A stretch of 58,782 nucleotides of DNA from a virus (taxonomy: Duplodnaviria > Caudoviricetes), in the IMG/VR virus record IMGVR_UViG_3300023181_000033, positions 1-58,782 of that record. One strand, written 5' to 3'. A program made the position numbers and the translations under genes. Numbering within the stretch: position 1 is the stretch's first letter; each line of letters opens with the position of its first letter. Below are positions 1 to 58,782 of this stretch, one piece after another. Below the pieces are notes generated by a model, which saw nothing but the letters and a program-made list of their open reading frames with translations, made no database searches and was not told the DNA's origin.

Positions 1-99
1 AAAATAAAGCAGGCAGCAAAAGAGTTTTGCGAGGCTGAGGGAGTATCTTTCTTCCAACATGTAGAAGCTAATGAAGGAAGAACTTATTATAAGCAGGGC
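1..99 (+). repeat. Exact 99-bp direct repeat, copy 1
   Basis: AAAATAAAGCAGG...TATAAGCAGGGC identical to 41924-42022; diverges at base 100 (G vs T). Confidence 0.97.
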
Positions 100-525
100 G
101 TTATATTGGAAAAATTCCTTCAGTCAATGATCGAAAAGGGAAAGGTTGTAACCAAAGATGAAGCTGACATATATCGTAGCAAAACAAGAGTTTTAACTAA
201 CGTTATTGAAAAGAACTGCCTTTTAGAAATAAAAACCGTTGACGGTTCTGATTTGGAATCAACCGTTTTAGGTGCCGGAAAGGAAGTGAATGACGAAAAA
301 ACGTCAAAATGGATACTTGATGAAGATTGTGTAAGATGCAATGATATTCCTTTGATAGAACAATCATTTCCGACAAAAGAGTCAAGAATAGCCATTAAAA
401 TAGCATCTAAAGCTATTGAAATGAAACAACTACTTGAAGAGTGCATTTACATATTTGTTTCAAATGATTATTCAGATAGAGAGTTTAAAAACAGAATATA
501 TAACCTATTAAAAGAAATACAATGA
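1..525 (+). CDS. Hypothetical protein, 5'-partial; its start lies at 41912 if unit A is circular
   Basis: Frame 1 open from base 1 (KIKQAAKEFCEAEG...KQGVILEKFLQ); ATG AAC AAA AAA at 41912 runs in frame into the repeat. Confidence 0.75.
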   Translation, partial: KIKQAAKEFCEAEGVSFFQHVEANEGRTYYKQGVILEKFLQSMIEKGKVVTKDEADIYRSKTRVLTNVIEKNCLLEIKTVDGSDLESTVLGAGKEVNDEKTSKWILDEDCVRCNDIPLIEQSFPTKESRIAIKIASKAIEMKQLLEECIYIFVSNDYSDREFKNRIYNLLKEIQ

Positions 526-701
526 TAAAAAATCAAGACAATAATAAGTCAAAAAAAGAATTATCCCTATTAATGTTCGCAAGAGAAGTAAATAACAGGA
601 TTAGATTCATAGGTGTAACCAAACCGAATGTTTTAACAATAGAAAAAGCTTATAAAAAAGGTTTGACCGTTAGCGATGCAGTATCATCTTTTATTAAATA
701 A
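522..701 (+). CDS. Small hypothetical protein (59 aa)
   Basis: ATGA overlap with the previous stop; MIKNQDNNKSKKELSLL...SSFIK. Confidence 0.6.
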   Translation: MIKNQDNNKSKKELSLLMFAREVNNRIRFIGVTKPNVLTIEKAYKKGLTVSDAVSSFIK

Positions 702-710
702 CATTTTTTT

Positions 711-959
711 ATGAAAACAGCAGAGTATTATTTAATTATAGCTTTAGAAGAATCAGGAATAACTACTACAGATGATATAGATTCCAAAATATTAAATGCT
801 ATGGAGGAATACGCCAATCAATTCAAGTCATCCCATGCCAGTACGGAAATGAAGTCGACTGGCGAATTTATTGCTGTAGCTGAAAAAAAGCTGGGACTAA
901 AATACCCTCACATAGCGGTAATAGAGGAAGCTAAAAGGATGTACAACGACCAACTATAA
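711..959 (+). CDS. Hypothetical protein with MKTAE...AMEEYA.QFK module
   Basis: ORF; N-terminal module shared with 33097-33411. Confidence 0.7.
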   Translation: MKTAEYYLIIALEESGITTTDDIDSKILNAMEEYANQFKSSHASTEMKSTGEFIAVAEKKLGLKYPHIAVIEEAKRMYNDQL

Positions 960-1015
960 CATTTTTATTGCAGGGGTTATAATTTATGGGTATATTTGAG
1001 TTTACAATAATTAAC

Positions 1016-1522
1016 ATGACCGAGCAAAGAAAACGTTTCGCAGATAGATATTTTGAAACTCTAAACGGGTCTCAGTCAGCTATTTACGCGGGATATTCTG
1101 AAGCTACCTCAAGACAAAAGGCATGGGAATTATTGAACGATCCTGAGGTTGAAGAATATTTATCTAAGCTAAAGGCAGAATATTCCGAAAAGTCAGGCAT
1201 AAGCAAGCAGAGGGTGCTAGATGAATATCGTAAAATTGCATTCTCTGATGTAAGGAATATCTTAACTATCGATGGTGGCTTAAAAAGTATAGATGATCTT
1301 GACGATGACACCGCTGGGGCAATAGCGGGGATAGAGTCCTTTGATGAATTTAGTCGTGATGGTGAAAAACTTGGGACAAACAGAAAGATTAAACTTCACG
1401 ATAAACTAAGGGCATTAGAGGCTTTGTCTAAGCACCTTGGATTGTTCGAAAAAGACAACAAGCAAAAAGAAAACCAGTCTACGGTTACAATATTCCAATT
1501 GCCTGATAATGGCAGAAAATAG
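1016..1522 (+). CDS. terS: Terminase small subunit (unit A)
   Basis: QRKRFADRY...SAIYAGYS...KIKLHDKLRALEALSKHLG motifs; upstream of TerL; TATATTTG at 991-998 favours the 1016 start. Confidence 0.9.
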   Translation: MTEQRKRFADRYFETLNGSQSAIYAGYSEATSRQKAWELLNDPEVEEYLSKLKAEYSEKSGISKQRVLDEYRKIAFSDVRNILTIDGGLKSIDDLDDDTAGAIAGIESFDEFSRDGEKLGTNRKIKLHDKLRALEALSKHLGLFEKDNKQKENQSTVTIFQLPDNGRK

Positions 1523-3038
1523 CATAAAATATATTCGGCCTCAAGAGGGGTACCAACTTGAATTTGCTTCTTCTCCTGCCGACATATGTATCGGAGGAGG
1601 CGCTGCGGGAGTTGGGAAAACTTTTTCATTGCTTCTGGAACCACTCAGGTATAAAGATATTGATGGGTTCGGGTCTGTAATATTTAGGCGTACTAATCCA
1701 CAAATCAGGAATGAGGGCGGGCTATGGGACACCTCGATGACATTATACAGTCTTCTAGGTGATGCTAATCCAAGACAAAGTAGTTTAGAGTGGGTGTTCG
1801 ATGTTTCTAAGCTAAAGTTTTCGCATCTTGAATATGAGAAAAATATATACGATTGGCAGGGTTCTCAAATTCCATTTATAGGCTTTGATGAGCTTACCCA
1901 CTTCACTAAAAAAATGTTCTTCTACCTACTTACACGTAATCGTTCTGTTTGCGGGGTGAACCCTTACGTTAGAGCAACTTGTAACCCTGATCCGGATAGT
2001 TGGGTAGCTGAATTTATATCGTGGTGGATAGACCAGGAAACAGGTTTTGCTATTCCGGAGCGTAAAGGTGTGTTAAGATACCTTGTTGTTGATGGTGAAA
2101 ATTATATTTGGGGCGATACACCGCAAGAGGCAATTGAAAAGGGCTGGCACATCATTGGGGAAGTAGCTGAAAAGTCAGGTATAGATCCTCTGTCATTCGT
2201 TAAATCAGTTACGTTTATAGGGGGGACTATTTACGACAACAAAGAATTGCTCAAAGAAAACCCGGCTTATCTAGGTAATTTACTGGCCCAAGATAAAGCT
2301 ACTCAGGCCGCTCTATTGCATTCAAACTGGAAAGTAGTGCTATCAGATAATGATATTTATGATTATGCTGCCTTTATTGGCATGTTTAACAACTTATACG
2401 AGGTTGACAGGACAGGCAAGTATATTACCGCAGATATTGCTATGAAAGGATCCGATAAGCTGATCGTATTTGCCTGGGAAGGTTATGAGTTGATTGATAT
2501 GATGATCCTGGATAAATCAAACGGTAAACAGGTGGTTACATCTATTGCTGGCATGGCATCAAGGCATTCAGTTCAAAACAGATACATAGCTTTTGATAAT
2601 GACGGAGTAGGGTCTTTTGTTGATGGGTTTATAGAAGGAGCCATTGAGTTTAACAACGGTGGACGTGCTTATCCTAGTCCAGACAAACCAATGAGGGATG
2701 CTAAAGGTAATGTTGTGCCCGAGAATTATCCCAATGTTAAAACACAATGTTATTACAGGTCGGGGGATAATGTTTTGAATGGAAAATACAAAATATCAGA
2801 ACATGTGGCTTCTATGATGTATGATGATAAGATGACTGTCAGACAAAGGTTAATACATGAACGTAAAGCAATAAAGCGTAAAAAGGCCGATATGGATGGT
2901 AAGCTACAAATAATAGGTAAAGACGAAATGAAAGCAGCACTTAACGGCCAATCCCCTGATTTAATGGATGCCTTTATGATGCGAGAGATATTCAATCTTA
3001 AAAAGGTTATAAAAGATCAAGAATTCTTTGCTGGTTAA
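1509..3038 (+). CDS. terL: Terminase large subunit (unit A; Terminase_6-like)
   Basis: Walker A GGAAGVGKT, Walker B IGFDELTHF, RATCNP coupling motif, nuclease residues TADIA and SPDLMDA. Confidence 0.93.
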   Translation: MAENSIKYIRPQEGYQLEFASSPADICIGGGAAGVGKTFSLLLEPLRYKDIDGFGSVIFRRTNPQIRNEGGLWDTSMTLYSLLGDANPRQSSLEWVFDVSKLKFSHLEYEKNIYDWQGSQIPFIGFDELTHFTKKMFFYLLTRNRSVCGVNPYVRATCNPDPDSWVAEFISWWIDQETGFAIPERKGVLRYLVVDGENYIWGDTPQEAIEKGWHIIGEVAEKSGIDPLSFVKSVTFIGGTIYDNKELLKENPAYLGNLLAQDKATQAALLHSNWKVVLSDNDIYDYAAFIGMFNNLYEVDRTGKYITADIAMKGSDKLIVFAWEGYELIDMMILDKSNGKQVVTSIAGMASRHSVQNRYIAFDNDGVGSFVDGFIEGAIEFNNGGRAYPSPDKPMRDAKGNVVPENYPNVKTQCYYRSGDNVLNGKYKISEHVASMMYDDKMTVRQRLIHERKAIKRKKADMDGKLQIIGKDEMKAALNGQSPDLMDAFMMREIFNLKKVIKDQEFFAG

Positions 3039-3081
3039 TTTGTAATTTTGTTGATACATAGAAATAGATTACTTTTATAGC

Positions 3082-4446
3082 ATGCAGTTAAAGAATTACG
3101 TCAAGACGGTAACAGCAGCGGTGTTACAGCCTATAGCTAAATCCTTGTGGGGGATTAATCCAAATGCCTCTATTGGCGTATCAATGCTGAATGATCGTGT
3201 TTTCAGGTGGAATCTGTCTGGAAATTCGGCCTATAATAATGGTATATTCTATACCGGAGCAAATATATTAGTTCGTAAAATGATAGAGGCTCCTATCACA
3301 TTTAACCAGAAGAAGGGTAAGCCTACTAAATCTATTGGCAAATACTACAGTAAAACCATAACGAGCAGCGAAAGAAATACGGTAAAGGCGGGAGTAGTTG
3401 ACGAATTGCCGGATCATGAGCTTAGCGAAATGTTCACCATTGAAACGATGGAGGATTTTTGGCATAATTATAACTTTGGGGACGGCTTTTTATGGTTTGA
3501 ACAACTTGGCGATGAGCTTACCAGGAACAGCAAGCCTATTAACGTGCATTCTCTTAGCCCTTCGAGAGTTGAGATCGTAACCAATGACGCGAAGTTTGAT
3601 AATGTTGCCTATTACAGGTACTCCTGCAAGAATGGAGAACAAATAAAGCTACCAAAAGAATCTGTATTACACTTAAGACACTGGAATCCTAATATAGGGG
3701 AATTGAAAGGTTACGGGGTAGATGTTGCAGCATCAAGGGATATATCCTTAAACAATGCAGGGAAAGACACTGAAGGCGCGGCATACGTTAATGGGGGTCG
3801 CGGCACACTGCTTAGTTCCGATGTTGAAATTGTAGACGGAGAACGGGTTGCAAAGATGACAGCCGAGCAAATGTCGTCACTTAAATCCACAATGGATAGC
3901 GACATGGCCGGAGCAAGGAATAACCGTAAGATGAATTATACTAACGGAAAAGTTGTAGTTACCCCATATGGCGATACGCTTGCGGAAATGGAGGTTAACA
4001 AATCTGAAGATAGCCGTTGGAAAAACATATTCGCCATACTTGGCTTACCTTGGGCTTTAACTCCTGTAGCAAGCCAGTCAAGTGAAAACAGCGTAGTTAC
4101 CGGGTATAAAGCCTTAGTGACAAACTTAGTCATATCAGAACTAAGGAAATTCGACCAGAAACTGACTAATATATTACAACAATGGTATAAAGGCATTATA
4201 GCTATATCTGATATTACTGAATACAGCGAATTAGCCCCTGATTTGAAGCTAATGAAAGAAATAGGATACGTTCCTTATGCAAGCGTAGATGAGAATAGAA
4301 AGGTATTTGGTCACGATGAGATAGGCGGAGAAATTGGGCAGGCTATATTAGTGCCATCCGGTCAAATGAAGATACAAGATATTATATCAGACGAATTTAC
4401 CAATGCTCCAGACGCTAACGATCCTAACGCACCTGAAAACCTGTAG
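3082..4446 (+). CDS. Portal protein (unit A, HK97-like)
   Basis: Follows TerL; GDGFLW, LSPSRVEI, VLHLRHWNP, SVDENRKVFGH motifs; homologue at 44238. Confidence 0.9.
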   Translation: MQLKNYVKTVTAAVLQPIAKSLWGINPNASIGVSMLNDRVFRWNLSGNSAYNNGIFYTGANILVRKMIEAPITFNQKKGKPTKSIGKYYSKTITSSERNTVKAGVVDELPDHELSEMFTIETMEDFWHNYNFGDGFLWFEQLGDELTRNSKPINVHSLSPSRVEIVTNDAKFDNVAYYRYSCKNGEQIKLPKESVLHLRHWNPNIGELKGYGVDVAASRDISLNNAGKDTEGAAYVNGGRGTLLSSDVEIVDGERVAKMTAEQMSSLKSTMDSDMAGARNNRKMNYTNGKVVVTPYGDTLAEMEVNKSEDSRWKNIFAILGLPWALTPVASQSSENSVVTGYKALVTNLVISELRKFDQKLTNILQQWYKGIIAISDITEYSELAPDLKLMKEIGYVPYASVDENRKVFGHDEIGGEIGQAILVPSGQMKIQDIISDEFTNAPDANDPNAPENL

Positions 4447-4448
4447 AT

Positions 4449-4611
4449 ATGGCGGCATTAGAAGTAATTATACTGCCATGGGAGAACGAACGCATATCGT
4501 AAAGGGTTTGAGGATGCCTTTATGATGATGGCTAACTTTGAAAATATGGATGAAACGTTGAATTGTAACAACATTGATACTCCTAATGACGAGGATAATA
4601 GTGATATTTGA
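4449..4611 (+). pseudogene. Frameshifted small acidic post-portal gene
   Basis: GAAC duplicated at 4484-4491; removing one copy gives 52-aa MAALEVIILPWENAYRKGFEDAF..., matching intact 45620-45778. Confidence 0.7.
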
Positions 4612-4614
4612 GGT

Positions 4615-4818
4615 ATGACAAGATTATCAAGAGCTATTCACTCGTTTTGGACTATATTAAATGGCAAGAATCATTCTTATGCCGATGATCGTATTTGCTT
4701 TCTTATTGGCAGAAAAGATGATATATGCAAAAACATAACTGATATTTCAACTCTTGCTACTGACGAAATACACAAGAACAACCTACTTTATGAGGCTAAG
4801 GAGATTTTAAATGCTTAA
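4615..4818 (+). CDS. Hypothetical protein (unit A only)
   Basis: ORF overlapping the gpF start. Confidence 0.55.
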   Translation: MTRLSRAIHSFWTILNGKNHSYADDRICFLIGRKDDICKNITDISTLATDEIHKNNLLYEAKEILNA

Positions 4819-5647
4819 CGAGTTCAAACAGGAGCGATTAGAGTTTGCCAGGTTCCACAAGAACGCGGAGAAACAGATGTTGCCTATTGTTAGGAAGGCT
4901 TTGAATAAGCAGGTAGAGAACGTGGTAGCATGGGTTAAGAACAATGGTGTAGAAAACGTGCCCGTTGAAATGCTGATCGATCGTTATGTATGGCGTAACA
5001 TGTACCCGCAATTGTATGAACAGTTCGGGATGAGTATGGCGAGATTGGAATATTACAGACAGCGTAGATTGGACGGCAATGCAAGTAAGGCAAGCGTGAT
5101 CGATTTTTTAAAAGATGTCTGGAGTGGCAAATTAAGACAGGCAGCCATATCATACGTAACCGGAATTGAAAACGCCCTAAATCAAACAACTATAGAGAAT
5201 GTCAGACGCGCTTTGACTAATGGATACGAGATAGGGTTAGACCGATTAGGCAGGATTAGGATATTCAATAGAGAAATATTTGACATCAACAAGGGTAGAG
5301 GGCTGACCATATCGAGAACAGAAACCAGCACAATAGCGAATCTAGGCAAAGAAATAGCCGCTAAATCTTGGATTGAACAACAAGGAAATGGTGAAGGGTA
5401 TAAAGTTTGGTTAGGCCGTATAAAGGGCGAACGCGATACGCATTTAGAAACTAATGATACTATTATACCGATGGAGGATAAGTATTCTCTTAGAGGCGAT
5501 CTATGCGACAGGCCAGGAGATGTGGAGTTGGAAGCTAAAAACCGCCTAAATTGTCGCTGCACTCAAAGTTTAATGGGTGAGGCAAGGTATCAGCAATATG
5601 TAAAAAGAAACCGGATAGTTAACGGCAAGTTGACCGGAGCAAGTTAA
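4811..5647 (+). CDS. Minor head protein, Mu gpF/SPP1 gp7-like
   Basis: ISRTET, KVW, RDTH, PGD...NCRCT motifs; follows portal. Confidence 0.88.
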   Translation: MLNEFKQERLEFARFHKNAEKQMLPIVRKALNKQVENVVAWVKNNGVENVPVEMLIDRYVWRNMYPQLYEQFGMSMARLEYYRQRRLDGNASKASVIDFLKDVWSGKLRQAAISYVTGIENALNQTTIENVRRALTNGYEIGLDRLGRIRIFNREIFDINKGRGLTISRTETSTIANLGKEIAAKSWIEQQGNGEGYKVWLGRIKGERDTHLETNDTIIPMEDKYSLRGDLCDRPGDVELEAKNRLNCRCTQSLMGEARYQQYVKRNRIVNGKLTGAS

Positions 5648-5749
5648 AATAGCTATATTTGTATTACACAAAAAATAAAAATCATGCTTTCCAAAGTTAT
5701 TTTTGTACGTACGGGGTGTTACTGGTAATAATATCCTGATCATTTTTCA

Positions 5750-5785
5750 CATCCACATCATAAAACGGTGTGGATTTTTTATTTA
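5750..5785 (+). terminator. Intrinsic terminator
   Basis: ATCCACATC/GGTGTGGAT stem followed by a T-tract. Confidence 0.65.
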
Positions 5786-5828
5786 TTTGCTATTTCGGAT
5801 TATTATGTATATTTGCTATTGTAACAAA
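5779..5828 (+). promoter_or_regulatory. 50-bp promoter linker upstream of the capsid cassette, identical to 46605-46654
   Basis: Contains TTTG, TATATTTG (-7 box) and TGTAACA; exact match in unit B. Confidence 0.8.
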
Positions 5829-5840
5829 CAAGTGAATGAG

Positions 5841-5936
5841 ATGAGCGATAAGAAAAAATTGACCGAAGAGGAAATTAAAAAGCTTAAAGCGGATAAGGTT
5901 AAAAAAGTAAAAGAGCAGGTAATCGTTAGAAAATGA
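5841..5936 (+). CDS. Small Lys-rich protein (31 aa)
   Basis: MSDKKKLTEEEIKKLKADK...; ATGA coupling to the protease gene. Confidence 0.55.
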   Translation: MSDKKKLTEEEIKKLKADKVKKVKEQVIVRK

Positions 5937-6739
5937 AAATAATCCTTCCAGAGTTTACGAATAAGTCCGAAAAGTTTGACTACCTAGTGGAGAACAAAAA
6001 GGATTTAGTTAACCTTAAGAAATCAGCTATTAAGTTGGTAGACCCTTTCGGTACATCTAAATTCGAGGAAAGCGTAATTAAGTCTCTTAACGAAACAAAC
6101 AACCAGGATACAGATTCTCAAATTAAAAGGACTGTTATAGGAAATACTTATAACTGGATGGACTCTCATGAAGATTCACATTTAGACAATGTATTTGCAA
6201 ATAGCATAGAGCAAAAGGGAGCAAAAAACATTAACCATTTCCATGATCACGTTGCTCAGTTAATGGCTAAAGTGGGTATACCTCAGGCAGTATATGAGAA
6301 ATATATAAATTGGACTGACTTAGGGGTTAATAAAAGCGGCCAGACAATGGCTTTATTTATGGACTCCCTAATTAAAAGGTCGATGAACCCTTCTATATTT
6401 GAGCAGTATAAAGAAGGACTGATTAATCAACATAGTGTCGGCATGCAATATGTCAATATCATGTTAGGGATTAATGACCCTGAACGCAAAGAAGAATACG
6501 GCATTTGGAGTCAATACGCACCTAAATTGGGGAACTATGCTAAGGCCGAACAATTAGGATACTGTTTCTTTGTAAAAGAAGCTAAGCTGATTGAAATATC
6601 CTGCGTAATTGCAGGTAGTAACGAATTAACAGGCACTTTGCCTAACAAAAATATTGACCCGTCCGAAGACAGTCAGGCAACACCAGACCCGCGTTTAGAG
6701 CAGTCAACTAAGTCCTATTGGGACATTTATTTAAACTAA
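5933..6739 (+). CDS. Prohead (capsid maturation) protease, unit A type
   Basis: DSHED, HFHDH, HSVG, LIEISCV..GSN motifs; precedes capsid gene. Confidence 0.8.
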   Translation: MKIILPEFTNKSEKFDYLVENKKDLVNLKKSAIKLVDPFGTSKFEESVIKSLNETNNQDTDSQIKRTVIGNTYNWMDSHEDSHLDNVFANSIEQKGAKNINHFHDHVAQLMAKVGIPQAVYEKYINWTDLGVNKSGQTMALFMDSLIKRSMNPSIFEQYKEGLINQHSVGMQYVNIMLGINDPERKEEYGIWSQYAPKLGNYAKAEQLGYCFFVKEAKLIEISCVIAGSNELTGTLPNKNIDPSEDSQATPDPRLEQSTKSYWDIYLN

Positions 6740-6746
6740 CAATAAC

Positions 6747-8132
6747 ATGAAAAAAGTATTTATTCCTGCAATGTCAGGGCTTGGTTCTGCATTTTTCCGC
6801 GCTAATTTATCTCCAGACGGGGGTGAAGGTAGCGGTTTGACAGACGAACAAAAGAAAGTTGCAGCACTTGCGGCAGTTAAACAGGCGGCAAAAGAAGAAG
6901 TAACGGCTATTTTACCAGATCTATTGACTAAAGGGTTAACTTCTGAAGAGGCTAAAACTGTTATCTCTAATGCTGTAAATGCAGCCTTTAAAGTGGCAAA
7001 GGTTGAAGATTTTGACGGTACTGAAAAAACGGTTACTGAAATCGTTAAAGAAATGCAAAAGCAGCACGATGCGCTTGCACTGGCATTCAAAAACAAAGGA
7101 TCTGAGGCTAATAAAAAAGGTGTTTTTGTTGAATTCGTAGAGAAAACCATTGCTGATAACGGTTTTAAAACCGGGACTGATAAAGGCAATGCCAAGTATA
7201 ACGAGACGTTCGAGTTTAAGGCTCCCGCTTTAATGACTACTGCAAACGTTGTGCCTAACGTAGCGGGTGGATTTTCACCATTATTTGGTAACTATATAGA
7301 CAATGAAATCGGTCACGTTCCAAAGCCGGCTCCTATTTTCATGCGTTTAGTTACGGTTACTTATCAGCCAGGTACAGAGAACATCTATTACACTGACCGT
7401 ATTAACGAAGAAGGTACAGCACAGTTTATAGCAGAGGGCGCATTAAAGCCTTTAATTGATGCAGAGTATAAAACTACTTCACTGCAAACAAAAGAGCTTG
7501 CAGAACGTTGGAAAATGACTACACGCCTAATGTACCACGCTCCTGCTGTTGTTACTGACTTTAGAGAGCATGCAAACGAGTTGATCGAGCAAGTTTTGGA
7601 TACTGCAGTATTAACAGGAGACAACACTGGTAACAACTTAAACGGTATTGTTGCTCAAGCTTCAGCGTTTGTTGTTCCGGCTCAATTAGCTGCTTATTAT
7701 GCAGAAGCTAATATTTGGGATGTTGTTATGGCAATGGCTACAGCCATTCGTTTGGCTAACTATAATGGTAAAATTACCGCAGTTCTCAATACTGTTTGGA
7801 TGGCTCAAATGGCTGGTATAAAAGATGGCGAAGGTCGTTACGTTATCGCTCCATTCGTTGCGCCTAACGGTAAAACAATTGGTGATGTTGAAGTAGAGTT
7901 TACCAATAAAATCCCGGCTACCGCTATTTTAGTTGGTGATCTGAAAAAATACAGATTGGTTATCTCTGAGAATGCAATCTATAACGAAGGTTATGAGAAT
8001 GATGACTTTTCTAAGAACTTAGTGTCTAAGAAAATCGAAACATTTGCTCAAGGTTATATCAAGCAGTCTGATAGAGGCGCAATCCTTTACGACACTATTG
8101 CTGACGTTTTAACCGACATTGCATCCGTATAA
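6747..8132 (+). CDS. Major capsid protein (HK97 fold, unit A)
   Basis: N-terminal delta-like region; AEGALKP, LTGDNTG..LNGI, KDGEGRY, LVGDLK, DFSKNL motifs. Confidence 0.92.
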   Translation: MKKVFIPAMSGLGSAFFRANLSPDGGEGSGLTDEQKKVAALAAVKQAAKEEVTAILPDLLTKGLTSEEAKTVISNAVNAAFKVAKVEDFDGTEKTVTEIVKEMQKQHDALALAFKNKGSEANKKGVFVEFVEKTIADNGFKTGTDKGNAKYNETFEFKAPALMTTANVVPNVAGGFSPLFGNYIDNEIGHVPKPAPIFMRLVTVTYQPGTENIYYTDRINEEGTAQFIAEGALKPLIDAEYKTTSLQTKELAERWKMTTRLMYHAPAVVTDFREHANELIEQVLDTAVLTGDNTGNNLNGIVAQASAFVVPAQLAAYYAEANIWDVVMAMATAIRLANYNGKITAVLNTVWMAQMAGIKDGEGRYVIAPFVAPNGKTIGDVEVEFTNKIPATAILVGDLKKYRLVISENAIYNEGYENDDFSKNLVSKKIETFAQGYIKQSDRGAILYDTIADVLTDIASV

Positions 8133-8184
8133 TTAACAGCCCCTTTAACCGGGGGGCTAAATAAATAACCATTATAATATTAAC

Positions 8185-8406
8185 ATGCCAGAAGAAGCAA
8201 AAGTTAAGGCGTTTGATTCACGAAAGATGATCGCTGAACACGCTGAGAAAGAAACTAAGATCAATTACAACGATAGGATGACTGTCGAAATCATTGAAGC
8301 CACAAAGTTTTACAAGAAAGGCGACATTATAAGCCCTCATAAAATAAAAGGCCAGGCTTTGATTGATCAAAAAATCGCCAAGAAGTACACCAAAAAAGAA
8401 GATTAG
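8185..8406 (+). CDS. Small post-capsid head accessory protein
   Basis: KKGDII...ALIDQKIAK pattern typical of small genes after HK97 capsids. Confidence 0.65.
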   Translation: MPEEAKVKAFDSRKMIAEHAEKETKINYNDRMTVEIIEATKFYKKGDIISPHKIKGQALIDQKIAKKYTKKED

Positions 8407-8421
8407 TAACTTATCCATACT

Positions 8422-8454
8422 AGCCCTTATCATTAATTTGGTAAGGGCTTTTTT
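8422..8454 (+). terminator. Intrinsic terminator ending the capsid operon
   Basis: AGCCCTTATCA/TGGTAAGGGCT stem plus T-tract. Confidence 0.8.
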
Positions 8455-8487
8455 ATTATATATCTTTACGTAACTAAAATAATACAA

Positions 8488-8610
8488 ATGTCAGGCTTTC
8501 AAATCAGGTTTATACGGCTGCTTAATGACGATAGTACCGACTTGTTTGTTGGTGGCTTCTTGAACGATGCAGGTATTTTAAATGACTCACAAATTTACGA
8601 TTTAACATAA
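8488..8610 (+). CDS. Unannotated 40-aa protein coupled to the head-region fibre gene
   Basis: MSGFQIRFIRLLNDDSTDLFVGG...; same-length homologue at 49686-49808; TAATG coupling. Confidence 0.75.
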   Translation: MSGFQIRFIRLLNDDSTDLFVGGFLNDAGILNDSQIYDLT

Positions 8611-10781
8611 TGGCAGCAGAAAAATTACCTAGTCAGGCGACGGGAGCAAATATAAGGAGCGCAATCGGTAATCATGCTGATTTGTTGGACGGCATTGCAT
8701 TGGATCTAATCAGCATCATATCACAAATAGCCACAAAGCTAGATGCAGATCAGGTACAGGCTTTGATTGATGCTTCTGGAGGTGGTGGCGGAGGTTCTGA
8801 GACGAAAGAAAGTATTTTACTGAAACTAGGCGCAACACAGGTAACAGGCAGCAACACCGGAGATCAGGACTTGAGCGGTATTATTACCTCACTGCAAGGT
8901 AAAGCGTCACAAGCAGATTTAACCTCGCTTAACAACTCTTATACGGCTTATGTAGCCTCGAATAACACTGCCGTAGCAGGCAAAGTATCGCAATCTGTTT
9001 ACGACGCTTTTGTGAGTGCTTATAATACGGCTATTGCTTTGAAGGTGGATAAGGTAGATGGCAAAGGTTTAAGTACGAATGATTATACGGCAACTGATAA
9101 AGGTAGAGTAGATACTATACCCGCTTTGACTACACAAGTTCAATCCAATACTGATACGCTTGCTTCTGCTGCCGTAGTAACAGGTGTTTTTCAACCTGAA
9201 ACATTAGCCTATCTTACTAAAATAAAAGCCGTGTCCGGTGGAGGGATTGACTTTTTTACACTTAGTCAAGTTGATAAAGCTATTACTGAAATAAAAAGAG
9301 TTGGTGCATATACTAAATTGAAGCGCCTTTCTTTTGCGTCGGGAGTTAATTTGGCGTCTGCATTGGTTCACGTAGTGGGGCAAATAACTAATACAGGCTT
9401 TGTTGAAGCAGATTTCACACAAGACAGGGCATTTAGTTTAACATCAAACTCAGGTAAATCATTAGATACAGGGTTAATACCGACATCTGAGGGGCTGTCA
9501 AATACTAATTTTTCTTTCGGGGTTATGGTTCTCGACGAGCAAACTACAAACTCCCCTGCTGCTCTGTTTTCAGATAGCCCCGCCTCTGGTGCTTCGGTTT
9601 TGTCTTTACAAGATAAATCATTTGGCATAGGTTCTGCTGGGGCTGCTGTATTTGGGGGCGGAGTTGAGTTTATATCAGCTTCTTACGGGTCTAGTATTTA
9701 TGGGTTTTTCATCAATGGTTACAAACTTTACGGAAACACAACAACGGTAGCGGCTACATTAAATTCTGAACTTAAGTTTTTTAGAGGTACTTTTAATGGA
9801 GCGCCTGTTTATTCAAAAACATCATTAGGATCTTATTTTGTAGGGGAATACTTAACGGACGTTCAAATTAAAGCCGTATCAAATGCTCTTAAAGCATATG
9901 AAGAAGCAATAGGACGCGTCTCCACTGTTGGCGGAAAAATAACATTTGAAGGGGACTCTAACACCGCAGGAAAGGGGATCAGCAACCCTTCCGACATAAC
10001 ATCAAGTCAAGTAGGAAAAGCGGTAGGATTCAGAGTAGAGAATTTGGGGTCTAGTGGCAGTCAGCTAAGGCAAGATACCTCATCTCTTAGCGCAATAGGG
10101 CTGTTTACAGGATATAGAGACATAACAAAAACAAAAAGAAACATTCACGTAATGATGCCGGGTACCAACGATAGAAATATCGGAGACCTTACTACAGACG
10201 GTAATCCTACGGTAATTTCTGATTTTATCAATAAATACGGTGTTATTGTTTCTGTGTTTAAGGGAGAAGGTAATAAAGTTGTAATAGTATCCCCGCCTGG
10301 AGACGCCTCTGGGGCTTCTAAAATAAAACAACAGGCGTATGTTGACGCTTGTGCTACTGTTGCCAATAGCAGGTCGGTGGTTATGGTAGACATCTACAAC
10401 TACATGTTAGACGCAACCGCTACAGGGGCGTTATCTGAACTCGTAGCGTTGTTCCTGCAAAATGACAACCTTCACTTAAGCACAGCTGGACATGCGTATA
10501 TAGTTTATCCAATTACATTAGGCATTCAGGGGCTTGTAGTTAGAAATCCGACATTTGATTTTCCAGAAGTAGCTTCTGGAGGTATGCAGGAGTTGACGGT
10601 AACAATGCCTAGTGTTAGAATCGGGGCTCAAATTACACCAACTTATCCTCCGGTTACAGGAATAATATTTCAGACTTATTGCGCAACAGACGGGGTGGTT
10701 ACCGTAAGAGCCACCAACTTGACTGCCTCTCCTATAAATCCTGCGGCATTGAAAATAAACATCGTAGCAAAGGCTCTTTAA
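8610..10781 (+). CDS. Head-region fibre-like protein with SGNH/GDSL hydrolase domain
   Basis: NTGDQDL and KVDKVDGKGLSTNDY fibre motifs; FEGDS, GTND, DNLH catalytic blocks. Confidence 0.75.
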   Translation: MAAEKLPSQATGANIRSAIGNHADLLDGIALDLISIISQIATKLDADQVQALIDASGGGGGGSETKESILLKLGATQVTGSNTGDQDLSGIITSLQGKASQADLTSLNNSYTAYVASNNTAVAGKVSQSVYDAFVSAYNTAIALKVDKVDGKGLSTNDYTATDKGRVDTIPALTTQVQSNTDTLASAAVVTGVFQPETLAYLTKIKAVSGGGIDFFTLSQVDKAITEIKRVGAYTKLKRLSFASGVNLASALVHVVGQITNTGFVEADFTQDRAFSLTSNSGKSLDTGLIPTSEGLSNTNFSFGVMVLDEQTTNSPAALFSDSPASGASVLSLQDKSFGIGSAGAAVFGGGVEFISASYGSSIYGFFINGYKLYGNTTTVAATLNSELKFFRGTFNGAPVYSKTSLGSYFVGEYLTDVQIKAVSNALKAYEEAIGRVSTVGGKITFEGDSNTAGKGISNPSDITSSQVGKAVGFRVENLGSSGSQLRQDTSSLSAIGLFTGYRDITKTKRNIHVMMPGTNDRNIGDLTTDGNPTVISDFINKYGVIVSVFKGEGNKVVIVSPPGDASGASKIKQQAYVDACATVANSRSVVMVDIYNYMLDATATGALSELVALFLQNDNLHLSTAGHAYIVYPITLGIQGLVVRNPTFDFPEVASGGMQELTVTMPSVRIGAQITPTYPPVTGIIFQTYCATDGVVTVRATNLTASPINPAALKINIVAKAL

Positions 10782-10789
10782 CCTACAAC

Positions 10790-11338
10790 ATGGAACCAGT
10801 AACACTACAAGAGATAAAAGCATTCCTTCGCATTGACGCTGACTATGTGGCTGAGGATGCGTTTCTGACGTTAACAGCGGGTGCAGCAAGACAGATCATG
10901 CAGGATGAACTGAACATTGGACTTGTACCGATGGAGTTAGAATTTCAATGGAACGGTTGTAAGCAAGAGTTACCGTTAAGCCCTACCATATCCGTTGTGT
11001 CTGTTAAAGATGCTGAAGGGGTTGACGTGGAATATTCAACCGATGGTTACCAGGCTAAATCTATATGGGTGAACTGGAACGGGAATAGTGATGGCCAATG
11101 GTTCTACTCTATATCTGGAGGTTATGCAGAATATACACCGTTTGGCCGCGTAGGCGATGAACCTCTTTATAAGTGTGTATATCAAACTGGTTATGAAGTA
11201 CTGCCACAGACACTTAAATTAGCTTTGTTAGCGCAGATAGACCACATGTATAAGCTACGTGGACAGCCTGAAGGTTCGATGGTTAGTCAGGCCGCTTTAA
11301 ACATGGCAAGTAGGTACTCTAGGAATTTAGTGATATGA
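10790..11338 (+). CDS. Head-tail connector (gp6-like)
   Basis: EPVTLQEIKAFLRID...LKLALL..IDHMY motifs; near-identical to 52272-52820. Confidence 0.88.
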   Translation: MEPVTLQEIKAFLRIDADYVAEDAFLTLTAGAARQIMQDELNIGLVPMELEFQWNGCKQELPLSPTISVVSVKDAEGVDVEYSTDGYQAKSIWVNWNGNSDGQWFYSISGGYAEYTPFGRVGDEPLYKCVYQTGYEVLPQTLKLALLAQIDHMYKLRGQPEGSMVSQAALNMASRYSRNLVI

Positions 11339-11685
11339 ACAAGAAACAAATCACATCAGGCGACCTTAACCAAGCGATAGAGATATACAAGCAGGAGAAT
11401 GTACCCAATGACTCAGGCGGTACGTATCCACTTGATGTACTATACTGGTCTACATCTGCTAAGGTTGACCAGATTAGGGCTGGTAGAACGCTTCAGGCAT
11501 TGCAGGATATACTAACGCCTGCTGTTACATTTATCGTTCGTTACAGGCAAGATAAATTCGTTACTCCTGATATGCGTATTAAATGGAGAGGTCAGTATTT
11601 TACGGTTATTACGGCTGAGGTGGATTATGTAGCGAAAGAATGGCTCGTTATTATAGGTAAGGCACAAGCTTTGCCGGAGAGGTAA
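11335..11685 (+). CDS. Head closure protein (SPP1 gp16-like)
   Basis: GDLN..IEI, FIVRYR, DMRIKWRG..F motifs. Confidence 0.88.
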   Translation: MNKKQITSGDLNQAIEIYKQENVPNDSGGTYPLDVLYWSTSAKVDQIRAGRTLQALQDILTPAVTFIVRYRQDKFVTPDMRIKWRGQYFTVITAEVDYVAKEWLVIIGKAQALPER

Positions 11686-11686
11686 T

Positions 11687-11720
11687 AAAAAAGCCCCGAA
11701 CAAAATGAACGGGGCTTAAT
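11687..11720 (-). terminator. Terminator between convergent genes
   Basis: A-tract plus AAGCCCCG/CGGGGCTT stem. Confidence 0.7.
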
Positions 11721-11742
11721 CAAAGTTTAGAAATTTCAAAAA

Positions 11743-12375
11743 CTAAACCTCAATAGCTGAAGTAAATTCTTTGAAAAAGCTTAGAAGTAATTGCCTGTAG
11801 TCTACATCAGCAGCAGCAGCAGCAGCATCAGCAGCATAAGCAGCAGCATCAGCAGCATAAGCAGCAGCATAAGCAGCAGCATCATCAGCAGCAGCAGCAG
11901 CAGCATCAGCAGCATAAGCAGCAGCATCAGCAGCATCAGCAGCATCAGCAGCATAAGCAGCAGCATCAGCAGCATAAGCAGCATAAGCAGCAGCATCAGC
12001 AGCATAAGCAGCAGCATCAGCAGCAGCAGCATCAGCAGCAGCATAAGCAGCTCTTTTTGTTCTCAATTCCTCTATGCTTATAGTTTTATTTAGATAATCC
12101 TGTGCCGCTTGTATCGCTTCCCTAGGGGCTTTATTTTCAGGGTATCTAGCCTCGTATATCGGAAGCACACATATAGCGCATCCGATTGCAAATTTTCTAT
12201 ACTCAGTGTCTGTAAACTCGCAGTTTCTTCTGATAAACCAAGCTTTATCTTTTATTGAAACATTCGAATTAAGCACATCTGAAATATCAAAGTTTTCGTT
12301 AGGTAAAAATGTGTCAGCTTTTTTACGTCCGTAGCATCCGAAGTTTGATGTTGTTTTATTGAAAGTATTTTTCAT
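11743..12375 (-). CDS. Moron: Imm5-like (putative immunity) helical protein with Ala/Asp/Tyr low-complexity tract
   Basis: FAIGCA..VLPIYE..YPE.KAPREAIQAA..Y motif followed by AADAAAY repeats. Confidence 0.65.
   Translation of the reverse strand: MKNTFNKTTSNFGCYGRKKADTFLPNENFDISDVLNSNVSIKDKAWFIRRNCEFTDTEYRKFAIGCAICVLPIYEARYPENKAPREAIQAAQDYLNKTISIEELRTKRAAYAAADAAAADAAAYAADAAAYAAYAADAAAYAADAADAADAAAYAADAAAAAADDAAAYAAAYAADAAAYAADAAAAAADVDYRQLLLSFFKEFTSAIEV
11805..12053 (-). repeat. Coding trinucleotide minisatellite (GCT/GAT/TAT)
   Basis: About 80 consecutive codons, essentially only GCT, GAT and TAT. Confidence 0.95.
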
Positions 12376-12398
12376 GTTTGAAATTTTTTAAATGAACC

Positions 12399-12439
12399 CA
12401 AATGTAACTACTAATCCTTATATTTGAATGTAACAAGTT
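12399..12439. promoter_or_regulatory. Back-to-back Bacteroidota -7 promoters (moron leftward, neck operon rightward)
   Basis: CAAATGTA 12399-12406 and TATATTTG 12419-12426; same block at 53643-53683. Confidence 0.75.
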
Positions 12440-12447
12440 TGTGGTAT

Positions 12448-12957
12448 ATGGCAAAAGTATTTAGGAATTTCTCGGAAATGTCTGCTGCACTTAAAAAGGC
12501 TACTGATGACTTTACTAAGGAGGCGAGGGGTTTGGTGGATTATAACTTAGGAGAACTTGAGTTGCAAGCAATCCGAACATCCCCGGGGCCAGGAAAAGAT
12601 ATAGCGACAACACATGGGCCAGAGAAACAGAAAGACATTGTGAATGGCAGGGGATGGACTCCAATAAGTCAGGCTATAGGATATACTTTAGACATCCCCA
12701 GTAAGGGCTTAAAAGGCACTGTATTCGTTGATATTGCAGCGGGGCCTATCGCAATCTGGACGGAATTTGGAACTGGCCCCTCTGCATCATACTACGTGAA
12801 CACTTTGCCACCTGAATTTCAAGCCGTTGCGAGAAAATATTTTATCAATGGCAAGGGCTCGATTATCGTTCAGCCATATTTACTTCCTGCATTCTTTAAA
12901 TACAGAGTAAATTTCAAAAAAGAAATGGCTGAGGCCGTTAAAAACATATCATTCTAA
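12448..12957 (+). CDS. Neck/tail completion protein (HK97 gp10-like)
   Basis: EFGTG and QPYLLPAF motifs; position. Confidence 0.82.
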   Translation: MAKVFRNFSEMSAALKKATDDFTKEARGLVDYNLGELELQAIRTSPGPGKDIATTHGPEKQKDIVNGRGWTPISQAIGYTLDIPSKGLKGTVFVDIAAGPIAIWTEFGTGPSASYYVNTLPPEFQAVARKYFINGKGSIIVQPYLLPAFFKYRVNFKKEMAEAVKNISF

Positions 12958-13427
12958 TGAAAAGTACTACTTTGCCAATCCGAAAAAGTTTCTACCAAGT
13001 CATTAACACTGACCTGAAATACCAAAACGTAACTATTCCAGTATACGAGGAATATATGCCGGACGCTGCTAAACCTGCAGTATTAACGTTCAATAATCAA
13101 ACGGTAAAGGCTTATGTGATCTTGCTAAACCAGACGAGCAACTTTGATCCGGTATTGAAATGTGTTAGGAATGACCAATCATCTATACAGGTACAGGTAA
13201 CTACGCAATTTCCATCCGGAACGGGCGGGTCTGAGTTAGCAGAACTGATAGGGGACTTGATTAAGGCTAAGATATTTCCATCAGCAAACACAAACGCTTT
13301 GCAATTAGATCCTGTATTTAAACTATGGAAATGTAGCTATGAGTCGGGCAGAAATATACCGTATGACACTGAAACTAACCGCGTATGGGTGCATCAAATG
13401 ACATTTCTTTGCTATGTTGCGCAGTGA
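12957..13427 (+). CDS. Tail terminator protein
   Basis: Position before tail tube; near-identical to 54200-54670. Confidence 0.75.
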   Translation: MKSTTLPIRKSFYQVINTDLKYQNVTIPVYEEYMPDAAKPAVLTFNNQTVKAYVILLNQTSNFDPVLKCVRNDQSSIQVQVTTQFPSGTGGSELAELIGDLIKAKIFPSANTNALQLDPVFKLWKCSYESGRNIPYDTETNRVWVHQMTFLCYVAQ

Positions 13428-13587
13428 TTTAGAAGCTCAGGCAGAGGTTTTATACCCAATGCCCGAGCGGTGTTGTGATTGGAAGCGCAAAAAGATTATT
13501 TGGCTTAGGATGAAGTGGGTGGAGAAGGCAACTCAGCAATCTGACAATAATAAGACTTCAGAATATTCCGGCCAACCATCAATATAA
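13414..13587 (+). CDS. Unannotated 57-aa protein (MLRSDLEAQAEVLYPMPERCCDWKRKKIIWLRMKWVEK...)
   Basis: First 38 aa identical to 54657-54809, with four synonymous codon differences. Confidence 0.7.
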   Translation: MLRSDLEAQAEVLYPMPERCCDWKRKKIIWLRMKWVEKATQQSDNNKTSEYSGQPSI

Positions 13588-13865
13588 TTTAAATCCTCAG
13601 CGTCACATCTTCTTACATTTGGGAATTCAGAGTACCAGCCAGTGACAGCCTTATCGTCTTTTATAAAAACTTCCATGTCGTCTTCATCCTCACCGCCACC
13701 TGTCTGGTAAAAGAAGTTTGTATGCTTATATCCTTTAGCTATCAAAGTGTCATATAGCTCATCCATTTCTTTAAGATTCACCTTCACCTCCTTCCTGTTC
13801 CAACTTCGCCAATCTTTCTTGCCTCCTATTCGGTAAAGGCTTAGCGTCACTACTAGACTGTTCAT
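13533..13865 (-). CDS. Moron hypothetical protein (true start probably downstream, near 13765-13780)
   Basis: ORF track; last gene of the leftward moron cluster. Confidence 0.55.
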   Translation of the reverse strand: MNSLVVTLSLYRIGGKKDWRSWNRKEVKVNLKEMDELYDTLIAKGYKHTNFFYQTGGGEDEDDMEVFIKDDKAVTGWYSEFPNVRRCDAEDLNYIDGWPEYSEVLLLSDC

Positions 13866-13953
13866 TTCGTTCAGTCCTTACCAGTTTGCTTATCTTTTGC
13901 TCTAAAACCTGAACGCGTTGTTCGAGGGAGCTGATTTGTTCTTTTTGTGTCAT
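13771..13953 (-). CDS. Small coiled-coil moron protein
   Basis: LEQRVQVLEQKI; homologue at 54987-55166. Confidence 0.7.
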   Translation of the reverse strand: MTQKEQISSLEQRVQVLEQKISKLVRTERNEQSSSDAKPLPNRRQERLAKLEQEGGEGES

Positions 13954-13955
13954 AA

Positions 13956-14201
13956 TTATTCTTCTTCTAATTTATGTATTCCTGGAATATGCACGTAATT
14001 AATCGGCACTTTCTTTTGGACGTGCTTCATTGTTTTGCCTTTGTTTTGGTGGCCTAAATGTATTTTCCCACAATGCGGACATCTGTATGAGGTCATCCGC
14101 TTCTTTTTACGCCCCTTGTTGATGTTAGCTACAGACGAGTTAGCTTGTTCAGCTGTGTCATACGGTATCTTTCCTAAGCATGAGTTTTCTGTTCGGATCA
14201 T
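13956..14201 (-). CDS. Small Zn-ribbon protein (YxCxxCxxxH)
   Basis: CLGK..Y...YRCPHCGKIHLGH; homologue at 55459-55704. Confidence 0.75.
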   Translation of the reverse strand: MIRTENSCLGKIPYDTAEQANSSVANINKGRKKKRMTSYRCPHCGKIHLGHQNKGKTMKHVQKKVPINYVHIPGIHKLEEE

Positions 14202-14207
14202 ACATTG

Positions 14208-14531
14208 TTATGAGTTTTGAATAGATTTTTTGATTTCTATTTTCTTTTGTTCATTTAAGAACCGATTATAAATCCTATAAGCCTTAGCTACAGTTGATCT
14301 TGACGGCCTATAACGTCCTAGTTTAGTATCTAACGTAAAACTAGAATACGGATGATTTTCTACCCATATATCAACACCGTCTATAGTGCCTCTGTATCCG
14401 TCTGTTTTTGTGAATTTATAATTGTCGAGCAGGTAATTAACCCTAGTATCCCATTCTTTATTGAATTTTTCATTCATCAACCAATAAGACGGTAATACTG
14501 ATTTTAAGTAATCTATTATTTTCTTTTCCAT
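14208..14531 (-). CDS. Moron hypothetical protein
   Basis: ORF; IWVENHPY; first gene of the leftward cluster. Confidence 0.6.
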   Translation of the reverse strand: MEKKIIDYLKSVLPSYWLMNEKFNKEWDTRVNYLLDNYKFTKTDGYRGTIDGVDIWVENHPYSSFTLDTKLGRYRPSRSTVAKAYRIYNRFLNEQKKIEIKKSIQNS

Positions 14532-14634
14532 ACCGCAATTTACGAACAATATTATACCATAATGCTATGTATCAAGAATGTTGCAAATATCAGTCGCACA
14601 GTGTATCTTTGATAAACAACTTTAAATTAAAGCC

Positions 14635-15117
14635 ATGCCAGTATTTGACCCAATTCAAGGTACAGAGTATATTATCGAAATAGACACTGAAACCTTAACA
14701 ACTACTCCCAACGCAACAAGAGGCGTAGATGCTAATTTTAGACCTGTAGTGTGTTTAGTCAGTAATGGCGTGGACGCAACATCTGCCGATCAGGAAACGA
14801 CCAACAAGTGCTCAGGAGGCTTTAAAACTTCTCAGTCAGGTGTTAAGTCGTGGAACATCACAGGTAACGGACAGGCTATATCCATCACGCAAGCCCCTGC
14901 CGATGACTATGCTAACTTTAACGAGTTAATGTCGTTATGGAAATCGGGTACACAGTTCTTTGCGCGTATCACTAACGCAGCAAGCACGAACTATTACCGT
15001 GAAGGGCGTGTGTATATTTCTTCTCAAGCAGAAACACAGCCTAACCAAGAAGCGATTACGTTCGACACAACACTTACAGGTGTAGGCGAATTATTCTTAA
15101 CACCTCCAGTAGTATAA
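14635..15117 (+). CDS. Major tail tube protein (TP901-1-like)
   Basis: ETTNKCSGG...GVKSWNITGNG, TFDTTLTGVGEL; TATCTTTG promoter at 14604. Confidence 0.88.
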   Translation: MPVFDPIQGTEYIIEIDTETLTTTPNATRGVDANFRPVVCLVSNGVDATSADQETTNKCSGGFKTSQSGVKSWNITGNGQAISITQAPADDYANFNELMSLWKSGTQFFARITNAASTNYYREGRVYISSQAETQPNQEAITFDTTLTGVGELFLTPPVV

Positions 15118-15118
15118 T

Positions 15119-15502
15119 ATGAACGGAGTAGCAAAAGTTACCATTAAAGGTAAAGAGTATCCCTTGAAATTTGGGGTACAGGCATTGATGCGATATGAAG
15201 AACGGGGTAAGAAATCAACCGTATCTGATGACGAGAATATAAACGTGATTACGGCTTCTATCAATGTTTTCTATGCCGGATTAGTCGGGTCAAACATCAG
15301 ATTGGAACAGCCGATTATCACTTATGCTGATGCTTCAGACTTGTATGACGAATTGTCCTTAGAGGAAGATTACAACGCTCAATTGACCGATATATGGGCT
15401 GCATTCAACGAAAGTGTATTACCTATCATTGCCGCAAGAAATCCGTTAGCTAAGGAAGAAGATAAAAAAAAAGTGACGAGGAAATCGAAGCCGATATTAT
15501 AG
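15119..15502 (+). CDS. Tail assembly chaperone (gpG-like)
   Basis: IKGKEYPLKFG; lies between tube and tape measure; A9G slippery run at 15464-15473. Confidence 0.82.
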   Translation: MNGVAKVTIKGKEYPLKFGVQALMRYEERGKKSTVSDDENINVITASINVFYAGLVGSNIRLEQPIITYADASDLYDELSLEEDYNAQLTDIWAAFNESVLPIIAARNPLAKEEDKKKVTRKSKPIL

Positions 15503-15846
15503 CGAACAAAGCTACAAACGAGGAAATCATGTGTTTGGCTTTTGGCGAAATGGGGTTATTGCCTCATGAATTAGAGGCTTACACAGTTGCTCAGTTTGAA
15601 GCTAAATGTAAGGGGTTCGCTAGGGGAAATGATAGGCTAGAGGTTATTGCAAGGCGAATGACAGGATTCCTCGTATCGGTTCACCTGGATAAAAAGGCAA
15701 AGTTCGATATCATTGAAAAATGGCCGATATTGAATGTTGACGAAAAGAATAAATACCGTACACAAGCCGTTCAGAGTAAAGCTAAAATAGCCCAAATGAT
15801 GGACAGGTTAGCAGAACAAAAGAAATCATGGCAGACGGTCAGTTAA
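15464..15846 (+). CDS. Tail chaperone C-terminal extension (gpT-like, via -1 frameshift)
   Basis: -1 frame open from the A9G run through MCLAFGEMGLLPHE. Confidence 0.75.
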
Positions 15847-18038
15847 GCGTATCATTACAAGCAGATATAGCCGGTTTTGTCCGGAATATGCAAGCGGCTT
15901 CTACGGTTGCCGATCAGACCGGAAGTTCAGTTTCTTCGCTATCGGTAAATGTAAGCCGTAATGTGGCGGCTATCAACAACACAGGCTTAACGGCTTTTGT
16001 TGCGTCATTACGTACAGCGGGAGCAAGCGCAACTGCGTTAGGCGCACAAACCGCTGCGGCATCGAGTACAGTGACCCGTAGTTTAGCACAGGCGGCAGCG
16101 GCCTCAGCTACTTCAGGTCGGGCAATTTCTACAGGGTCTAATCAGGCCGCATTTGCATTGACCAATTTAGGTAGGGTTGCGCAAGATGCTCCTTTCGGAT
16201 TTATTGGTATTCAAAATAACCTAAACCCATTATTAGAATCGTTCCAAAGGTTACGCGCTGAAACGGGTAGCAACGGAGCGGCTTTTAAAGCTTTGGGTCA
16301 ATCTTTAGCGGGGCCGGCTGGCATAGGTATTGCGCTATCGTTGGTTAGTGCAGGAGTTTTGCTGTACCAACAATATCAACAACGTGCAAATCGGGAAACC
16401 GCTGCTGCTGCTTCGGCAATGAAAAACGCTAAGAAGTCCGCAGAGGAATACGCGCTAACATTAGACGCGGTATCGCAAGCTAGGTTAGTAGGCTCGATTA
16501 ACGCTCAAAAGGAATTAACGGAACTACGTACGCTATATGCGATTACACAAGATACAACCATATCCACGCGTCAAAGAGGGCAGGCGGTTGATGAACTGCA
16601 AAAGAAATACCCGGAATACTTCAAGAACATTAAGGATGAAAATTTCTTAAATGGAGCGGCCAAAGAATCTTATGACAGATTAACCACCTCTATCATTGCA
16701 ACCGCAAGAGCAAGGGCGGCACAGGATATTATCACTAAAAACAGCTCCAGACAATTAGAGAATCAGCAAAAGATTAATGATGCTTTAATTGTTTACGATG
16801 CAGCAGCTAGAAAGATTGATGCTTTAAATAAAAAGCGTTCAGCATTAGGCGCGGCAGGAAATACAGCTGAACTATCCGGGGTAACCGCTCCTATCGCTAA
16901 GGCATTAGCTAAAGCGCAAGAAGACTTGATTGAATCGTCTACTACTATCCGCAACCTAAAGACTGACACCAATATACTTGACAAGCGTAATCTTGACCTA
17001 ACAAAAGAGATTACTAATCAAGTTAAAATAGGTGCTGATTTAGCAGGTAAAGTGGGTGATTTAGGTTCTGGCGGTAAATCAGCAAAGAGTGTTAAATCCT
17101 TAGGTGATGTATTAAAGGAATTAAACATTGATCTTACACAAACATCAGTACTTGCAGGGGCTTCGTTCGATCAAAAGAACGTTAAGCAGATTGATGCGTA
17201 TCAAAAGGCAATTGACGAACTGATTAAACTAGGCTATAAACCCGCCTCCGATGCAGTTGAGAAGTTAATTGACGCACAATCGAGGCTATTCCAATTAGGC
17301 CAAAACAATACCCTATCTGGATCAGTAAATCAAGGATTGCCAGCGCAAAGAAATTCGTTAGGGCAAACAGGACTTAACGGGATAAACGTACAGGATAAAA
17401 GCTTGGATGCCTTTAAGCGTCAGGAAAAAGAAATAGAAAAATCAAGGGCTAAAATAGTTAGACTTGTAAATGATGTAAATAATATCCTGGCAAACGGCAT
17501 AGGGCAAGGTTTATCCGGTTTTGCGTCAGGCATAGGCGAAGCATTAGCCAGCGGAACCAGTGTAATAGATGCAGTAGGGCAAGGTTTGCTGTCAGGATTG
17601 GGAAATATATTAACTCAACTAGGAGAGGCTGCCATTAAAATAGGGGTAGGGCTTGCTGCTATTAAGTTAGCCCTTAAATCTCTCAACCCGTTTGTTGCGG
17701 TTGCTGCAGGTGTTGGTTTAATAGCCCTAGGCGCGTTCTTCAGTAGCAAAGCATCATCTATAGGGGATAACGTCAAAGGCGGTTCAGGTGGAGGCGTTAC
17801 AGCCTTTGCAAATGGAGGTGTTGTATATGGCCCGACAAACGCTTTAATAGGCGAATATGCCGGGGCTAAATCAGATCCCGAAGTCGTTGCACCATTGAGC
17901 AAGTTGAAATCTATTATCGGCAAGGGAACGAATGACAACCCTAAAAACAACCAAACAGTACAAGTCGGCATTGAGGGAATAGTAAAAGGTAAAGATTTGG
18001 TGCTAATCACTAAAAGGGTAAATGAATCAAGAACATAA
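15828..18038 (+). CDS. Tape measure protein (736 aa)
   Basis: QDAPFGFIGIQNNLNP; Ala/Gly-rich helices; C-terminal FANGGVVYGPT...EVVAPL. Confidence 0.9.
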   Translation: MADGQLSVSLQADIAGFVRNMQAASTVADQTGSSVSSLSVNVSRNVAAINNTGLTAFVASLRTAGASATALGAQTAAASSTVTRSLAQAAAASATSGRAISTGSNQAAFALTNLGRVAQDAPFGFIGIQNNLNPLLESFQRLRAETGSNGAAFKALGQSLAGPAGIGIALSLVSAGVLLYQQYQQRANRETAAAASAMKNAKKSAEEYALTLDAVSQARLVGSINAQKELTELRTLYAITQDTTISTRQRGQAVDELQKKYPEYFKNIKDENFLNGAAKESYDRLTTSIIATARARAAQDIITKNSSRQLENQQKINDALIVYDAAARKIDALNKKRSALGAAGNTAELSGVTAPIAKALAKAQEDLIESSTTIRNLKTDTNILDKRNLDLTKEITNQVKIGADLAGKVGDLGSGGKSAKSVKSLGDVLKELNIDLTQTSVLAGASFDQKNVKQIDAYQKAIDELIKLGYKPASDAVEKLIDAQSRLFQLGQNNTLSGSVNQGLPAQRNSLGQTGLNGINVQDKSLDAFKRQEKEIEKSRAKIVRLVNDVNNILANGIGQGLSGFASGIGEALASGTSVIDAVGQGLLSGLGNILTQLGEAAIKIGVGLAAIKLALKSLNPFVAVAAGVGLIALGAFFSSKASSIGDNVKGGSGGGVTAFANGGVVYGPTNALIGEYAGAKSDPEVVAPLSKLKSIIGKGTNDNPKNNQTVQVGIEGIVKGKDLVLITKRVNESRT

Positions 18039-20491
18039 TGGCATTTAAAACAGTATTTCAGGGTTCTTTTTGCAATAAATCGGGCGAGGATGTTATTGTA
18101 CAGTTTCAGCGAGACTTTGTTGGGGGTGAGGAAATCATTCCGCAAGAGATCATCTTTGCAGGTGAGGACAATGAGCCTGTAGTAATTGAATACACTGAAG
18201 ACGGTAATAACAAGGATAACCCGATTAACAAATCTCAATGTACGGTCAATATAAAGGCTGTAGAGGGGTTTGAATTATCGTCATTATACACCGAGAACGA
18301 TAAGTACTGGCGTATCGTTATATCGGGCGCATGGAACTGGATTGGCTGGATGTTGCCTGACAATTCAAGTGAACCGTATGAGAATAAACCTTATGATGTA
18401 TCGGTACAAGCTACAGACGCGTTAGGGACGTTAGATGATTTGCCGTTCCAGAATGCAGATTTGACTAAGATCAAAGGATCTTTTTCAGATCATGATATAT
18501 TAAGGATCGCGCTGAATAAAACAGGATTGCAAATACCTTTATTGATTGGCGTGTCTACTTATGAGGCGCAAATGACTGTCGGTGTATGCCCGATGAAACA
18601 ATCTTTCATTCAGGCGCAAACATTCATTGATTCAGATCAATCTTCGTTTGCCTGTTCAGAGGTGATTCGTTCCATATTGGCGCGTTATGGATGTAGACTA
18701 CACCAGTTTAACGGCAAATGGCAAATCGTGAATGTACTGGAGTATTCACGAGGTACAGTATACGCTTGGGAATTTGACATAAACGGCAACCAGACGGCAA
18801 CTTATCCTAATATAGTAAACACTTTGGCTACTGGAAATTTTACCAGGGAGAATATACCAACGAATGCTACAAGCTCATTTGCTAAGGCTTATCTGTCAAG
18901 TACCGCATATTATCAGTTTGGATACCCGCCAAACAGCCTGATTAATGGCAATATGGATACGTGGTCTTTAAAACCTGCAGGATTACCGGACGGGTGGTTT
19001 GTAGTGCAGACCACAGGAACGATTACCGCTACAACCAAGATCAGGCAATCGGCAGGAGTAGACACAACAGATTATTATATCAGCGTATATGGGAGTGGGC
19101 AAGGTTACGTAAAGAACGCGAATGAAGTGCAGATCCGCGCAAACCAAATTGCAAGCGTATCGATGGATTTGCTATTACGCTATGACGTTGTGCCCGTAAT
19201 GTCGCCTATCTACTTTTCTGTTATAGTTCAGGACGATACAGGCAAGTATTACACAAACGCAGGCTGGCAAACAGCATACGGAACTTACACAGTTAGGTAC
19301 GACAGCGCAAGGGATGTAACGATAAACCAAGCTACGGTAAACTTTAATCTAGGAGCGCAAGCAAATGACTTTAAAATAACAGTCGCTTTCTTGGTTGCGG
19401 GACGTGCTGATGGTACGCATTACGAAACTTACGTGAACAATGTTACGGTATCAGCTAATACAGACGGTGCTTCAAAGGCTGCAATTGGTTCTTATAATAA
19501 GCAAACTCAAACGAGCAATCAAACCTTTCAGCCGGATCCTATATTAATCCTAAACAGTGATGATGACAGTACGCAAAGATTGTCGCCCATACTGGTTAAC
19601 GGCTTACCGACAGCGACATGGACTAGAGCCGGAATCACGGAATCGGTTAACTTATTGCATACCGTTGCTAACAGTCAATTACGGCTACATTCAAGACCGT
19701 ATAAGATATTTGAAGGCGATTTTATAGGCTATGGCGATATAAACCCGAATAGCCTAATTACAATTGACTTAAATCCCGGTTCGTTTATCTTTATGTCAGG
19801 TACATTTAATCTCAGGACTGATGTGCATACTTTGCGATGGGCTGAGACGTTAATCGATGATCCGACCTATATAGAGGCGCAAAGGTTAGATTATGGCACT
19901 GAAACAGATAAAAACGGGACATCTGTAGGTACTCCGCAAGGCGTAGGTGATCAGCCAGGGAGTTCATATGTTGACTTATCCGGGTATGCTAAAATAACTG
20001 ATGTACCTGCTGCTGCTACGAACGTAGAAACTCAGGCCGGCACAGTAGCGAATAAGTATGTTTCGCCATCAACTTTAGCCAATTGGTGGGCTTATGTTCG
20101 GGGGTTAGCGTTTACAATTACGGGTATTTGGTCAGTTCCAACGGCCGCGACGGGTACAAGCACGCAACAAATTGCAAGTACAGCGTTTGTTCAGTCGGCA
20201 TTGCTAACTTTAAATCCTAATTACAGGGAGGTAAACGCCAACTATACCCTTATAGCAACGGATAATACTGTAAACGTTACGGCAAATACGGTTACTCTAA
20301 CACTACCTACAGCGATAGGCATAACAGGCAGGATTATCAGGATTAAAAATAGCGGTACGGGTACGGTAACAATAAATACAACTGGCAGTCAGTTGATAGA
20401 TGGGACTTTAACTAAGGTAATTAACACGCAATATTCATTGTTTGGCCTGCAAAGTACAGGGGCAAATTGGATCATTATAGCACAAATGTAA
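18038..20491 (+). CDS. Tail tip/hub protein with C-terminal fibre-like domain
   Basis: Directly after tape measure; ATDALGTL, QIASTAFVQ, TLTLPTA..TGR motifs. Confidence 0.75.
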   Translation: MAFKTVFQGSFCNKSGEDVIVQFQRDFVGGEEIIPQEIIFAGEDNEPVVIEYTEDGNNKDNPINKSQCTVNIKAVEGFELSSLYTENDKYWRIVISGAWNWIGWMLPDNSSEPYENKPYDVSVQATDALGTLDDLPFQNADLTKIKGSFSDHDILRIALNKTGLQIPLLIGVSTYEAQMTVGVCPMKQSFIQAQTFIDSDQSSFACSEVIRSILARYGCRLHQFNGKWQIVNVLEYSRGTVYAWEFDINGNQTATYPNIVNTLATGNFTRENIPTNATSSFAKAYLSSTAYYQFGYPPNSLINGNMDTWSLKPAGLPDGWFVVQTTGTITATTKIRQSAGVDTTDYYISVYGSGQGYVKNANEVQIRANQIASVSMDLLLRYDVVPVMSPIYFSVIVQDDTGKYYTNAGWQTAYGTYTVRYDSARDVTINQATVNFNLGAQANDFKITVAFLVAGRADGTHYETYVNNVTVSANTDGASKAAIGSYNKQTQTSNQTFQPDPILILNSDDDSTQRLSPILVNGLPTATWTRAGITESVNLLHTVANSQLRLHSRPYKIFEGDFIGYGDINPNSLITIDLNPGSFIFMSGTFNLRTDVHTLRWAETLIDDPTYIEAQRLDYGTETDKNGTSVGTPQGVGDQPGSSYVDLSGYAKITDVPAAATNVETQAGTVANKYVSPSTLANWWAYVRGLAFTITGIWSVPTAATGTSTQQIASTAFVQSALLTLNPNYREVNANYTLIATDNTVNVTANTVTLTLPTAIGITGRIIRIKNSGTGTVTINTTGSQLIDGTLTKVINTQYSLFGLQSTGANWIIIAQM

Positions 20492-20496
20492 TAACT

Positions 20497-20787
20497 ATGA
20501 ACGTAATTCAATATGCTACCGCTACCTCGGGAACTATTGTAGCTAACAACACACAACAGGATTTAATAGTCCTACACAATGCAACTGCTCTAGTAGCTGT
20601 TTTGTCTTTTACATTACCGACTACACCTACCAATGGTCAAATCGTAACCTTCGCCACTAAGAACGGCATTACGCTATTTACTTTAACCGGAGGAACATTG
20701 ATTACTTCGCTTGCTACACTGTTAGCTGGCGGTTATGTAACATGGGTATATTCGTTAAATGCAAACGGGTGGTTTAGGATAAGATAA
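20497..20787 (+). CDS. Small tail fibre-associated beta protein
   Basis: FTLPTTPTNGQIV...W motif resembling the C-terminus of the previous gene. Confidence 0.65.
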   Translation: MNVIQYATATSGTIVANNTQQDLIVLHNATALVAVLSFTLPTTPTNGQIVTFATKNGITLFTLTGGTLITSLATLLAGGYVTWVYSLNANGWFRIR

Positions 20788-20805
20788 ATTGATTATATTT
20801 GAACT

Positions 20806-21342
20806 ATGGCAATAGACGCTTCGGCTTATGTGATTTTGATAGACACTGTCACCCCTCGTTCAGCGGGGCATGGCGCTGATTATCGTCCGGTTGCTTGTGG
20901 CACGTCCAATAATTGGGGTGGTGATGCTGAGGGGATATCTTTGCGTAACAAAATGGACGGCGGATATGATCAAAGTACAACAGGGTACATATCTACCAAT
21001 TTTGACATGGACGGGCAGGCAATAGGGTTACGCATGGCAGATAAGCTGATAAAGGCTAACTTTCAGGAACTAGCAGAATTGTTTTATAACAAGCGTGAAT
21101 TCTGGATTATGCAAGCAGATGCGGATATGACTATTGTCCGCGAAATATGGTGCAGAATAGGATCATACAGAGAGACAGCGCAAATGAATAGCCTTTACAC
21201 CTTTACCGCTTCATTCGTGGGTATTGGCCGACCGACAATGCTGACTGGAGATATAATAAAGTTGCTTCGCGCTACTGATTTAAGCGGTACAGAAATAAGA
21301 CAAGACGGAAACAACAATTTAATCGAGATAAAAAATGCCTGA
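20806..21342 (+). CDS. Divergent paralogue of the major tail tube protein
   Basis: YVILIDT, YRPVAC..SN, NK..GG, GQAI, ANFQEL align with 14635-15117. Confidence 0.75.
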   Translation: MAIDASAYVILIDTVTPRSAGHGADYRPVACGTSNNWGGDAEGISLRNKMDGGYDQSTTGYISTNFDMDGQAIGLRMADKLIKANFQELAELFYNKREFWIMQADADMTIVREIWCRIGSYRETAQMNSLYTFTASFVGIGRPTMLTGDIIKLLRATDLSGTEIRQDGNNNLIEIKNA

Positions 21343-23968
21343 ATTTGAAACAATAACGATACCGGCCCTGCCAGACTTGGTTTTAGCTATAAGCACTTTT
21401 TTAGAAGGGTCGAACGCCGATCAAAAATCGGGCAAGTTTACAGCCGCTCAATTAGCAACCTTTTTAGCACCTTATGTAACAGCCGTGGGTGGCTCGGGCT
21501 ATGTGGCTACTACAGGAACGGTTTTACCTCAGGCAGCTGCAGGAAAGTATACTATTGTCGGCCCCGGTACATATACGCAAACTACAGGCGGGAACGTGGT
21601 TACTACGCAGCCTATAAACATTCTAGCCTCTAACGCAAGCTCGTGGGTATTGGTTACAGCTATCCCTCTTACTCTTACTGATTACGTAAAGAAGTCGGAT
21701 CCCACTTTTAAAGTATATCCAACAAAAGAGGCAGCTATTGCTGACATTGGTAATGTAGTTGTAGACGGAGTAAATAAACGTGACGGCAGGATTATTTTAA
21801 TAGGATCGGCAAACAACTATGTTCCTTATTGGTGGATGAATGGGTTCGAAGACGTGAACTTGGTAGAATTTCAGTCAGCCAGCAATACGGTAACTTTTGC
21901 TAAAGTGCCGGGATACATAGTTCCTAGTGGTGATATTAACTCTGCGCTAGGTTACAACTCAGGATTTGTTGATGTGAATGGAGCGCGTTATATACAGGGG
22001 TCGGTAAACCCTGGGTCTGTAGGATCATCCCTATCAATTGCTTTTTATGATAAAAATAAAATATTTATATCAGGCGTAAATACAGGGGGCATAACACAAT
22101 TAGCCACAGTGCCCACTAACGCTTTTTATGCAAAAATTGGCGGTATAGATATTTCTACTAGTGCTTATGTTATATATCTTTTGGCTACTAGCAAAACTAC
22201 ATCTGCCATTACAGAAAGATTAGATGCACATTTGAATACGTTCGTAGCTAATATCGCCTTTAAAAACGGGTATGTTGATATGTCTGGGTCTATAAATGCC
22301 CTATCATCTGACTGGAAGAACACTGGTTTTTATTACATAAGTGGAGCCAAAAAAATACGCGGCTACATATCAAATAGCCCTAGTATAGGCTCTGGCTACC
22401 CAGTTGCGTTTTACGATAAGAACCGAACTTTTATTTCAGGCGCAAACACGGGGGCTGTATACTATGATTTAGACATTCCAGTAAATGCTTATTATGTGAT
22501 ATTGTCAGGGCTAGCTTCTGGAGTAATTACGCTATCTGTCTTAGATGAGTCTAATCCAAAAGAATATATCAACGAATCAATAGAAAGCCCCGCTAGATAT
22601 TTCAGAGACGACCTAAGAGCTGGGTATTTGAGTGTTAACGGAGATATGGTCAATGTTACGGGGTGGTTCAATACAAATTTCATTTACGTGAAAGGAGAGT
22701 ATAAAATAGAGGCAAAAATAGGCCCGACTTCTCCAGGCGGTGCATTGTCGATAGCGTTCTATGGTAAAGATAAAAAGTTTATATCTGGTGTAAATGCGGG
22801 GACAGAATATGACGAGTCATTAATCCCAACAGCCGCATATTACGCGGCTGTTGGCGGAACTTCAATTTCTTATGTTAAGATCATAGGTAACTCATATAAG
22901 AACTTAGACAAAGACGTTTCAGATTACTTGACTTTTTTGCCTGATAAGTTTGTCTTAATAAAAAACTCAGCCGAAACGATTTATATGCCCGGGCTATATT
23001 CTCAGGGGAATAATTATAAAATAAATAGTGGAATTTTTTCTGATAAAAAAACATTGTATAAAAAGGTAGCTTTATTAGACCACAATGTTGATAATTCTAT
23101 ATTTTTCGCTTTTGACAGATCGCCCTTTGTAGTAGGGGCACCAGTTGAATTTATAGATAAGGCATCGTACAGTTATACTGGCGGGGCTAGGTCTGTAATG
23201 TTTATAGGGGATAGTTTAACCCAATTTGATATATGGCATCAGGAATTTATGCGTCAGCTAACCGGCACGGGCACCCCTGTAAATGGGCAAGTTACAGGGG
23301 TGTTGGCTCCAATGTCGCTGCCTTTAACAGCTATAGGAACCAGAGGTGGATCAGTTTCTGGTGTAAAGCATGAAGGGCGTGCAAGTTGGAGTGTAAATAC
23401 ATATCTTACTCAGTCGTCCGCTTTCGGCAGCAATAACGCTTTCTGGAACCCTTCTACGTCTCAATTTGATATAAACTACTATCTTACTCAAAATAATTTT
23501 TATACATCGTTAGGTGGCACAGTAAATGCTACTGGCGGTAATTTAGACATATTTATATTCTTAGGATGGAATGATCAGGGAATTAAAAAGGCGGAGTTAA
23601 CTACGCTTATCAATCTTATAAAAGCGAAATTGCCCAATGTTAATATTATTCTTGTTGGCCTGCAAACAACCCCCACTAGCGTTCCTAATTATGCTTTCGA
23701 CAGATATAAATCTGTTATGGATATGGTTATTCAAGATAGCATAGATAAACAAAGTGTGGCTAATTCCTTTACAAAGGTTAGCTTTTTCCCTACCGCACCT
23801 TATTTTATACCAGACGGGTCGTATAATGATATAGAAAAACTAGTTACCGTACGAGATTCAGAGCCTACCGTGTATGTAAACGATTGGATACATCCTAAAG
23901 ATAAAGGATTAGGTTTGATTGCCGACTCAAACGTTGCTCAATATCTATCCTATCTGAAGCAATATTAA
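21335..23968 (+). CDS. Tail spike/receptor-binding protein with three tandem beta repeats and SGNH hydrolase domain
   Basis: Three GY...IAFY[DG]K.K.FISG...P..A.Y repeats; FIGDS, GWND, DWIHP. Confidence 0.78.
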   Translation: MPEFETITIPALPDLVLAISTFLEGSNADQKSGKFTAAQLATFLAPYVTAVGGSGYVATTGTVLPQAAAGKYTIVGPGTYTQTTGGNVVTTQPINILASNASSWVLVTAIPLTLTDYVKKSDPTFKVYPTKEAAIADIGNVVVDGVNKRDGRIILIGSANNYVPYWWMNGFEDVNLVEFQSASNTVTFAKVPGYIVPSGDINSALGYNSGFVDVNGARYIQGSVNPGSVGSSLSIAFYDKNKIFISGVNTGGITQLATVPTNAFYAKIGGIDISTSAYVIYLLATSKTTSAITERLDAHLNTFVANIAFKNGYVDMSGSINALSSDWKNTGFYYISGAKKIRGYISNSPSIGSGYPVAFYDKNRTFISGANTGAVYYDLDIPVNAYYVILSGLASGVITLSVLDESNPKEYINESIESPARYFRDDLRAGYLSVNGDMVNVTGWFNTNFIYVKGEYKIEAKIGPTSPGGALSIAFYGKDKKFISGVNAGTEYDESLIPTAAYYAAVGGTSISYVKIIGNSYKNLDKDVSDYLTFLPDKFVLIKNSAETIYMPGLYSQGNNYKINSGIFSDKKTLYKKVALLDHNVDNSIFFAFDRSPFVVGAPVEFIDKASYSYTGGARSVMFIGDSLTQFDIWHQEFMRQLTGTGTPVNGQVTGVLAPMSLPLTAIGTRGGSVSGVKHEGRASWSVNTYLTQSSAFGSNNAFWNPSTSQFDINYYLTQNNFYTSLGGTVNATGGNLDIFIFLGWNDQGIKKAELTTLINLIKAKLPNVNIILVGLQTTPTSVPNYAFDRYKSVMDMVIQDSIDKQSVANSFTKVSFFPTAPYFIPDGSYNDIEKLVTVRDSEPTVYVNDWIHPKDKGLGLIADSNVAQYLSYLKQY

Positions 23969-24127
23969 TAATATTTTTAAAAAGCTATCTTTAACCGGAT
24001 GGCTTTCTACATTTAATAGAAGCACGTTTGTTCCGATTCGCGAATGAACATCTTCCTTTGATTTCGCATATAATGTCTGTTCGAAGACTATATTATTAGC
24101 CATTGCGGTAACTAAGTATTTTTTCAT
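23945..24127 (-). CDS. Small moron protein
   Basis: ORF in leftward cluster after the spike gene. Confidence 0.5.
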   Translation of the reverse strand: MKKYLVTAMANNIVFEQTLYAKSKEDVHSRIGTNVLLLNVESHPVKDSFLKILLILLQIG

Positions 24128-24288
24128 GGCTTAGGATGATAAGGGTATCCAACTGAACTATATCCTCCTGCACTTGTTGATGTAGGCTGGTTATCACTCC
24201 ATTCTTGCGCCCTTTCGAGTGCTTTACGGCAACCGTATGCTAAGGATACAACGAATATCCAAGCAAAGATGATGTTTCTATTTTTCAT
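24124..24288 (-). CDS. Unannotated small lipoprotein (54 aa)
   Basis: MKNRNIIFAWIFVVSLAYG-C lipobox; overlaps neighbouring genes. Confidence 0.6.
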   Translation of the reverse strand: MKNRNIIFAWIFVVSLAYGCRKALERAQEWSDNQPTSTSAGGYSSVGYPYHPKP

Positions 24289-24526
24289 AATTAGATATAT
24301 GTTTAATATTGGTTACTTTAACAGATAGCACTTCATTGTTAGCGAACTGTATAATGAACATACGCTCGTTCATGGGATCTGATGAAATACCTTTGCATAC
24401 CATAGATTTGAAGCCTTTTAAAGGCTCTTTAAATTGCAGCTTAATCATAAGACTCCCATTCGTTAATATTGCCTCCAACAGCCTTAATTGACTTAATCGG
24501 CAATATCCTGTTTCTACCCGATTCAT
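24278..24526 (-). CDS. Small moron protein (start likely at MIKLQFK)
   Basis: ORF track. Confidence 0.5.
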   Translation of the reverse strand: MNRVETGYCRLSQLRLLEAILTNGSLMIKLQFKEPLKGFKSMVCKGISSDPMNERMFIIQFANNEVLSVKVTNIKHISNYEK

Positions 24527-24629
24527 TCCACCATTTAATGATTGATTCTTTGCAATAGCCTAAAACGTTCAGTTCGGTTATTCCGCTCTTGCTCATTTCG
24601 TCCCTGCAGTATATTTTGTAAATCTCCAT
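24441..24629 (-). CDS. Small moron protein
   Basis: ORF with TATATTTG (24634-24641, minus) 4 nt upstream. Confidence 0.6.
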   Translation of the reverse strand: MEIYKIYCRDEMSKSGITELNVLGYCKESIIKWWNESGRNRILPIKSIKAVGGNINEWESYD

Positions 24630-24725
24630 ACACCAAATATAAACACACGATCTTGAATTTTTATATAGGTATCTATAATGTTACAATAATTGCTATCTTT
24701 ACGTTACACTTAATTATATAGCATT

Positions 24726-24797
24726 ATGCCAGATCCTAAACCAGTAGACTTGCCAGATGATGGCGGCACACATCCAGAAGACCCTAAAAAACCTTAA
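24726..24797 (+). CDS. Unannotated 23-aa Pro/Asp-rich peptide MPDPKPVDLPDDGGTHPEDPKKP
   Basis: GC-richer ORF after an AT-rich promoter region; stop directly abuts ATG 24798. Confidence 0.6.
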   Translation: MPDPKPVDLPDDGGTHPEDPKKP

Positions 24798-25139
24798 ATG
24801 AAAGCAGGCGTTTGTGTTCTATATATTACAGCATTGTTCCTTTACTTCGCGTTTGATTTCGGGGGCTATTGGAATGACATTTATTTGCAGGCACAGGCTT
24901 TAATGGTAGCTTTTCTGTCATATACCCTATATAAACGTAAATCAATATTAGAACACGAACGCTTGTTATTTAAATTCATTGCGTGGATTGCTGTAGCTGA
25001 TTCGGCATATACCTTTGTTTGCATGTTTAGGGGCAAGGATTTTGCTATACACAATACAAATGTATTTGCGTACATTATAGGCTTTAGCGTCGTGGTTTTA
25101 TTGGGACATATTGCGTATAATAAGGACAAATTTAAATGA
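24798..25139 (+). CDS. Membrane protein (~4 TM)
   Basis: Four hydrophobic segments. Confidence 0.7.
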   Translation: MKAGVCVLYITALFLYFAFDFGGYWNDIYLQAQALMVAFLSYTLYKRKSILEHERLLFKFIAWIAVADSAYTFVCMFRGKDFAIHNTNVFAYIIGFSVVVLLGHIAYNKDKFK

Positions 25140-25549
25140 ACATCGTGAACACAATAGCTAGGTCAGGTTATGAATTTCTTGTAATTAACATTGTCGCTGT
25201 ACCATTCATAGCGACAAGTCCATGGGTTATAGTTTGGTACTCATTATGCGTACTGCTTGCATTCGTTCTGAGGATAGGGATGATGCACAAAGATAAAACA
25301 TTGAATAGCGGCACTCTTTTGTGGCAGTCTATCGCGACAATTGGGTGGTCATTTATAATGATACTTGTCTGGGAATACGTGACTCCAGGTAAAAGCAAAG
25401 GATTTGAAATATATCTATTCGTAAATTCATTTTTTGCGTCGTTTGCGGTGTCACAATTTGAGCAAATAGGTAAGACCACAATCAAAAAATGGTTAAGAGC
25501 TAAACTTAGCACGTTTCTTGCCGTTGAGAAAGAGGAGGACAAATCATGA
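25136..25549 (+). CDS. Membrane protein, holin-like
   Basis: 3-4 hydrophobic segments, charged C-terminus, upstream of endolysin. Confidence 0.65.
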   Translation: MNIVNTIARSGYEFLVINIVAVPFIATSPWVIVWYSLCVLLAFVLRIGMMHKDKTLNSGTLLWQSIATIGWSFIMILVWEYVTPGKSKGFEIYLFVNSFFASFAVSQFEQIGKTTIKKWLRAKLSTFLAVEKEEDKS

Positions 25550-25899
25550 ATGTAGCACAGCTTTCGGGCTTCATATTAATATGCTTGATGATCAGTTTAG
25601 TATATCTGACGACTAAGTTCGTTTCTGCTGTCCGGTTTAAAGGGCACGGTATATATTTCATCACAATTAACGCCTGTTTTAGAGGCCATAAAGACTTTAG
25701 AGGCTGGCTAAAAGATAACTACGGTTACTTATGGTGTATCATACTCATTATAGCCCTGTCTGCTACAATATTATTACTTATTGAGCCATTTAGACATAAC
25801 AAAATGTTCATACGCCCTGAAGCCTCTATATTCATTAATGTACTCCTTTGGACTTCCATATATTACCGCGATAAGTGGCTTTATGGGAAAGTTAAATAG
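25546..25899 (+). CDS. Membrane protein (~3 TM)
   Basis: Hydrophobic segments; ATGA coupling. Confidence 0.65.
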   Translation: MNVAQLSGFILICLMISLVYLTTKFVSAVRFKGHGIYFITINACFRGHKDFRGWLKDNYGYLWCIILIIALSATILLLIEPFRHNKMFIRPEASIFINVLLWTSIYYRDKWLYGKVK

Positions 25900-25920
25900 A
25901 AATTCCGTCAGATTAAATAT

Positions 25921-25968
25921 AGTCACCCCGCTTCCCAAAGATCAGCGCGCTCAGGGTGGCTTTTTTGT
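25921..25968 (+). terminator. Terminator between membrane operon and KilA-N gene
   Basis: AGTCACCC/GGGTGGCT stem plus T-tract. Confidence 0.6.
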
Positions 25969-25982
25969 GTTAAATAAATAAG

Positions 25983-26636
25983 CTAAAGTAGGTCAGCAAA
26001 AGCCCTTAGTTGCTCTTTTCTTGCGCTTAGGCTTATGCCAGATTTTATCAGCTTAATGTTAGCCAATTGTAACCTGTTTAATTTGTCTAATTGCAATTCT
26101 GTAGCTTCATTTCGTTTCTTACCTTTAACATCATTAAACACCAATAGGTTCAAATAACTAGCTTCTTTCATGAACACCATAGGATCAGGTTTATTATTGA
26201 AGTAGCCAATATAAACATCTTGTATTGATTTACACATTTCAACATAGTGGTCTCCAGCTTGGTTTCTGTAGTCTATCAAATTGTCATAAACCCATTTAAT
26301 GATCTGAACCTCAAACTCAGGAGATAGCCACATTGCGAACTTCACGAAAAGGTAAGGGTGCATGAACGTACCGCCATTAACCCCTCTGGTTGCTGAATAA
26401 AGGTCTTTTTCTAAATAGGTAGAATTCTGCCCATTTGAATTCATGTCTTTTACTAGCTCTGTCATAAAATCTTGCGTGCCTTTGTTTACGAAAAAAGCCT
26501 TCATTTCTTTTTCAGACCTGTTGCCTGTTTTGTTATAAGCCTTAAGTAGTTCAGTCGAATTAAAAAACTTATCCCCACTCCTTTGAGTTATGTTGAATTC
26601 ATTAAACGGACGCTTCATTAATACTTGTGTTTTCAT
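25983..26636 (-). CDS. KilA-N domain DNA-binding protein
   Basis: ITQR..D.FFNST.LLK, RG.NGGTFMHP.L..KFAMWLSPEFE. Confidence 0.88.
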   Translation of the reverse strand: MKTQVLMKRPFNEFNITQRSGDKFFNSTELLKAYNKTGNRSEKEMKAFFVNKGTQDFMTELVKDMNSNGQNSTYLEKDLYSATRGVNGGTFMHPYLFVKFAMWLSPEFEVQIIKWVYDNLIDYRNQAGDHYVEMCKSIQDVYIGYFNNKPDPMVFMKEASYLNLLVFNDVKGKKRNEATELQLDKLNRLQLANIKLIKSGISLSARKEQLRAFADLL

Positions 26637-26736
26637 TGTAAATGAGTTTTATTTAATACAAATATAAGAATATTATACCTATTTACATAATTTGTTCTGG
26701 CTTTTTTGTTTGCTATCAATCACTTATCTTTGATGT

Positions 26737-27327
26737 ATGGGAAACTTTAAGGAAGCAGAGCGGGTAACCGGAAGATTTGAGGGCGGTTGGGCTAACAATC
26801 CAAATGACCGAGGGAAAGAGACCTATGGGGGCATTGCGCGTAAGTTCTGGCCAAATTGGAAAGGGTGGCCTTATATCGACAAATTTAAGGCGGACTATGC
26901 AAAAGCTAAAACTAAGCTATCATTGGCGCAATGGGTAAACGCTTCTGCAAAGGCAAATCCTGCAGTCGGTGAATTGGTATCTCAATTTTACAAATCCAAC
27001 TTTTGGGATGTGAATAAGCTAGATGCAATAACAGATCAGCAATTAGCTAACGTTGTTTATGATTTCAGCGTTAATTCCGGCACAAACAGAGGAGCTAAGT
27101 TCTTACAGGATGCTTACAATAATGTTAATGGCATGTGGGTTGATTTGGTTAGTGACGGTGAAATAGGGCAGAAAACAATCAATGCTGTAAATGCCTTTAA
27201 TGCGAAGCTACTGTTCCAGGAATATCAAAGGTTGCGCGAACTGTTTTACCGAAAGCTAGCTACGGATCCTAGCCAAAAACAATTCCTGAATAGTTGGTTG
27301 AGTAGGCTTACTAAATACAAAGACTAA
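26737..27327 (+). CDS. Endolysin, glycoside hydrolase family 108
   Basis: EGGWANNPNDRGKETYGGI, DFSVNSG, DGEIGQKT, FLNSWLSR. Confidence 0.92.
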   Translation: MGNFKEAERVTGRFEGGWANNPNDRGKETYGGIARKFWPNWKGWPYIDKFKADYAKAKTKLSLAQWVNASAKANPAVGELVSQFYKSNFWDVNKLDAITDQQLANVVYDFSVNSGTNRGAKFLQDAYNNVNGMWVDLVSDGEIGQKTINAVNAFNAKLLFQEYQRLRELFYRKLATDPSQKQFLNSWLSRLTKYKD

Positions 27328-27611
27328 TGCCCGATACCCACGTAGACGACAAAACCCGAAACAACCTTGCTTACATCTGGAGCATTGCCGTTATTACTTT
27401 GGTTGACTATATCGTATATAAATACGGTGACTTCAAAGAGATATTAACCCTTATCATTGGCTTTATAACGGGTGTAGCTGGAACGGTACTGGCGTTATAT
27501 TTTGGCGGTAACATTACGGGCAAGCAAAAGACGACTGCGGAAATAACACCAGATAGCACTATCATTACTCAGGAACCGATTAACCAACAGGACAATGAAA
27601 AACCAGTGTAA
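27327..27611 (+). CDS. Holin (2 TM)
   Basis: Two TM helices ending VLALYFG; follows endolysin. Confidence 0.7.
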   Translation: MPDTHVDDKTRNNLAYIWSIAVITLVDYIVYKYGDFKEILTLIIGFITGVAGTVLALYFGGNITGKQKTTAEITPDSTIITQEPINQQDNEKPV

Positions 27612-28080
27612 ATACCTACTCATAATTTCAGTGTGTGCATTTATTGCGCTAACTGGATGTGGTACTAGAAAGGTAGACGCAGAAAAGATACGTACTGAAA
27701 CTAAAGTACAGCAGGAATTAGAGGCTGAAGGGGAGTCTGAAAGGCGAGAAGTATTTACTACTCAGGATAAAGCGTTAAACATCGATTCAAAGACATCACA
27801 GACAACAGAACAAGGTGAATTTGATAGTATTACAGGAAAACTAATTAAAGGAAGCAGAACGGCTAATAATACTTCGCTTGTCATCACTAAAACTGTAAAC
27901 ACTACAGAGCGCATATTCCATGATGTAGAAAAGTGGAAGATTAAAAATAAGGTAATCACAAATACCATAACTGTATATAAAAGTAAGAAGTCCACCTCGT
28001 CTAGGGATGGACTTTATTACCTTGGCGGTTTTGGATTACTTATTTTGGGAGTTCTGGCTTGGTTGAAGTGGGTGAGGTAG
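27595..28080 (+). CDS. Putative unimolecular spanin
   Basis: N-terminal lipobox LTG-C plus C-terminal TM helix; last gene of lysis cassette. Confidence 0.7.
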   Translation: MKNQCKYLLIISVCAFIALTGCGTRKVDAEKIRTETKVQQELEAEGESERREVFTTQDKALNIDSKTSQTTEQGEFDSITGKLIKGSRTANNTSLVITKTVNTTERIFHDVEKWKIKNKVITNTITVYKSKKSTSSRDGLYYLGGFGLLILGVLAWLKWVR

Positions 28081-28492
28081 TTAATTCCTCGCCTGTAATC
28101 GCAAAAATCAGATTCTGTAATTGATGTACATATTCACATGGGATGTCTATCCTGTCCATCACAGACCCTCCGTGTATGTCTTCCGGCCATATTACTAGTG
28201 AGCTTTCCTTCTTCCAAAACTCAATACTGTAGTTTTTTGGGTAGTCATAAAAATCATTTGAGTGTTTTGGTTTTGTAAATCCTAATTTCAACAACCATTG
28301 TTCTGTTAAGGGCAATACCTCTATTCGATGCAGGTTATCGTTGCCATCCATATAGGCATTTTGCCAATTGTCAGGATTACAATAAGATATTCCATTGTTT
28401 TTTATCTCTAGGATCATGCTTGTTCCTAATAAAACGTGGTTAAACAAATTACCTCGTCTAAATTGCGCTTTAAAATTTTCTATTTCACTCAC
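28040..28492 (-). CDS. Conserved phage hypothetical (PLTE.WLL / YVHQLQNL family)
   Basis: Paralogue of 35696-36067. Confidence 0.75.
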   Translation of the reverse strand: MSEIENFKAQFRRGNLFNHVLLGTSMILEIKNNGISYCNPDNWQNAYMDGNDNLHRIEVLPLTEQWLLKLGFTKPKHSNDFYDYPKNYSIEFWKKESSLVIWPEDIHGGSVMDRIDIPCEYVHQLQNLIFAITGEELTTSPTSTKPELPK

Positions 28493-28728
28493 GGCTTAAC
28501 CCTCCTTTCTGCTTTAAACTTATCAATACTTGCCTTTCTATCGGCCTCCATTGCGGCATGGTTTAGGCTATCTTGCAGGTTTGAATCCGGGATCTTGGCA
28601 ACGGTATCTGATAAAGGCTTAGGATTATCTGTTAAGCTACATGCCTGAGCGCACATTACGCATGCCGTAGCGGTCAACAAGGCAACGACGTATATGTCAA
28701 TCGCCATAATAATTGGATGTTTTTTCAT
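28489..28728 (-). CDS. Small secreted or membrane-anchored protein
   Basis: N-terminal hydrophobic helix. Confidence 0.55.
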   Translation of the reverse strand: MKKHPIIMAIDIYVVALLTATACVMCAQACSLTDNPKPLSDTVAKIPDSNLQDSLNHAAMEADRKASIDKFKAERRVKP

Positions 28729-28940
28729 TTTAATCTGGTTAGTTCTTGTAAAATCTTTGCTTTTGTCGCCATAACATGACCTTCTTCAATGCAATTATCA
28801 TGCATTTTAAGGGATAGGTCAATGGCTTTGTTTAATTGAGATTGGATAGAAGCATATAGTTTATCATACCTTCTTCGCTCCCAAAATAATATATTGTTAA
28901 GCTCAGTAACCTGTTTCTTCCATATTTCTTTCTTTTCCAT
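28725..28940 (-). CDS. Hypothetical protein
   Basis: ORF in leftward early operon. Confidence 0.55.
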   Translation of the reverse strand: MEKKEIWKKQVTELNNILFWERRRYDKLYASIQSQLNKAIDLSLKMHDNCIEEGHVMATKAKILQELTRLK

Positions 28941-28941
28941 G

Positions 28942-29160
28942 TTATTTAAAGAAGAAGTCAAATGAATGGCTAATTGTTGATATACTTACCTGCTCAAATA
29001 TCATCCATTTAACCCATACTAAGGGCGCAAAGAAGAAGTCTATTATTGCCCAAAATACAGAGTCGTTTATGTGCTTACCGACTATTGCAGTGAACACGGC
29101 AAAAAGGAGATAAGTAATTTCAAGAATTAAGTTAATCGCGTAAAGGAATATGTATTTCAT
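28942..29160 (-). CDS. Small membrane protein
   Basis: Two hydrophobic segments; SVFWAIIDFFFAP. Confidence 0.6.
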   Translation of the reverse strand: MKYIFLYAINLILEITYLLFAVFTAIVGKHINDSVFWAIIDFFFAPLVWVKWMIFEQVSISTISHSFDFFFK

Positions 29161-29523
29161 ACGTTCAAGTATTGACAAAGGTAAATTACTCCTGCTCCGG
29201 TACATAACAACGTAGCGAAACAGATTAGGTTTGTTTTTTGGTTTGGGGTCATGATTCGTTACTTTCTTTGTAAATAAATAGGAGTTTAACTAAGATCATA
29301 CCGATTATAAACGAGGGGAACGCGATGACTATATTTTTGTCAATCCAGTATTTATATATTGAAATTGAGCAGATAAAAATCATAACTAAATCCAGTGTTA
29401 AGAGAAATTTGATCATTTTATTCCTCTTTTACGCCTCGTGAGCAGATGAATAAATATACAATTGTGATGACGATTGCCAAGCCGGTAACGTACGGCATAA
29501 GGTTTAAAATTGTGTTTGTCATG

Positions 29524-29736
29524 TTACCAAGTGTGAGATTGAGTGATTCTTGTTAATTCGTTTTTAAGGTCTAAGGCAGCTCGCCTAACGGCACCGTTCT
29601 CCTTGGTAATGTTAGTGCTGTATTTTGATTCAGCTTCTTTGTTTGTTCTTTCTTGACATTCATCAAGTTTTTTAATGAACCTCAGTGCTTCTTTTTTTAC
29701 ATCAGCTAAAACGGATGCTAATTTTTCTTTTTCCAT
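29524..29736 (-). CDS. Hypothetical helical protein
   Basis: ORF; GAVRRAALDL. Confidence 0.6.
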   Translation of the reverse strand: MEKEKLASVLADVKKEALRFIKKLDECQERTNKEAESKYSTNITKENGAVRRAALDLKNELTRITQSHTW

Positions 29737-29737
29737 G

Positions 29738-30067
29738 TTATTTTATTAAGTTTTTTAAAAAATCAACTGTTAATTGAATTTGCTCATTGTTTAGCTTTGA
29801 CCATGCGAAAGTAGATACAAAAGAATTGTTAATTTTTCTTCGGTAAGCATTTTCAAGTTCTAAAGAAGGTAGGTAGTAATAAGTATTAGAGTACCCCTTT
29901 GTGCCAATAGCGGTCATTCCGTCGTAAAAAGGTTTTCTCAACTTAGTGTCATAACCCTCAAGAACTATCTGAGTTGGAGTTAGACACTTTACCTTTACCT
30001 TTGATATTCCATGGTATCCACTTTTAGCGAATAGTACATCTCCTGATTCTGGTTGTTTTGCCTCCAT
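29738..30067 (-). CDS. Hypothetical beta-barrel-type phage protein
   Basis: KVKCLTPTQIVL; start MEAKQPES. Confidence 0.6.
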   Translation of the reverse strand: MEAKQPESGDVLFAKSGYHGISKVKVKCLTPTQIVLEGYDTKLRKPFYDGMTAIGTKGYSNTYYYLPSLELENAYRRKINNSFVSTFAWSKLNNEQIQLTVDFLKNLIK

Positions 30068-30068
30068 A

Positions 30069-30218
30069 TTATTTATCCTCCTTTTTAATTTTGGCATCTA
30101 TAGCCTGTTCAATCCATTTTGTTAATGATTCTCTTTTTACTCCGGCTAGTCTTTTAATTATTTCGTGCTTATCGGTAAGCATGTAAACCGGAACCTGTTT
30201 TATATTTGCCTTTCCCAT
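30069..30218 (-). CDS. Unannotated 49-aa ribbon-helix-helix-like regulator
   Basis: MGKANIKQVPVYMLTDKHEIIKRLAGVKRESLTKWIEQAIDAKIKKEDK; first gene at the divergent promoter. Confidence 0.65.
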   Translation of the reverse strand: MGKANIKQVPVYMLTDKHEIIKRLAGVKRESLTKWIEQAIDAKIKKEDK

Positions 30219-30340
30219 ACCACAAATATACACTTTTATATTACAATCAAAAGAAAATTAAAATAAATTATTATTTCCTTGCAACTATCATTCCTTATAC
30301 CCATCTTTGTCAAGTCGTATCAATCAAACGGCATTCGGAT
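30219..30340. promoter_or_regulatory. Divergent early promoter region
   Basis: CAAATATA 30223-30230 (leftward) and CATCTTTG near 30302 (rightward); strand switch point. Confidence 0.7.
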
Positions 30341-30341
30341 T

Positions 30342-30536
30342 ATGAAAAATACAAACCCTAAAAAAAAGAAAATAACAATTAGCAAGGACTACGTTAAAGG
30401 ATTTATGCTAGATACGTCTGGCGTTAATTCGGTCAAGAAATTACTGGATGAATCAAAAGAAATCTATTGTTTAAATACAGAGGATTATCAAGACGGAACA
30501 GGAAGCGTAACTGTAACCATACACTTTAATGATTAA
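30342..30536 (+). CDS. Hypothetical early protein
   Basis: ORF starting MKNTNPKKK. Confidence 0.55.
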   Translation: MKNTNPKKKKITISKDYVKGFMLDTSGVNSVKKLLDESKEIYCLNTEDYQDGTGSVTVTIHFND

Positions 30537-30673
30537 AACCATGACGCCTTACCAAACCCAACTACACGAAAACATCAGCTTTAAAGGCACGATGTATAAG
30601 TTATCACCGGCTTTAATGGCTGATACGATTAAATTTAACGCTATGGTTTTACGTAACACTAAGAATAAATAAT

Positions 30674-30934
30674 ATGAAAACAAATGGTAATGATCCGGCT
30701 TCACCGACTGAGGTGACTTATGTTGATGGTGTGCTTTGTGGTATTCAAACGGGTAATTCGTCAGGCATATCTATTGGCCTAACTAAACGCGAACAGTTTG
30801 CAATGGCCGCAATGCAAGGGATGTATAATAATGGTGTTATGACCATAAGCGGGTCTATTGACCGAAGTCCAGACGGAATAGCTAAAATGGCAGTTATAGC
30901 TGCCGATGAATTAATTGACGCTTTAAACAAATAA
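30674..30934 (+). CDS. Conserved phage protein (GLTKRE.FAMAAMQG family)
   Basis: Motif GLTKREQFAMAAMQG...AV..ADELI..L. Confidence 0.75.
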   Translation: MKTNGNDPASPTEVTYVDGVLCGIQTGNSSGISIGLTKREQFAMAAMQGMYNNGVMTISGSIDRSPDGIAKMAVIAADELIDALNK

Positions 30935-30938
30935 ACTT

Positions 30939-31145
30939 ATGACTACTCAACAAAAAATCGCAAAATGCCTGGAATTGGCGTTACAAATTGAAGGGGCTAA
31001 CTTTGATTATCATCCTTCGGCACAATCTATATCTATATTCAAGTTGAGTAGAGATAGTTACGATTTTAACTACTCAATATACACATACGATAGGTTAGAC
31101 GAACTAATCAGCCAACTTGAAACCCACACCAAAGACCATGCTTAA
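30939..31145 (+). CDS. Hypothetical protein
   Basis: ORF in early operon. Confidence 0.55.
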   Translation: MTTQQKIAKCLELALQIEGANFDYHPSAQSISIFKLSRDSYDFNYSIYTYDRLDELISQLETHTKDHA

Positions 31146-31211
31146 ATACACTTGGTTCCTTAGAATCACAATTACAATAGGCGCTATTGCTACAATTATT
31201 TATTTATTGAA

Positions 31212-31430
31212 ATGAAAAAAGCAGAAGAATACGTGAAAGATATTCATGGTTGCGATCTGGACACGGAAACGACAGCGATATTGGTTAAAAGCTACAAAGA
31301 GTATGCAAAAAAAGTTGCAGAAAATGCATTGGAGGTCGCTAGTGAGAATTTGTACGACTGCCACAGTTCATTGTCTGCGTGGGAAAGTAATAAAAAGGAC
31401 ATTTTAAACACCGAAATTATAACTCCATAG
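31212..31430 (+). CDS. Hypothetical protein (MK.AEE...KEYA module)
   Basis: ORF. Confidence 0.6.
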   Translation: MKKAEEYVKDIHGCDLDTETTAILVKSYKEYAKKVAENALEVASENLYDCHSSLSAWESNKKDILNTEIITP

Positions 31431-31432
31431 AA

Positions 31433-31966
31433 ATGAAAGAAACAAACATAGATGCTCGCAAGCACCGTAAATCTACACACTTAGCTGCTGCTGATTTAGA
31501 CGCGATGACAGTTGAAGGAAAGAAACTCGTTTTCACACTAAAAGAGGCTTGGTATGACACTAAAGTAGATGTGTCGGGTTCTGATACCGATGGTTACTTT
31601 TGTTCGTTCCAAGAGCCTATAAAGGATATGGTGATCAATTCTACCAACCGTAAAGTTATTGCCGGATTTGCCAAGAAAAGGGGTTTTAACGATATCGATT
31701 GCTGGAACATTGGCAACTGGGGTGGGATTAAAGTTGAACTAACTGTTCTTAGAGGTATTAAAGCATTTGGCAAGATCCAGGACGGTATTCGTGTTTCACC
31801 TATCCCGCCAGCAGAGAAGGTAAAGCCTGTATTTTATGAGGCTAACTTTGAAAAAGCACATTTGGCAAAGGCAAGTGTAGAGGCAATTGAAAAAGCGTAC
31901 CAGTTAACAGAGGAAATTAAAACACAATACTTACAATATGTCGCAGACAATAGCAAAGCAGAGTAA
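31433..31966 (+). CDS. Putative ssDNA-annealing/binding partner of the exonuclease
   Basis: Overlaps the YqaJ gene; family not confidently recognised. Confidence 0.5.
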   Translation: MKETNIDARKHRKSTHLAAADLDAMTVEGKKLVFTLKEAWYDTKVDVSGSDTDGYFCSFQEPIKDMVINSTNRKVIAGFAKKRGFNDIDCWNIGNWGGIKVELTVLRGIKAFGKIQDGIRVSPIPPAEKVKPVFYEANFEKAHLAKASVEAIEKAYQLTEEIKTQYLQYVADNSKAE

Positions 31967-32585
31967 TTATCCACAAAGGAGTATCGAATGGCAAGCTGAA
32001 AGACTTGGAAAATTTACCTCTAGTAAAGCATCCGATTTATTAGGCATCAAAGGATTAGGCGAAACAGGTAAAACTTATGCCCGTAAATTAGCGGTTGATA
32101 TCGTAGAGGGTATTGATTATGATGAAAAAGAAGCTTCTATGACATTTTCGATGAGATTGGGCGTAGAAAATGAACCCTACGCATTCGAGCAATTCAAACA
32201 GCTAAAAACACTTGAATTTTTAGAAGTAACCAATTGTGGGTTCTTTGAGCTTACAAAAGACATTGGGGGTAGTCCTGATGGTTTAGTAGGAGATAATGCC
32301 GTACTGGAGATTAAATGCCCTAATTACGATACTTTCTTTAAGTTGGTCATTGATCAGGAAATCGATAAGAAGTATTATGCGCAAATGCAACATCAAATGT
32401 GGATCACCGATCGACAACATGCGTACTTCTTTAATTACGTTATCCATAATGGCGAACCTAAATGGCATGAGATAATTGTACATCGTGACGAGAACACTAT
32501 TGATCTGCTTAAATCCAGGACTGCGGAGGCTATTATTATTCGTGATGAATATATCGAAAAGTTACGTAAAAACAGACAGTATTAA
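31938..32585 (+). CDS. YqaJ/lambda-exonuclease family nuclease
   Basis: QRS.EW...RLGKFTSS, GSPDGL, LEIKCP, YYAQMQ. Confidence 0.92.
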   Translation: MSQTIAKQSNYPQRSIEWQAERLGKFTSSKASDLLGIKGLGETGKTYARKLAVDIVEGIDYDEKEASMTFSMRLGVENEPYAFEQFKQLKTLEFLEVTNCGFFELTKDIGGSPDGLVGDNAVLEIKCPNYDTFFKLVIDQEIDKKYYAQMQHQMWITDRQHAYFFNYVIHNGEPKWHEIIVHRDENTIDLLKSRTAEAIIIRDEYIEKLRKNRQY

Positions 32586-32649
32586 AGCCTAAGCCAGCCC
32601 GGCTTGATAGGACTGGCATAATTTAACCACATCATTTTGCTTACTAATC

Positions 32650-32677
32650 AACCGGAAGTTATGAGCCGGTTTTTTTT
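32650..32677 (+). terminator. Intrinsic terminator
   Basis: AACCGG/CCGGTT stem plus T-tract. Confidence 0.7.
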
Positions 32678-32877
32678 GTGTAAAAAATAAATACGATTTA
32701 ATTTGGTAGTTGTTTGTTTTGTCTGTATATTTGTATAAGCAAAACAAACAGATATGAAAAATATAATCAGAGGTAAAGAATTTCAAGTTAAACAAACTTC
32801 AAGCAAATATTTCTATTGGTCACCTAAAAATGGTCGTTGGTTGCCTATTTCAAAAAGTAAAGTAATTGTAAATTAAT

Positions 32878-33087
32878 ATGAAACAATTAAATCTTTTTAA
32901 AGATAAATCGGATTGGAGTTTTGAATTCCATTTACATATGTGTTACGGAGATATAAACTATCTTAAAGATAGTATGCAGAAGTCTATAAATAGATATATA
33001 AATTGCGAAAATAAAACAATAAAAGTAATTGAAAGAATAAACATTATGTCAAATATAATAAAACAATGCAATGATAAACTAGATTAA
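32878..33087 (+). CDS. Hypothetical protein
   Basis: ORF. Confidence 0.5.
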   Translation: MKQLNLFKDKSDWSFEFHLHMCYGDINYLKDSMQKSINRYINCENKTIKVIERINIMSNIIKQCNDKLD

Positions 33088-33096
33088 ACTATAAGC

Positions 33097-33411
33097 ATGA
33101 AAACAGCAGAAGAAATATTGCAAAACGCCTATTCGGCCATAAAAAACAAACAAAGTAGTAAAAACTGCGATGTTGACCCTATTTTGATAGACGCAATGAA
33201 AGAATACGCAGAACAATTTAAACCTGAATGGATTAGTATCAAAGATAGCCTACCTTGTCTAGGAGATTATGTTTTGGCAGCAAACTATATGGGGATGGAT
33301 ATTGCAGAGTACAAGGGGGATAGATTTTTTATAGAAATAGAAGCGACGACAATGACCAGTCACTGGATGCCGTTGCCGGTTTTACCTAAAAAAAGCGACA
33401 AGTTGCTATAA
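33097..33411 (+). CDS. DUF551-like protein
   Basis: WISIKDSLP...SHWMPLP. Confidence 0.8.
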   Translation: MKTAEEILQNAYSAIKNKQSSKNCDVDPILIDAMKEYAEQFKPEWISIKDSLPCLGDYVLAANYMGMDIAEYKGDRFFIEIEATTMTSHWMPLPVLPKKSDKLL

Positions 33412-33593
33412 TACATAACTCCAAATAAAATGACAGAAGAACTATTAAACATGAAAGTAGGTGAATCGGGTGATAAGTCGCATTTCAACTACGACAGCTT
33501 CATCACAACCAAAACACGTTTAAAGCGTAACGGAAAAGGTGAATGGCAAAGTAAACTGAGCAAAGGCATATTAACAGTTAGGAGGACAGCGTA

Positions 33594-34265
33594 ATGAAAA
33601 GACCAGAAGACATTTATTTTTTAGTAGGCTGCGAAGAAAGCCAGGCTATTACTATCGAGCTTAGAAAGATTGGTGTAAACGCTTTCAGCTGCGATTTAAA
33701 ACCATGTAGCGGTGGACATCCGGAATGGCATATACAAGGTGATGTTTTTGATGCAATAAACAGAACATCTTCGTTGTTGCAAAATGGTGATTATGCTCAT
33801 TTTAAAAAATGGGATGCCGCCGTATTTCATCCTGACTGTACTTATCTTACTGTTTCAGCCAACAAATGGTATAAAGATCAGCCAGAAAGAAAATCAGGAG
33901 TACTAGTTGGGGCCCGGCGTAGAGAGGCTAGGGAAAAAGCTATTAAATTCTTTATGAACTTATACAATTGCGGTATACCCAACATAAGAATTGAAAACCC
34001 AATATGCGTAATGAGTAGTCGATTTAGAAAGCCTGACCAGGTTTTACAACCTTGGATGTTTGGCATGGGTGAGACTAAAGCCACCTGTCTTTGGAACTTA
34101 GGATTTCCAAACGTTAAGTCAACTAACATAGTGGAAGGTAGAAAGCAAGCGTTACATTTACTGCCACCTTCTAAAGATAGAGCTGAGCTTAGGTCTAAGA
34201 CATACCAAGGAATTGCAGAGGCTATCGCAAAACAATCAGTTGAATTTTTAATATCACAAGCATGA
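33594..34265 (+). CDS. Phage short DNA cytosine methyltransferase-like protein
   Basis: LVGCEES, SCDL.PC, HPDCTY, ENP, QPWMFG, RSKTY.GIAEA. Confidence 0.75.
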   Translation: MKRPEDIYFLVGCEESQAITIELRKIGVNAFSCDLKPCSGGHPEWHIQGDVFDAINRTSSLLQNGDYAHFKKWDAAVFHPDCTYLTVSANKWYKDQPERKSGVLVGARRREAREKAIKFFMNLYNCGIPNIRIENPICVMSSRFRKPDQVLQPWMFGMGETKATCLWNLGFPNVKSTNIVEGRKQALHLLPPSKDRAELRSKTYQGIAEAIAKQSVEFLISQA

Positions 34266-34471
34266 TCACAGCACGCGCACACTTCGAAAAGCTACCAGAG
34301 CCACATCAGACTAATTGTTTGACCGCGATGGACAAGGCACTATGCAATGAACACTTTGAGTATATCACGGACGCGCTATTTATTGCGATTAACTGGTCAA
34401 GTGATCCAGGAATTGACTACTGGGAAGAACTACATGACGCTTGTCAGGAAGGGGTGTATAATGGCCAATAA
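34262..34471 (+). CDS. Hypothetical protein
   Basis: ORF; LPEP...W...G.DYW. Confidence 0.6.
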   Translation: MITARAHFEKLPEPHQTNCLTAMDKALCNEHFEYITDALFIAINWSSDPGIDYWEELHDACQEGVYNGQ

Positions 34472-34802
34472 GATACCTGAATGGAAACGGACATTCATAG
34501 TTGAAAAGACCTACGAAATGACCGACAGAGAGATAGCTAATGCATTAGACCTGCCAATTGGTTCAATTCAAAGCATAAGGTTAGCTAAAGGCTTAAAACG
34601 AAGTATTAGAAATACCGATCCGGATCGAAGGCTAACGATAGTCGCTATGCTTGAAGATTATTGGTGTAATTACACGTCCATAACGGTATTAGCAAGGCGT
34701 TATAAGATGGATACAAGTAATATCGCTAGGCAAATACAACACTTGTTTAAAATGCCTTTAAATCAGTCAACAAAAATAATAGTATTAAAATCAAGGGTAT
34801 GA
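34461..34802 (+). CDS. HTH-containing protein
   Basis: MTDREIANALDLP.GSI; SIT.LARRY. Confidence 0.6.
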   Translation: MANKIPEWKRTFIVEKTYEMTDREIANALDLPIGSIQSIRLAKGLKRSIRNTDPDRRLTIVAMLEDYWCNYTSITVLARRYKMDTSNIARQIQHLFKMPLNQSTKIIVLKSRV

Positions 34803-35138
34803 AAAAGAAAGGCAACGAACTTAATTTTATATCTCAAATCAATAGGGATGGAAGTGGTGTAAGTGAAATAAGTGAAACTTATATGTCGTTCCTTCAAAAG
34901 GATATTTTTAGATTACATAGATTATCTATAAATAAAGATACCTATATAGCATTTAATTTTAACGCATTTGTAGTAAAAATTAAAGTATGACGGAATATGA
35001 AAAATGGATTGCCATGCTATCTGCCGATGAGCAAATCCAACTCAGGGAGGAAACGTTACGCATCGCACTAGGTGATGATGAGTATTACGATTTAAGAGGC
35101 AAGCAAGGGTATAATTTTGGACAGTTAGAAATGAAACT

Positions 35139-35702
35139 TTGATGCCAAAACCTAAACTACCACCAGGAGAAGCAAAACGCAGGGAGCGCGAACGATCTAA
35201 GCGAAGTAATGCGATATCCAAGGCTAAACGTGATGCTGAACGCGCTGCGGGTATACCCGCTGTTAAACGCATACTTACTGAAGCAGAGAAAGAGGCAATG
35301 CGTATACGGGTTAGGGAATACAGGGCAAAGCAGCGGTTGCTCAAACCTCCTAGGATACCCATGACGCCAGAGCAAAGACGCCTCAGAGCAATTGAGAAAA
35401 CACGTAAATCATACGAAAAGAAACTAGCTATGCAAGGAAAAGTAAGGCAAGTACCCGTAAAGAAACGTACCAAAGAAATTAAAACTAAACCAATGGAAAA
35501 AATATTAAAAGCACGTCCTGCAAACAGGATCAGCGAAAAGGTAATTAAACCTGTTAAAATCGATGCGACACGTCAAACGGTATGCAAGATCCTGACAGAT
35601 GACACCGGAAAGGTAAGGGTTAAACTAAACGAAAAGACTTGGGTGTATGCAAGTCCAGGTTATGATGTTGACGCTTTGAGGAGGAAGTTTAAGGTATGTT
35701 AA
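35139..35702 (+). CDS. Highly basic protein
   Basis: Arg/Lys-rich ORF. Confidence 0.6.
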   Translation: MMPKPKLPPGEAKRRERERSKRSNAISKAKRDAERAAGIPAVKRILTEAEKEAMRIRVREYRAKQRLLKPPRIPMTPEQRRLRAIEKTRKSYEKKLAMQGKVRQVPVKKRTKEIKTKPMEKILKARPANRISEKVIKPVKIDATRQTVCKILTDDTGKVRVKLNEKTWVYASPGYDVDALRRKFKVC

Positions 35703-36067
35703 TTAGTAATCCACTAGAATTAAGGTTAGATAACCTTGTTTTAGACAGGTATAGCCAATTGAACAGGTTTAGTATATCAGATTTCAATAACTTCAGGCAA
35801 CCTAATATGGGAGGAAACTACGGATTTAGTGCAATACCTTTAACAGAAGATTGGTTATTGAAGTTCAGGTTTGAAACTGATCACGTAACTTTTGATAAAG
35901 GTGATTTCAGAATAGGTCAATTTGTAGGAGAGAATAATTTTATATGGCTTCCAACAGGTAGCCTGAACAGCTCACATCATGGTGTTAAATTAGTTTACGT
36001 CCATCAATTGCAAAACTTGTACTTTGCTATTATATGCCAAGAGCTAACTATCAACACAGGGGAGTAA
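35696..36067 (+). CDS. Conserved phage hypothetical (PLTE.WLL / YVHQLQNL family)
   Basis: Paralogue of 28040-28492. Confidence 0.75.
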   Translation: MLISNPLELRLDNLVLDRYSQLNRFSISDFNNFRQPNMGGNYGFSAIPLTEDWLLKFRFETDHVTFDKGDFRIGQFVGENNFIWLPTGSLNSSHHGVKLVYVHQLQNLYFAIICQELTINTGE

Positions 36068-36069
36068 AT

Positions 36070-36423
36070 ATGAAACCAGACAGACAATTAGTTCATAAAA
36101 AATGTAACGGTAGATGCGCATATTGCGGGATTGAAATAGCGATTAGGGACATGCAGGTAGATCATGTGATACCACAGTGGCGCGCTCGTATATATTCCCC
36201 TTACGAAACTGTTCATTGCCACGAAAACCATATGCCTTCTTGCAGGTCTTGCAATAACTACAAGTCCGGTAATACTATAGAGGTATTCAGGGAGGCCGTA
36301 GCAGATCAGATAAAGGTATTGCGAAGGGATAGGCCGACATTCAGATTAGCTGAACGGTTTGGCTTAATCGAATGCAAACCTAAGAAGATAGTATTTTATT
36401 TTGAAACGTTGCAAGGGGGGTAA
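36070..36423 (+). CDS. HNH endonuclease
   Basis: GRCAYCG...MQVDHVIP...N.MPSCRSCNNYK. Confidence 0.88.
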   Translation: MKPDRQLVHKKCNGRCAYCGIEIAIRDMQVDHVIPQWRARIYSPYETVHCHENHMPSCRSCNNYKSGNTIEVFREAVADQIKVLRRDRPTFRLAERFGLIECKPKKIVFYFETLQGG

Positions 36424-36474
36424 TTTCCCCTTTTATATTTTGGAAATGTGAATTACATTTTGTAAATTTGAAAT

Positions 36475-36633
36475 ATGGAAAAAGAAATACTAATAAATCC
36501 GCAAAAGACTTTTACAAAAACCGAGTATCACAAGGTATTTGGTGTCAACCGGGTTAAAATCGATCAACTTATCAAGGATAAGGAATTGAAAACAATCAAC
36601 GTTAAAGGGACTACTTTAATAATCGTTAAATAA
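36475..36633 (+). CDS. Unannotated 52-aa excisionase-like winged HTH protein
   Basis: MEKEILINPQKTFTKTEYHKVFGVNRVKIDQLIKDKELKTINVKGTTLIIVK; TAAATTTG 4 nt upstream. Confidence 0.6.
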   Translation: MEKEILINPQKTFTKTEYHKVFGVNRVKIDQLIKDKELKTINVKGTTLIIVK

Positions 36634-36667
36634 TTTTTAGGCTATAAAATTTTACATTTAGTAAGAG

Positions 36668-37828
36668 ATGAACAAGTTAGATATAGAGTATGCAAAACCA
36701 ATGAGTAAGGAAGAGGTAGCTTCATTCTTACACTCATTAAAAACAAAACAAAACAAATTAATAGCTTCATCAAACGATGTTATCAATAAGCATTCAGATA
36801 AACTTATACAGTCGTATTTTTACTTTGAAAAATCATTGATTGAGGAGAATAGATTAAATGCAGATAAACACTCAATTGAAATCAACGCCTACAACAAAGA
36901 TAAATGTATTTGTGGGTCAGATCTTGTTTTAGTTGCTAGTGGGTCATTTTATGGGTGCATAAATTATAAGAATGATGGTAGCCATAAAAATTTCATGAAT
37001 CATAAGCGCAATAGTTGGGGTGCACCAAAGTTGTATCGGACTACCAGGGCTAAAAGCTATTTGTCAGACATTATTCAATCGCTTAATTTAAAAGGTCAGA
37101 TAAATGCGAAGGCATTAGCATCATTCTACTCAGATAACGATCTGCCTGATTTATATGAGCGGTTTAATGGTAAATCATCTGCCAGCCTTATAAACAGGTT
37201 TTCTGAAGTTAAAAAAGTAGCTAATGATTTTGAAAAAGAAATACATGTCCGATTAAAACCGCTTTATACTACTGTACTATCGCAATTATACATAAAGTAT
37301 AAATTAAAGGGAGGCAGGGAGAGGGTATGTATACCGGATTTTGTTTGCTCAAACGAAAGAGAAATTGTTATAATTGAGTGTAAAACAAACTCGATGTCTG
37401 TAGATGATCTTCAAAACGCATTGTATTTTTGCCTTTTTGAATTTATGAATAATGGGTCAAGGGAGCTAAGTATTTACAATCTTATTCAAGACGAACCTAA
37501 GACTTTTCAATACATAAAGCAAAGAGAGCAATGGATATATTACGGTAAATTTTTCGGATATCCATCTTGCTGTGTCGATCATTTTCTAAATAGAAAACGG
37601 TATACAGGAGGTAAAAGAATAAATTATCATACAGGATTTACTCCTTGTGTATCTTGTTCTACTAAAATCAAAAAACCTAGAGATTTGGAAAAATTGATAG
37701 AAAACAGAATATGTAAAACCCCTTTCCCCGATAATAGTAACGGAGAAGGAGAATCTTATATCGACTTACATAAACAGCATTGCCCAGGGTATTATGCAAA
37801 TGAATATAGGGAGGAAGATTATGTCTAA
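36668..37828 (+). CDS. Multidomain protein: Zn finger, PD-(D/E)XK nuclease and Cys-rich C-terminal domain
   Basis: CICG...FYGCINY; IPDF...IIECKT; GKFFGYPSCC...GFTPCVSC. Confidence 0.6.
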   Translation: MNKLDIEYAKPMSKEEVASFLHSLKTKQNKLIASSNDVINKHSDKLIQSYFYFEKSLIEENRLNADKHSIEINAYNKDKCICGSDLVLVASGSFYGCINYKNDGSHKNFMNHKRNSWGAPKLYRTTRAKSYLSDIIQSLNLKGQINAKALASFYSDNDLPDLYERFNGKSSASLINRFSEVKKVANDFEKEIHVRLKPLYTTVLSQLYIKYKLKGGRERVCIPDFVCSNEREIVIIECKTNSMSVDDLQNALYFCLFEFMNNGSRELSIYNLIQDEPKTFQYIKQREQWIYYGKFFGYPSCCVDHFLNRKRYTGGKRINYHTGFTPCVSCSTKIKKPRDLEKLIENRICKTPFPDNSNGEGESYIDLHKQHCPGYYANEYREEDYV

Positions 37829-38585
37829 AGAATTGCCGTATTTTAAGTTTTATATAGCCGACTGGATTAGCGGAGATATAACGTTAGAAGATTACTCTAT
37901 TCAAGGTTTGTTCGTTAACATATGCGCATATTACTGGTCAAAAGACTGCGACTTGTCAATAATTAATCTCAGAAAAAAGTTCAGAGGGTTTGATGATGAA
38001 ATTGACGCTTTATTTGAGTCTAATATTATCAAAAAATCAGATGGAAATGTGCATATATCCTTCTTAAACGAACAATTAGAGAGTAAAGAGGTGCAGAAAA
38101 TAACTAATAAAATTAACGGTCAAAAGGGAGGTCGTCCTAAAGTGTTAAAAACCGAAACAAAACCGAATGGGTTAAATTTCGCTAACCGAAACGTAACCGA
38201 AACCATAACCGAAACCGAACCGAACGATAACCCAAACCTAACCAATATAAAGGAAAGGAAAGGAGATATAAAGGTTATAACCCCGGTAGAAAAAACGGGG
38301 TCTATTGATTATGTTAAATTTATTCAATTCTTTAACTCTAAGGCTAACCGTAATTACAGGGTTACAACAAAAGTTAAAACTTCTTTGAATGCGAGGCTTA
38401 AGGAGTATAAGAAAGAGGAAATATTGCAGGCTATCAACAATGCTTACCTAGATCCATATCACATAGAAACCGATTTTAAATATCTGACACCAGAATTTAT
38501 GCTCAGGCCGGATAAAATAGAAAAATTTCTCAATATAGGCACTCAAAAGAAATCAATAGGGTATACACCACAAATGACCAACTAA
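37821..38585 (+). CDS. Replication initiator (YdaU/O-like)
   Basis: LPYFKFY.ADW, NGQKGGRPK, C-terminal YLTPEFMLRPDKIEKFLN; upstream of helicase. Confidence 0.8.
   Translation: MSKELPYFKFYIADWISGDITLEDYSIQGLFVNICAYYWSKDCDLSIINLRKKFRGFDDEIDALFESNIIKKSDGNVHISFLNEQLESKEVQKITNKINGQKGGRPKVLKTETKPNGLNFANRNVTETITETEPNDNPNLTNIKERKGDIKVITPVEKTGSIDYVKFIQFFNSKANRNYRVTTKVKTSLNARLKEYKKEEILQAINNAYLDPYHIETDFKYLTPEFMLRPDKIEKFLNIGTQKKSIGYTPQMTN
38149..38243 (+). repeat. AACCGAA iteron-like repeats (probable replication origin)
   Basis: About 7 AACCGAA copies plus degenerate ones in the initiator linker. Confidence 0.65.
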
Positions 38586-39565
38586 TGATAAAATCAATTC
38601 AATCAATACGGGATTCCGTAATAAAGCTAAGAGAGAAAGGCGTACAGGCTGGAGATACCACAGGGTTTAAATGCTTAGATGAGTTGTACACCATTAAAGC
38701 CGGCACTTACACAATAGTGCTTGGTGCTCCTACACATGGTAAAAGCGAAATAATATTTGAACTTTTAATCAATCAGGCGATAGAACATCACAAGAAATCT
38801 ATTATCCTAAGTCCTGAGACTGGTAATGCAGAAGAAATCACAATGGAGCTTGTTCATAAGTATTTGGGTAAAACGGCCTATAAGTCCAATCCATTCTCTT
38901 GCGATGATAAAGAGTTTTATGAGGCTTTAAATTGGGTAGATTATAATTTTGCCATTGCAGACGATGAAGAAAAAAGCTATTCATTCAAAGAGCTTATAGA
39001 CGAAATCGAAAAGTTTGAAAAAGAAAAGAATTGCGTTTTTGACAATGTTATGGCCGAGCCGTGGAATGAGCTTAATCATAAGCTCGCGCTGAATGATAAT
39101 TCAGGTAGACAGGATTTAGCCATTGAGGAAGAGCTTACATTTCTCAGGAGGTATTGTAAAATCAAGAATAAACATGCTTTCCTCAGCTTCCATCCATCAT
39201 TCCAAACATTGGTAGTTGACAAGAAAGCCGGATTGAGTTATTACGAAATGCCAAAAGCCAGGGAGGCTGCAGGTGGACAAGCTACGCTAAGAAAGGCATT
39301 TAGTTGGATCAATATTTGGAGACCTCCTGTAGGTATGTTAGATATCGATGGCATACCGTACAGCGATAACCAACTTATCATCCAAGTTGAGAAATCTAAA
39401 CCAAAAGGCATAGGTAAAAAAGGATTTTGCGGGTTGTTTTTCGATTGGAAGAAGAATAGGTATTATGAGCGGCTTAATGGGTCTGATAAATTCGCTTTTG
39501 AACATAAAAATAATTTAAACGTGCATAATCCGAATGCAGGCATTTCAAATTCAGAGATATTCTAA
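38585..39565 (+). CDS. DnaB-like (SF4) replicative helicase
   Basis: TTGFKCLDE, GAPTHGKS, SPE, HP, VEKSKPKGIGKKG. Confidence 0.85.
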   Translation: MIKSIQSIRDSVIKLREKGVQAGDTTGFKCLDELYTIKAGTYTIVLGAPTHGKSEIIFELLINQAIEHHKKSIILSPETGNAEEITMELVHKYLGKTAYKSNPFSCDDKEFYEALNWVDYNFAIADDEEKSYSFKELIDEIEKFEKEKNCVFDNVMAEPWNELNHKLALNDNSGRQDLAIEEELTFLRRYCKIKNKHAFLSFHPSFQTLVVDKKAGLSYYEMPKAREAAGGQATLRKAFSWINIWRPPVGMLDIDGIPYSDNQLIIQVEKSKPKGIGKKGFCGLFFDWKKNRYYERLNGSDKFAFEHKNNLNVHNPNAGISNSEIF

Positions 39566-39566
39566 T

Positions 39567-39920
39567 ATGAAAAATTCAATAGATCATTTCAAAAGATTAG
39601 CAGAGATTTACGTAACACAGGATCCAAACTCAAAAGATCATGTAACAAAGATAATGTTAGCCAAAGGTGTCGTTATTGAAATGGAGTCCGACCTTATATT
39701 TTTTGAGAAGTCAAAAGGAGAAACTCAGAAGTCAATTGAACAGAAGGATAGAATAAATATTTTAAGATCGGCTATTAGCACATTTTCAGACGTTTCTAGC
39801 AACAATCTACAGATAGGATATGTACTTTATACCTATCAAAAAGAAAATGAATTACAGAGCCTTAAAATAGGTCAGTTGGAAGATGAAATAAAAAAGTTAA
39901 GGGAGCAATTAGAATTTTAA
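39567..39920 (+). CDS. Hypothetical coiled-coil protein
   Basis: ORF after helicase. Confidence 0.6.
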   Translation: MKNSIDHFKRLAEIYVTQDPNSKDHVTKIMLAKGVVIEMESDLIFFEKSKGETQKSIEQKDRINILRSAISTFSDVSSNNLQIGYVLYTYQKENELQSLKIGQLEDEIKKLREQLEF

Positions 39921-39923
39921 ACG

Positions 39924-40160
39924 ATGAACCAGAAAGAAAAATCATTCAAAGTGTTCGATGAGCTTAAATTAGGTCAGGTAGTAGTTATTGAGACTTATGC
40001 TACCAGGGATCCGGAATCATTTATCCAGTATGCAAAGGATTATATAGATGAAGGTAGTGGGTTGATATTCAGCGACGATTATTCGTCAATACGTAAATGC
40101 GAGTCAGCAGAAGAAGTGAAAAATATTATTCAACAAATAGAAAATAAAAGCAATGAGTGA
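39924..40160 (+). CDS. Hypothetical protein
   Basis: ORF. Confidence 0.6.
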   Translation: MNQKEKSFKVFDELKLGQVVVIETYATRDPESFIQYAKDYIDEGSGLIFSDDYSSIRKCESAEEVKNIIQQIENKSNE

Positions 40161-40491
40161 ACTAAAATTTGAAATACCTAAGCGAATGAAATACCGTAAC
40201 ATCAAGACTGTTATCGATGGGATTACTTTTGATAGCAAAAAAGAGGCTGCATATTACGGCACATTGGTGCTCCTTAAGAAGTCAGGAGAGGTTATTGATT
40301 TTGAGTTGCAACCTAAATACTACTTAGCTATTAATGGTGTTAAGTGTGGATTTTACAAGGCAGATTTTAAAGTAACATGGAAGTCAGGTGTAGTAAGGGT
40401 AGTTGACGTAAAAGGTATGAAAACGCCTATATACAACCTAAAAAAGAAACTTGTTAAAGCTATACATGGCATAGATATAATTGAAGTATAG
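40153..40491 (+). CDS. DUF1064 family endonuclease
   Basis: KYRN.KT.IDGITFDSKKEA, LQPKY, YKADF, VDVKG.KT. Confidence 0.9.
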   Translation: MSELKFEIPKRMKYRNIKTVIDGITFDSKKEAAYYGTLVLLKKSGEVIDFELQPKYYLAINGVKCGFYKADFKVTWKSGVVRVVDVKGMKTPIYNLKKKLVKAIHGIDIIEV

Positions 40492-40537
40492 CGTTAATGT
40501 TACAAATACGTATTATATTTCATTTTATATTTGAGGC

Positions 40538-40795
40538 ATGAAAAGAATTATAATATTATTGCTACTGACCATCAGTATGATGTCATGCAAGAAAGACGAG
40601 ATAAAGCCAGATGGTTATTATCCTAAAGTTGGTGATACGTATCAATCGGTCGTTGATAATTGGGGTAAGACTAAGAACATAATGTATTTAAACCCCTCAT
40701 TTAACGATAGTGCAGATTACTATTACAAGGATCATAAAACCACAATCAGGGTTGTGACGGATAGAGTGGTTATGGTTACTCTTGACGGTAAATAA
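40538..40795 (+). CDS. Small lipoprotein moron
   Basis: MKRIIILLLLTISMMS-CKKD lipobox; own TATATTTG at 40526. Confidence 0.75.
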   Translation: MKRIIILLLLTISMMSCKKDEIKPDGYYPKVGDTYQSVVDNWGKTKNIMYLNPSFNDSADYYYKDHKTTIRVVTDRVVMVTLDGK

Positions 40796-40871
40796 CTTCG
40801 CAACATCTCTGTTACAAACTTGCCGATGACAGGTAAGAGTGGTAAGTTTGGGAATGGAAATAAAGAATAAT

Positions 40872-41141
40872 ATGAAACTAAAAGAATTAAAAAAGATCCT
40901 GGATAAACTTACACCAGAGCAATTAAATCAAGAGCTGATGTATAACAGCGAACAGTACAGCGTATCGGGAATAGCTAAGTTAACAAGAGCAAAGGCTTCC
41001 CTGTACAATAATCACGAGGATGATCCTTGTTTACTAAAGACCATGAAGGAGTTGAAAGAATACTACATGGGGGATAAAGACGAAATTGAGGCTTGTGATC
41101 TTGAAATAAAAAAAGGTGAATTTTTTATAGAATTTAATTAA
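40872..41141 (+). CDS. Hypothetical protein
   Basis: MKLKELKKILDKLTPEQL. Confidence 0.6.
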   Translation: MKLKELKKILDKLTPEQLNQELMYNSEQYSVSGIAKLTRAKASLYNNHEDDPCLLKTMKELKEYYMGDKDEIEACDLEIKKGEFFIEFN

Positions 41142-41322
41142 AATCATATGTAAGATAAAAAACAAAATAAAAACATATTAGATATATGTGAATTTTACGG
41201 TCATAAATTTATGCCTAGGATGTCTTTTGATAATATTATTGATTATTATGAATGTTCAACTTGCTGGGTTTTAGAATCAACGATTTCAGTACATTATAAA
41301 GATAAAAATAACATATAGTAAA

Positions 41323-41709
41323 ATGGATAACATCAAAGAAATAACCACTTCAAAATTCACCGGGCTTGCAGTGCTTGTGCCGGGCAACTCGTTTAACTAC
41401 GTTGTTAGAGAAAATGAAGAACAATCTGATTTATGGTATGAAAGTCATTACGGTGACGATGATATTTCTAATTGGATAGAACTACCGTTGGCAAAACACC
41501 AATTCATCGCGCGATGGCCGGAAATAACAGAGTCACAAGCAGCGGAGATTGTTGATGAAGCAGGGTTTTTCGATTTTGGACATGGTAAATACAAATCTTA
41601 TTCAGAAAAAGATAAGAGCGTGATGTTTACCACCGAATCCTTCGCCTCCCTCATGCAGTCTATCGGATGTGAACAGGGGAAACAATATGTAATACTTAAA
41701 AAATTGTAG
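41323..41709 (+). CDS. Hypothetical protein
   Basis: ORF. Confidence 0.6.
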   Translation: MDNIKEITTSKFTGLAVLVPGNSFNYVVRENEEQSDLWYESHYGDDDISNWIELPLAKHQFIARWPEITESQAAEIVDEAGFFDFGHGKYKSYSEKDKSVMFTTESFASLMQSIGCEQGKQYVILKKL

Positions 41710-41711
41710 AT

Positions 41712-41909
41712 ATGGAAGTAAAAATCAAACGAGTTAAATTTAACACAGGAGCGCCTGATTTTATATACGATGTAGAATCATGGTATAGTAACGGAGGCTG
41801 GAAAGGGTTCTTAAAAGATAACGGAATCAGTATAAGGGATATTGATCATGTTGAAAATAGCGAAATGCCTGAAAGAGAATTTCACACATTACCAGCATGG
41901 GAGGGCTAA
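41712..41909 (+). CDS. Hypothetical protein
   Basis: ORF ending LPAWEG. Confidence 0.6.
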   Translation: MEVKIKRVKFNTGAPDFIYDVESWYSNGGWKGFLKDNGISIRDIDHVENSEMPEREFHTLPAWEG

Positions 41910-41923
41910 AAATGAACAAAAAA

Positions 41924-42022
41924 AAAATAAAGCAGGCAGCAAAAGAGTTTTGCGAGGCTGAGGGAGTATCTTTCTTCCAACATGTAGAAGCTAATGAAGG
42001 AAGAACTTATTATAAGCAGGGC
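41924..42022 (+). repeat. Exact 99-bp direct repeat, copy 2
   Basis: Identical to 1-99. Confidence 0.97.
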
Positions 42023-42200
42023 TAAACAACCAACCATGACCCGCAGACATTCAAAACTAAAACCGCATTTGGCCAGTCAGTATAAGTACCAACGTGAAGC
42101 AATAGAGCTTTGTTGGGTATCAGCTTGGTTTACTTGGTATACAAATTGCCAGGATACGGTAGGCGGCACAATATTTAGTGATAGGTTTAAAAAATAGTCG

Positions 42201-42417
42201 TATGTTAGATATAACTCAAACAGGCACATCATCATCAGGCAAGACAAATGTTTACACTGTAAATTCAGGCGAATTAAAATTAGGTACGATATCATTCTTT
42301 GGCAGATGGAGGAAGTATTGTTTCTATCCTAATGAAGGCATGCTGTTCGATCACTTATGCTTAACCGAAATAGCGGACTTCTGTAAAAAGCAAACTAATA
42401 TTGTATTCAAGCGTTAA
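42201..42417 (+). CDS. Conserved phage hypothetical protein (start approximate)
   Basis: LGTI.F.GRWRKYCFYP...FD..CL.EI..F. Confidence 0.65.
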
Positions 42418-42435
42418 TGTCGTATATTTGATATT

Positions 42436-42867
42436 ATGGATTTAGGACGACCAACAAAATACAGCGATAAATATCCTAAGCAGGCTTATAAGTTATGTTT
42501 GTTAGGTGCTACAGACCAGGAATTAGCTGATTTTTTCGAAATAAACGTTGATACAGTTCAAGAATGGAAGAAAGTTCACGAAGAATTTTCCGATTCCATA
42601 AAAAGGGGTAAGAAACAAGCAGACAGCGAAGTAGCGCATAAGCTTTTTAAAAGAGCTACCGGCTATGAACATCCAGAAGTCGATATTAAAATGTATGAGG
42701 GTCAAATCATAAAAACTGACCTTATAAAACATTACGCGCCTGACACAACTGCAGCTATATTTTGGCTTAAAAACAGGCAATCTAAACAGTGGAGAGATAA
42801 ACAGGAAATTGACCACTCATCTACTGACGGCACCATGTCACCTAAAACGACTATCAAATTCGAGTAA
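42436..42867 (+). CDS. terS: Terminase small subunit (unit B, different family)
   Basis: GRPTKY...LCLLGATD.ELADFF; PDTTAAIFWLKNRQ...WRDK. Confidence 0.9.
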   Translation: MDLGRPTKYSDKYPKQAYKLCLLGATDQELADFFEINVDTVQEWKKVHEEFSDSIKRGKKQADSEVAHKLFKRATGYEHPEVDIKMYEGQIIKTDLIKHYAPDTTAAIFWLKNRQSKQWRDKQEIDHSSTDGTMSPKTTIKFE

Positions 42868-44193
42868 ATGGACGAACTGATATTATCCAAGAAATACGCG
42901 CCACTTTTTAAGTGGCTTTCTTGTTTAGATACCGATGAGTTAGCTAAGGTCGATACTGTTGTTTGTACTGGGGGCAGGTATAGCCAGAAGTCATTCGCAG
43001 TAGGCACATGGTCGTGCATAGCGGCTAAAGACTTTGTGCATAGGATATTATACACCCGTTACACACTGGTTTCCGCTTCTGATTCAATCATTCCTGAGTT
43101 TTCAGAAAAAATAGATATTCTTGGTGTTCATGAAGATTTTACGGTTACTCGGGATCGTATTGTAGGTAATTTTAATGCCAGTAAGATTGTGTTTAAAGGT
43201 ATCAAAACCGGATCGGGTAATCAAACTGCTAACCTGAAATCATTAAAAGGGTTCTCAGTATTCATAGTTGAAGAAGCTGAAGAATTGCCTTCATTTGATC
43301 AATGGGATAAGATTAAAAAGTCAATTAGGGCGTTAGATGTGCGTAATCTATCCATACTCATACTTAACCCTGCCGTAAAAACCCACTGGATATATGAAGA
43401 ATTGTTTGAGGATAGGGGTGTGCAAGAAGGTTTTAATGGGATTAAAGATAATGTTTTATACATACATACAGATTACAGGGATTTAAAGCGCGAATTTATA
43501 CCCGATTCTATTTACCTTGACTTTGAAGACAAACGCATAGCCTATGAGCTGTATATGGCTACTGATAAGGATAAACGCGAATATCTGGACAAGAAGATCA
43601 TTAAAAAGGCTAATTACTATATTCACGTAATTGCAGGCGGATGGCTAGAAAATGCTGAAGGGGTAGTATTTGACAATTGGTCTATTGGCGCGTTTGATGA
43701 CAGTTTACCTTATGCATTTGGCCAAGACTACGGCTACTCGGCTGATCCTACGACACTTGTTAAGGTCGCTGTTAGCATTAAGCACAAGAAAATATACGTT
43801 AAGGGCTGCTTTGGTAAAGCCGGCATGTCTACCAATGATATTTATTTGGCCAACCTATTCCATTGCGGGTTAAACAGCGAGATCATAGGCGATAGTGCAG
43901 AGCCAAGGTTGATATCTGAGTTAAGCAAGCGTGAACTTAAAATAAAGGGCGCAATTAAAGGCCCAGGGTCCGTAACTGCCTCGATAAAAGACATGCAAGG
44001 CTACGAGATAATAGTAGACCCGGGTAATGAAAGCATCCCGATAATCAAAGAGCTGAACAATTACGTGTGGTCAGACAAGAAAGCGGGTGTGCCTGTAGAT
44101 TTGTGGAATCACTATATAGATCCAATCAGATATGTAGCATGGCCAATAATTAAAGCTCCCAAAAAAGAAAGAACAGTAATGCAATCAAGCTAA
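42868..44193 (+). CDS. terL: Terminase large subunit (unit B; PBSX/SPP1-like)
   Basis: GGRYSQKS, LKSLKG, VEEAEE, LNP, DYGYS.DP, DSAEP, NHYIDPIRY. Confidence 0.93.
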   Translation: MDELILSKKYAPLFKWLSCLDTDELAKVDTVVCTGGRYSQKSFAVGTWSCIAAKDFVHRILYTRYTLVSASDSIIPEFSEKIDILGVHEDFTVTRDRIVGNFNASKIVFKGIKTGSGNQTANLKSLKGFSVFIVEEAEELPSFDQWDKIKKSIRALDVRNLSILILNPAVKTHWIYEELFEDRGVQEGFNGIKDNVLYIHTDYRDLKREFIPDSIYLDFEDKRIAYELYMATDKDKREYLDKKIIKKANYYIHVIAGGWLENAEGVVFDNWSIGAFDDSLPYAFGQDYGYSADPTTLVKVAVSIKHKKIYVKGCFGKAGMSTNDIYLANLFHCGLNSEIIGDSAEPRLISELSKRELKIKGAIKGPGSVTASIKDMQGYEIIVDPGNESIPIIKELNNYVWSDKKAGVPVDLWNHYIDPIRYVAWPIIKAPKKERTVMQSS

Positions 44194-44237
44194 ATTCATA
44201 TATTGCAAATACATAGCGATAATGTTACATTTGTAGT

Positions 44238-45617
44238 ATGCAGATAAAGGAAGGGCTGAAAGTAATGTTCGGCAAATCAGTTGATACCATTAGTAAGGCC
44301 TATCCCAATTTAGGCGCGGCACTACCGTTAGTATTTGGCAACACGTTCAGATGGTCACTCAATGGCATGTCGGCCTATAACAATAAGATATTCTACTCAG
44401 CACAAAACATTCTTGTTAATAAGCTAACTGAAGCACCTATTATGTTTTCTAAACGTAAAAAAGGTGGTGAACAGAAGCTAAGAAAGTATTATTCTAAGGC
44501 GATATCTAACGAAGACAGGCAAAGAATAAAGGCTCAATCATTAGATGAGCAAGAAAATCACCCCTTAAATGCGTTATTTGATTCTCCAAATGAGTACCAG
44601 TCAGGTATTGAAATGATGGAAGATTTCTGGTTCAACTATGGTTATGGAGATGGATTTCTGTATTTCGAGTCGTTAGGCGATGAATCTTCCAGGAATAAGC
44701 AGCCTATTGCCGTACATTCATTAAGGCGCGACAGGTTAGAAGTTGTTCAGTCTAATCTAGCCTTTGATGGCATTGCTAAATATATCTATTCAGGGCTTAA
44801 CGGCACTCAGATAGAAATACCAAAAGACCGAGTATTACACCTAAAGCACTGGAATCCTAATATAGGCGAATTAAAAGGCCTAGGGGTTGATCAAATTGCT
44901 TCTATGGATATTTCACTGAACAATGCTAATAACGCCATGCAAGGGGCTGCATTTAAGAACGGAGGGCGGGGCACGATGTTCAGTTCTGACATACTTGTTG
45001 GTACTGATGGTGAAGTGACAGAGAAGATGACGGCAACACAAATGGATGCGTTAAAATCAACCATTAAATCTGACTACGCTGGTATAGAGAATTATAAAAA
45101 ACTACATTTCACTAACGGCTACGTTAAAGCCGAGACATTTGGCGACACGATGGTGGAAACCGATGCTATAAATGCCGAAGATTCACATTGGAAGAATATA
45201 TATACTATTTGCGGCGTACCATTCGTTTTATCCCCTGCCGCATCATCTGTAAGTGAAAATTCAATCATTGCCGGGTACAAGTCGCTAGTGACAAATACCA
45301 TAGTTTCTATCCTTCGCAAATTTGATCAGAAGTTAACTCAAAGGGTATTTCAATGGTGGCCTGATATTATTGCTTGTCACGATTTAACGGAGTTTACAGA
45401 ACTTGCACCGGATTTAAAACTGATGCGTGAAATATACGGACAGCCTACGTTAGATGAAGATGAGCGCAGGGCAATATTCGGGTTTGATGAAATGCGTGAC
45501 GGATTAGGTAAGAATTATTTGATAGCTTCAGGTTTAATGAAATTCGAAGATTTGATCAATGACGAATTTGCCGACACGCCCAATGCTAACGATCCCGACG
45601 CACCTCAAAAACTGTAG
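44238..45617 (+). CDS. Portal protein (unit B)
   Basis: Homologue of 3082-4446 (HWNPNIGELKG, ELAPDLKLM). Confidence 0.9.
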   Translation: MQIKEGLKVMFGKSVDTISKAYPNLGAALPLVFGNTFRWSLNGMSAYNNKIFYSAQNILVNKLTEAPIMFSKRKKGGEQKLRKYYSKAISNEDRQRIKAQSLDEQENHPLNALFDSPNEYQSGIEMMEDFWFNYGYGDGFLYFESLGDESSRNKQPIAVHSLRRDRLEVVQSNLAFDGIAKYIYSGLNGTQIEIPKDRVLHLKHWNPNIGELKGLGVDQIASMDISLNNANNAMQGAAFKNGGRGTMFSSDILVGTDGEVTEKMTATQMDALKSTIKSDYAGIENYKKLHFTNGYVKAETFGDTMVETDAINAEDSHWKNIYTICGVPFVLSPAASSVSENSIIAGYKSLVTNTIVSILRKFDQKLTQRVFQWWPDIIACHDLTEFTELAPDLKLMREIYGQPTLDEDERRAIFGFDEMRDGLGKNYLIASGLMKFEDLINDEFADTPNANDPDAPQKL

Positions 45618-45619
45618 AT

Positions 45620-45778
45620 ATGGCAAAACTTGAATATACCCTTATTGCTGACGTGTCGTTAATCATGAAAGCATACAAGCGCGGGTTTGAAGACGCTTTT
45701 CTGCTGATGAATGATAGTGCCGATTTAGACGAAACGTTAAACATTAACAATATTTCAACAGAAGAAGATGCTGAATGA
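45620..45778 (+). CDS. Unannotated 52-aa acidic post-portal protein
   Basis: MAKLEYTL...AYKRGFEDAF...LDETLNINN; intact homologue of 4449-4611. Confidence 0.7.
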   Translation: MAKLEYTLIADVSLIMKAYKRGFEDAFLLMNDSADLDETLNINNISTEEDAE

Positions 45779-46604
45779 ATTCAAGCAAGAACGGCTAGAG
45801 TTTGCCAGGTTCCACAAGAACGCTGAGAAACAGATGTTGCCTATTGTTCGGAGAGCGTTAAACAAACAAGTTGAAAATGTGATAGCGTGGGTTGAAAACA
45901 ACGGAGTTGAGAACGTTCCTGTTGAAATGCTTATAGATCGCTCTGTATGGCGTAATATGTATCCTCAATTGTATGAGCAATTCGGCATGAGTATGGCTAG
46001 ACTAGAATACTACAGGCAACGAAGTTTAGACGGAGGCGCAACTAAAGCGAGTGCAATCGATTTCCTAAAGTCAGTGTGGAGCGGTAAACTTAGGCGCGCA
46101 GCAATAGAATACATAACCGGCATTGAAGACTTACTCAATCAAACAACTATAGAGAATGTCAGACGCGCTTTGACCAATGGTTACGAGATAGGGTTAGACC
46201 GATTAGGCCGCATAAGGATATTCAACAGAGAAATATTTGACATCAACAAAGGTAGAGGACTGACTATATCGAGAACAGAAACCAGCACAATTGCGAACCT
46301 AGGCAAAGAAATAGCCGCTAAATCTTGGATTGAACAGCAGGGAAATGGTGAAGGGTATAAAGTTTGGTTAGGCAGGATTAAAGGCGAACGCGAAACGCAT
46401 TTAGAAACGAATGACACTATCATACCGATGGGAGATAAATATTCTCTTAGAGGTGATCTATGCGACAGGCCGGGAGATGTAAATTTAACACCGTCTAACA
46501 GAATTTCTTGCCGATGCACTCAAAGTTTAATGGGTGAGGCAAGATATCAGCAATATGTCAAACGTGGTAGAATTGTTAATGGCAAGCTTTCTGGAGCTAG
46601 TTAA
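45768..46604 (+). CDS. Minor head protein gpF-like (unit B)
   Basis: Same length as and near-identical to 4811-5647. Confidence 0.88.
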   Translation: MLNEFKQERLEFARFHKNAEKQMLPIVRRALNKQVENVIAWVENNGVENVPVEMLIDRSVWRNMYPQLYEQFGMSMARLEYYRQRSLDGGATKASAIDFLKSVWSGKLRRAAIEYITGIEDLLNQTTIENVRRALTNGYEIGLDRLGRIRIFNREIFDINKGRGLTISRTETSTIANLGKEIAAKSWIEQQGNGEGYKVWLGRIKGERETHLETNDTIIPMGDKYSLRGDLCDRPGDVNLTPSNRISCRCTQSLMGEARYQQYVKRGRIVNGKLSGAS

Positions 46605-46654
46605 TTATTTATTTGCTATTTCGGATTATTATGTATATTTGCTATTGTAACAAA
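46605..46654 (+). promoter_or_regulatory. 50-bp promoter linker identical to 5779-5828
   Basis: Exact match; contains the -7 box. Confidence 0.8.
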
Positions 46655-46664
46655 ATATTTACAA

Positions 46665-47327
46665 ATGCTCATAAAAGGGATTGCACAAGGGTTTAAGGAC
46701 GTAGATACCAAGCAAGGTATTGTTACTGGATATTTCGCGCATTTTGGATCTAAAGATTCAGATGGGGATATTATAGTTAGGGGGGCATTTTCTAAATCCA
46801 TACAGGAAAACGGGCCAAAATCCAGAAATCCACGTATTAAGCATTTGTTAGACCACAAGCGGGATAAAGCAATTGGGTTGCTGACTGATTTGTATGAGGA
46901 TGAGGTAGGCTTAGGATACGAATCTAAAGCCGGCCGTCATGCTGATGGTAGGGACTTCTTGTTAATGGTAGAAGACGGTATCATTACCGAACACTCACAC
47001 GGATTCCAGATCATCAAAGAGCAGCAAAAATCTGATGCTAATTACATTCAGGAATCCAGGCTTTACGAGGGTAGTTCTCTCCAATTTTGGGGGGCTAACG
47101 GGAACACTCCTATTACAGGTGTAAAGTCTGCTGCCGATATGATTGACGACCTTAATACCCTTGAAAGAGGTTTAAAAAACGGAAAATACACAGACGAAAC
47201 ATTTAAACGTTTGGAAGAAAGAATTAAATCACTCTATAACCTTTTGAAGCCGGATTCTGCCACTTCAAATGATGATGAGCCGACGGATAGCAAATCACCT
47301 TATTTATCATTTATCACAAAATCATGA
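46665..47327 (+). CDS. HK97-family prohead protease (unit B)
   Basis: GYFA.FG.KDSDGDII..GAF.KSI, LLDH, HSHGF, LYEGS...GAN. Confidence 0.9.
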   Translation: MLIKGIAQGFKDVDTKQGIVTGYFAHFGSKDSDGDIIVRGAFSKSIQENGPKSRNPRIKHLLDHKRDKAIGLLTDLYEDEVGLGYESKAGRHADGRDFLLMVEDGIITEHSHGFQIIKEQQKSDANYIQESRLYEGSSLQFWGANGNTPITGVKSAADMIDDLNTLERGLKNGKYTDETFKRLEERIKSLYNLLKPDSATSNDDEPTDSKSPYLSFITKS

Positions 47328-48613
47328 CAAAAGAAGAAATTGAATTGGCAGAAAAGAACATTAAGGACTTAGCCACCGATACCGCACAAAGGTATGTTGC
47401 GGATAACATTAAATCATTCCTTAAAGCTGAGGTAGGCTCTGACGAGGCTAAATCGCTGATAAAAGGAATTGCTGAGGAAGCAATGAAATCCATGAAAGTA
47501 AAAGACTTTGATGGTCAGGAAAAAGCATTAGACTTCATCTTTGAAGAAATGCAGAAGCAACACGACAGCCTAGCTAAAGTGGTTAAAGGCTTGAAAGACG
47601 GTGATGCTACAACTGTTAAATCGTTTGAAACAGAACTGAAAGAGCAATTAGGCGCACAAAAAGACGGCTTATTGAAGCTGAAAGAGACAGGGGAAGGTAA
47701 AGTAAACATTACCATGAAGGCCGCGGCAACGATGACTATTGCTACCAACTACACAGGCGGTACGGTAGGATTGACAAGCTTTGATAGCCAGTTTGCACGT
47801 GTACAACGTCGTCAGCCATTCATGCGTGAATTGGTTCGTGTGTTGACCACTGATAACATGTATATTGCTTGGGCTGAGATGGCAAATCCAGATCCGGGTG
47901 TTGCCGGGACTGTTGCTGAGGGTGCGGTTAAACCTCAAACAGATTTCGACATTGTAGAGCGTACTGCGAAAGTTGAAAAAATTGCAGTTTGGATTAAAGT
48001 ATCTAAAGAAGCATTGGCAGATATTAAATTCTTGCAAGCTGAGATTAATACTGAACTTCGTGAATTGGTTGACTTGAAACTGGACGAGCAAATCTTATCT
48101 GGTGACGGTGTATCACCAAACCTTAGAGGTATTTTACCTGTAGTGCCTACATTTGCGGCTATTTCTACGCTTGCATTGTTGGTGCCTACTCCAAACAGGT
48201 TTGACGTAATTATGGCTGCTGTAGCTCAAATTGCTGCTGCTAACTTTACAGCTGATACGGTTGTTTTAAACCCTGCTGATTACTACGCTATGCAATTAGT
48301 TAAAGATGGCGAGGGACGTTATTTAATGCCTCCATTCTCAACTGTTGACGGTATGAATATCGCTGGCTTGCGTGTTGTAGCTAACAATGGTGTTACTGCA
48401 GGAACGTTCTTGGTAGGTGACTTCAAAAAAGCATCACTTGCTATCCGTGAGGATGTGAACATTCAAGTAGGTTATGTTAATGACGACTTTACCCGTAACT
48501 TAGTGACTATTCTAGCTGAGATGCGAGCAGTATTGTACATTAAAACTAACTGGTTGAATGCCTTCGTGAAAGGCACGTTTAGTGTGGCTATAGCCTCGCT
48601 AACTAAACCGTAA
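47324..48613 (+). CDS. Major capsid protein (HK97 family, unit B)
   Basis: AEGAVKP, KIAVWIKVSKEAL.D, ILSGDG, LNPADY, KDGEGRYL, DDFTRNLVTILAE.R. Confidence 0.93.
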   Translation: MTKEEIELAEKNIKDLATDTAQRYVADNIKSFLKAEVGSDEAKSLIKGIAEEAMKSMKVKDFDGQEKALDFIFEEMQKQHDSLAKVVKGLKDGDATTVKSFETELKEQLGAQKDGLLKLKETGEGKVNITMKAAATMTIATNYTGGTVGLTSFDSQFARVQRRQPFMRELVRVLTTDNMYIAWAEMANPDPGVAGTVAEGAVKPQTDFDIVERTAKVEKIAVWIKVSKEALADIKFLQAEINTELRELVDLKLDEQILSGDGVSPNLRGILPVVPTFAAISTLALLVPTPNRFDVIMAAVAQIAAANFTADTVVLNPADYYAMQLVKDGEGRYLMPPFSTVDGMNIAGLRVVANNGVTAGTFLVGDFKKASLAIREDVNIQVGYVNDDFTRNLVTILAEMRAVLYIKTNWLNAFVKGTFSVAIASLTKP

Positions 48614-48633
48614 GCATTAAAAAATTCTATAAG

Positions 48634-48669
48634 AAGTGCCCTGGGTATTTAGTTATTCAGGGCACTTTT
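48634..48669 (+). terminator. Terminator after capsid B
   Basis: AAGTGCCCTG/CAGGGCACTT stem plus Ts. Confidence 0.75.
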
Positions 48670-48685
48670 GCGTATATTTGTGTCT

Positions 48686-49417
48686 ATGATAGGAATATAT
48701 AAAATAACAAATCCAGAGGGTAAAATTTACGTAGGTCAAAGTAAAGACATTGAAAAAAGGAAACATGATTACAGGTTGTTAAGGAATAAAAATCAAATAA
48801 AAATACATAGATCAATAGTTAAGTACGGGTGGGAAAACCATAAGTTCGAAATAATAACAGAATGTGACCAATGTGAATTAAACGACCTAGAGGAGTTTTA
48901 CATAAAAGAACTAAAAGCTATTAGTAGAGTAAAGGGGCTAAATCTTAAAACTGGAGGTAAAAATTCAGTCCTTAGCCCAGAAGCTTTAAATAAAATGGCA
49001 AAAACAATGAAGAATAAACATAAGTATGATGCTGATTTTAGAGAAAGGTTTTTAAAAATGTGCAGAGATAGGTCGGAAAAGATTAAAGGCGTGCCGAGAC
49101 CTAAAGAGGTGATAGATAAAATAAGAAATACAAAAGCAAAAACGGGCACGCTTACAATGAAAAAAAGTTCAATAGAAAAAATGGCAGAGACACAAAGAAG
49201 AAAATTTAATGAAGACCCTAGTATGAGATCGCGAATGATAGATATCAATAAATTGTCAAGTGGCAATGTAAAACCTGTTCGCTGTATTCTTACTGACAAA
49301 ACGTGGGGTTCATGCAAGCAAATGTGCGAAGAAATGGGTCTAAACTTAAGATATACAAGGAAGCAGCTTAATGGTTCTAGAACTAATTTCACTACATACG
49401 AGTATACAAGAAAATAG
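48686..49417 (+). CDS. Free-standing GIY-YIG homing endonuclease
   Basis: GIYKITN...IYVGQS.DI.KR, E..YI, GLN; basic NUMOD-like C-terminus. Confidence 0.88.
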   Translation: MIGIYKITNPEGKIYVGQSKDIEKRKHDYRLLRNKNQIKIHRSIVKYGWENHKFEIITECDQCELNDLEEFYIKELKAISRVKGLNLKTGGKNSVLSPEALNKMAKTMKNKHKYDADFRERFLKMCRDRSEKIKGVPRPKEVIDKIRNTKAKTGTLTMKKSSIEKMAETQRRKFNEDPSMRSRMIDINKLSSGNVKPVRCILTDKTWGSCKQMCEEMGLNLRYTRKQLNGSRTNFTTYEYTRK

Positions 49418-49449
49418 ACACTCGTCATTAATTTGGCGGGTGTTTTTTT
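49416..49449 (+). terminator. Terminator after GIY-YIG gene
   Basis: ACACTCGTCA/TGGCGGGTGT stem plus T-tract. Confidence 0.7.
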
Positions 49450-49486
49450 ATTAGCTATATTTGATTGTAACAAACATATTACGATC

Positions 49487-49684
49487 ATGAAATTAATCGC
49501 AAAAACTAGATTTTTAAACGCTATGACAGGCCAAATATTAGATCCTAAAGACGAATTTGAAGTCAAATCACAGGCTGATGTGGATTACTTTGTAGGTCAT
49601 GGTCTGGCGGAGGAGGTGAAGGAGAAAGAAGAGAAAATCAAGCCAGATACCAAAGAGGACAAAACAAAGATCAAAACCAAGTAA
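49487..49684 (+). CDS. Small post-capsid head accessory protein (unit B)
   Basis: DEFEV...YFV..GLAEEV; own -7 box at 49456. Confidence 0.65.
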   Translation: MKLIAKTRFLNAMTGQILDPKDEFEVKSQADVDYFVGHGLAEEVKEKEEKIKPDTKEDKTKIKTK

Positions 49685-49685
49685 C

Positions 49686-49808
49686 ATGTCAGGCTTTCAA
49701 ATCAGGTTTATCCGGCTGCTTAATGACTCAGAGACCGATCAATTCCCTGGTGGTTTGGTTGATTTTGCTTTAACATTGGATTTCACAAAAATAGTAAACT
49801 TTACATAA
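49686..49808 (+). CDS. Unannotated 40-aa protein (homologue of 8488-8610)
   Basis: MSGFQIRFIRLLNDSETDQFPGG...; TAATG coupling. Confidence 0.75.
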   Translation: MSGFQIRFIRLLNDSETDQFPGGLVDFALTLDFTKIVNFT

Positions 49809-50617
49809 TGGCGAATACACCAGTAACTAACGGCATGACTGTTGCTCAAATGGTAGCAATCATCAATACAATAGGCGTACAGGGGGATAATTCAGCACTG
49901 TCAATAGCAGAGCTGATATCTACCATGAGTACAAAGCTAAATGCAGCACAGGTACAAGCCTTGATTGATGCTTCTAGTGGAGGCGGTGGCGGTTCTGAAA
50001 CGAGGGAAAGCATTTTACTGAAGTTAGGCATTAGTGACATTTCTGGCGTAAATACCGGAGATCAGGACTTGACGGCGATTATCAGTGCATTAGCAGGTAA
50101 AGCAAGTCAAACTGATTTCAACAACCTGCAAACGGCTTATAATGCCTATGTAACGTCAAATAACAATGCGGTCGCAAGTAAAGTAGCACAATCGGTATAT
50201 GACACATTCGTTTCGGCTTACAATACGGCTATTGCGGCTAAGGTGGATACCGCTACGTACAACACCAATAAAACGAATACCGATGCGGCAATAGCAGCTT
50301 TAACGCCTACTGCTTTTAAAGATATTAATGGTAACTATACGTTTATACTTGCAGATGTCAAATCTAAGGGGCTTAGAAGTACTTCAGGGACATCCGCTAC
50401 GTGGACTATACCATTAAATACTACGGCTGCCTTTGCGGTTGAAGATACTATTCAAATTATTCAAAGAGGGGCTGGTGGCGTATTAATATCGCCTGCTGCG
50501 GGAGTTACTTTGGTTCAGATAGATAATAAATTTACCACTCGTGGGCCTGGAGCGGTCGCTGCATTACAGAAACAGGCATTAAATGAGTGGCTATTGATAG
50601 GGGATCTTTCGTTATGA
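49808..50617 (+). CDS. Head-region fibre N-terminal/adaptor protein (unit B)
   Basis: Shares QVQALIDAS.GGGGGSET.ESILLKLG...NTGDQDL with 8610; ends in TIP...Q.GAG...W.L.GDL domain. Confidence 0.7.
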   Translation: MANTPVTNGMTVAQMVAIINTIGVQGDNSALSIAELISTMSTKLNAAQVQALIDASSGGGGGSETRESILLKLGISDISGVNTGDQDLTAIISALAGKASQTDFNNLQTAYNAYVTSNNNAVASKVAQSVYDTFVSAYNTAIAAKVDTATYNTNKTNTDAAIAALTPTAFKDINGNYTFILADVKSKGLRSTSGTSATWTIPLNTTAAFAVEDTIQIIQRGAGGVLISPAAGVTLVQIDNKFTTRGPGAVAALQKQALNEWLLIGDLSL

Positions 50618-52260
50618 TGATTGGTAATTTGGGGGTGCAAACTCAAAGAGAGACACCATCCGCGATATTAAACATCGACAGTAAAAAATGGTCTTATAAC
50701 CCATTCAACTATACAAGCGGATTATTTTCTTACCCTGCTGCATTTGCACAAATTGCTTTTAAAACTACATCTACCGCTTTAAATGTAACTGGTGGTGGCA
50801 ACGCTACGGCAACACAGATAGAATTTACCGTGTATATAGATGGGGTATTTAATCAATATGTGTCTTACGCCTCAGATACTTTGAATACTGAGGTTGTAAA
50901 ATCAATAACGCTACCGGTGGGTAATAAAACAGTTATTATACTAAGTGGCACCAGGGTCATTAACGCTGGTGTTATACAAGGCAACTTCTTAACCAAAATA
51001 CAAGCTACGGACGGGGCTGTTATTCAATTTATAACTCCTAAAAATGGCACAGATAGAGTCGGTTATTTAGGTGACAGCATAAGTGTTAGCCAAACATCGG
51101 TGCATCCCTTTACGTCAGGGAGTATAGGGTATATCAGAACAAGTGCCACTTTTACCAAAACAATAGCTTCATACGGGTATGGAAGTTTAGAGTTATTTGA
51201 TTTGGTAGGGACACAACCAAAAATGACAGCAGTAATTAACAATTTAATCACCTATTATAGTAACTGCTTAGGCGAAACAAGTCTTATAATTCAATTAAGT
51301 ACAAACGATTATGGCCACAATGTAATTAATGCCGCAGACTTTCAAACTCTATATAATACATTTTTAGATCAATTGATCGCAGCAATGCCATCACTTAAAA
51401 TTACATGTATTACGGCTTTTGCTAGAACTAATGAAGCAGCAAACGGTCTTGGGAGTACATTAGAAATGTATAGAATAGCCATTAGGAATGCGGTAGTAGG
51501 CAGACCATATGCCAAAATACTAGAAGGGTCGTCGATTTTTAACGCGAGTAACTTAAGCGGAGACGGCATACATCCAAGTGACCCTGATGGATACAGACAG
51601 ATAGGGGTTGGGCTAGTCAAATCTATCATGAACATCCCCGAAGCTGCACCTACTGGCTCCTACGTATTAACAGCGGCCAGTGCTACTGGATTTGCTACAA
51701 TCCCAGCCTCAACAACGATTGCATTAGGAGGCAGAACAAATTGGACGGTAAGTTTGAAGGGTAGAAGAACTAGAGAGGGTGTTAATGATTGGTTTTTTTC
51801 CCAAGGAAACACAAATGCAGCTTTAAAAGTGTTTTTCTTAGGGTCGTCAGTCGGTAATAAAATAGTCGCCAATTTTCTTGGTACCACGATTACATCTAAC
51901 ATTGCTATTATAGACCAAAAATGGCATACGTACCATGTTGTAAAGGAAGGGTTGTTTGTTGTACTATATCAAGATGGTGTAAACGTAGGTTCTGTTACCT
52001 TGCCTGGGGATTTTACAGGTACTTCTGATTCATATGTAGGCAAGGCGGTTACTACATATGGACAGGTGAATGTAGATGATTTAAGAATCTTTGACATCGC
52101 ATTAACACCTAGTCAGATACTAGCAGACATAGCAACTGTTACGCCAACTGATTTTACAAACATATTGGCAGCTTATAATTTTAACGGAAATATTACGGAC
52201 ATTAGCGGTAAAGGCCACAACGGTACATTAGGTGCGGCCGCTTCATACGTAACAGCATAA
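50614..52260 (+). CDS. SGNH hydrolase plus LamG/ConA-like protein
   Basis: YLGDSI, STND, DGIHP; WHTYHVV...DDLRIFDIALT...YNFNG. Confidence 0.78.
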   Translation: MMIGNLGVQTQRETPSAILNIDSKKWSYNPFNYTSGLFSYPAAFAQIAFKTTSTALNVTGGGNATATQIEFTVYIDGVFNQYVSYASDTLNTEVVKSITLPVGNKTVIILSGTRVINAGVIQGNFLTKIQATDGAVIQFITPKNGTDRVGYLGDSISVSQTSVHPFTSGSIGYIRTSATFTKTIASYGYGSLELFDLVGTQPKMTAVINNLITYYSNCLGETSLIIQLSTNDYGHNVINAADFQTLYNTFLDQLIAAMPSLKITCITAFARTNEAANGLGSTLEMYRIAIRNAVVGRPYAKILEGSSIFNASNLSGDGIHPSDPDGYRQIGVGLVKSIMNIPEAAPTGSYVLTAASATGFATIPASTTIALGGRTNWTVSLKGRRTREGVNDWFFSQGNTNAALKVFFLGSSVGNKIVANFLGTTITSNIAIIDQKWHTYHVVKEGLFVVLYQDGVNVGSVTLPGDFTGTSDSYVGKAVTTYGQVNVDDLRIFDIALTPSQILADIATVTPTDFTNILAAYNFNGNITDISGKGHNGTLGAAASYVTA

Positions 52261-52271
52261 ATAAAACTAAC

Positions 52272-52820
52272 ATGGAACCAGTAACCTTACAAGAGATAAA
52301 AGCTTTCCTACGCATTGACGCTGACTATGTTGCTGAGGATAGTTTCCTGGAACTTACTGCGGGTGCAGCAAGGCAGATTATGCAGGATGAATTGAACATA
52401 GGACTTGTGCCGATGGAATTAGAGTTTCAATGGAACGGCCGTAAGCAAGAATTACCGTTAAGCCCTACTATTACTATTGTCAGCGTGAAAGATAGCGAAG
52501 GAGCAGATGTAGAATATGCTACAGACGGTTACCAAGCTAAATCTGTATGGGTGAATTGGAACGGTAATTCTGAAGGGCAATGGTTTTACTCTATATCTGG
52601 AGGTTATGCTGAATACACGCCATTTGGCCGTGTAGGAGACGAACCGTTGTACAAGTGCATCTATCAAACTGGCTATGAAGTATTACCTCAGACGCTTAAA
52701 TTAGCTTTGTTAGCACAAATTGACCACATGTATAAGTTACGTGGACAGCCAGAGGGGTCAATGGTTAGTCAGACCGCCTTAAACATGGCAAGTCGGTACT
52801 CTAGGAATTTGGTGATATGA
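52272..52820 (+). CDS. Head-tail connector (unit B)
   Basis: Near-identical to 10790-11338. Confidence 0.88.
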   Translation: MEPVTLQEIKAFLRIDADYVAEDSFLELTAGAARQIMQDELNIGLVPMELEFQWNGRKQELPLSPTITIVSVKDSEGADVEYATDGYQAKSVWVNWNGNSEGQWFYSISGGYAEYTPFGRVGDEPLYKCIYQTGYEVLPQTLKLALLAQIDHMYKLRGQPEGSMVSQTALNMASRYSRNLVI

Positions 52821-53167
52821 AAAAAAAGCTAATCACGTCTGGCGATTTAAACCAAAGTATTGAGATATATAAGCAGTCACTTGTCGAAGATGGCAGCGGT
52901 GGCACTTACCCCTTAGACGTCCTATATTGGGCTACTTCAGCTATGACAGATCAGATTAGGGCAGGTAGGACATTGCAGGCTTTACAGGATATACTAACAC
53001 CGGCAGTAACGTTTACAGTGCGCTATAGGCAAGATAAGTTTATAACGCCTGATATGCGTATTAAATGGAGAGGGCAATATTTTACAGTTATTACCGCTGA
53101 GGTGGATTTCGTAGCGAAGGAATGGCTGGTTATTATTGGTAGGGCTGAAGCTTTGCCGGAGAGGTAA
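52817..53167 (+). CDS. Head closure protein (unit B)
   Basis: Homologue of 11335-11685. Confidence 0.88.
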   Translation: MKKKLITSGDLNQSIEIYKQSLVEDGSGGTYPLDVLYWATSAMTDQIRAGRTLQALQDILTPAVTFTVRYRQDKFITPDMRIKWRGQYFTVITAEVDFVAKEWLVIIGRAEALPER

Positions 53168-53202
53168 TAAAAAAGCCCACCTGAACTTAATCGGGTGGGC
53201 TA
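53168..53202 (-). terminator. Terminator between convergent genes
   Basis: A-tract plus AGCCCACC/GGTGGGCT stem. Confidence 0.7.
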
Positions 53203-53237
53203 ATAATCCCGACTGAACTATCAGGAAACAGGCAGAA

Positions 53238-53606
53238 TTAATGAAATTCTAATCTTTGTTTTTTCTCTAATGCCAACTTGCAACCATCAATAAATGTTTG
53301 AGTTTTCTCTGCGTAATTACCGATATGCCCGCCGCCATCTTCTTTTTCTAGAAAAGGCAATATTTTAGTTAAAGCATCAATAATACCAGGTAATTTTGAC
53401 CTATTAATATAGCCATCGCAATCAGAATGATAAAGCAAAGGTGTTAATGGATGTTTTGTATCAAACTTTATAGCGTTTTTATCATCAGTAAAACCTTCCA
53501 TTTTATTTAAATCAGGTAATCCTGAGACTTCTGCAATTTTCATTCTCCACCTCATGAATGCGCTATAAGCCCCGTGCCAAGCATTGTGTGAAATATCTAA
53601 TCCCAT
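53238..53606 (-). CDS. Moron hypothetical protein occupying the Imm5-like slot
   Basis: MGLD...W.G.YS.F..WR..IA, LL.HSDCDG, FI.GC..A. Confidence 0.75.
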   Translation of the reverse strand: MGLDISHNAWHGAYSAFMRWRMKIAEVSGLPDLNKMEGFTDDKNAIKFDTKHPLTPLLYHSDCDGYINRSKLPGIIDALTKILPFLEKEDGGGHIGNYAEKTQTFIDGCKLALEKKQRLEFH

Positions 53607-53690
53607 TTTGATAGTTTTTTATATAGCTGAATTGCTACGATACAAATGTAACTACTAATCCTTATATTTGAATGTAACAAGTTAGGTACA

Positions 53691-54200
53691 ATGGCAAAAG
53701 TATTTAGGAATTTCGGGGACATGTCTGCTGCACTTAAAAAGGTTACTGAGGATTTTGCTAAGGAGGCGCGGGGCTTGGTTGAATATAACCTTGGAGAACT
53801 TGAGTTGCAAGCAATACGCGACGCTCCGGCATCAGGTGACCCTATAGCCACAGAGTACGGTAATGAATCTCAGGAAGATATAGCAAGAGGTAGGGCGTGG
53901 ACTCCAATAAACCAGGCAATAGGATATGCACTTGATGTGCCAAGTAAGGGGCTTAAAGGAACCGTATACGTTGATAAATCTGCAGGCAACATTGTGGCAT
54001 TTGTGGAATTTGGGACTGGTCAATCAGCAGCATACTATGTAAACACGCTCCCTCCAGAGTTTCAGGCTACCGCGCGCAAATTTTTCGTGAATGGCAAGGG
54101 CAAGATACTCGCAAAACCATTTTTACTTCCTGCATTTTTTAAATACAGCGTCCAATTCAAAAAAGAAATGGCTGAGGCCGTTAAAAACATATCATTCTGA
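53691..54200 (+). CDS. Neck protein HK97 gp10-like (unit B)
   Basis: Homologue of 12448-12957. Confidence 0.82.
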   Translation: MAKVFRNFGDMSAALKKVTEDFAKEARGLVEYNLGELELQAIRDAPASGDPIATEYGNESQEDIARGRAWTPINQAIGYALDVPSKGLKGTVYVDKSAGNIVAFVEFGTGQSAAYYVNTLPPEFQATARKFFVNGKGKILAKPFLLPAFFKYSVQFKKEMAEAVKNISF

Positions 54201-54670
54201 TGAAAAGCACAACATTGCCAATCCGCAAAGCCTTCTACCAAGTCATTAACACTGACCTGAAATACCAAAACGTAACTATTCCGGTATACGAGGAATATAT
54301 TCCGGCCGCTGCTAAGCCTGCAGTATTGATTTTCAACAATCAAACGGTAAAGGCTTATGTCATCTTGCTAAACCAGACGAGTAACTTTGATCCGGTTTTG
54401 AAGTGCGTTAGAAATGACCAATCGTCCATACAGGTACAAGTAACTACTCAATTTCCATCTGGAACGGGCGGTTCTGAGCTGGCTGAATTGATAGGGGACT
54501 TGATTAAGGCTAAGATATTCCCAACGGCAAATACGAACGCTCTACAATTAGATCCGGCATTCAAACTTTGGAAATGTAGCTATGAATCGGGGCGTAACAT
54601 CCCATATGACACTGAAACTAACCGAGTATGGGTGCATCAAATGACATTTCTTTGCTATGTTGCGCAGTGA
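54200..54670 (+). CDS. Tail terminator (unit B)
   Basis: Near-identical to 12957-13427. Confidence 0.75.
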   Translation: MKSTTLPIRKAFYQVINTDLKYQNVTIPVYEEYIPAAAKPAVLIFNNQTVKAYVILLNQTSNFDPVLKCVRNDQSSIQVQVTTQFPSGTGGSELAELIGDLIKAKIFPTANTNALQLDPAFKLWKCSYESGRNIPYDTETNRVWVHQMTFLCYVAQ

Positions 54671-54809
54671 TTTAGAAGCTCAGGCAGAGGTTTTATATCC
54701 AATGCCCGAGCGGTGTTGTGATTGGAAGCGCAAAAAGATTATTTGGCTTCGGATGAAGTGGGTTGAGAAACAGCAGACTATACTTTATAAATCAACTTCG
54801 AATAATTGA
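54657..54809 (+). CDS. Unannotated 50-aa protein (homologue of 13414-13587)
   Basis: Synonymous-only divergence over the first 38 codons. Confidence 0.7.
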   Translation: MLRSDLEAQAEVLYPMPERCCDWKRKKIIWLRMKWVEKQQTILYKSTSNN

Positions 54810-54990
54810 TTTTCTTACCCAATACAATATAAGAATTAAACCAACCCGTAAAAGGAAGCACAAAATATAATATACCATAACCTTTAATTGTCCATTTTTT
54901 TCTATCTGTTTCGCCATTAGCATCATAAGAAGCATAAACCCTTATGAATAAAAATTGAACTATATAATTCACGCAACCTAGTAATGTCAT
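54778..54990 (-). CDS. Small moron protein
   Basis: ORF track. Confidence 0.55.
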   Translation of the reverse strand: MTLLGCVNYIVQFLFIRVYASYDANGETDRKKWTIKGYGILYFVLPFTGWFNSYIVLGKKINYSKLIYKV

Positions 54991-55166
54991 TGTTGTTCAC
55001 CTCCTTCCTCACTCAACTTTGCCAGTCTTTCTTGCCTCCTATTCGGTAAAGGCTTAGCATCGCTTGACGACTGTTCATTTCGTTCAGTCCTTACCAATTT
55101 GCTTATCTTTTGCTCTAAAACCTGAACGCGTTGTTCTAGGGAGCTGATTTGTTCTTTTTGTGTCAT
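54987..55166 (-). CDS. Small coiled-coil moron protein (homologue of 13771-13953)
   Basis: MTQKEQISSLEQRVQVLEQK. Confidence 0.7.
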   Translation of the reverse strand: MTQKEQISSLEQRVQVLEQKISKLVRTERNEQSSSDAKPLPNRRQERLAKLSEEGGEQQ

Positions 55167-55456
55167 ATAGAAATATTCAATAGTCTAATAATTGTAAAAT
55201 AATCATCTTCAGTTAATTCTGGATTTAAAGTAAAAAATGAACGCTCCGGGGTTTCGTTTATCCAGTGCAATTCTGAAATGCTAAAGGATCCGTACAAGCC
55301 TATTGAGCAAACTAAACTTGAATTCTTTATATGTTTAAAAGTTTCATATAAAGGTTTTTCTTCTTCTAAGACCCAGCCTTTAGAAAGTAGGAATTTTCTG
55401 TTAATCTTTATTTTCTCTTGAGCTTGTATGCTAAATGGTGTTGTTGGGGTTTTCAT
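55163..55456 (-). CDS. Moron hypothetical protein (unit B only)
   Basis: ORF inserted between two genes that are adjacent in unit A. Confidence 0.6.
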   Translation of the reverse strand: MKTPTTPFSIQAQEKIKINRKFLLSKGWVLEEEKPLYETFKHIKNSSLVCSIGLYGSFSISELHWINETPERSFFTLNPELTEDDYFTIIRLLNISI

Positions 55457-55458
55457 AT

Positions 55459-55704
55459 CTATTCTTCTTCTAATTTATGTATTCCAGGAATATGCACGTA
55501 ATTAATCGGCTTCATCTTCTGGTCGTGTTTCATTGTTTTGCCTTTGTTTTGGTGACCATTGTGAAATTTAGTGCAATGCGGGCACTTATAACTAACCATC
55601 CGTTTCTTTTTACACCCCTTGTTGATATTGGCTACAGATGAATTTGCCTGTTCTGCTGTATCATAGGATATCTTGCCTAAGCATGCGTTTTCGGTTCGGA
55701 TCAT
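55459..55704 (-). CDS. Small Zn-ribbon protein (homologue of 13956-14201)
   Basis: YKCPHCTKFH. Confidence 0.75.
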   Translation of the reverse strand: MIRTENACLGKISYDTAEQANSSVANINKGCKKKRMVSYKCPHCTKFHNGHQNKGKTMKHDQKMKPINYVHIPGIHKLEEE

Positions 55705-55707
55705 AGG

Positions 55708-55947
55708 CTAATCATCTATTTTAAGTGTAAATTTTTGTACATACCAAGATTCATACGCCCCAAATTTAGGTTTCCAGCCTTTCTTGTCGTCATAAATCCT
55801 ATCAAATTCTTTTTTTTCTTTTGCTTTATGAGCGTTCATAGCTTCGGTAGCCCCTTTTTTAGTTCTGTGGTAAGAAACGATGTAAGATGCTGACTCATAA
55901 TGCATAGGGTTATAATAGAACGCCCATAATTTAATTTCCTTTTCCAT
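55708..55947 (-). CDS. Moron hypothetical protein
   Basis: YESA...S.HRTKKGA..AM..HK; -7 box at 55951-55958. Confidence 0.65.
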   Translation of the reverse strand: MEKEIKLWAFYYNPMHYESASYIVSYHRTKKGATEAMNAHKAKEKKEFDRIYDDKKGWKPKFGAYESWYVQKFTLKIDD

Positions 55948-56040
55948 ACCCAAATATAAGCGATATACATTTCTCATTTTGTACTATTGTTGTTACAAAG
56001 CTATTTACCTATCTTTGGTAAACAACTTTAAATTAAAGCC

Positions 56041-56523
56041 ATGCCAGTATTTGACCCAATTTTAGGTACAGAGTTTATTATTGAGATAGACACTGAAACC
56101 CGAACAACTACTCCTACCGCAGTGAGGGGTGTAGACGCTAATTTCAGACCCGTAGTGTGTTTAGTCAGTAATGGCGTGGATGCTACTGCTGCCGATCAGG
56201 AAACGACTAATAAATGCTCTGGAGGCTTTAAAACTTCCCAGTCAGGTGTGAAGTCGTGGAACATCACCGGCAACGGACAGGCTATCTCAGCAGCTCAAGC
56301 GCCGGAAGCTGATTATGCGAACTTTAACGAGTTAATGGAGCTTTGGAAATCGGGTACAGCGTTTTTTGCGCGTATCACCAATACCGCTTCTACTCTATAT
56401 TACCGTGAAGGGTTAGTATATAACTCGTCTCAATCAGAAGGCCAGCCAAACCAAGAGGCGATTACTTTTGATATTACCCTAACCGGAATAGGCGAATTAT
56501 TCTTATCACCTCCAACCGTATAG
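56041..56523 (+). CDS. Major tail tube protein (unit B)
   Basis: Same length as and highly similar to 14635-15117. Confidence 0.88.
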   Translation: MPVFDPILGTEFIIEIDTETRTTTPTAVRGVDANFRPVVCLVSNGVDATAADQETTNKCSGGFKTSQSGVKSWNITGNGQAISAAQAPEADYANFNELMELWKSGTAFFARITNTASTLYYREGLVYNSSQSEGQPNQEAITFDITLTGIGELFLSPPTV

Positions 56524-56524
56524 T

Positions 56525-56887
56525 ATGAACGGAGTAGCAAAAGTTACCATTAAAGGCAAAGAATACCCGTTGAAATTTGGGGTACAGGCCATGCTCGTAT
56601 ACGAAGAAGAGGTTAACAAGAACCCATTAGCAGAAGGGGTGGCGGCTGGAATGGCTGCCACTTGTATTGTTCTGTATGCAGGGCTTATTGGAAATTCTAT
56701 CAGGAGTAGACAGCCAGTCATGCCGTTTGAAGAGGTATACGACTTAATGTACGACGGGCTGGCACTAGAGCCAGACTTCAATACTCAGGTCACCAGGATG
56801 TGGGGTGCTTTCAACGAAAGCATACAGCCAATAGTGAAGAGTAAAGAAGAAGGCGAAAGTGTCAAAAAAAAAGCCCCGAAGAAATAG
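56525..56887 (+). CDS. Tail assembly chaperone (unit B)
   Basis: Homologue of 15119-15502; A9G at 56864-56873. Confidence 0.82.
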   Translation: MNGVAKVTIKGKEYPLKFGVQAMLVYEEEVNKNPLAEGVAAGMAATCIVLYAGLIGNSIRSRQPVMPFEEVYDLMYDGLALEPDFNTQVTRMWGAFNESIQPIVKSKEEGESVKKKAPKK

Positions 56888-57234
56888 CCGCAAATAAGGC
56901 GACCAAAGAGGAGATACTATGTTTAGCTTTTGGTGAAATGGGGTTGATGCCTCATGAGCTGGAAGAATACACGGTTTCACAATTTGACGCTAAATGCCGG
57001 GGATTCGTCAGGGGTGCTGAAAAAATGGAGTCTATCGCAAGAAGGATGACTGGGTTTATTGTGGCCCCACATTTAGATAAAAAAGCAAAGTTCGATATTA
57101 CCAATGCTTGGCCTATACTGAGCGTTGATGAAAAAAATACATACCGAGCCCAGGCTGTCCAAAGTAAGGCTAAAATAGCTCAAATGATGGATAGGCTGGC
57201 ACAACAAAAGAAATCATGGCAGACGGTCAGTTAA
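56864..57234 (+). CDS. Tail chaperone extension via -1 frameshift (unit B)
   Basis: -1 frame open from A9G through ILCLAFGEMGLMPHE. Confidence 0.75.
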
Positions 57235-58782
57235 GCGTATCATTACAGGCGGATATAGCAGGGTTTGTTAGAAACATGCAATCTGCAGCTACTGTTGCTG
57301 ATCAGACAGGGACATCAGTAAGTAAGCTGTCCACTAATGTAAGTCAGAACATTGCCGCGATAAACAGCGTTAACCTTAAGCAGCTAAATGCGTCTCTAGA
57401 GCAAAGTTCTGCCCCGTTAAAAGCAATAGCCGCAGAGTCTGAAAAAGCAGCTACAGGCATTAGCGCTTTTGCATCAAATGGCGCTAAGTCGATTAGGAGC
57501 TTAGAGATTCAGCTACAATCTTATCAAAGGGTGTCTGCTGCCGCTACAGACCCTGCAATAATAGCGCAGTACAACAAGAAGATCTCAGAAACTCAGAGCG
57601 AAATACAAAAGCTTAATAATATAGGTAAGCGAGGATACGATGAAATAGGAAATAGGATAAAGGCTACCATAGGCCAGCAAGAAGTGCTTACTAGCAGGCT
57701 TAAGTACTTCCAGGACCAGTTAAACTACGCTAGGGCCCCACAATCTTTTGTCGCATTAAATCAAAAAATACAGGAAACAGAAAACCAGTTAAATAGGCTA
57801 TCTAACGCTGGGAAAAAGGGGTTTGACGATCTCGGCAATAAAATAAAAGAAGTAGACGGCAACTCTAGCAAATTTCTTACTACCCTGAAAGGAATAGGCG
57901 GTGCTATTGCCGCGGCCTTTAGTGGACAGGTCATTTTATCATTCATAAAAGACTCAAGAGAACTTGCTGCAAGGGGAGAGGGTATTAGGGATGCCTTCTC
58001 TAGGCTGGACGAAGGAAATACGTTACAGATACTAAGGGACGCTACAAGAGGGGCTACGTCTGACATTGAATTGATGTCTGCTGCTCTTAGGGCCAGAAAT
58101 TTCCAAATAGCCCCCGGATTGCTCGCTAAAGGGTTAGAGCTTGCGGGGAAAATATCAAGGCAAACGGGGCAAGACGTTACTTATCTTGCTGATAGTTTTG
58201 TAAATGGACTAGGAAGGAGGTCTTTACTTATACTCGACAACCTTCAAATATCTCAGGTTCAATTAAGGGCTGAGATTAAAAAAACAGGCGACTTTCAAAC
58301 TGCTGTTGGCAATTTAGTTACGCAGAAGCTTGCCTCTATTGGCGAGGTAGCTATAACAACGGCAGATAAAATGGCGCAGTTTGCTACTAGGATAGCTAAC
58401 ATAAAGGAGCTTGTAGGTCAAAAGATAAACTTTGTTCTTAATTATGATTCATTAAGGGACGCAAATAAGGAGTTTTATGATACTGGCCTGCAAGTTAGGT
58501 CTCTTCAGAATAATATTTTGCCGTTAATAGATAGGTACGATCAATTATTCAGAAAAGCTAGCGATTTAGGCGGCTTCACGAAGCTGGCTAAGGATGAGCA
58601 AAAGGAAATGAAGGACGCTATCAAGCAGGTGGCTGAAGTTATCCCAAGTGCAATTGATCAGTTTGACGGGTACGGTAATGCAATAGGCATAAATACAGAT
58701 AGGGCAAAAGACTTCATTAAACAACAGGTTTTAGTGCTACAGGCATTGAATGCCAAAAGAATAGATGAGACGACCAATAGTT
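57216..58782 (+). CDS. Tape measure protein (unit B), 3'-truncated by window end
   Basis: MADGQLSVSLQADIAGFVRNMQ start shared with 15828; frame appears open to the end. Confidence 0.88.
   Translation, partial: MADGQLSVSLQADIAGFVRNMQSAATVADQTGTSVSKLSTNVSQNIAAINSVNLKQLNASLEQSSAPLKAIAAESEKAATGISAFASNGAKSIRSLEIQLQSYQRVSAAATDPAIIAQYNKKISETQSEIQKLNNIGKRGYDEIGNRIKATIGQQEVLTSRLKYFQDQLNYARAPQSFVALNQKIQETENQLNRLSNAGKKGFDDLGNKIKEVDGNSSKFLTTLKGIGGAIAAAFSGQVILSFIKDSRELAARGEGIRDAFSRLDEGNTLQILRDATRGATSDIELMSAALRARNFQIAPGLLAKGLELAGKISRQTGQDVTYLADSFVNGLGRRSLLILDNLQISQVQLRAEIKKTGDFQTAVGNLVTQKLASIGEVAITTADKMAQFATRIANIKELVGQKINFVLNYDSLRDANKEFYDTGLQVRSLQNNILPLIDRYDQLFRKASDLGGFTKLAKDEQKEMKDAIKQVAEVIPSAIDQFDGYGNAIGINTDRAKDFIKQQVLVLQALNAKRIDETTNS

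Follow-up and report, generated by a model that had tools for sequence, protein, structure and literature searches.

The 58,782-nt IMG/VR record IMGVR_UViG_3300023181_000033, analysed here along its whole length (the window), is very probably a chimera, made in assembly, of two related phages that co-occurred in one sample, with the complete 41.9-kb genome of one (phage A) most likely followed by a piece of the other, phage B (Table 1). A sequence-only reading of the record had preferred this explanation to a phage with two sets of virion genes, and it is supported here by the unequal depth of the two sides, the summed depth in a block that they share, a second entry into that block, the closure of circle A in a contig from another sample, and relatives that carry a single module each.

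Table 1. Features of the window, with positions counted from its first nucleotide.
Feature	Position	Strand	Remarks
Unit A	1..41923	+	Most likely a circular phage genome, one full turn; the 99-nt repeat closes the circle
99-nt repeat, copy 1	1..99	+	Part of gene X
Module A	986..18038	+	PHROGs and Pfam
50-nt intergenic block, A copy	5779..5828	+	100% identical to 46605-46654
41-nt intergenic block, A copy	12399..12439	+	100% identical to 53643-53683
Endolysin, unit A	26737..27327	+	phrog_315, E 1.8e-30; sole endolysin seen
Recombination/replication genes, unit A	31938..39565	+	Exonuclease (31938-32585), methyltransferase, initiator-like (37794-38585), helicase-like (38585-39565)
Block S	~40800..42022	+	Very probably common to both co-occurring phages; recurs in relatives as a mosaic block
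Gene X at the A-to-B join	41912..42025	+	Cut to 37 codons
99-nt repeat, copy 2	41924..42022	+	End of block S; switch from A to B directly after
Unit B	42023..58782	+	Very probably a 16.8-kb piece of another phage related to A; small genes precede the run from TerS to tape measure
Module B	42436..58782	+	PHROGs and Pfam; tape measure incomplete
50-nt intergenic block, B copy	46605..46654	+	100% identical to the A copy
41-nt intergenic block, B copy	53643..53683	+	Run X1 contigs break at 53643

Two divergent morphogenesis modules

Searches with PHROGs and Pfam confirmed that a run of genes from TerS to the tape measure occurs twice on this one sequence and in the same order, both halves encoding TerS, TerL, portal, gpF-like protein, HK97-type capsid protein, fibre-like protein, head-tail adaptor, tube and tape measure. 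Specifically, module A starts with TerS (Terminase_2), TerL (Terminase_6N), portal, a gpF-like protein and a 268-aa protein without a family, followed by the HK97-type capsid protein, a fibre-like protein, adaptor, tube and tape measure. Module B starts with TerS, TerL (Terminase_3/3C), portal, a gpF-like protein, an S78 protease and the HK97-type capsid protein, followed by a GIY-YIG endonuclease, fibre-like proteins, adaptor, tube and the incomplete tape measure; the names of TerS B and of both tape measures come from PHROGs only. Both copies contain a portal of family PF04860 and an HK97-fold capsid protein of family PF05065 in the canonical order, and both follow the head and tail arrangement of HK97-type siphoviruses (TerS, TerL, portal, protease/scaffold, capsid, adaptors, tube, chaperones, tape measure), with the difference that module A has its 268-aa protein (5933-6739), which matched no family, where module B has the S78 prohead protease.

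The sequence-only reading had described gpF, connector, ‘closure’, ‘terminator’ and tube as near-identical between the copies. These genes are indeed alike, but the wording overstates an amino acid identity of 75–96% by blastp (gpF 91%, adaptor 93%, the gene after the adaptor 86%, the 12424/53691 pair 75%, the 12957/54200 pair 96% and tube 86%) and a DNA identity of 72–92% across the conserved blocks; ‘closure’ and ‘terminator’ were names of its own for two more pairs of conserved genes, and the searches gave these names no support. The divergence that it reported elsewhere held up: the portals are 51% and the capsid proteins 34% identical, the TerS and TerL proteins, which are of different families, gave no match between A and B in blastp at E 1e-3, and the likeness of the tape measures is limited to their first 83 residues (61%). 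The 50-nt intergenic block that the two modules share contains a promoter-like site, TTTG..TAnnTTTG, a pattern that we take to be typical of Bacteroidota. With 7 occurrences against 2.97 expected, and at least 7 reached in 4 of 100 shuffles, its enrichment is not strong enough to point to a host.

Also borne out is the statement that a single lysis region and a single replication region lie between the modules, one of each being seen. In unit A the morphogenesis genes are followed first by genes for tail and fibre, as far as about 23968, and then by lysis, early and replication genes.

Circle A, the shared block and the fork into B

The 99-nt direct repeat is exact (100% identical, family D12) and is the only exact word of at least 77 nt common to units A and B. 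De Bruijn assemblers commonly use 99 as a word size, but our argument does not depend on this. Closed on this repeat, unit A forms a circle of 41,923 bp. The sequence-only reading had proposed that position 41923 might join base 100, and this junction is contiguous in an independent 4778-nt contig from another sample (L003), in which 41653-42022 runs directly into 100-848 and the 99 nt occur once. The closure also restores gene X, which reads from the same start into 1-525 as an unbroken frame of 178 aa. Its product is 98.9% identical (residues 1-178) to the homologue that L003 encodes without interruption and 64% identical to that of a further contig, L038. Unit A resembles a normal genome in this respect, a comparison made for A alone, B being a fragment, and the genome of phage A is most likely complete and either circular or circularly permuted.

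Unit B does not return to A: the tape-measure frame is open at its 3′ end, the window stopping inside the gene, and suffixes of 11–150 nt taken from the last 150 nt are absent from A. In run X1, the likely source sample, the last B contig extends 1274 nt beyond the window end, and B is therefore a fragment.

The depth of the two sides, which the earlier reading had wanted compared, is unequal. As the probable source sample, run X1 does not test the record's assembly independently. It was analysed as k=31 contigs, and each value is a single mean word depth per contig, not a read mapping; on this contig-level measure A stands at 15–15.8 and B at 7–11.6. Specifically, the A-side contig 35483-40869 has a depth of 15.8 and an A-derived contig lying partly on B (joint 54769>55014) a depth of 15, and the six B contigs listed have depths of 10.4, 10.4, 11.4, 11.6, 7 and 9.1. 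Runs X2–X4 contain small parts of the stretch at most, mainly 38783-41955, and their gaps carry no weight here.

The earlier reading had also placed the join of the two phages at the 99-nt repeat. The repeat does end at the join, but the shared stretch is longer, a block of about 1.2 kb (block S) of which the repeat is the tail, the portion that the contig displays twice. A contig inside this block (40840-41521) has a depth of 24.4, approximately the sum of A and B, although the depth along the block is uneven, at 24.4, then 10.5 at 41522 and 20.3 at 41726. The first B contig starts at 41993, 30 nt (k−1) before 42023, as expected for a fork. Block S has two ways in, one from the A contig that stops at 40869, the other from a contig of other sequence with a depth of 6.46 and a loose end before 40800, and two ways out, to base 100, as read in L003, and to base 42023. 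The sequence at the second entry resembles the gene upstream of block S in L038, and we infer that this entry belongs to phage B. Its depth does not equal the 10.4 of the B exit, so that a third variant or noise is involved, and further loose ends within B (among those listed, 43611, 50585, 53178, 53643 and 57070) point to further variants; 33 more contig pieces and 5 more loose ends of X1 lie outside this listing.

We suggest that phage B would be a mosaic relative of A, about two thirds as abundant, which shares with it a block of about 1.2 kb; this block ends within a small gene that lies directly before the packaging genes. The assembler would have begun where the genomes of A and B part and walked a full turn of A; arriving back through block S, where the A exit had already been used, it would have taken the B exit, and it would have halted 16.8 kb on, inside the B tape-measure gene. 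PMC5610896 describes chimeric metagenome and virome contigs as arising from a repeat common to co-existing related viruses. As in such inter-genome contigs, the window switches genomes where a near-identical stretch, too long for the assembler to bridge, comes to an end, the two sides differ in depth, both alternative continuations are present and one unit closes on itself. It differs from them in that a full circle of A comes first, which makes the record look like 1.4 unit lengths with a duplicated module.

Mosaic relatives

Relatives fetched whole measure 40,271 bp (G001), 39,911 bp (G003) and 41,965 bp (G004), and in each of the three TerL, portal and capsid genes occur once. G003 comes from a sister data set and ends in a terminal repeat of 127 nt. 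G001 combines the two types, with TerS, TerL and portal of B type (98.5–99.5% amino acid identity) followed by a 268-aa protein and a capsid protein of A type (98.3–99.6%), and the switch falls in the 50-nt block that is identical in A and B. It thus places a B-type packaging module in an ordinary 40-kb genome whose late and early regions are like those of A, and its full-length gene X homologue continues straight into B-like sequence. L038 is 94% identical to the window over 40794-41955, and its early region upstream of the block differs.

Tailed phages evolve in a mosaic, modular fashion and exchange gene cassettes at conserved boundary sequences. Among A, B and G001, too, whole genes are replaced and the boundaries are sharp, and nothing here is unusual in kind, although the alleles exchanged are very distant (portals 51%, capsid 34%, TerL of different families). 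The mosaicism is real and ordinary: head and packaging genes are swapped whole at short identical intergenic blocks. Four loci of 55–65-kb phages with a B-like tape measure (L040–L043) were considered as two-module genomes and rejected, their likeness to the window being confined to the tape-measure stretch plus a short fibre-like match in L041.

Searches for further relatives returned little. Megablast of 42023-58782 and 18000-41923 against public phage records gave nothing, and a scan of genome contigs with TerL B gave none. Four scans of IMG/VR contigs, with the block word, the B-join word, the 41 nt that end the window and an 87-aa gene lying upstream of the block in L038, did not find a B early region beside block S. 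The exact block word occurs in L038 and L039 only, the exact A–B join word in 0 other IMG/VR contigs and the last 41 nt in none, and the 87-aa gene led back to L038 alone.

Alternative explanations and meaning of the record

Given an outside chance, the join could come from chimeric reads made during library preparation or amplification, B truly lacking the shared block and having a different real upstream sequence. The cutting of gene X out of frame at the join would fit this, as would the G001 homologue that runs full length into B-like sequence and the confinement of the exact join to this record among IMG/VR contigs. Against it, the B contig of depth 10.4 has its start exactly k−1 nt within block S, none of the loose ends listed lies before 42023, leaving no other major upstream sequence for B, and the summed depth of the block is as expected if both genomes carry it.

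It is very unlikely that the window is a real molecule, whether a head-to-tail A–B co-integrate or hetero-concatemer or a pair of tandem prophages, formed by recombination in block S. Words across 42022/42023 do exist in the X1 reads, as the B contig that begins 30 nt inside the block shows, two co-replicating phages with 1.2 kb in common should presumably form mixed concatemers to some extent, and the pairing of entries with exits across block S is one that we infer. However, such a molecule demands that A segment, B exit and second entry be equally deep, where we observed 15.8, 10.4 and 6.46, and its size would exceed 60 kb, against 39.9–42.0 kb and one module each in the three whole relatives. 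Integration fares no better: searches for tyrosine integrases (PF00589) and serine recombinases (PF00239) gave 0 matches each with positive search controls, no resolvase or integrase and no tRNA gene was found in the record, and the repeat sits inside the protein-coding gene X, all of which speaks against tandem prophages or an integrated co-integrate. Moreover, the join truncates this conserved gene to 37 codons and is not placed at an attachment site. No support was found for the idea, raised in the sequence-only reading, of one phage specifying two particle types; if the join were nevertheless real in part or all of the population, as a hetero-concatemer or co-integrate arising in co-infected cells, a single replicating DNA would contain both of the divergent modules for head and packaging and could give two or mixed particle types per cell.

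Least probable of all is a true recombinant with the backbone of A and the morphogenesis module of B, module A belonging to another phage, since even though G001 demonstrates that such swaps occur in nature and the entry–exit pairing again leaves it some room, the contig is unbroken from 100 to 40869 and A-type depth is 15–15.8 where measured (near 54769 and over 35483-40869), so that a physical link joins module A to the A early region at this depth, and B, with only 10.4, cannot take the place of module A there.

With the record very probably a chimera of two co-occurring phages, the main import of the analysis is a data-quality note on a public virus record that is scored 100% complete; taken at face value, it would mislead analyses of genome size, gene content and clustering. 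What underlies it, a mosaic population of siphophage-like phages from leaf-litter metagenomes, is real but ordinary biology. Within it, the natural recombinant G001, with its terminase and portal of B type and its capsid of A type, offers a small hint that very divergent head parts may be able to cooperate.

Two morphogenesis modules and a single replication region

Gene and family matches bore out the sequence-only reading that the order from TerS to tape measure is the same in both units, with a single endolysin and a single set of recombination and replication genes between the two modules. In unit A the module comprises, in order, TerS (Terminase_2), TerL (Terminase_6N), the portal (PF04860), a gpF-like head morphogenesis protein, a 268-aa protein without a family, an HK97-type capsid protein (PF05065), a fibre-like protein, a head-tail adaptor, the tube and the tape measure. 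The unit B module consists of TerS, TerL (Terminase_3/3C), portal, a gpF-like protein, an S78 protease, an HK97-type capsid protein, a GIY-YIG endonuclease, fibre-like proteins, adaptor, tube and an incomplete tape measure, whose frame runs off the window end. Protein identity between the units is 91% for gpF, 93% for the adaptor, 86%, 75% and 96% for the three conserved genes that follow it, and 86% for the tube. The portals, as claimed, are diverged (51%), as are the capsid proteins (34%), protein comparison of TerS and TerL gave no match, and the tape measures are alike over the first 83 residues only (61%). The description of the conserved genes as near-identical was too strong, because these blocks are 72–92% identical as DNA.

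Several smaller genes accompany these modules (see table). The GIY-YIG gene, missing at the equivalent place in unit A and in the related IMG/VR record G001, might drive local allele replacement. The 210-aa ORF, found in unit A and not in B, is possibly a moron; the N-terminal part of its product shows a weak likeness to the immunity protein Imm5 (E 0.00055, below the curated cut-off), followed by ~90 residues of ‘AAYAADAAA’-type repeats, which correspond to repeat family D1 with 9-/12-nt spacing. None of the small reverse-strand ORFs before the tube genes matched a Pfam family, and one is common to both units. A predicted tube-like paralogue, encoded 3' of the tape measure and ~33% identical to the tube protein over ~122 residues, was also found in the related records G001 and G003.

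Coordinates of features in the window
Feature	Unit A or single copy	Unit B	Strand	Observation
Unit	1-41923	42023-58782		
Shared block	~40800-42022			
99-nt direct repeat	1-99 and 41924-42022			exact
Gene X	start 41912			
Identical block	5779-5828	46605-46654		50 nt, 100% identical
210-aa ORF	11743-12375		-	
Small ORFs between tail-completion-like genes and tube gene	13533-14549	55163-55977	-	
Common small ORF	13956-14201	55459-55704	-	86% aa
Tube protein	14635-15117			
Tube-like paralogue	20806-21342		+	
GIY-YIG homing endonuclease gene		48668-49417	+	directly 3' of capsid gene; Pfam GIY-YIG E 1.5e-07; phrog_314 E 2e-27
Tape measure		57216-58781	+	

Depth and branching at the join

Run X1, a public sequencing run and a possible source of the record, contains 99% of the words sampled from 38000-46000; its k=31 contigs were compared over 38783-58782, with one mean depth per contig. 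The A-side contig (~35483 to 40869) has a depth of 15.8 and the next (40840-41521) 24.4, while the B contigs among the matches listed have 10.4 (41993-46166), 10.4 (46625-53177), 11.4, 11.6, 7 and 9.1; an A-derived contig, part of which aligns to B (joint 54769>55014), is at 15. From these contig means, the two units are unequal, at about 15–16 for A and about 10 for B, values that together roughly equal the depth of the stretch before the join. Where a word graph forks, a contig is expected to begin k-1 nt ahead of the branch point, and the first B contig does so, starting exactly 30 nt before 42023. At the opposite end of the block, a second contig (depth 6.46) leads in at 40800 from sequence that does not resemble the window. 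By eye, its loose end before 40800 looks like the final part of an 87-aa gene; in the contig L038, from another sample, this gene lies directly upstream of the same block. Thus 40800-42022 can be entered by two paths and left by two, with differing depths, which is the pattern given by two genomes with a repeat in common. Depth within the block is uneven (10.5 at 41522, 20.3 at 41726), and the second entry and the B exit (10.4) also differ.

The last B contig extends 1274 nt beyond the window end, and B is therefore a fragment of something larger. Among the loose ends listed, contigs of X1 also leave unit B for other sequence at 43611, 50585, 53178, 53643 and 57070, so the sample holds further variants, including at least a third mosaic relative. 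At 41373 the record has G, where the 24.4-depth contig and a contig of a second public run, X2, have T; along its path through the block, the record may follow a minor allele or mix the two phages.

Circle A and readings of the join

IMG/VR classes the 58,782-base record as ‘linear’, with a CheckV completeness of 100, and its length is 1.4 unit lengths. Apart from the 99-nt repeat, the two units have no exact word of at least 77 nt in common, and no suffix (11 to 150 nt) of the window's last 150 nt occurs in unit A. The continuation from the end of unit A to base 100 was seen in another sample: in its 4778-nt contig L003, 41653-42022 (98.4%) runs directly into 100-848 (95.1%) and the 99 nt are present once. 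Read round this circle, gene X is an intact 178-aa frame, matched over residues 1-178 in L003 (98.9%) and L038 (64%); in the record's own reading it stops after 37 codons. Phage B of this sample appears to be a recombinant in its own right, carrying a shortened X, because in G001 a full-length X homologue leads straight into B-like sequence. Circle A, at 41,923 bp, lies within the size range of the relatives fetched whole, G001 (40,271 bp, completeness 100), G003 (39,911 bp, with a 127-nt terminal repeat) and G004 (41,965 bp), and in each of the three the TerL, portal and capsid genes are single-copy.

Both modules are truly present in the sequence, which very probably is not one molecule; the record is in all probability the full circle of phage A plus 16.8 kb from a mosaic relative that co-occurs with it. 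The X1 depth, two-way branching, circle A and one-module relatives thus uphold the earlier preference for a chimera of two co-occurring related phages. The proposed joining at the 99-nt repeat stood in part: the repeat lies at the join, but the join very probably runs through the ~1.2-kb shared block, of which the 99 nt are only the visible end. Chimeric reads poorly explain the join, given that the block depth is near the sum of A and B and that the B contig starts k-1 nt inside the block. A real A–B co-integrate, very probably not the case, would need a molecule of more than 60 kb and equal depth for A, B and the second entry, which are unequal in X1. Tandem prophages as one molecule are likewise very improbable, as the window gave no match to tyrosine integrase or serine recombinase families (control genomes did), no tRNA gene was found in it, and the 99-nt repeat sits within a coding gene.

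Mosaicism among relatives

Over residues 95-521, the B tape measure has 71–75% identity with those of 55-65-kb phage contigs (four loci, L040-L043), which have nothing else in common with the window except a short fibre-like match in L041. Judged by sequence, the gene is probably a mosaic in which the first 83 residues alone are A-like.

A scan of IMG/VR with the TerL of unit B found 27 related loci. G001 is 92.6% identical to B over 42023-46654, then A-type over 5779-8529 (95.2%), then alternates between B-like and A-like blocks, and its remainder comprises A-like late and early regions. The first switch falls inside the 50-nt block identical in A and B, which contains a promoter-like TTTG..TAnnTTTG site. 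In G001, TerS, TerL and portal are B-type (98.5–99.5% aa), and the 268-aa protein and capsid protein A-type (98.3–99.6% aa). From this structure it follows that the normal setting of the B packaging module is an ordinary 40-kb genome and that phages of this group commonly exchange cassettes at short conserved stretches between genes, and head parts with only 51% (portal) and 34% (capsid) identity seem to be interchangeable.
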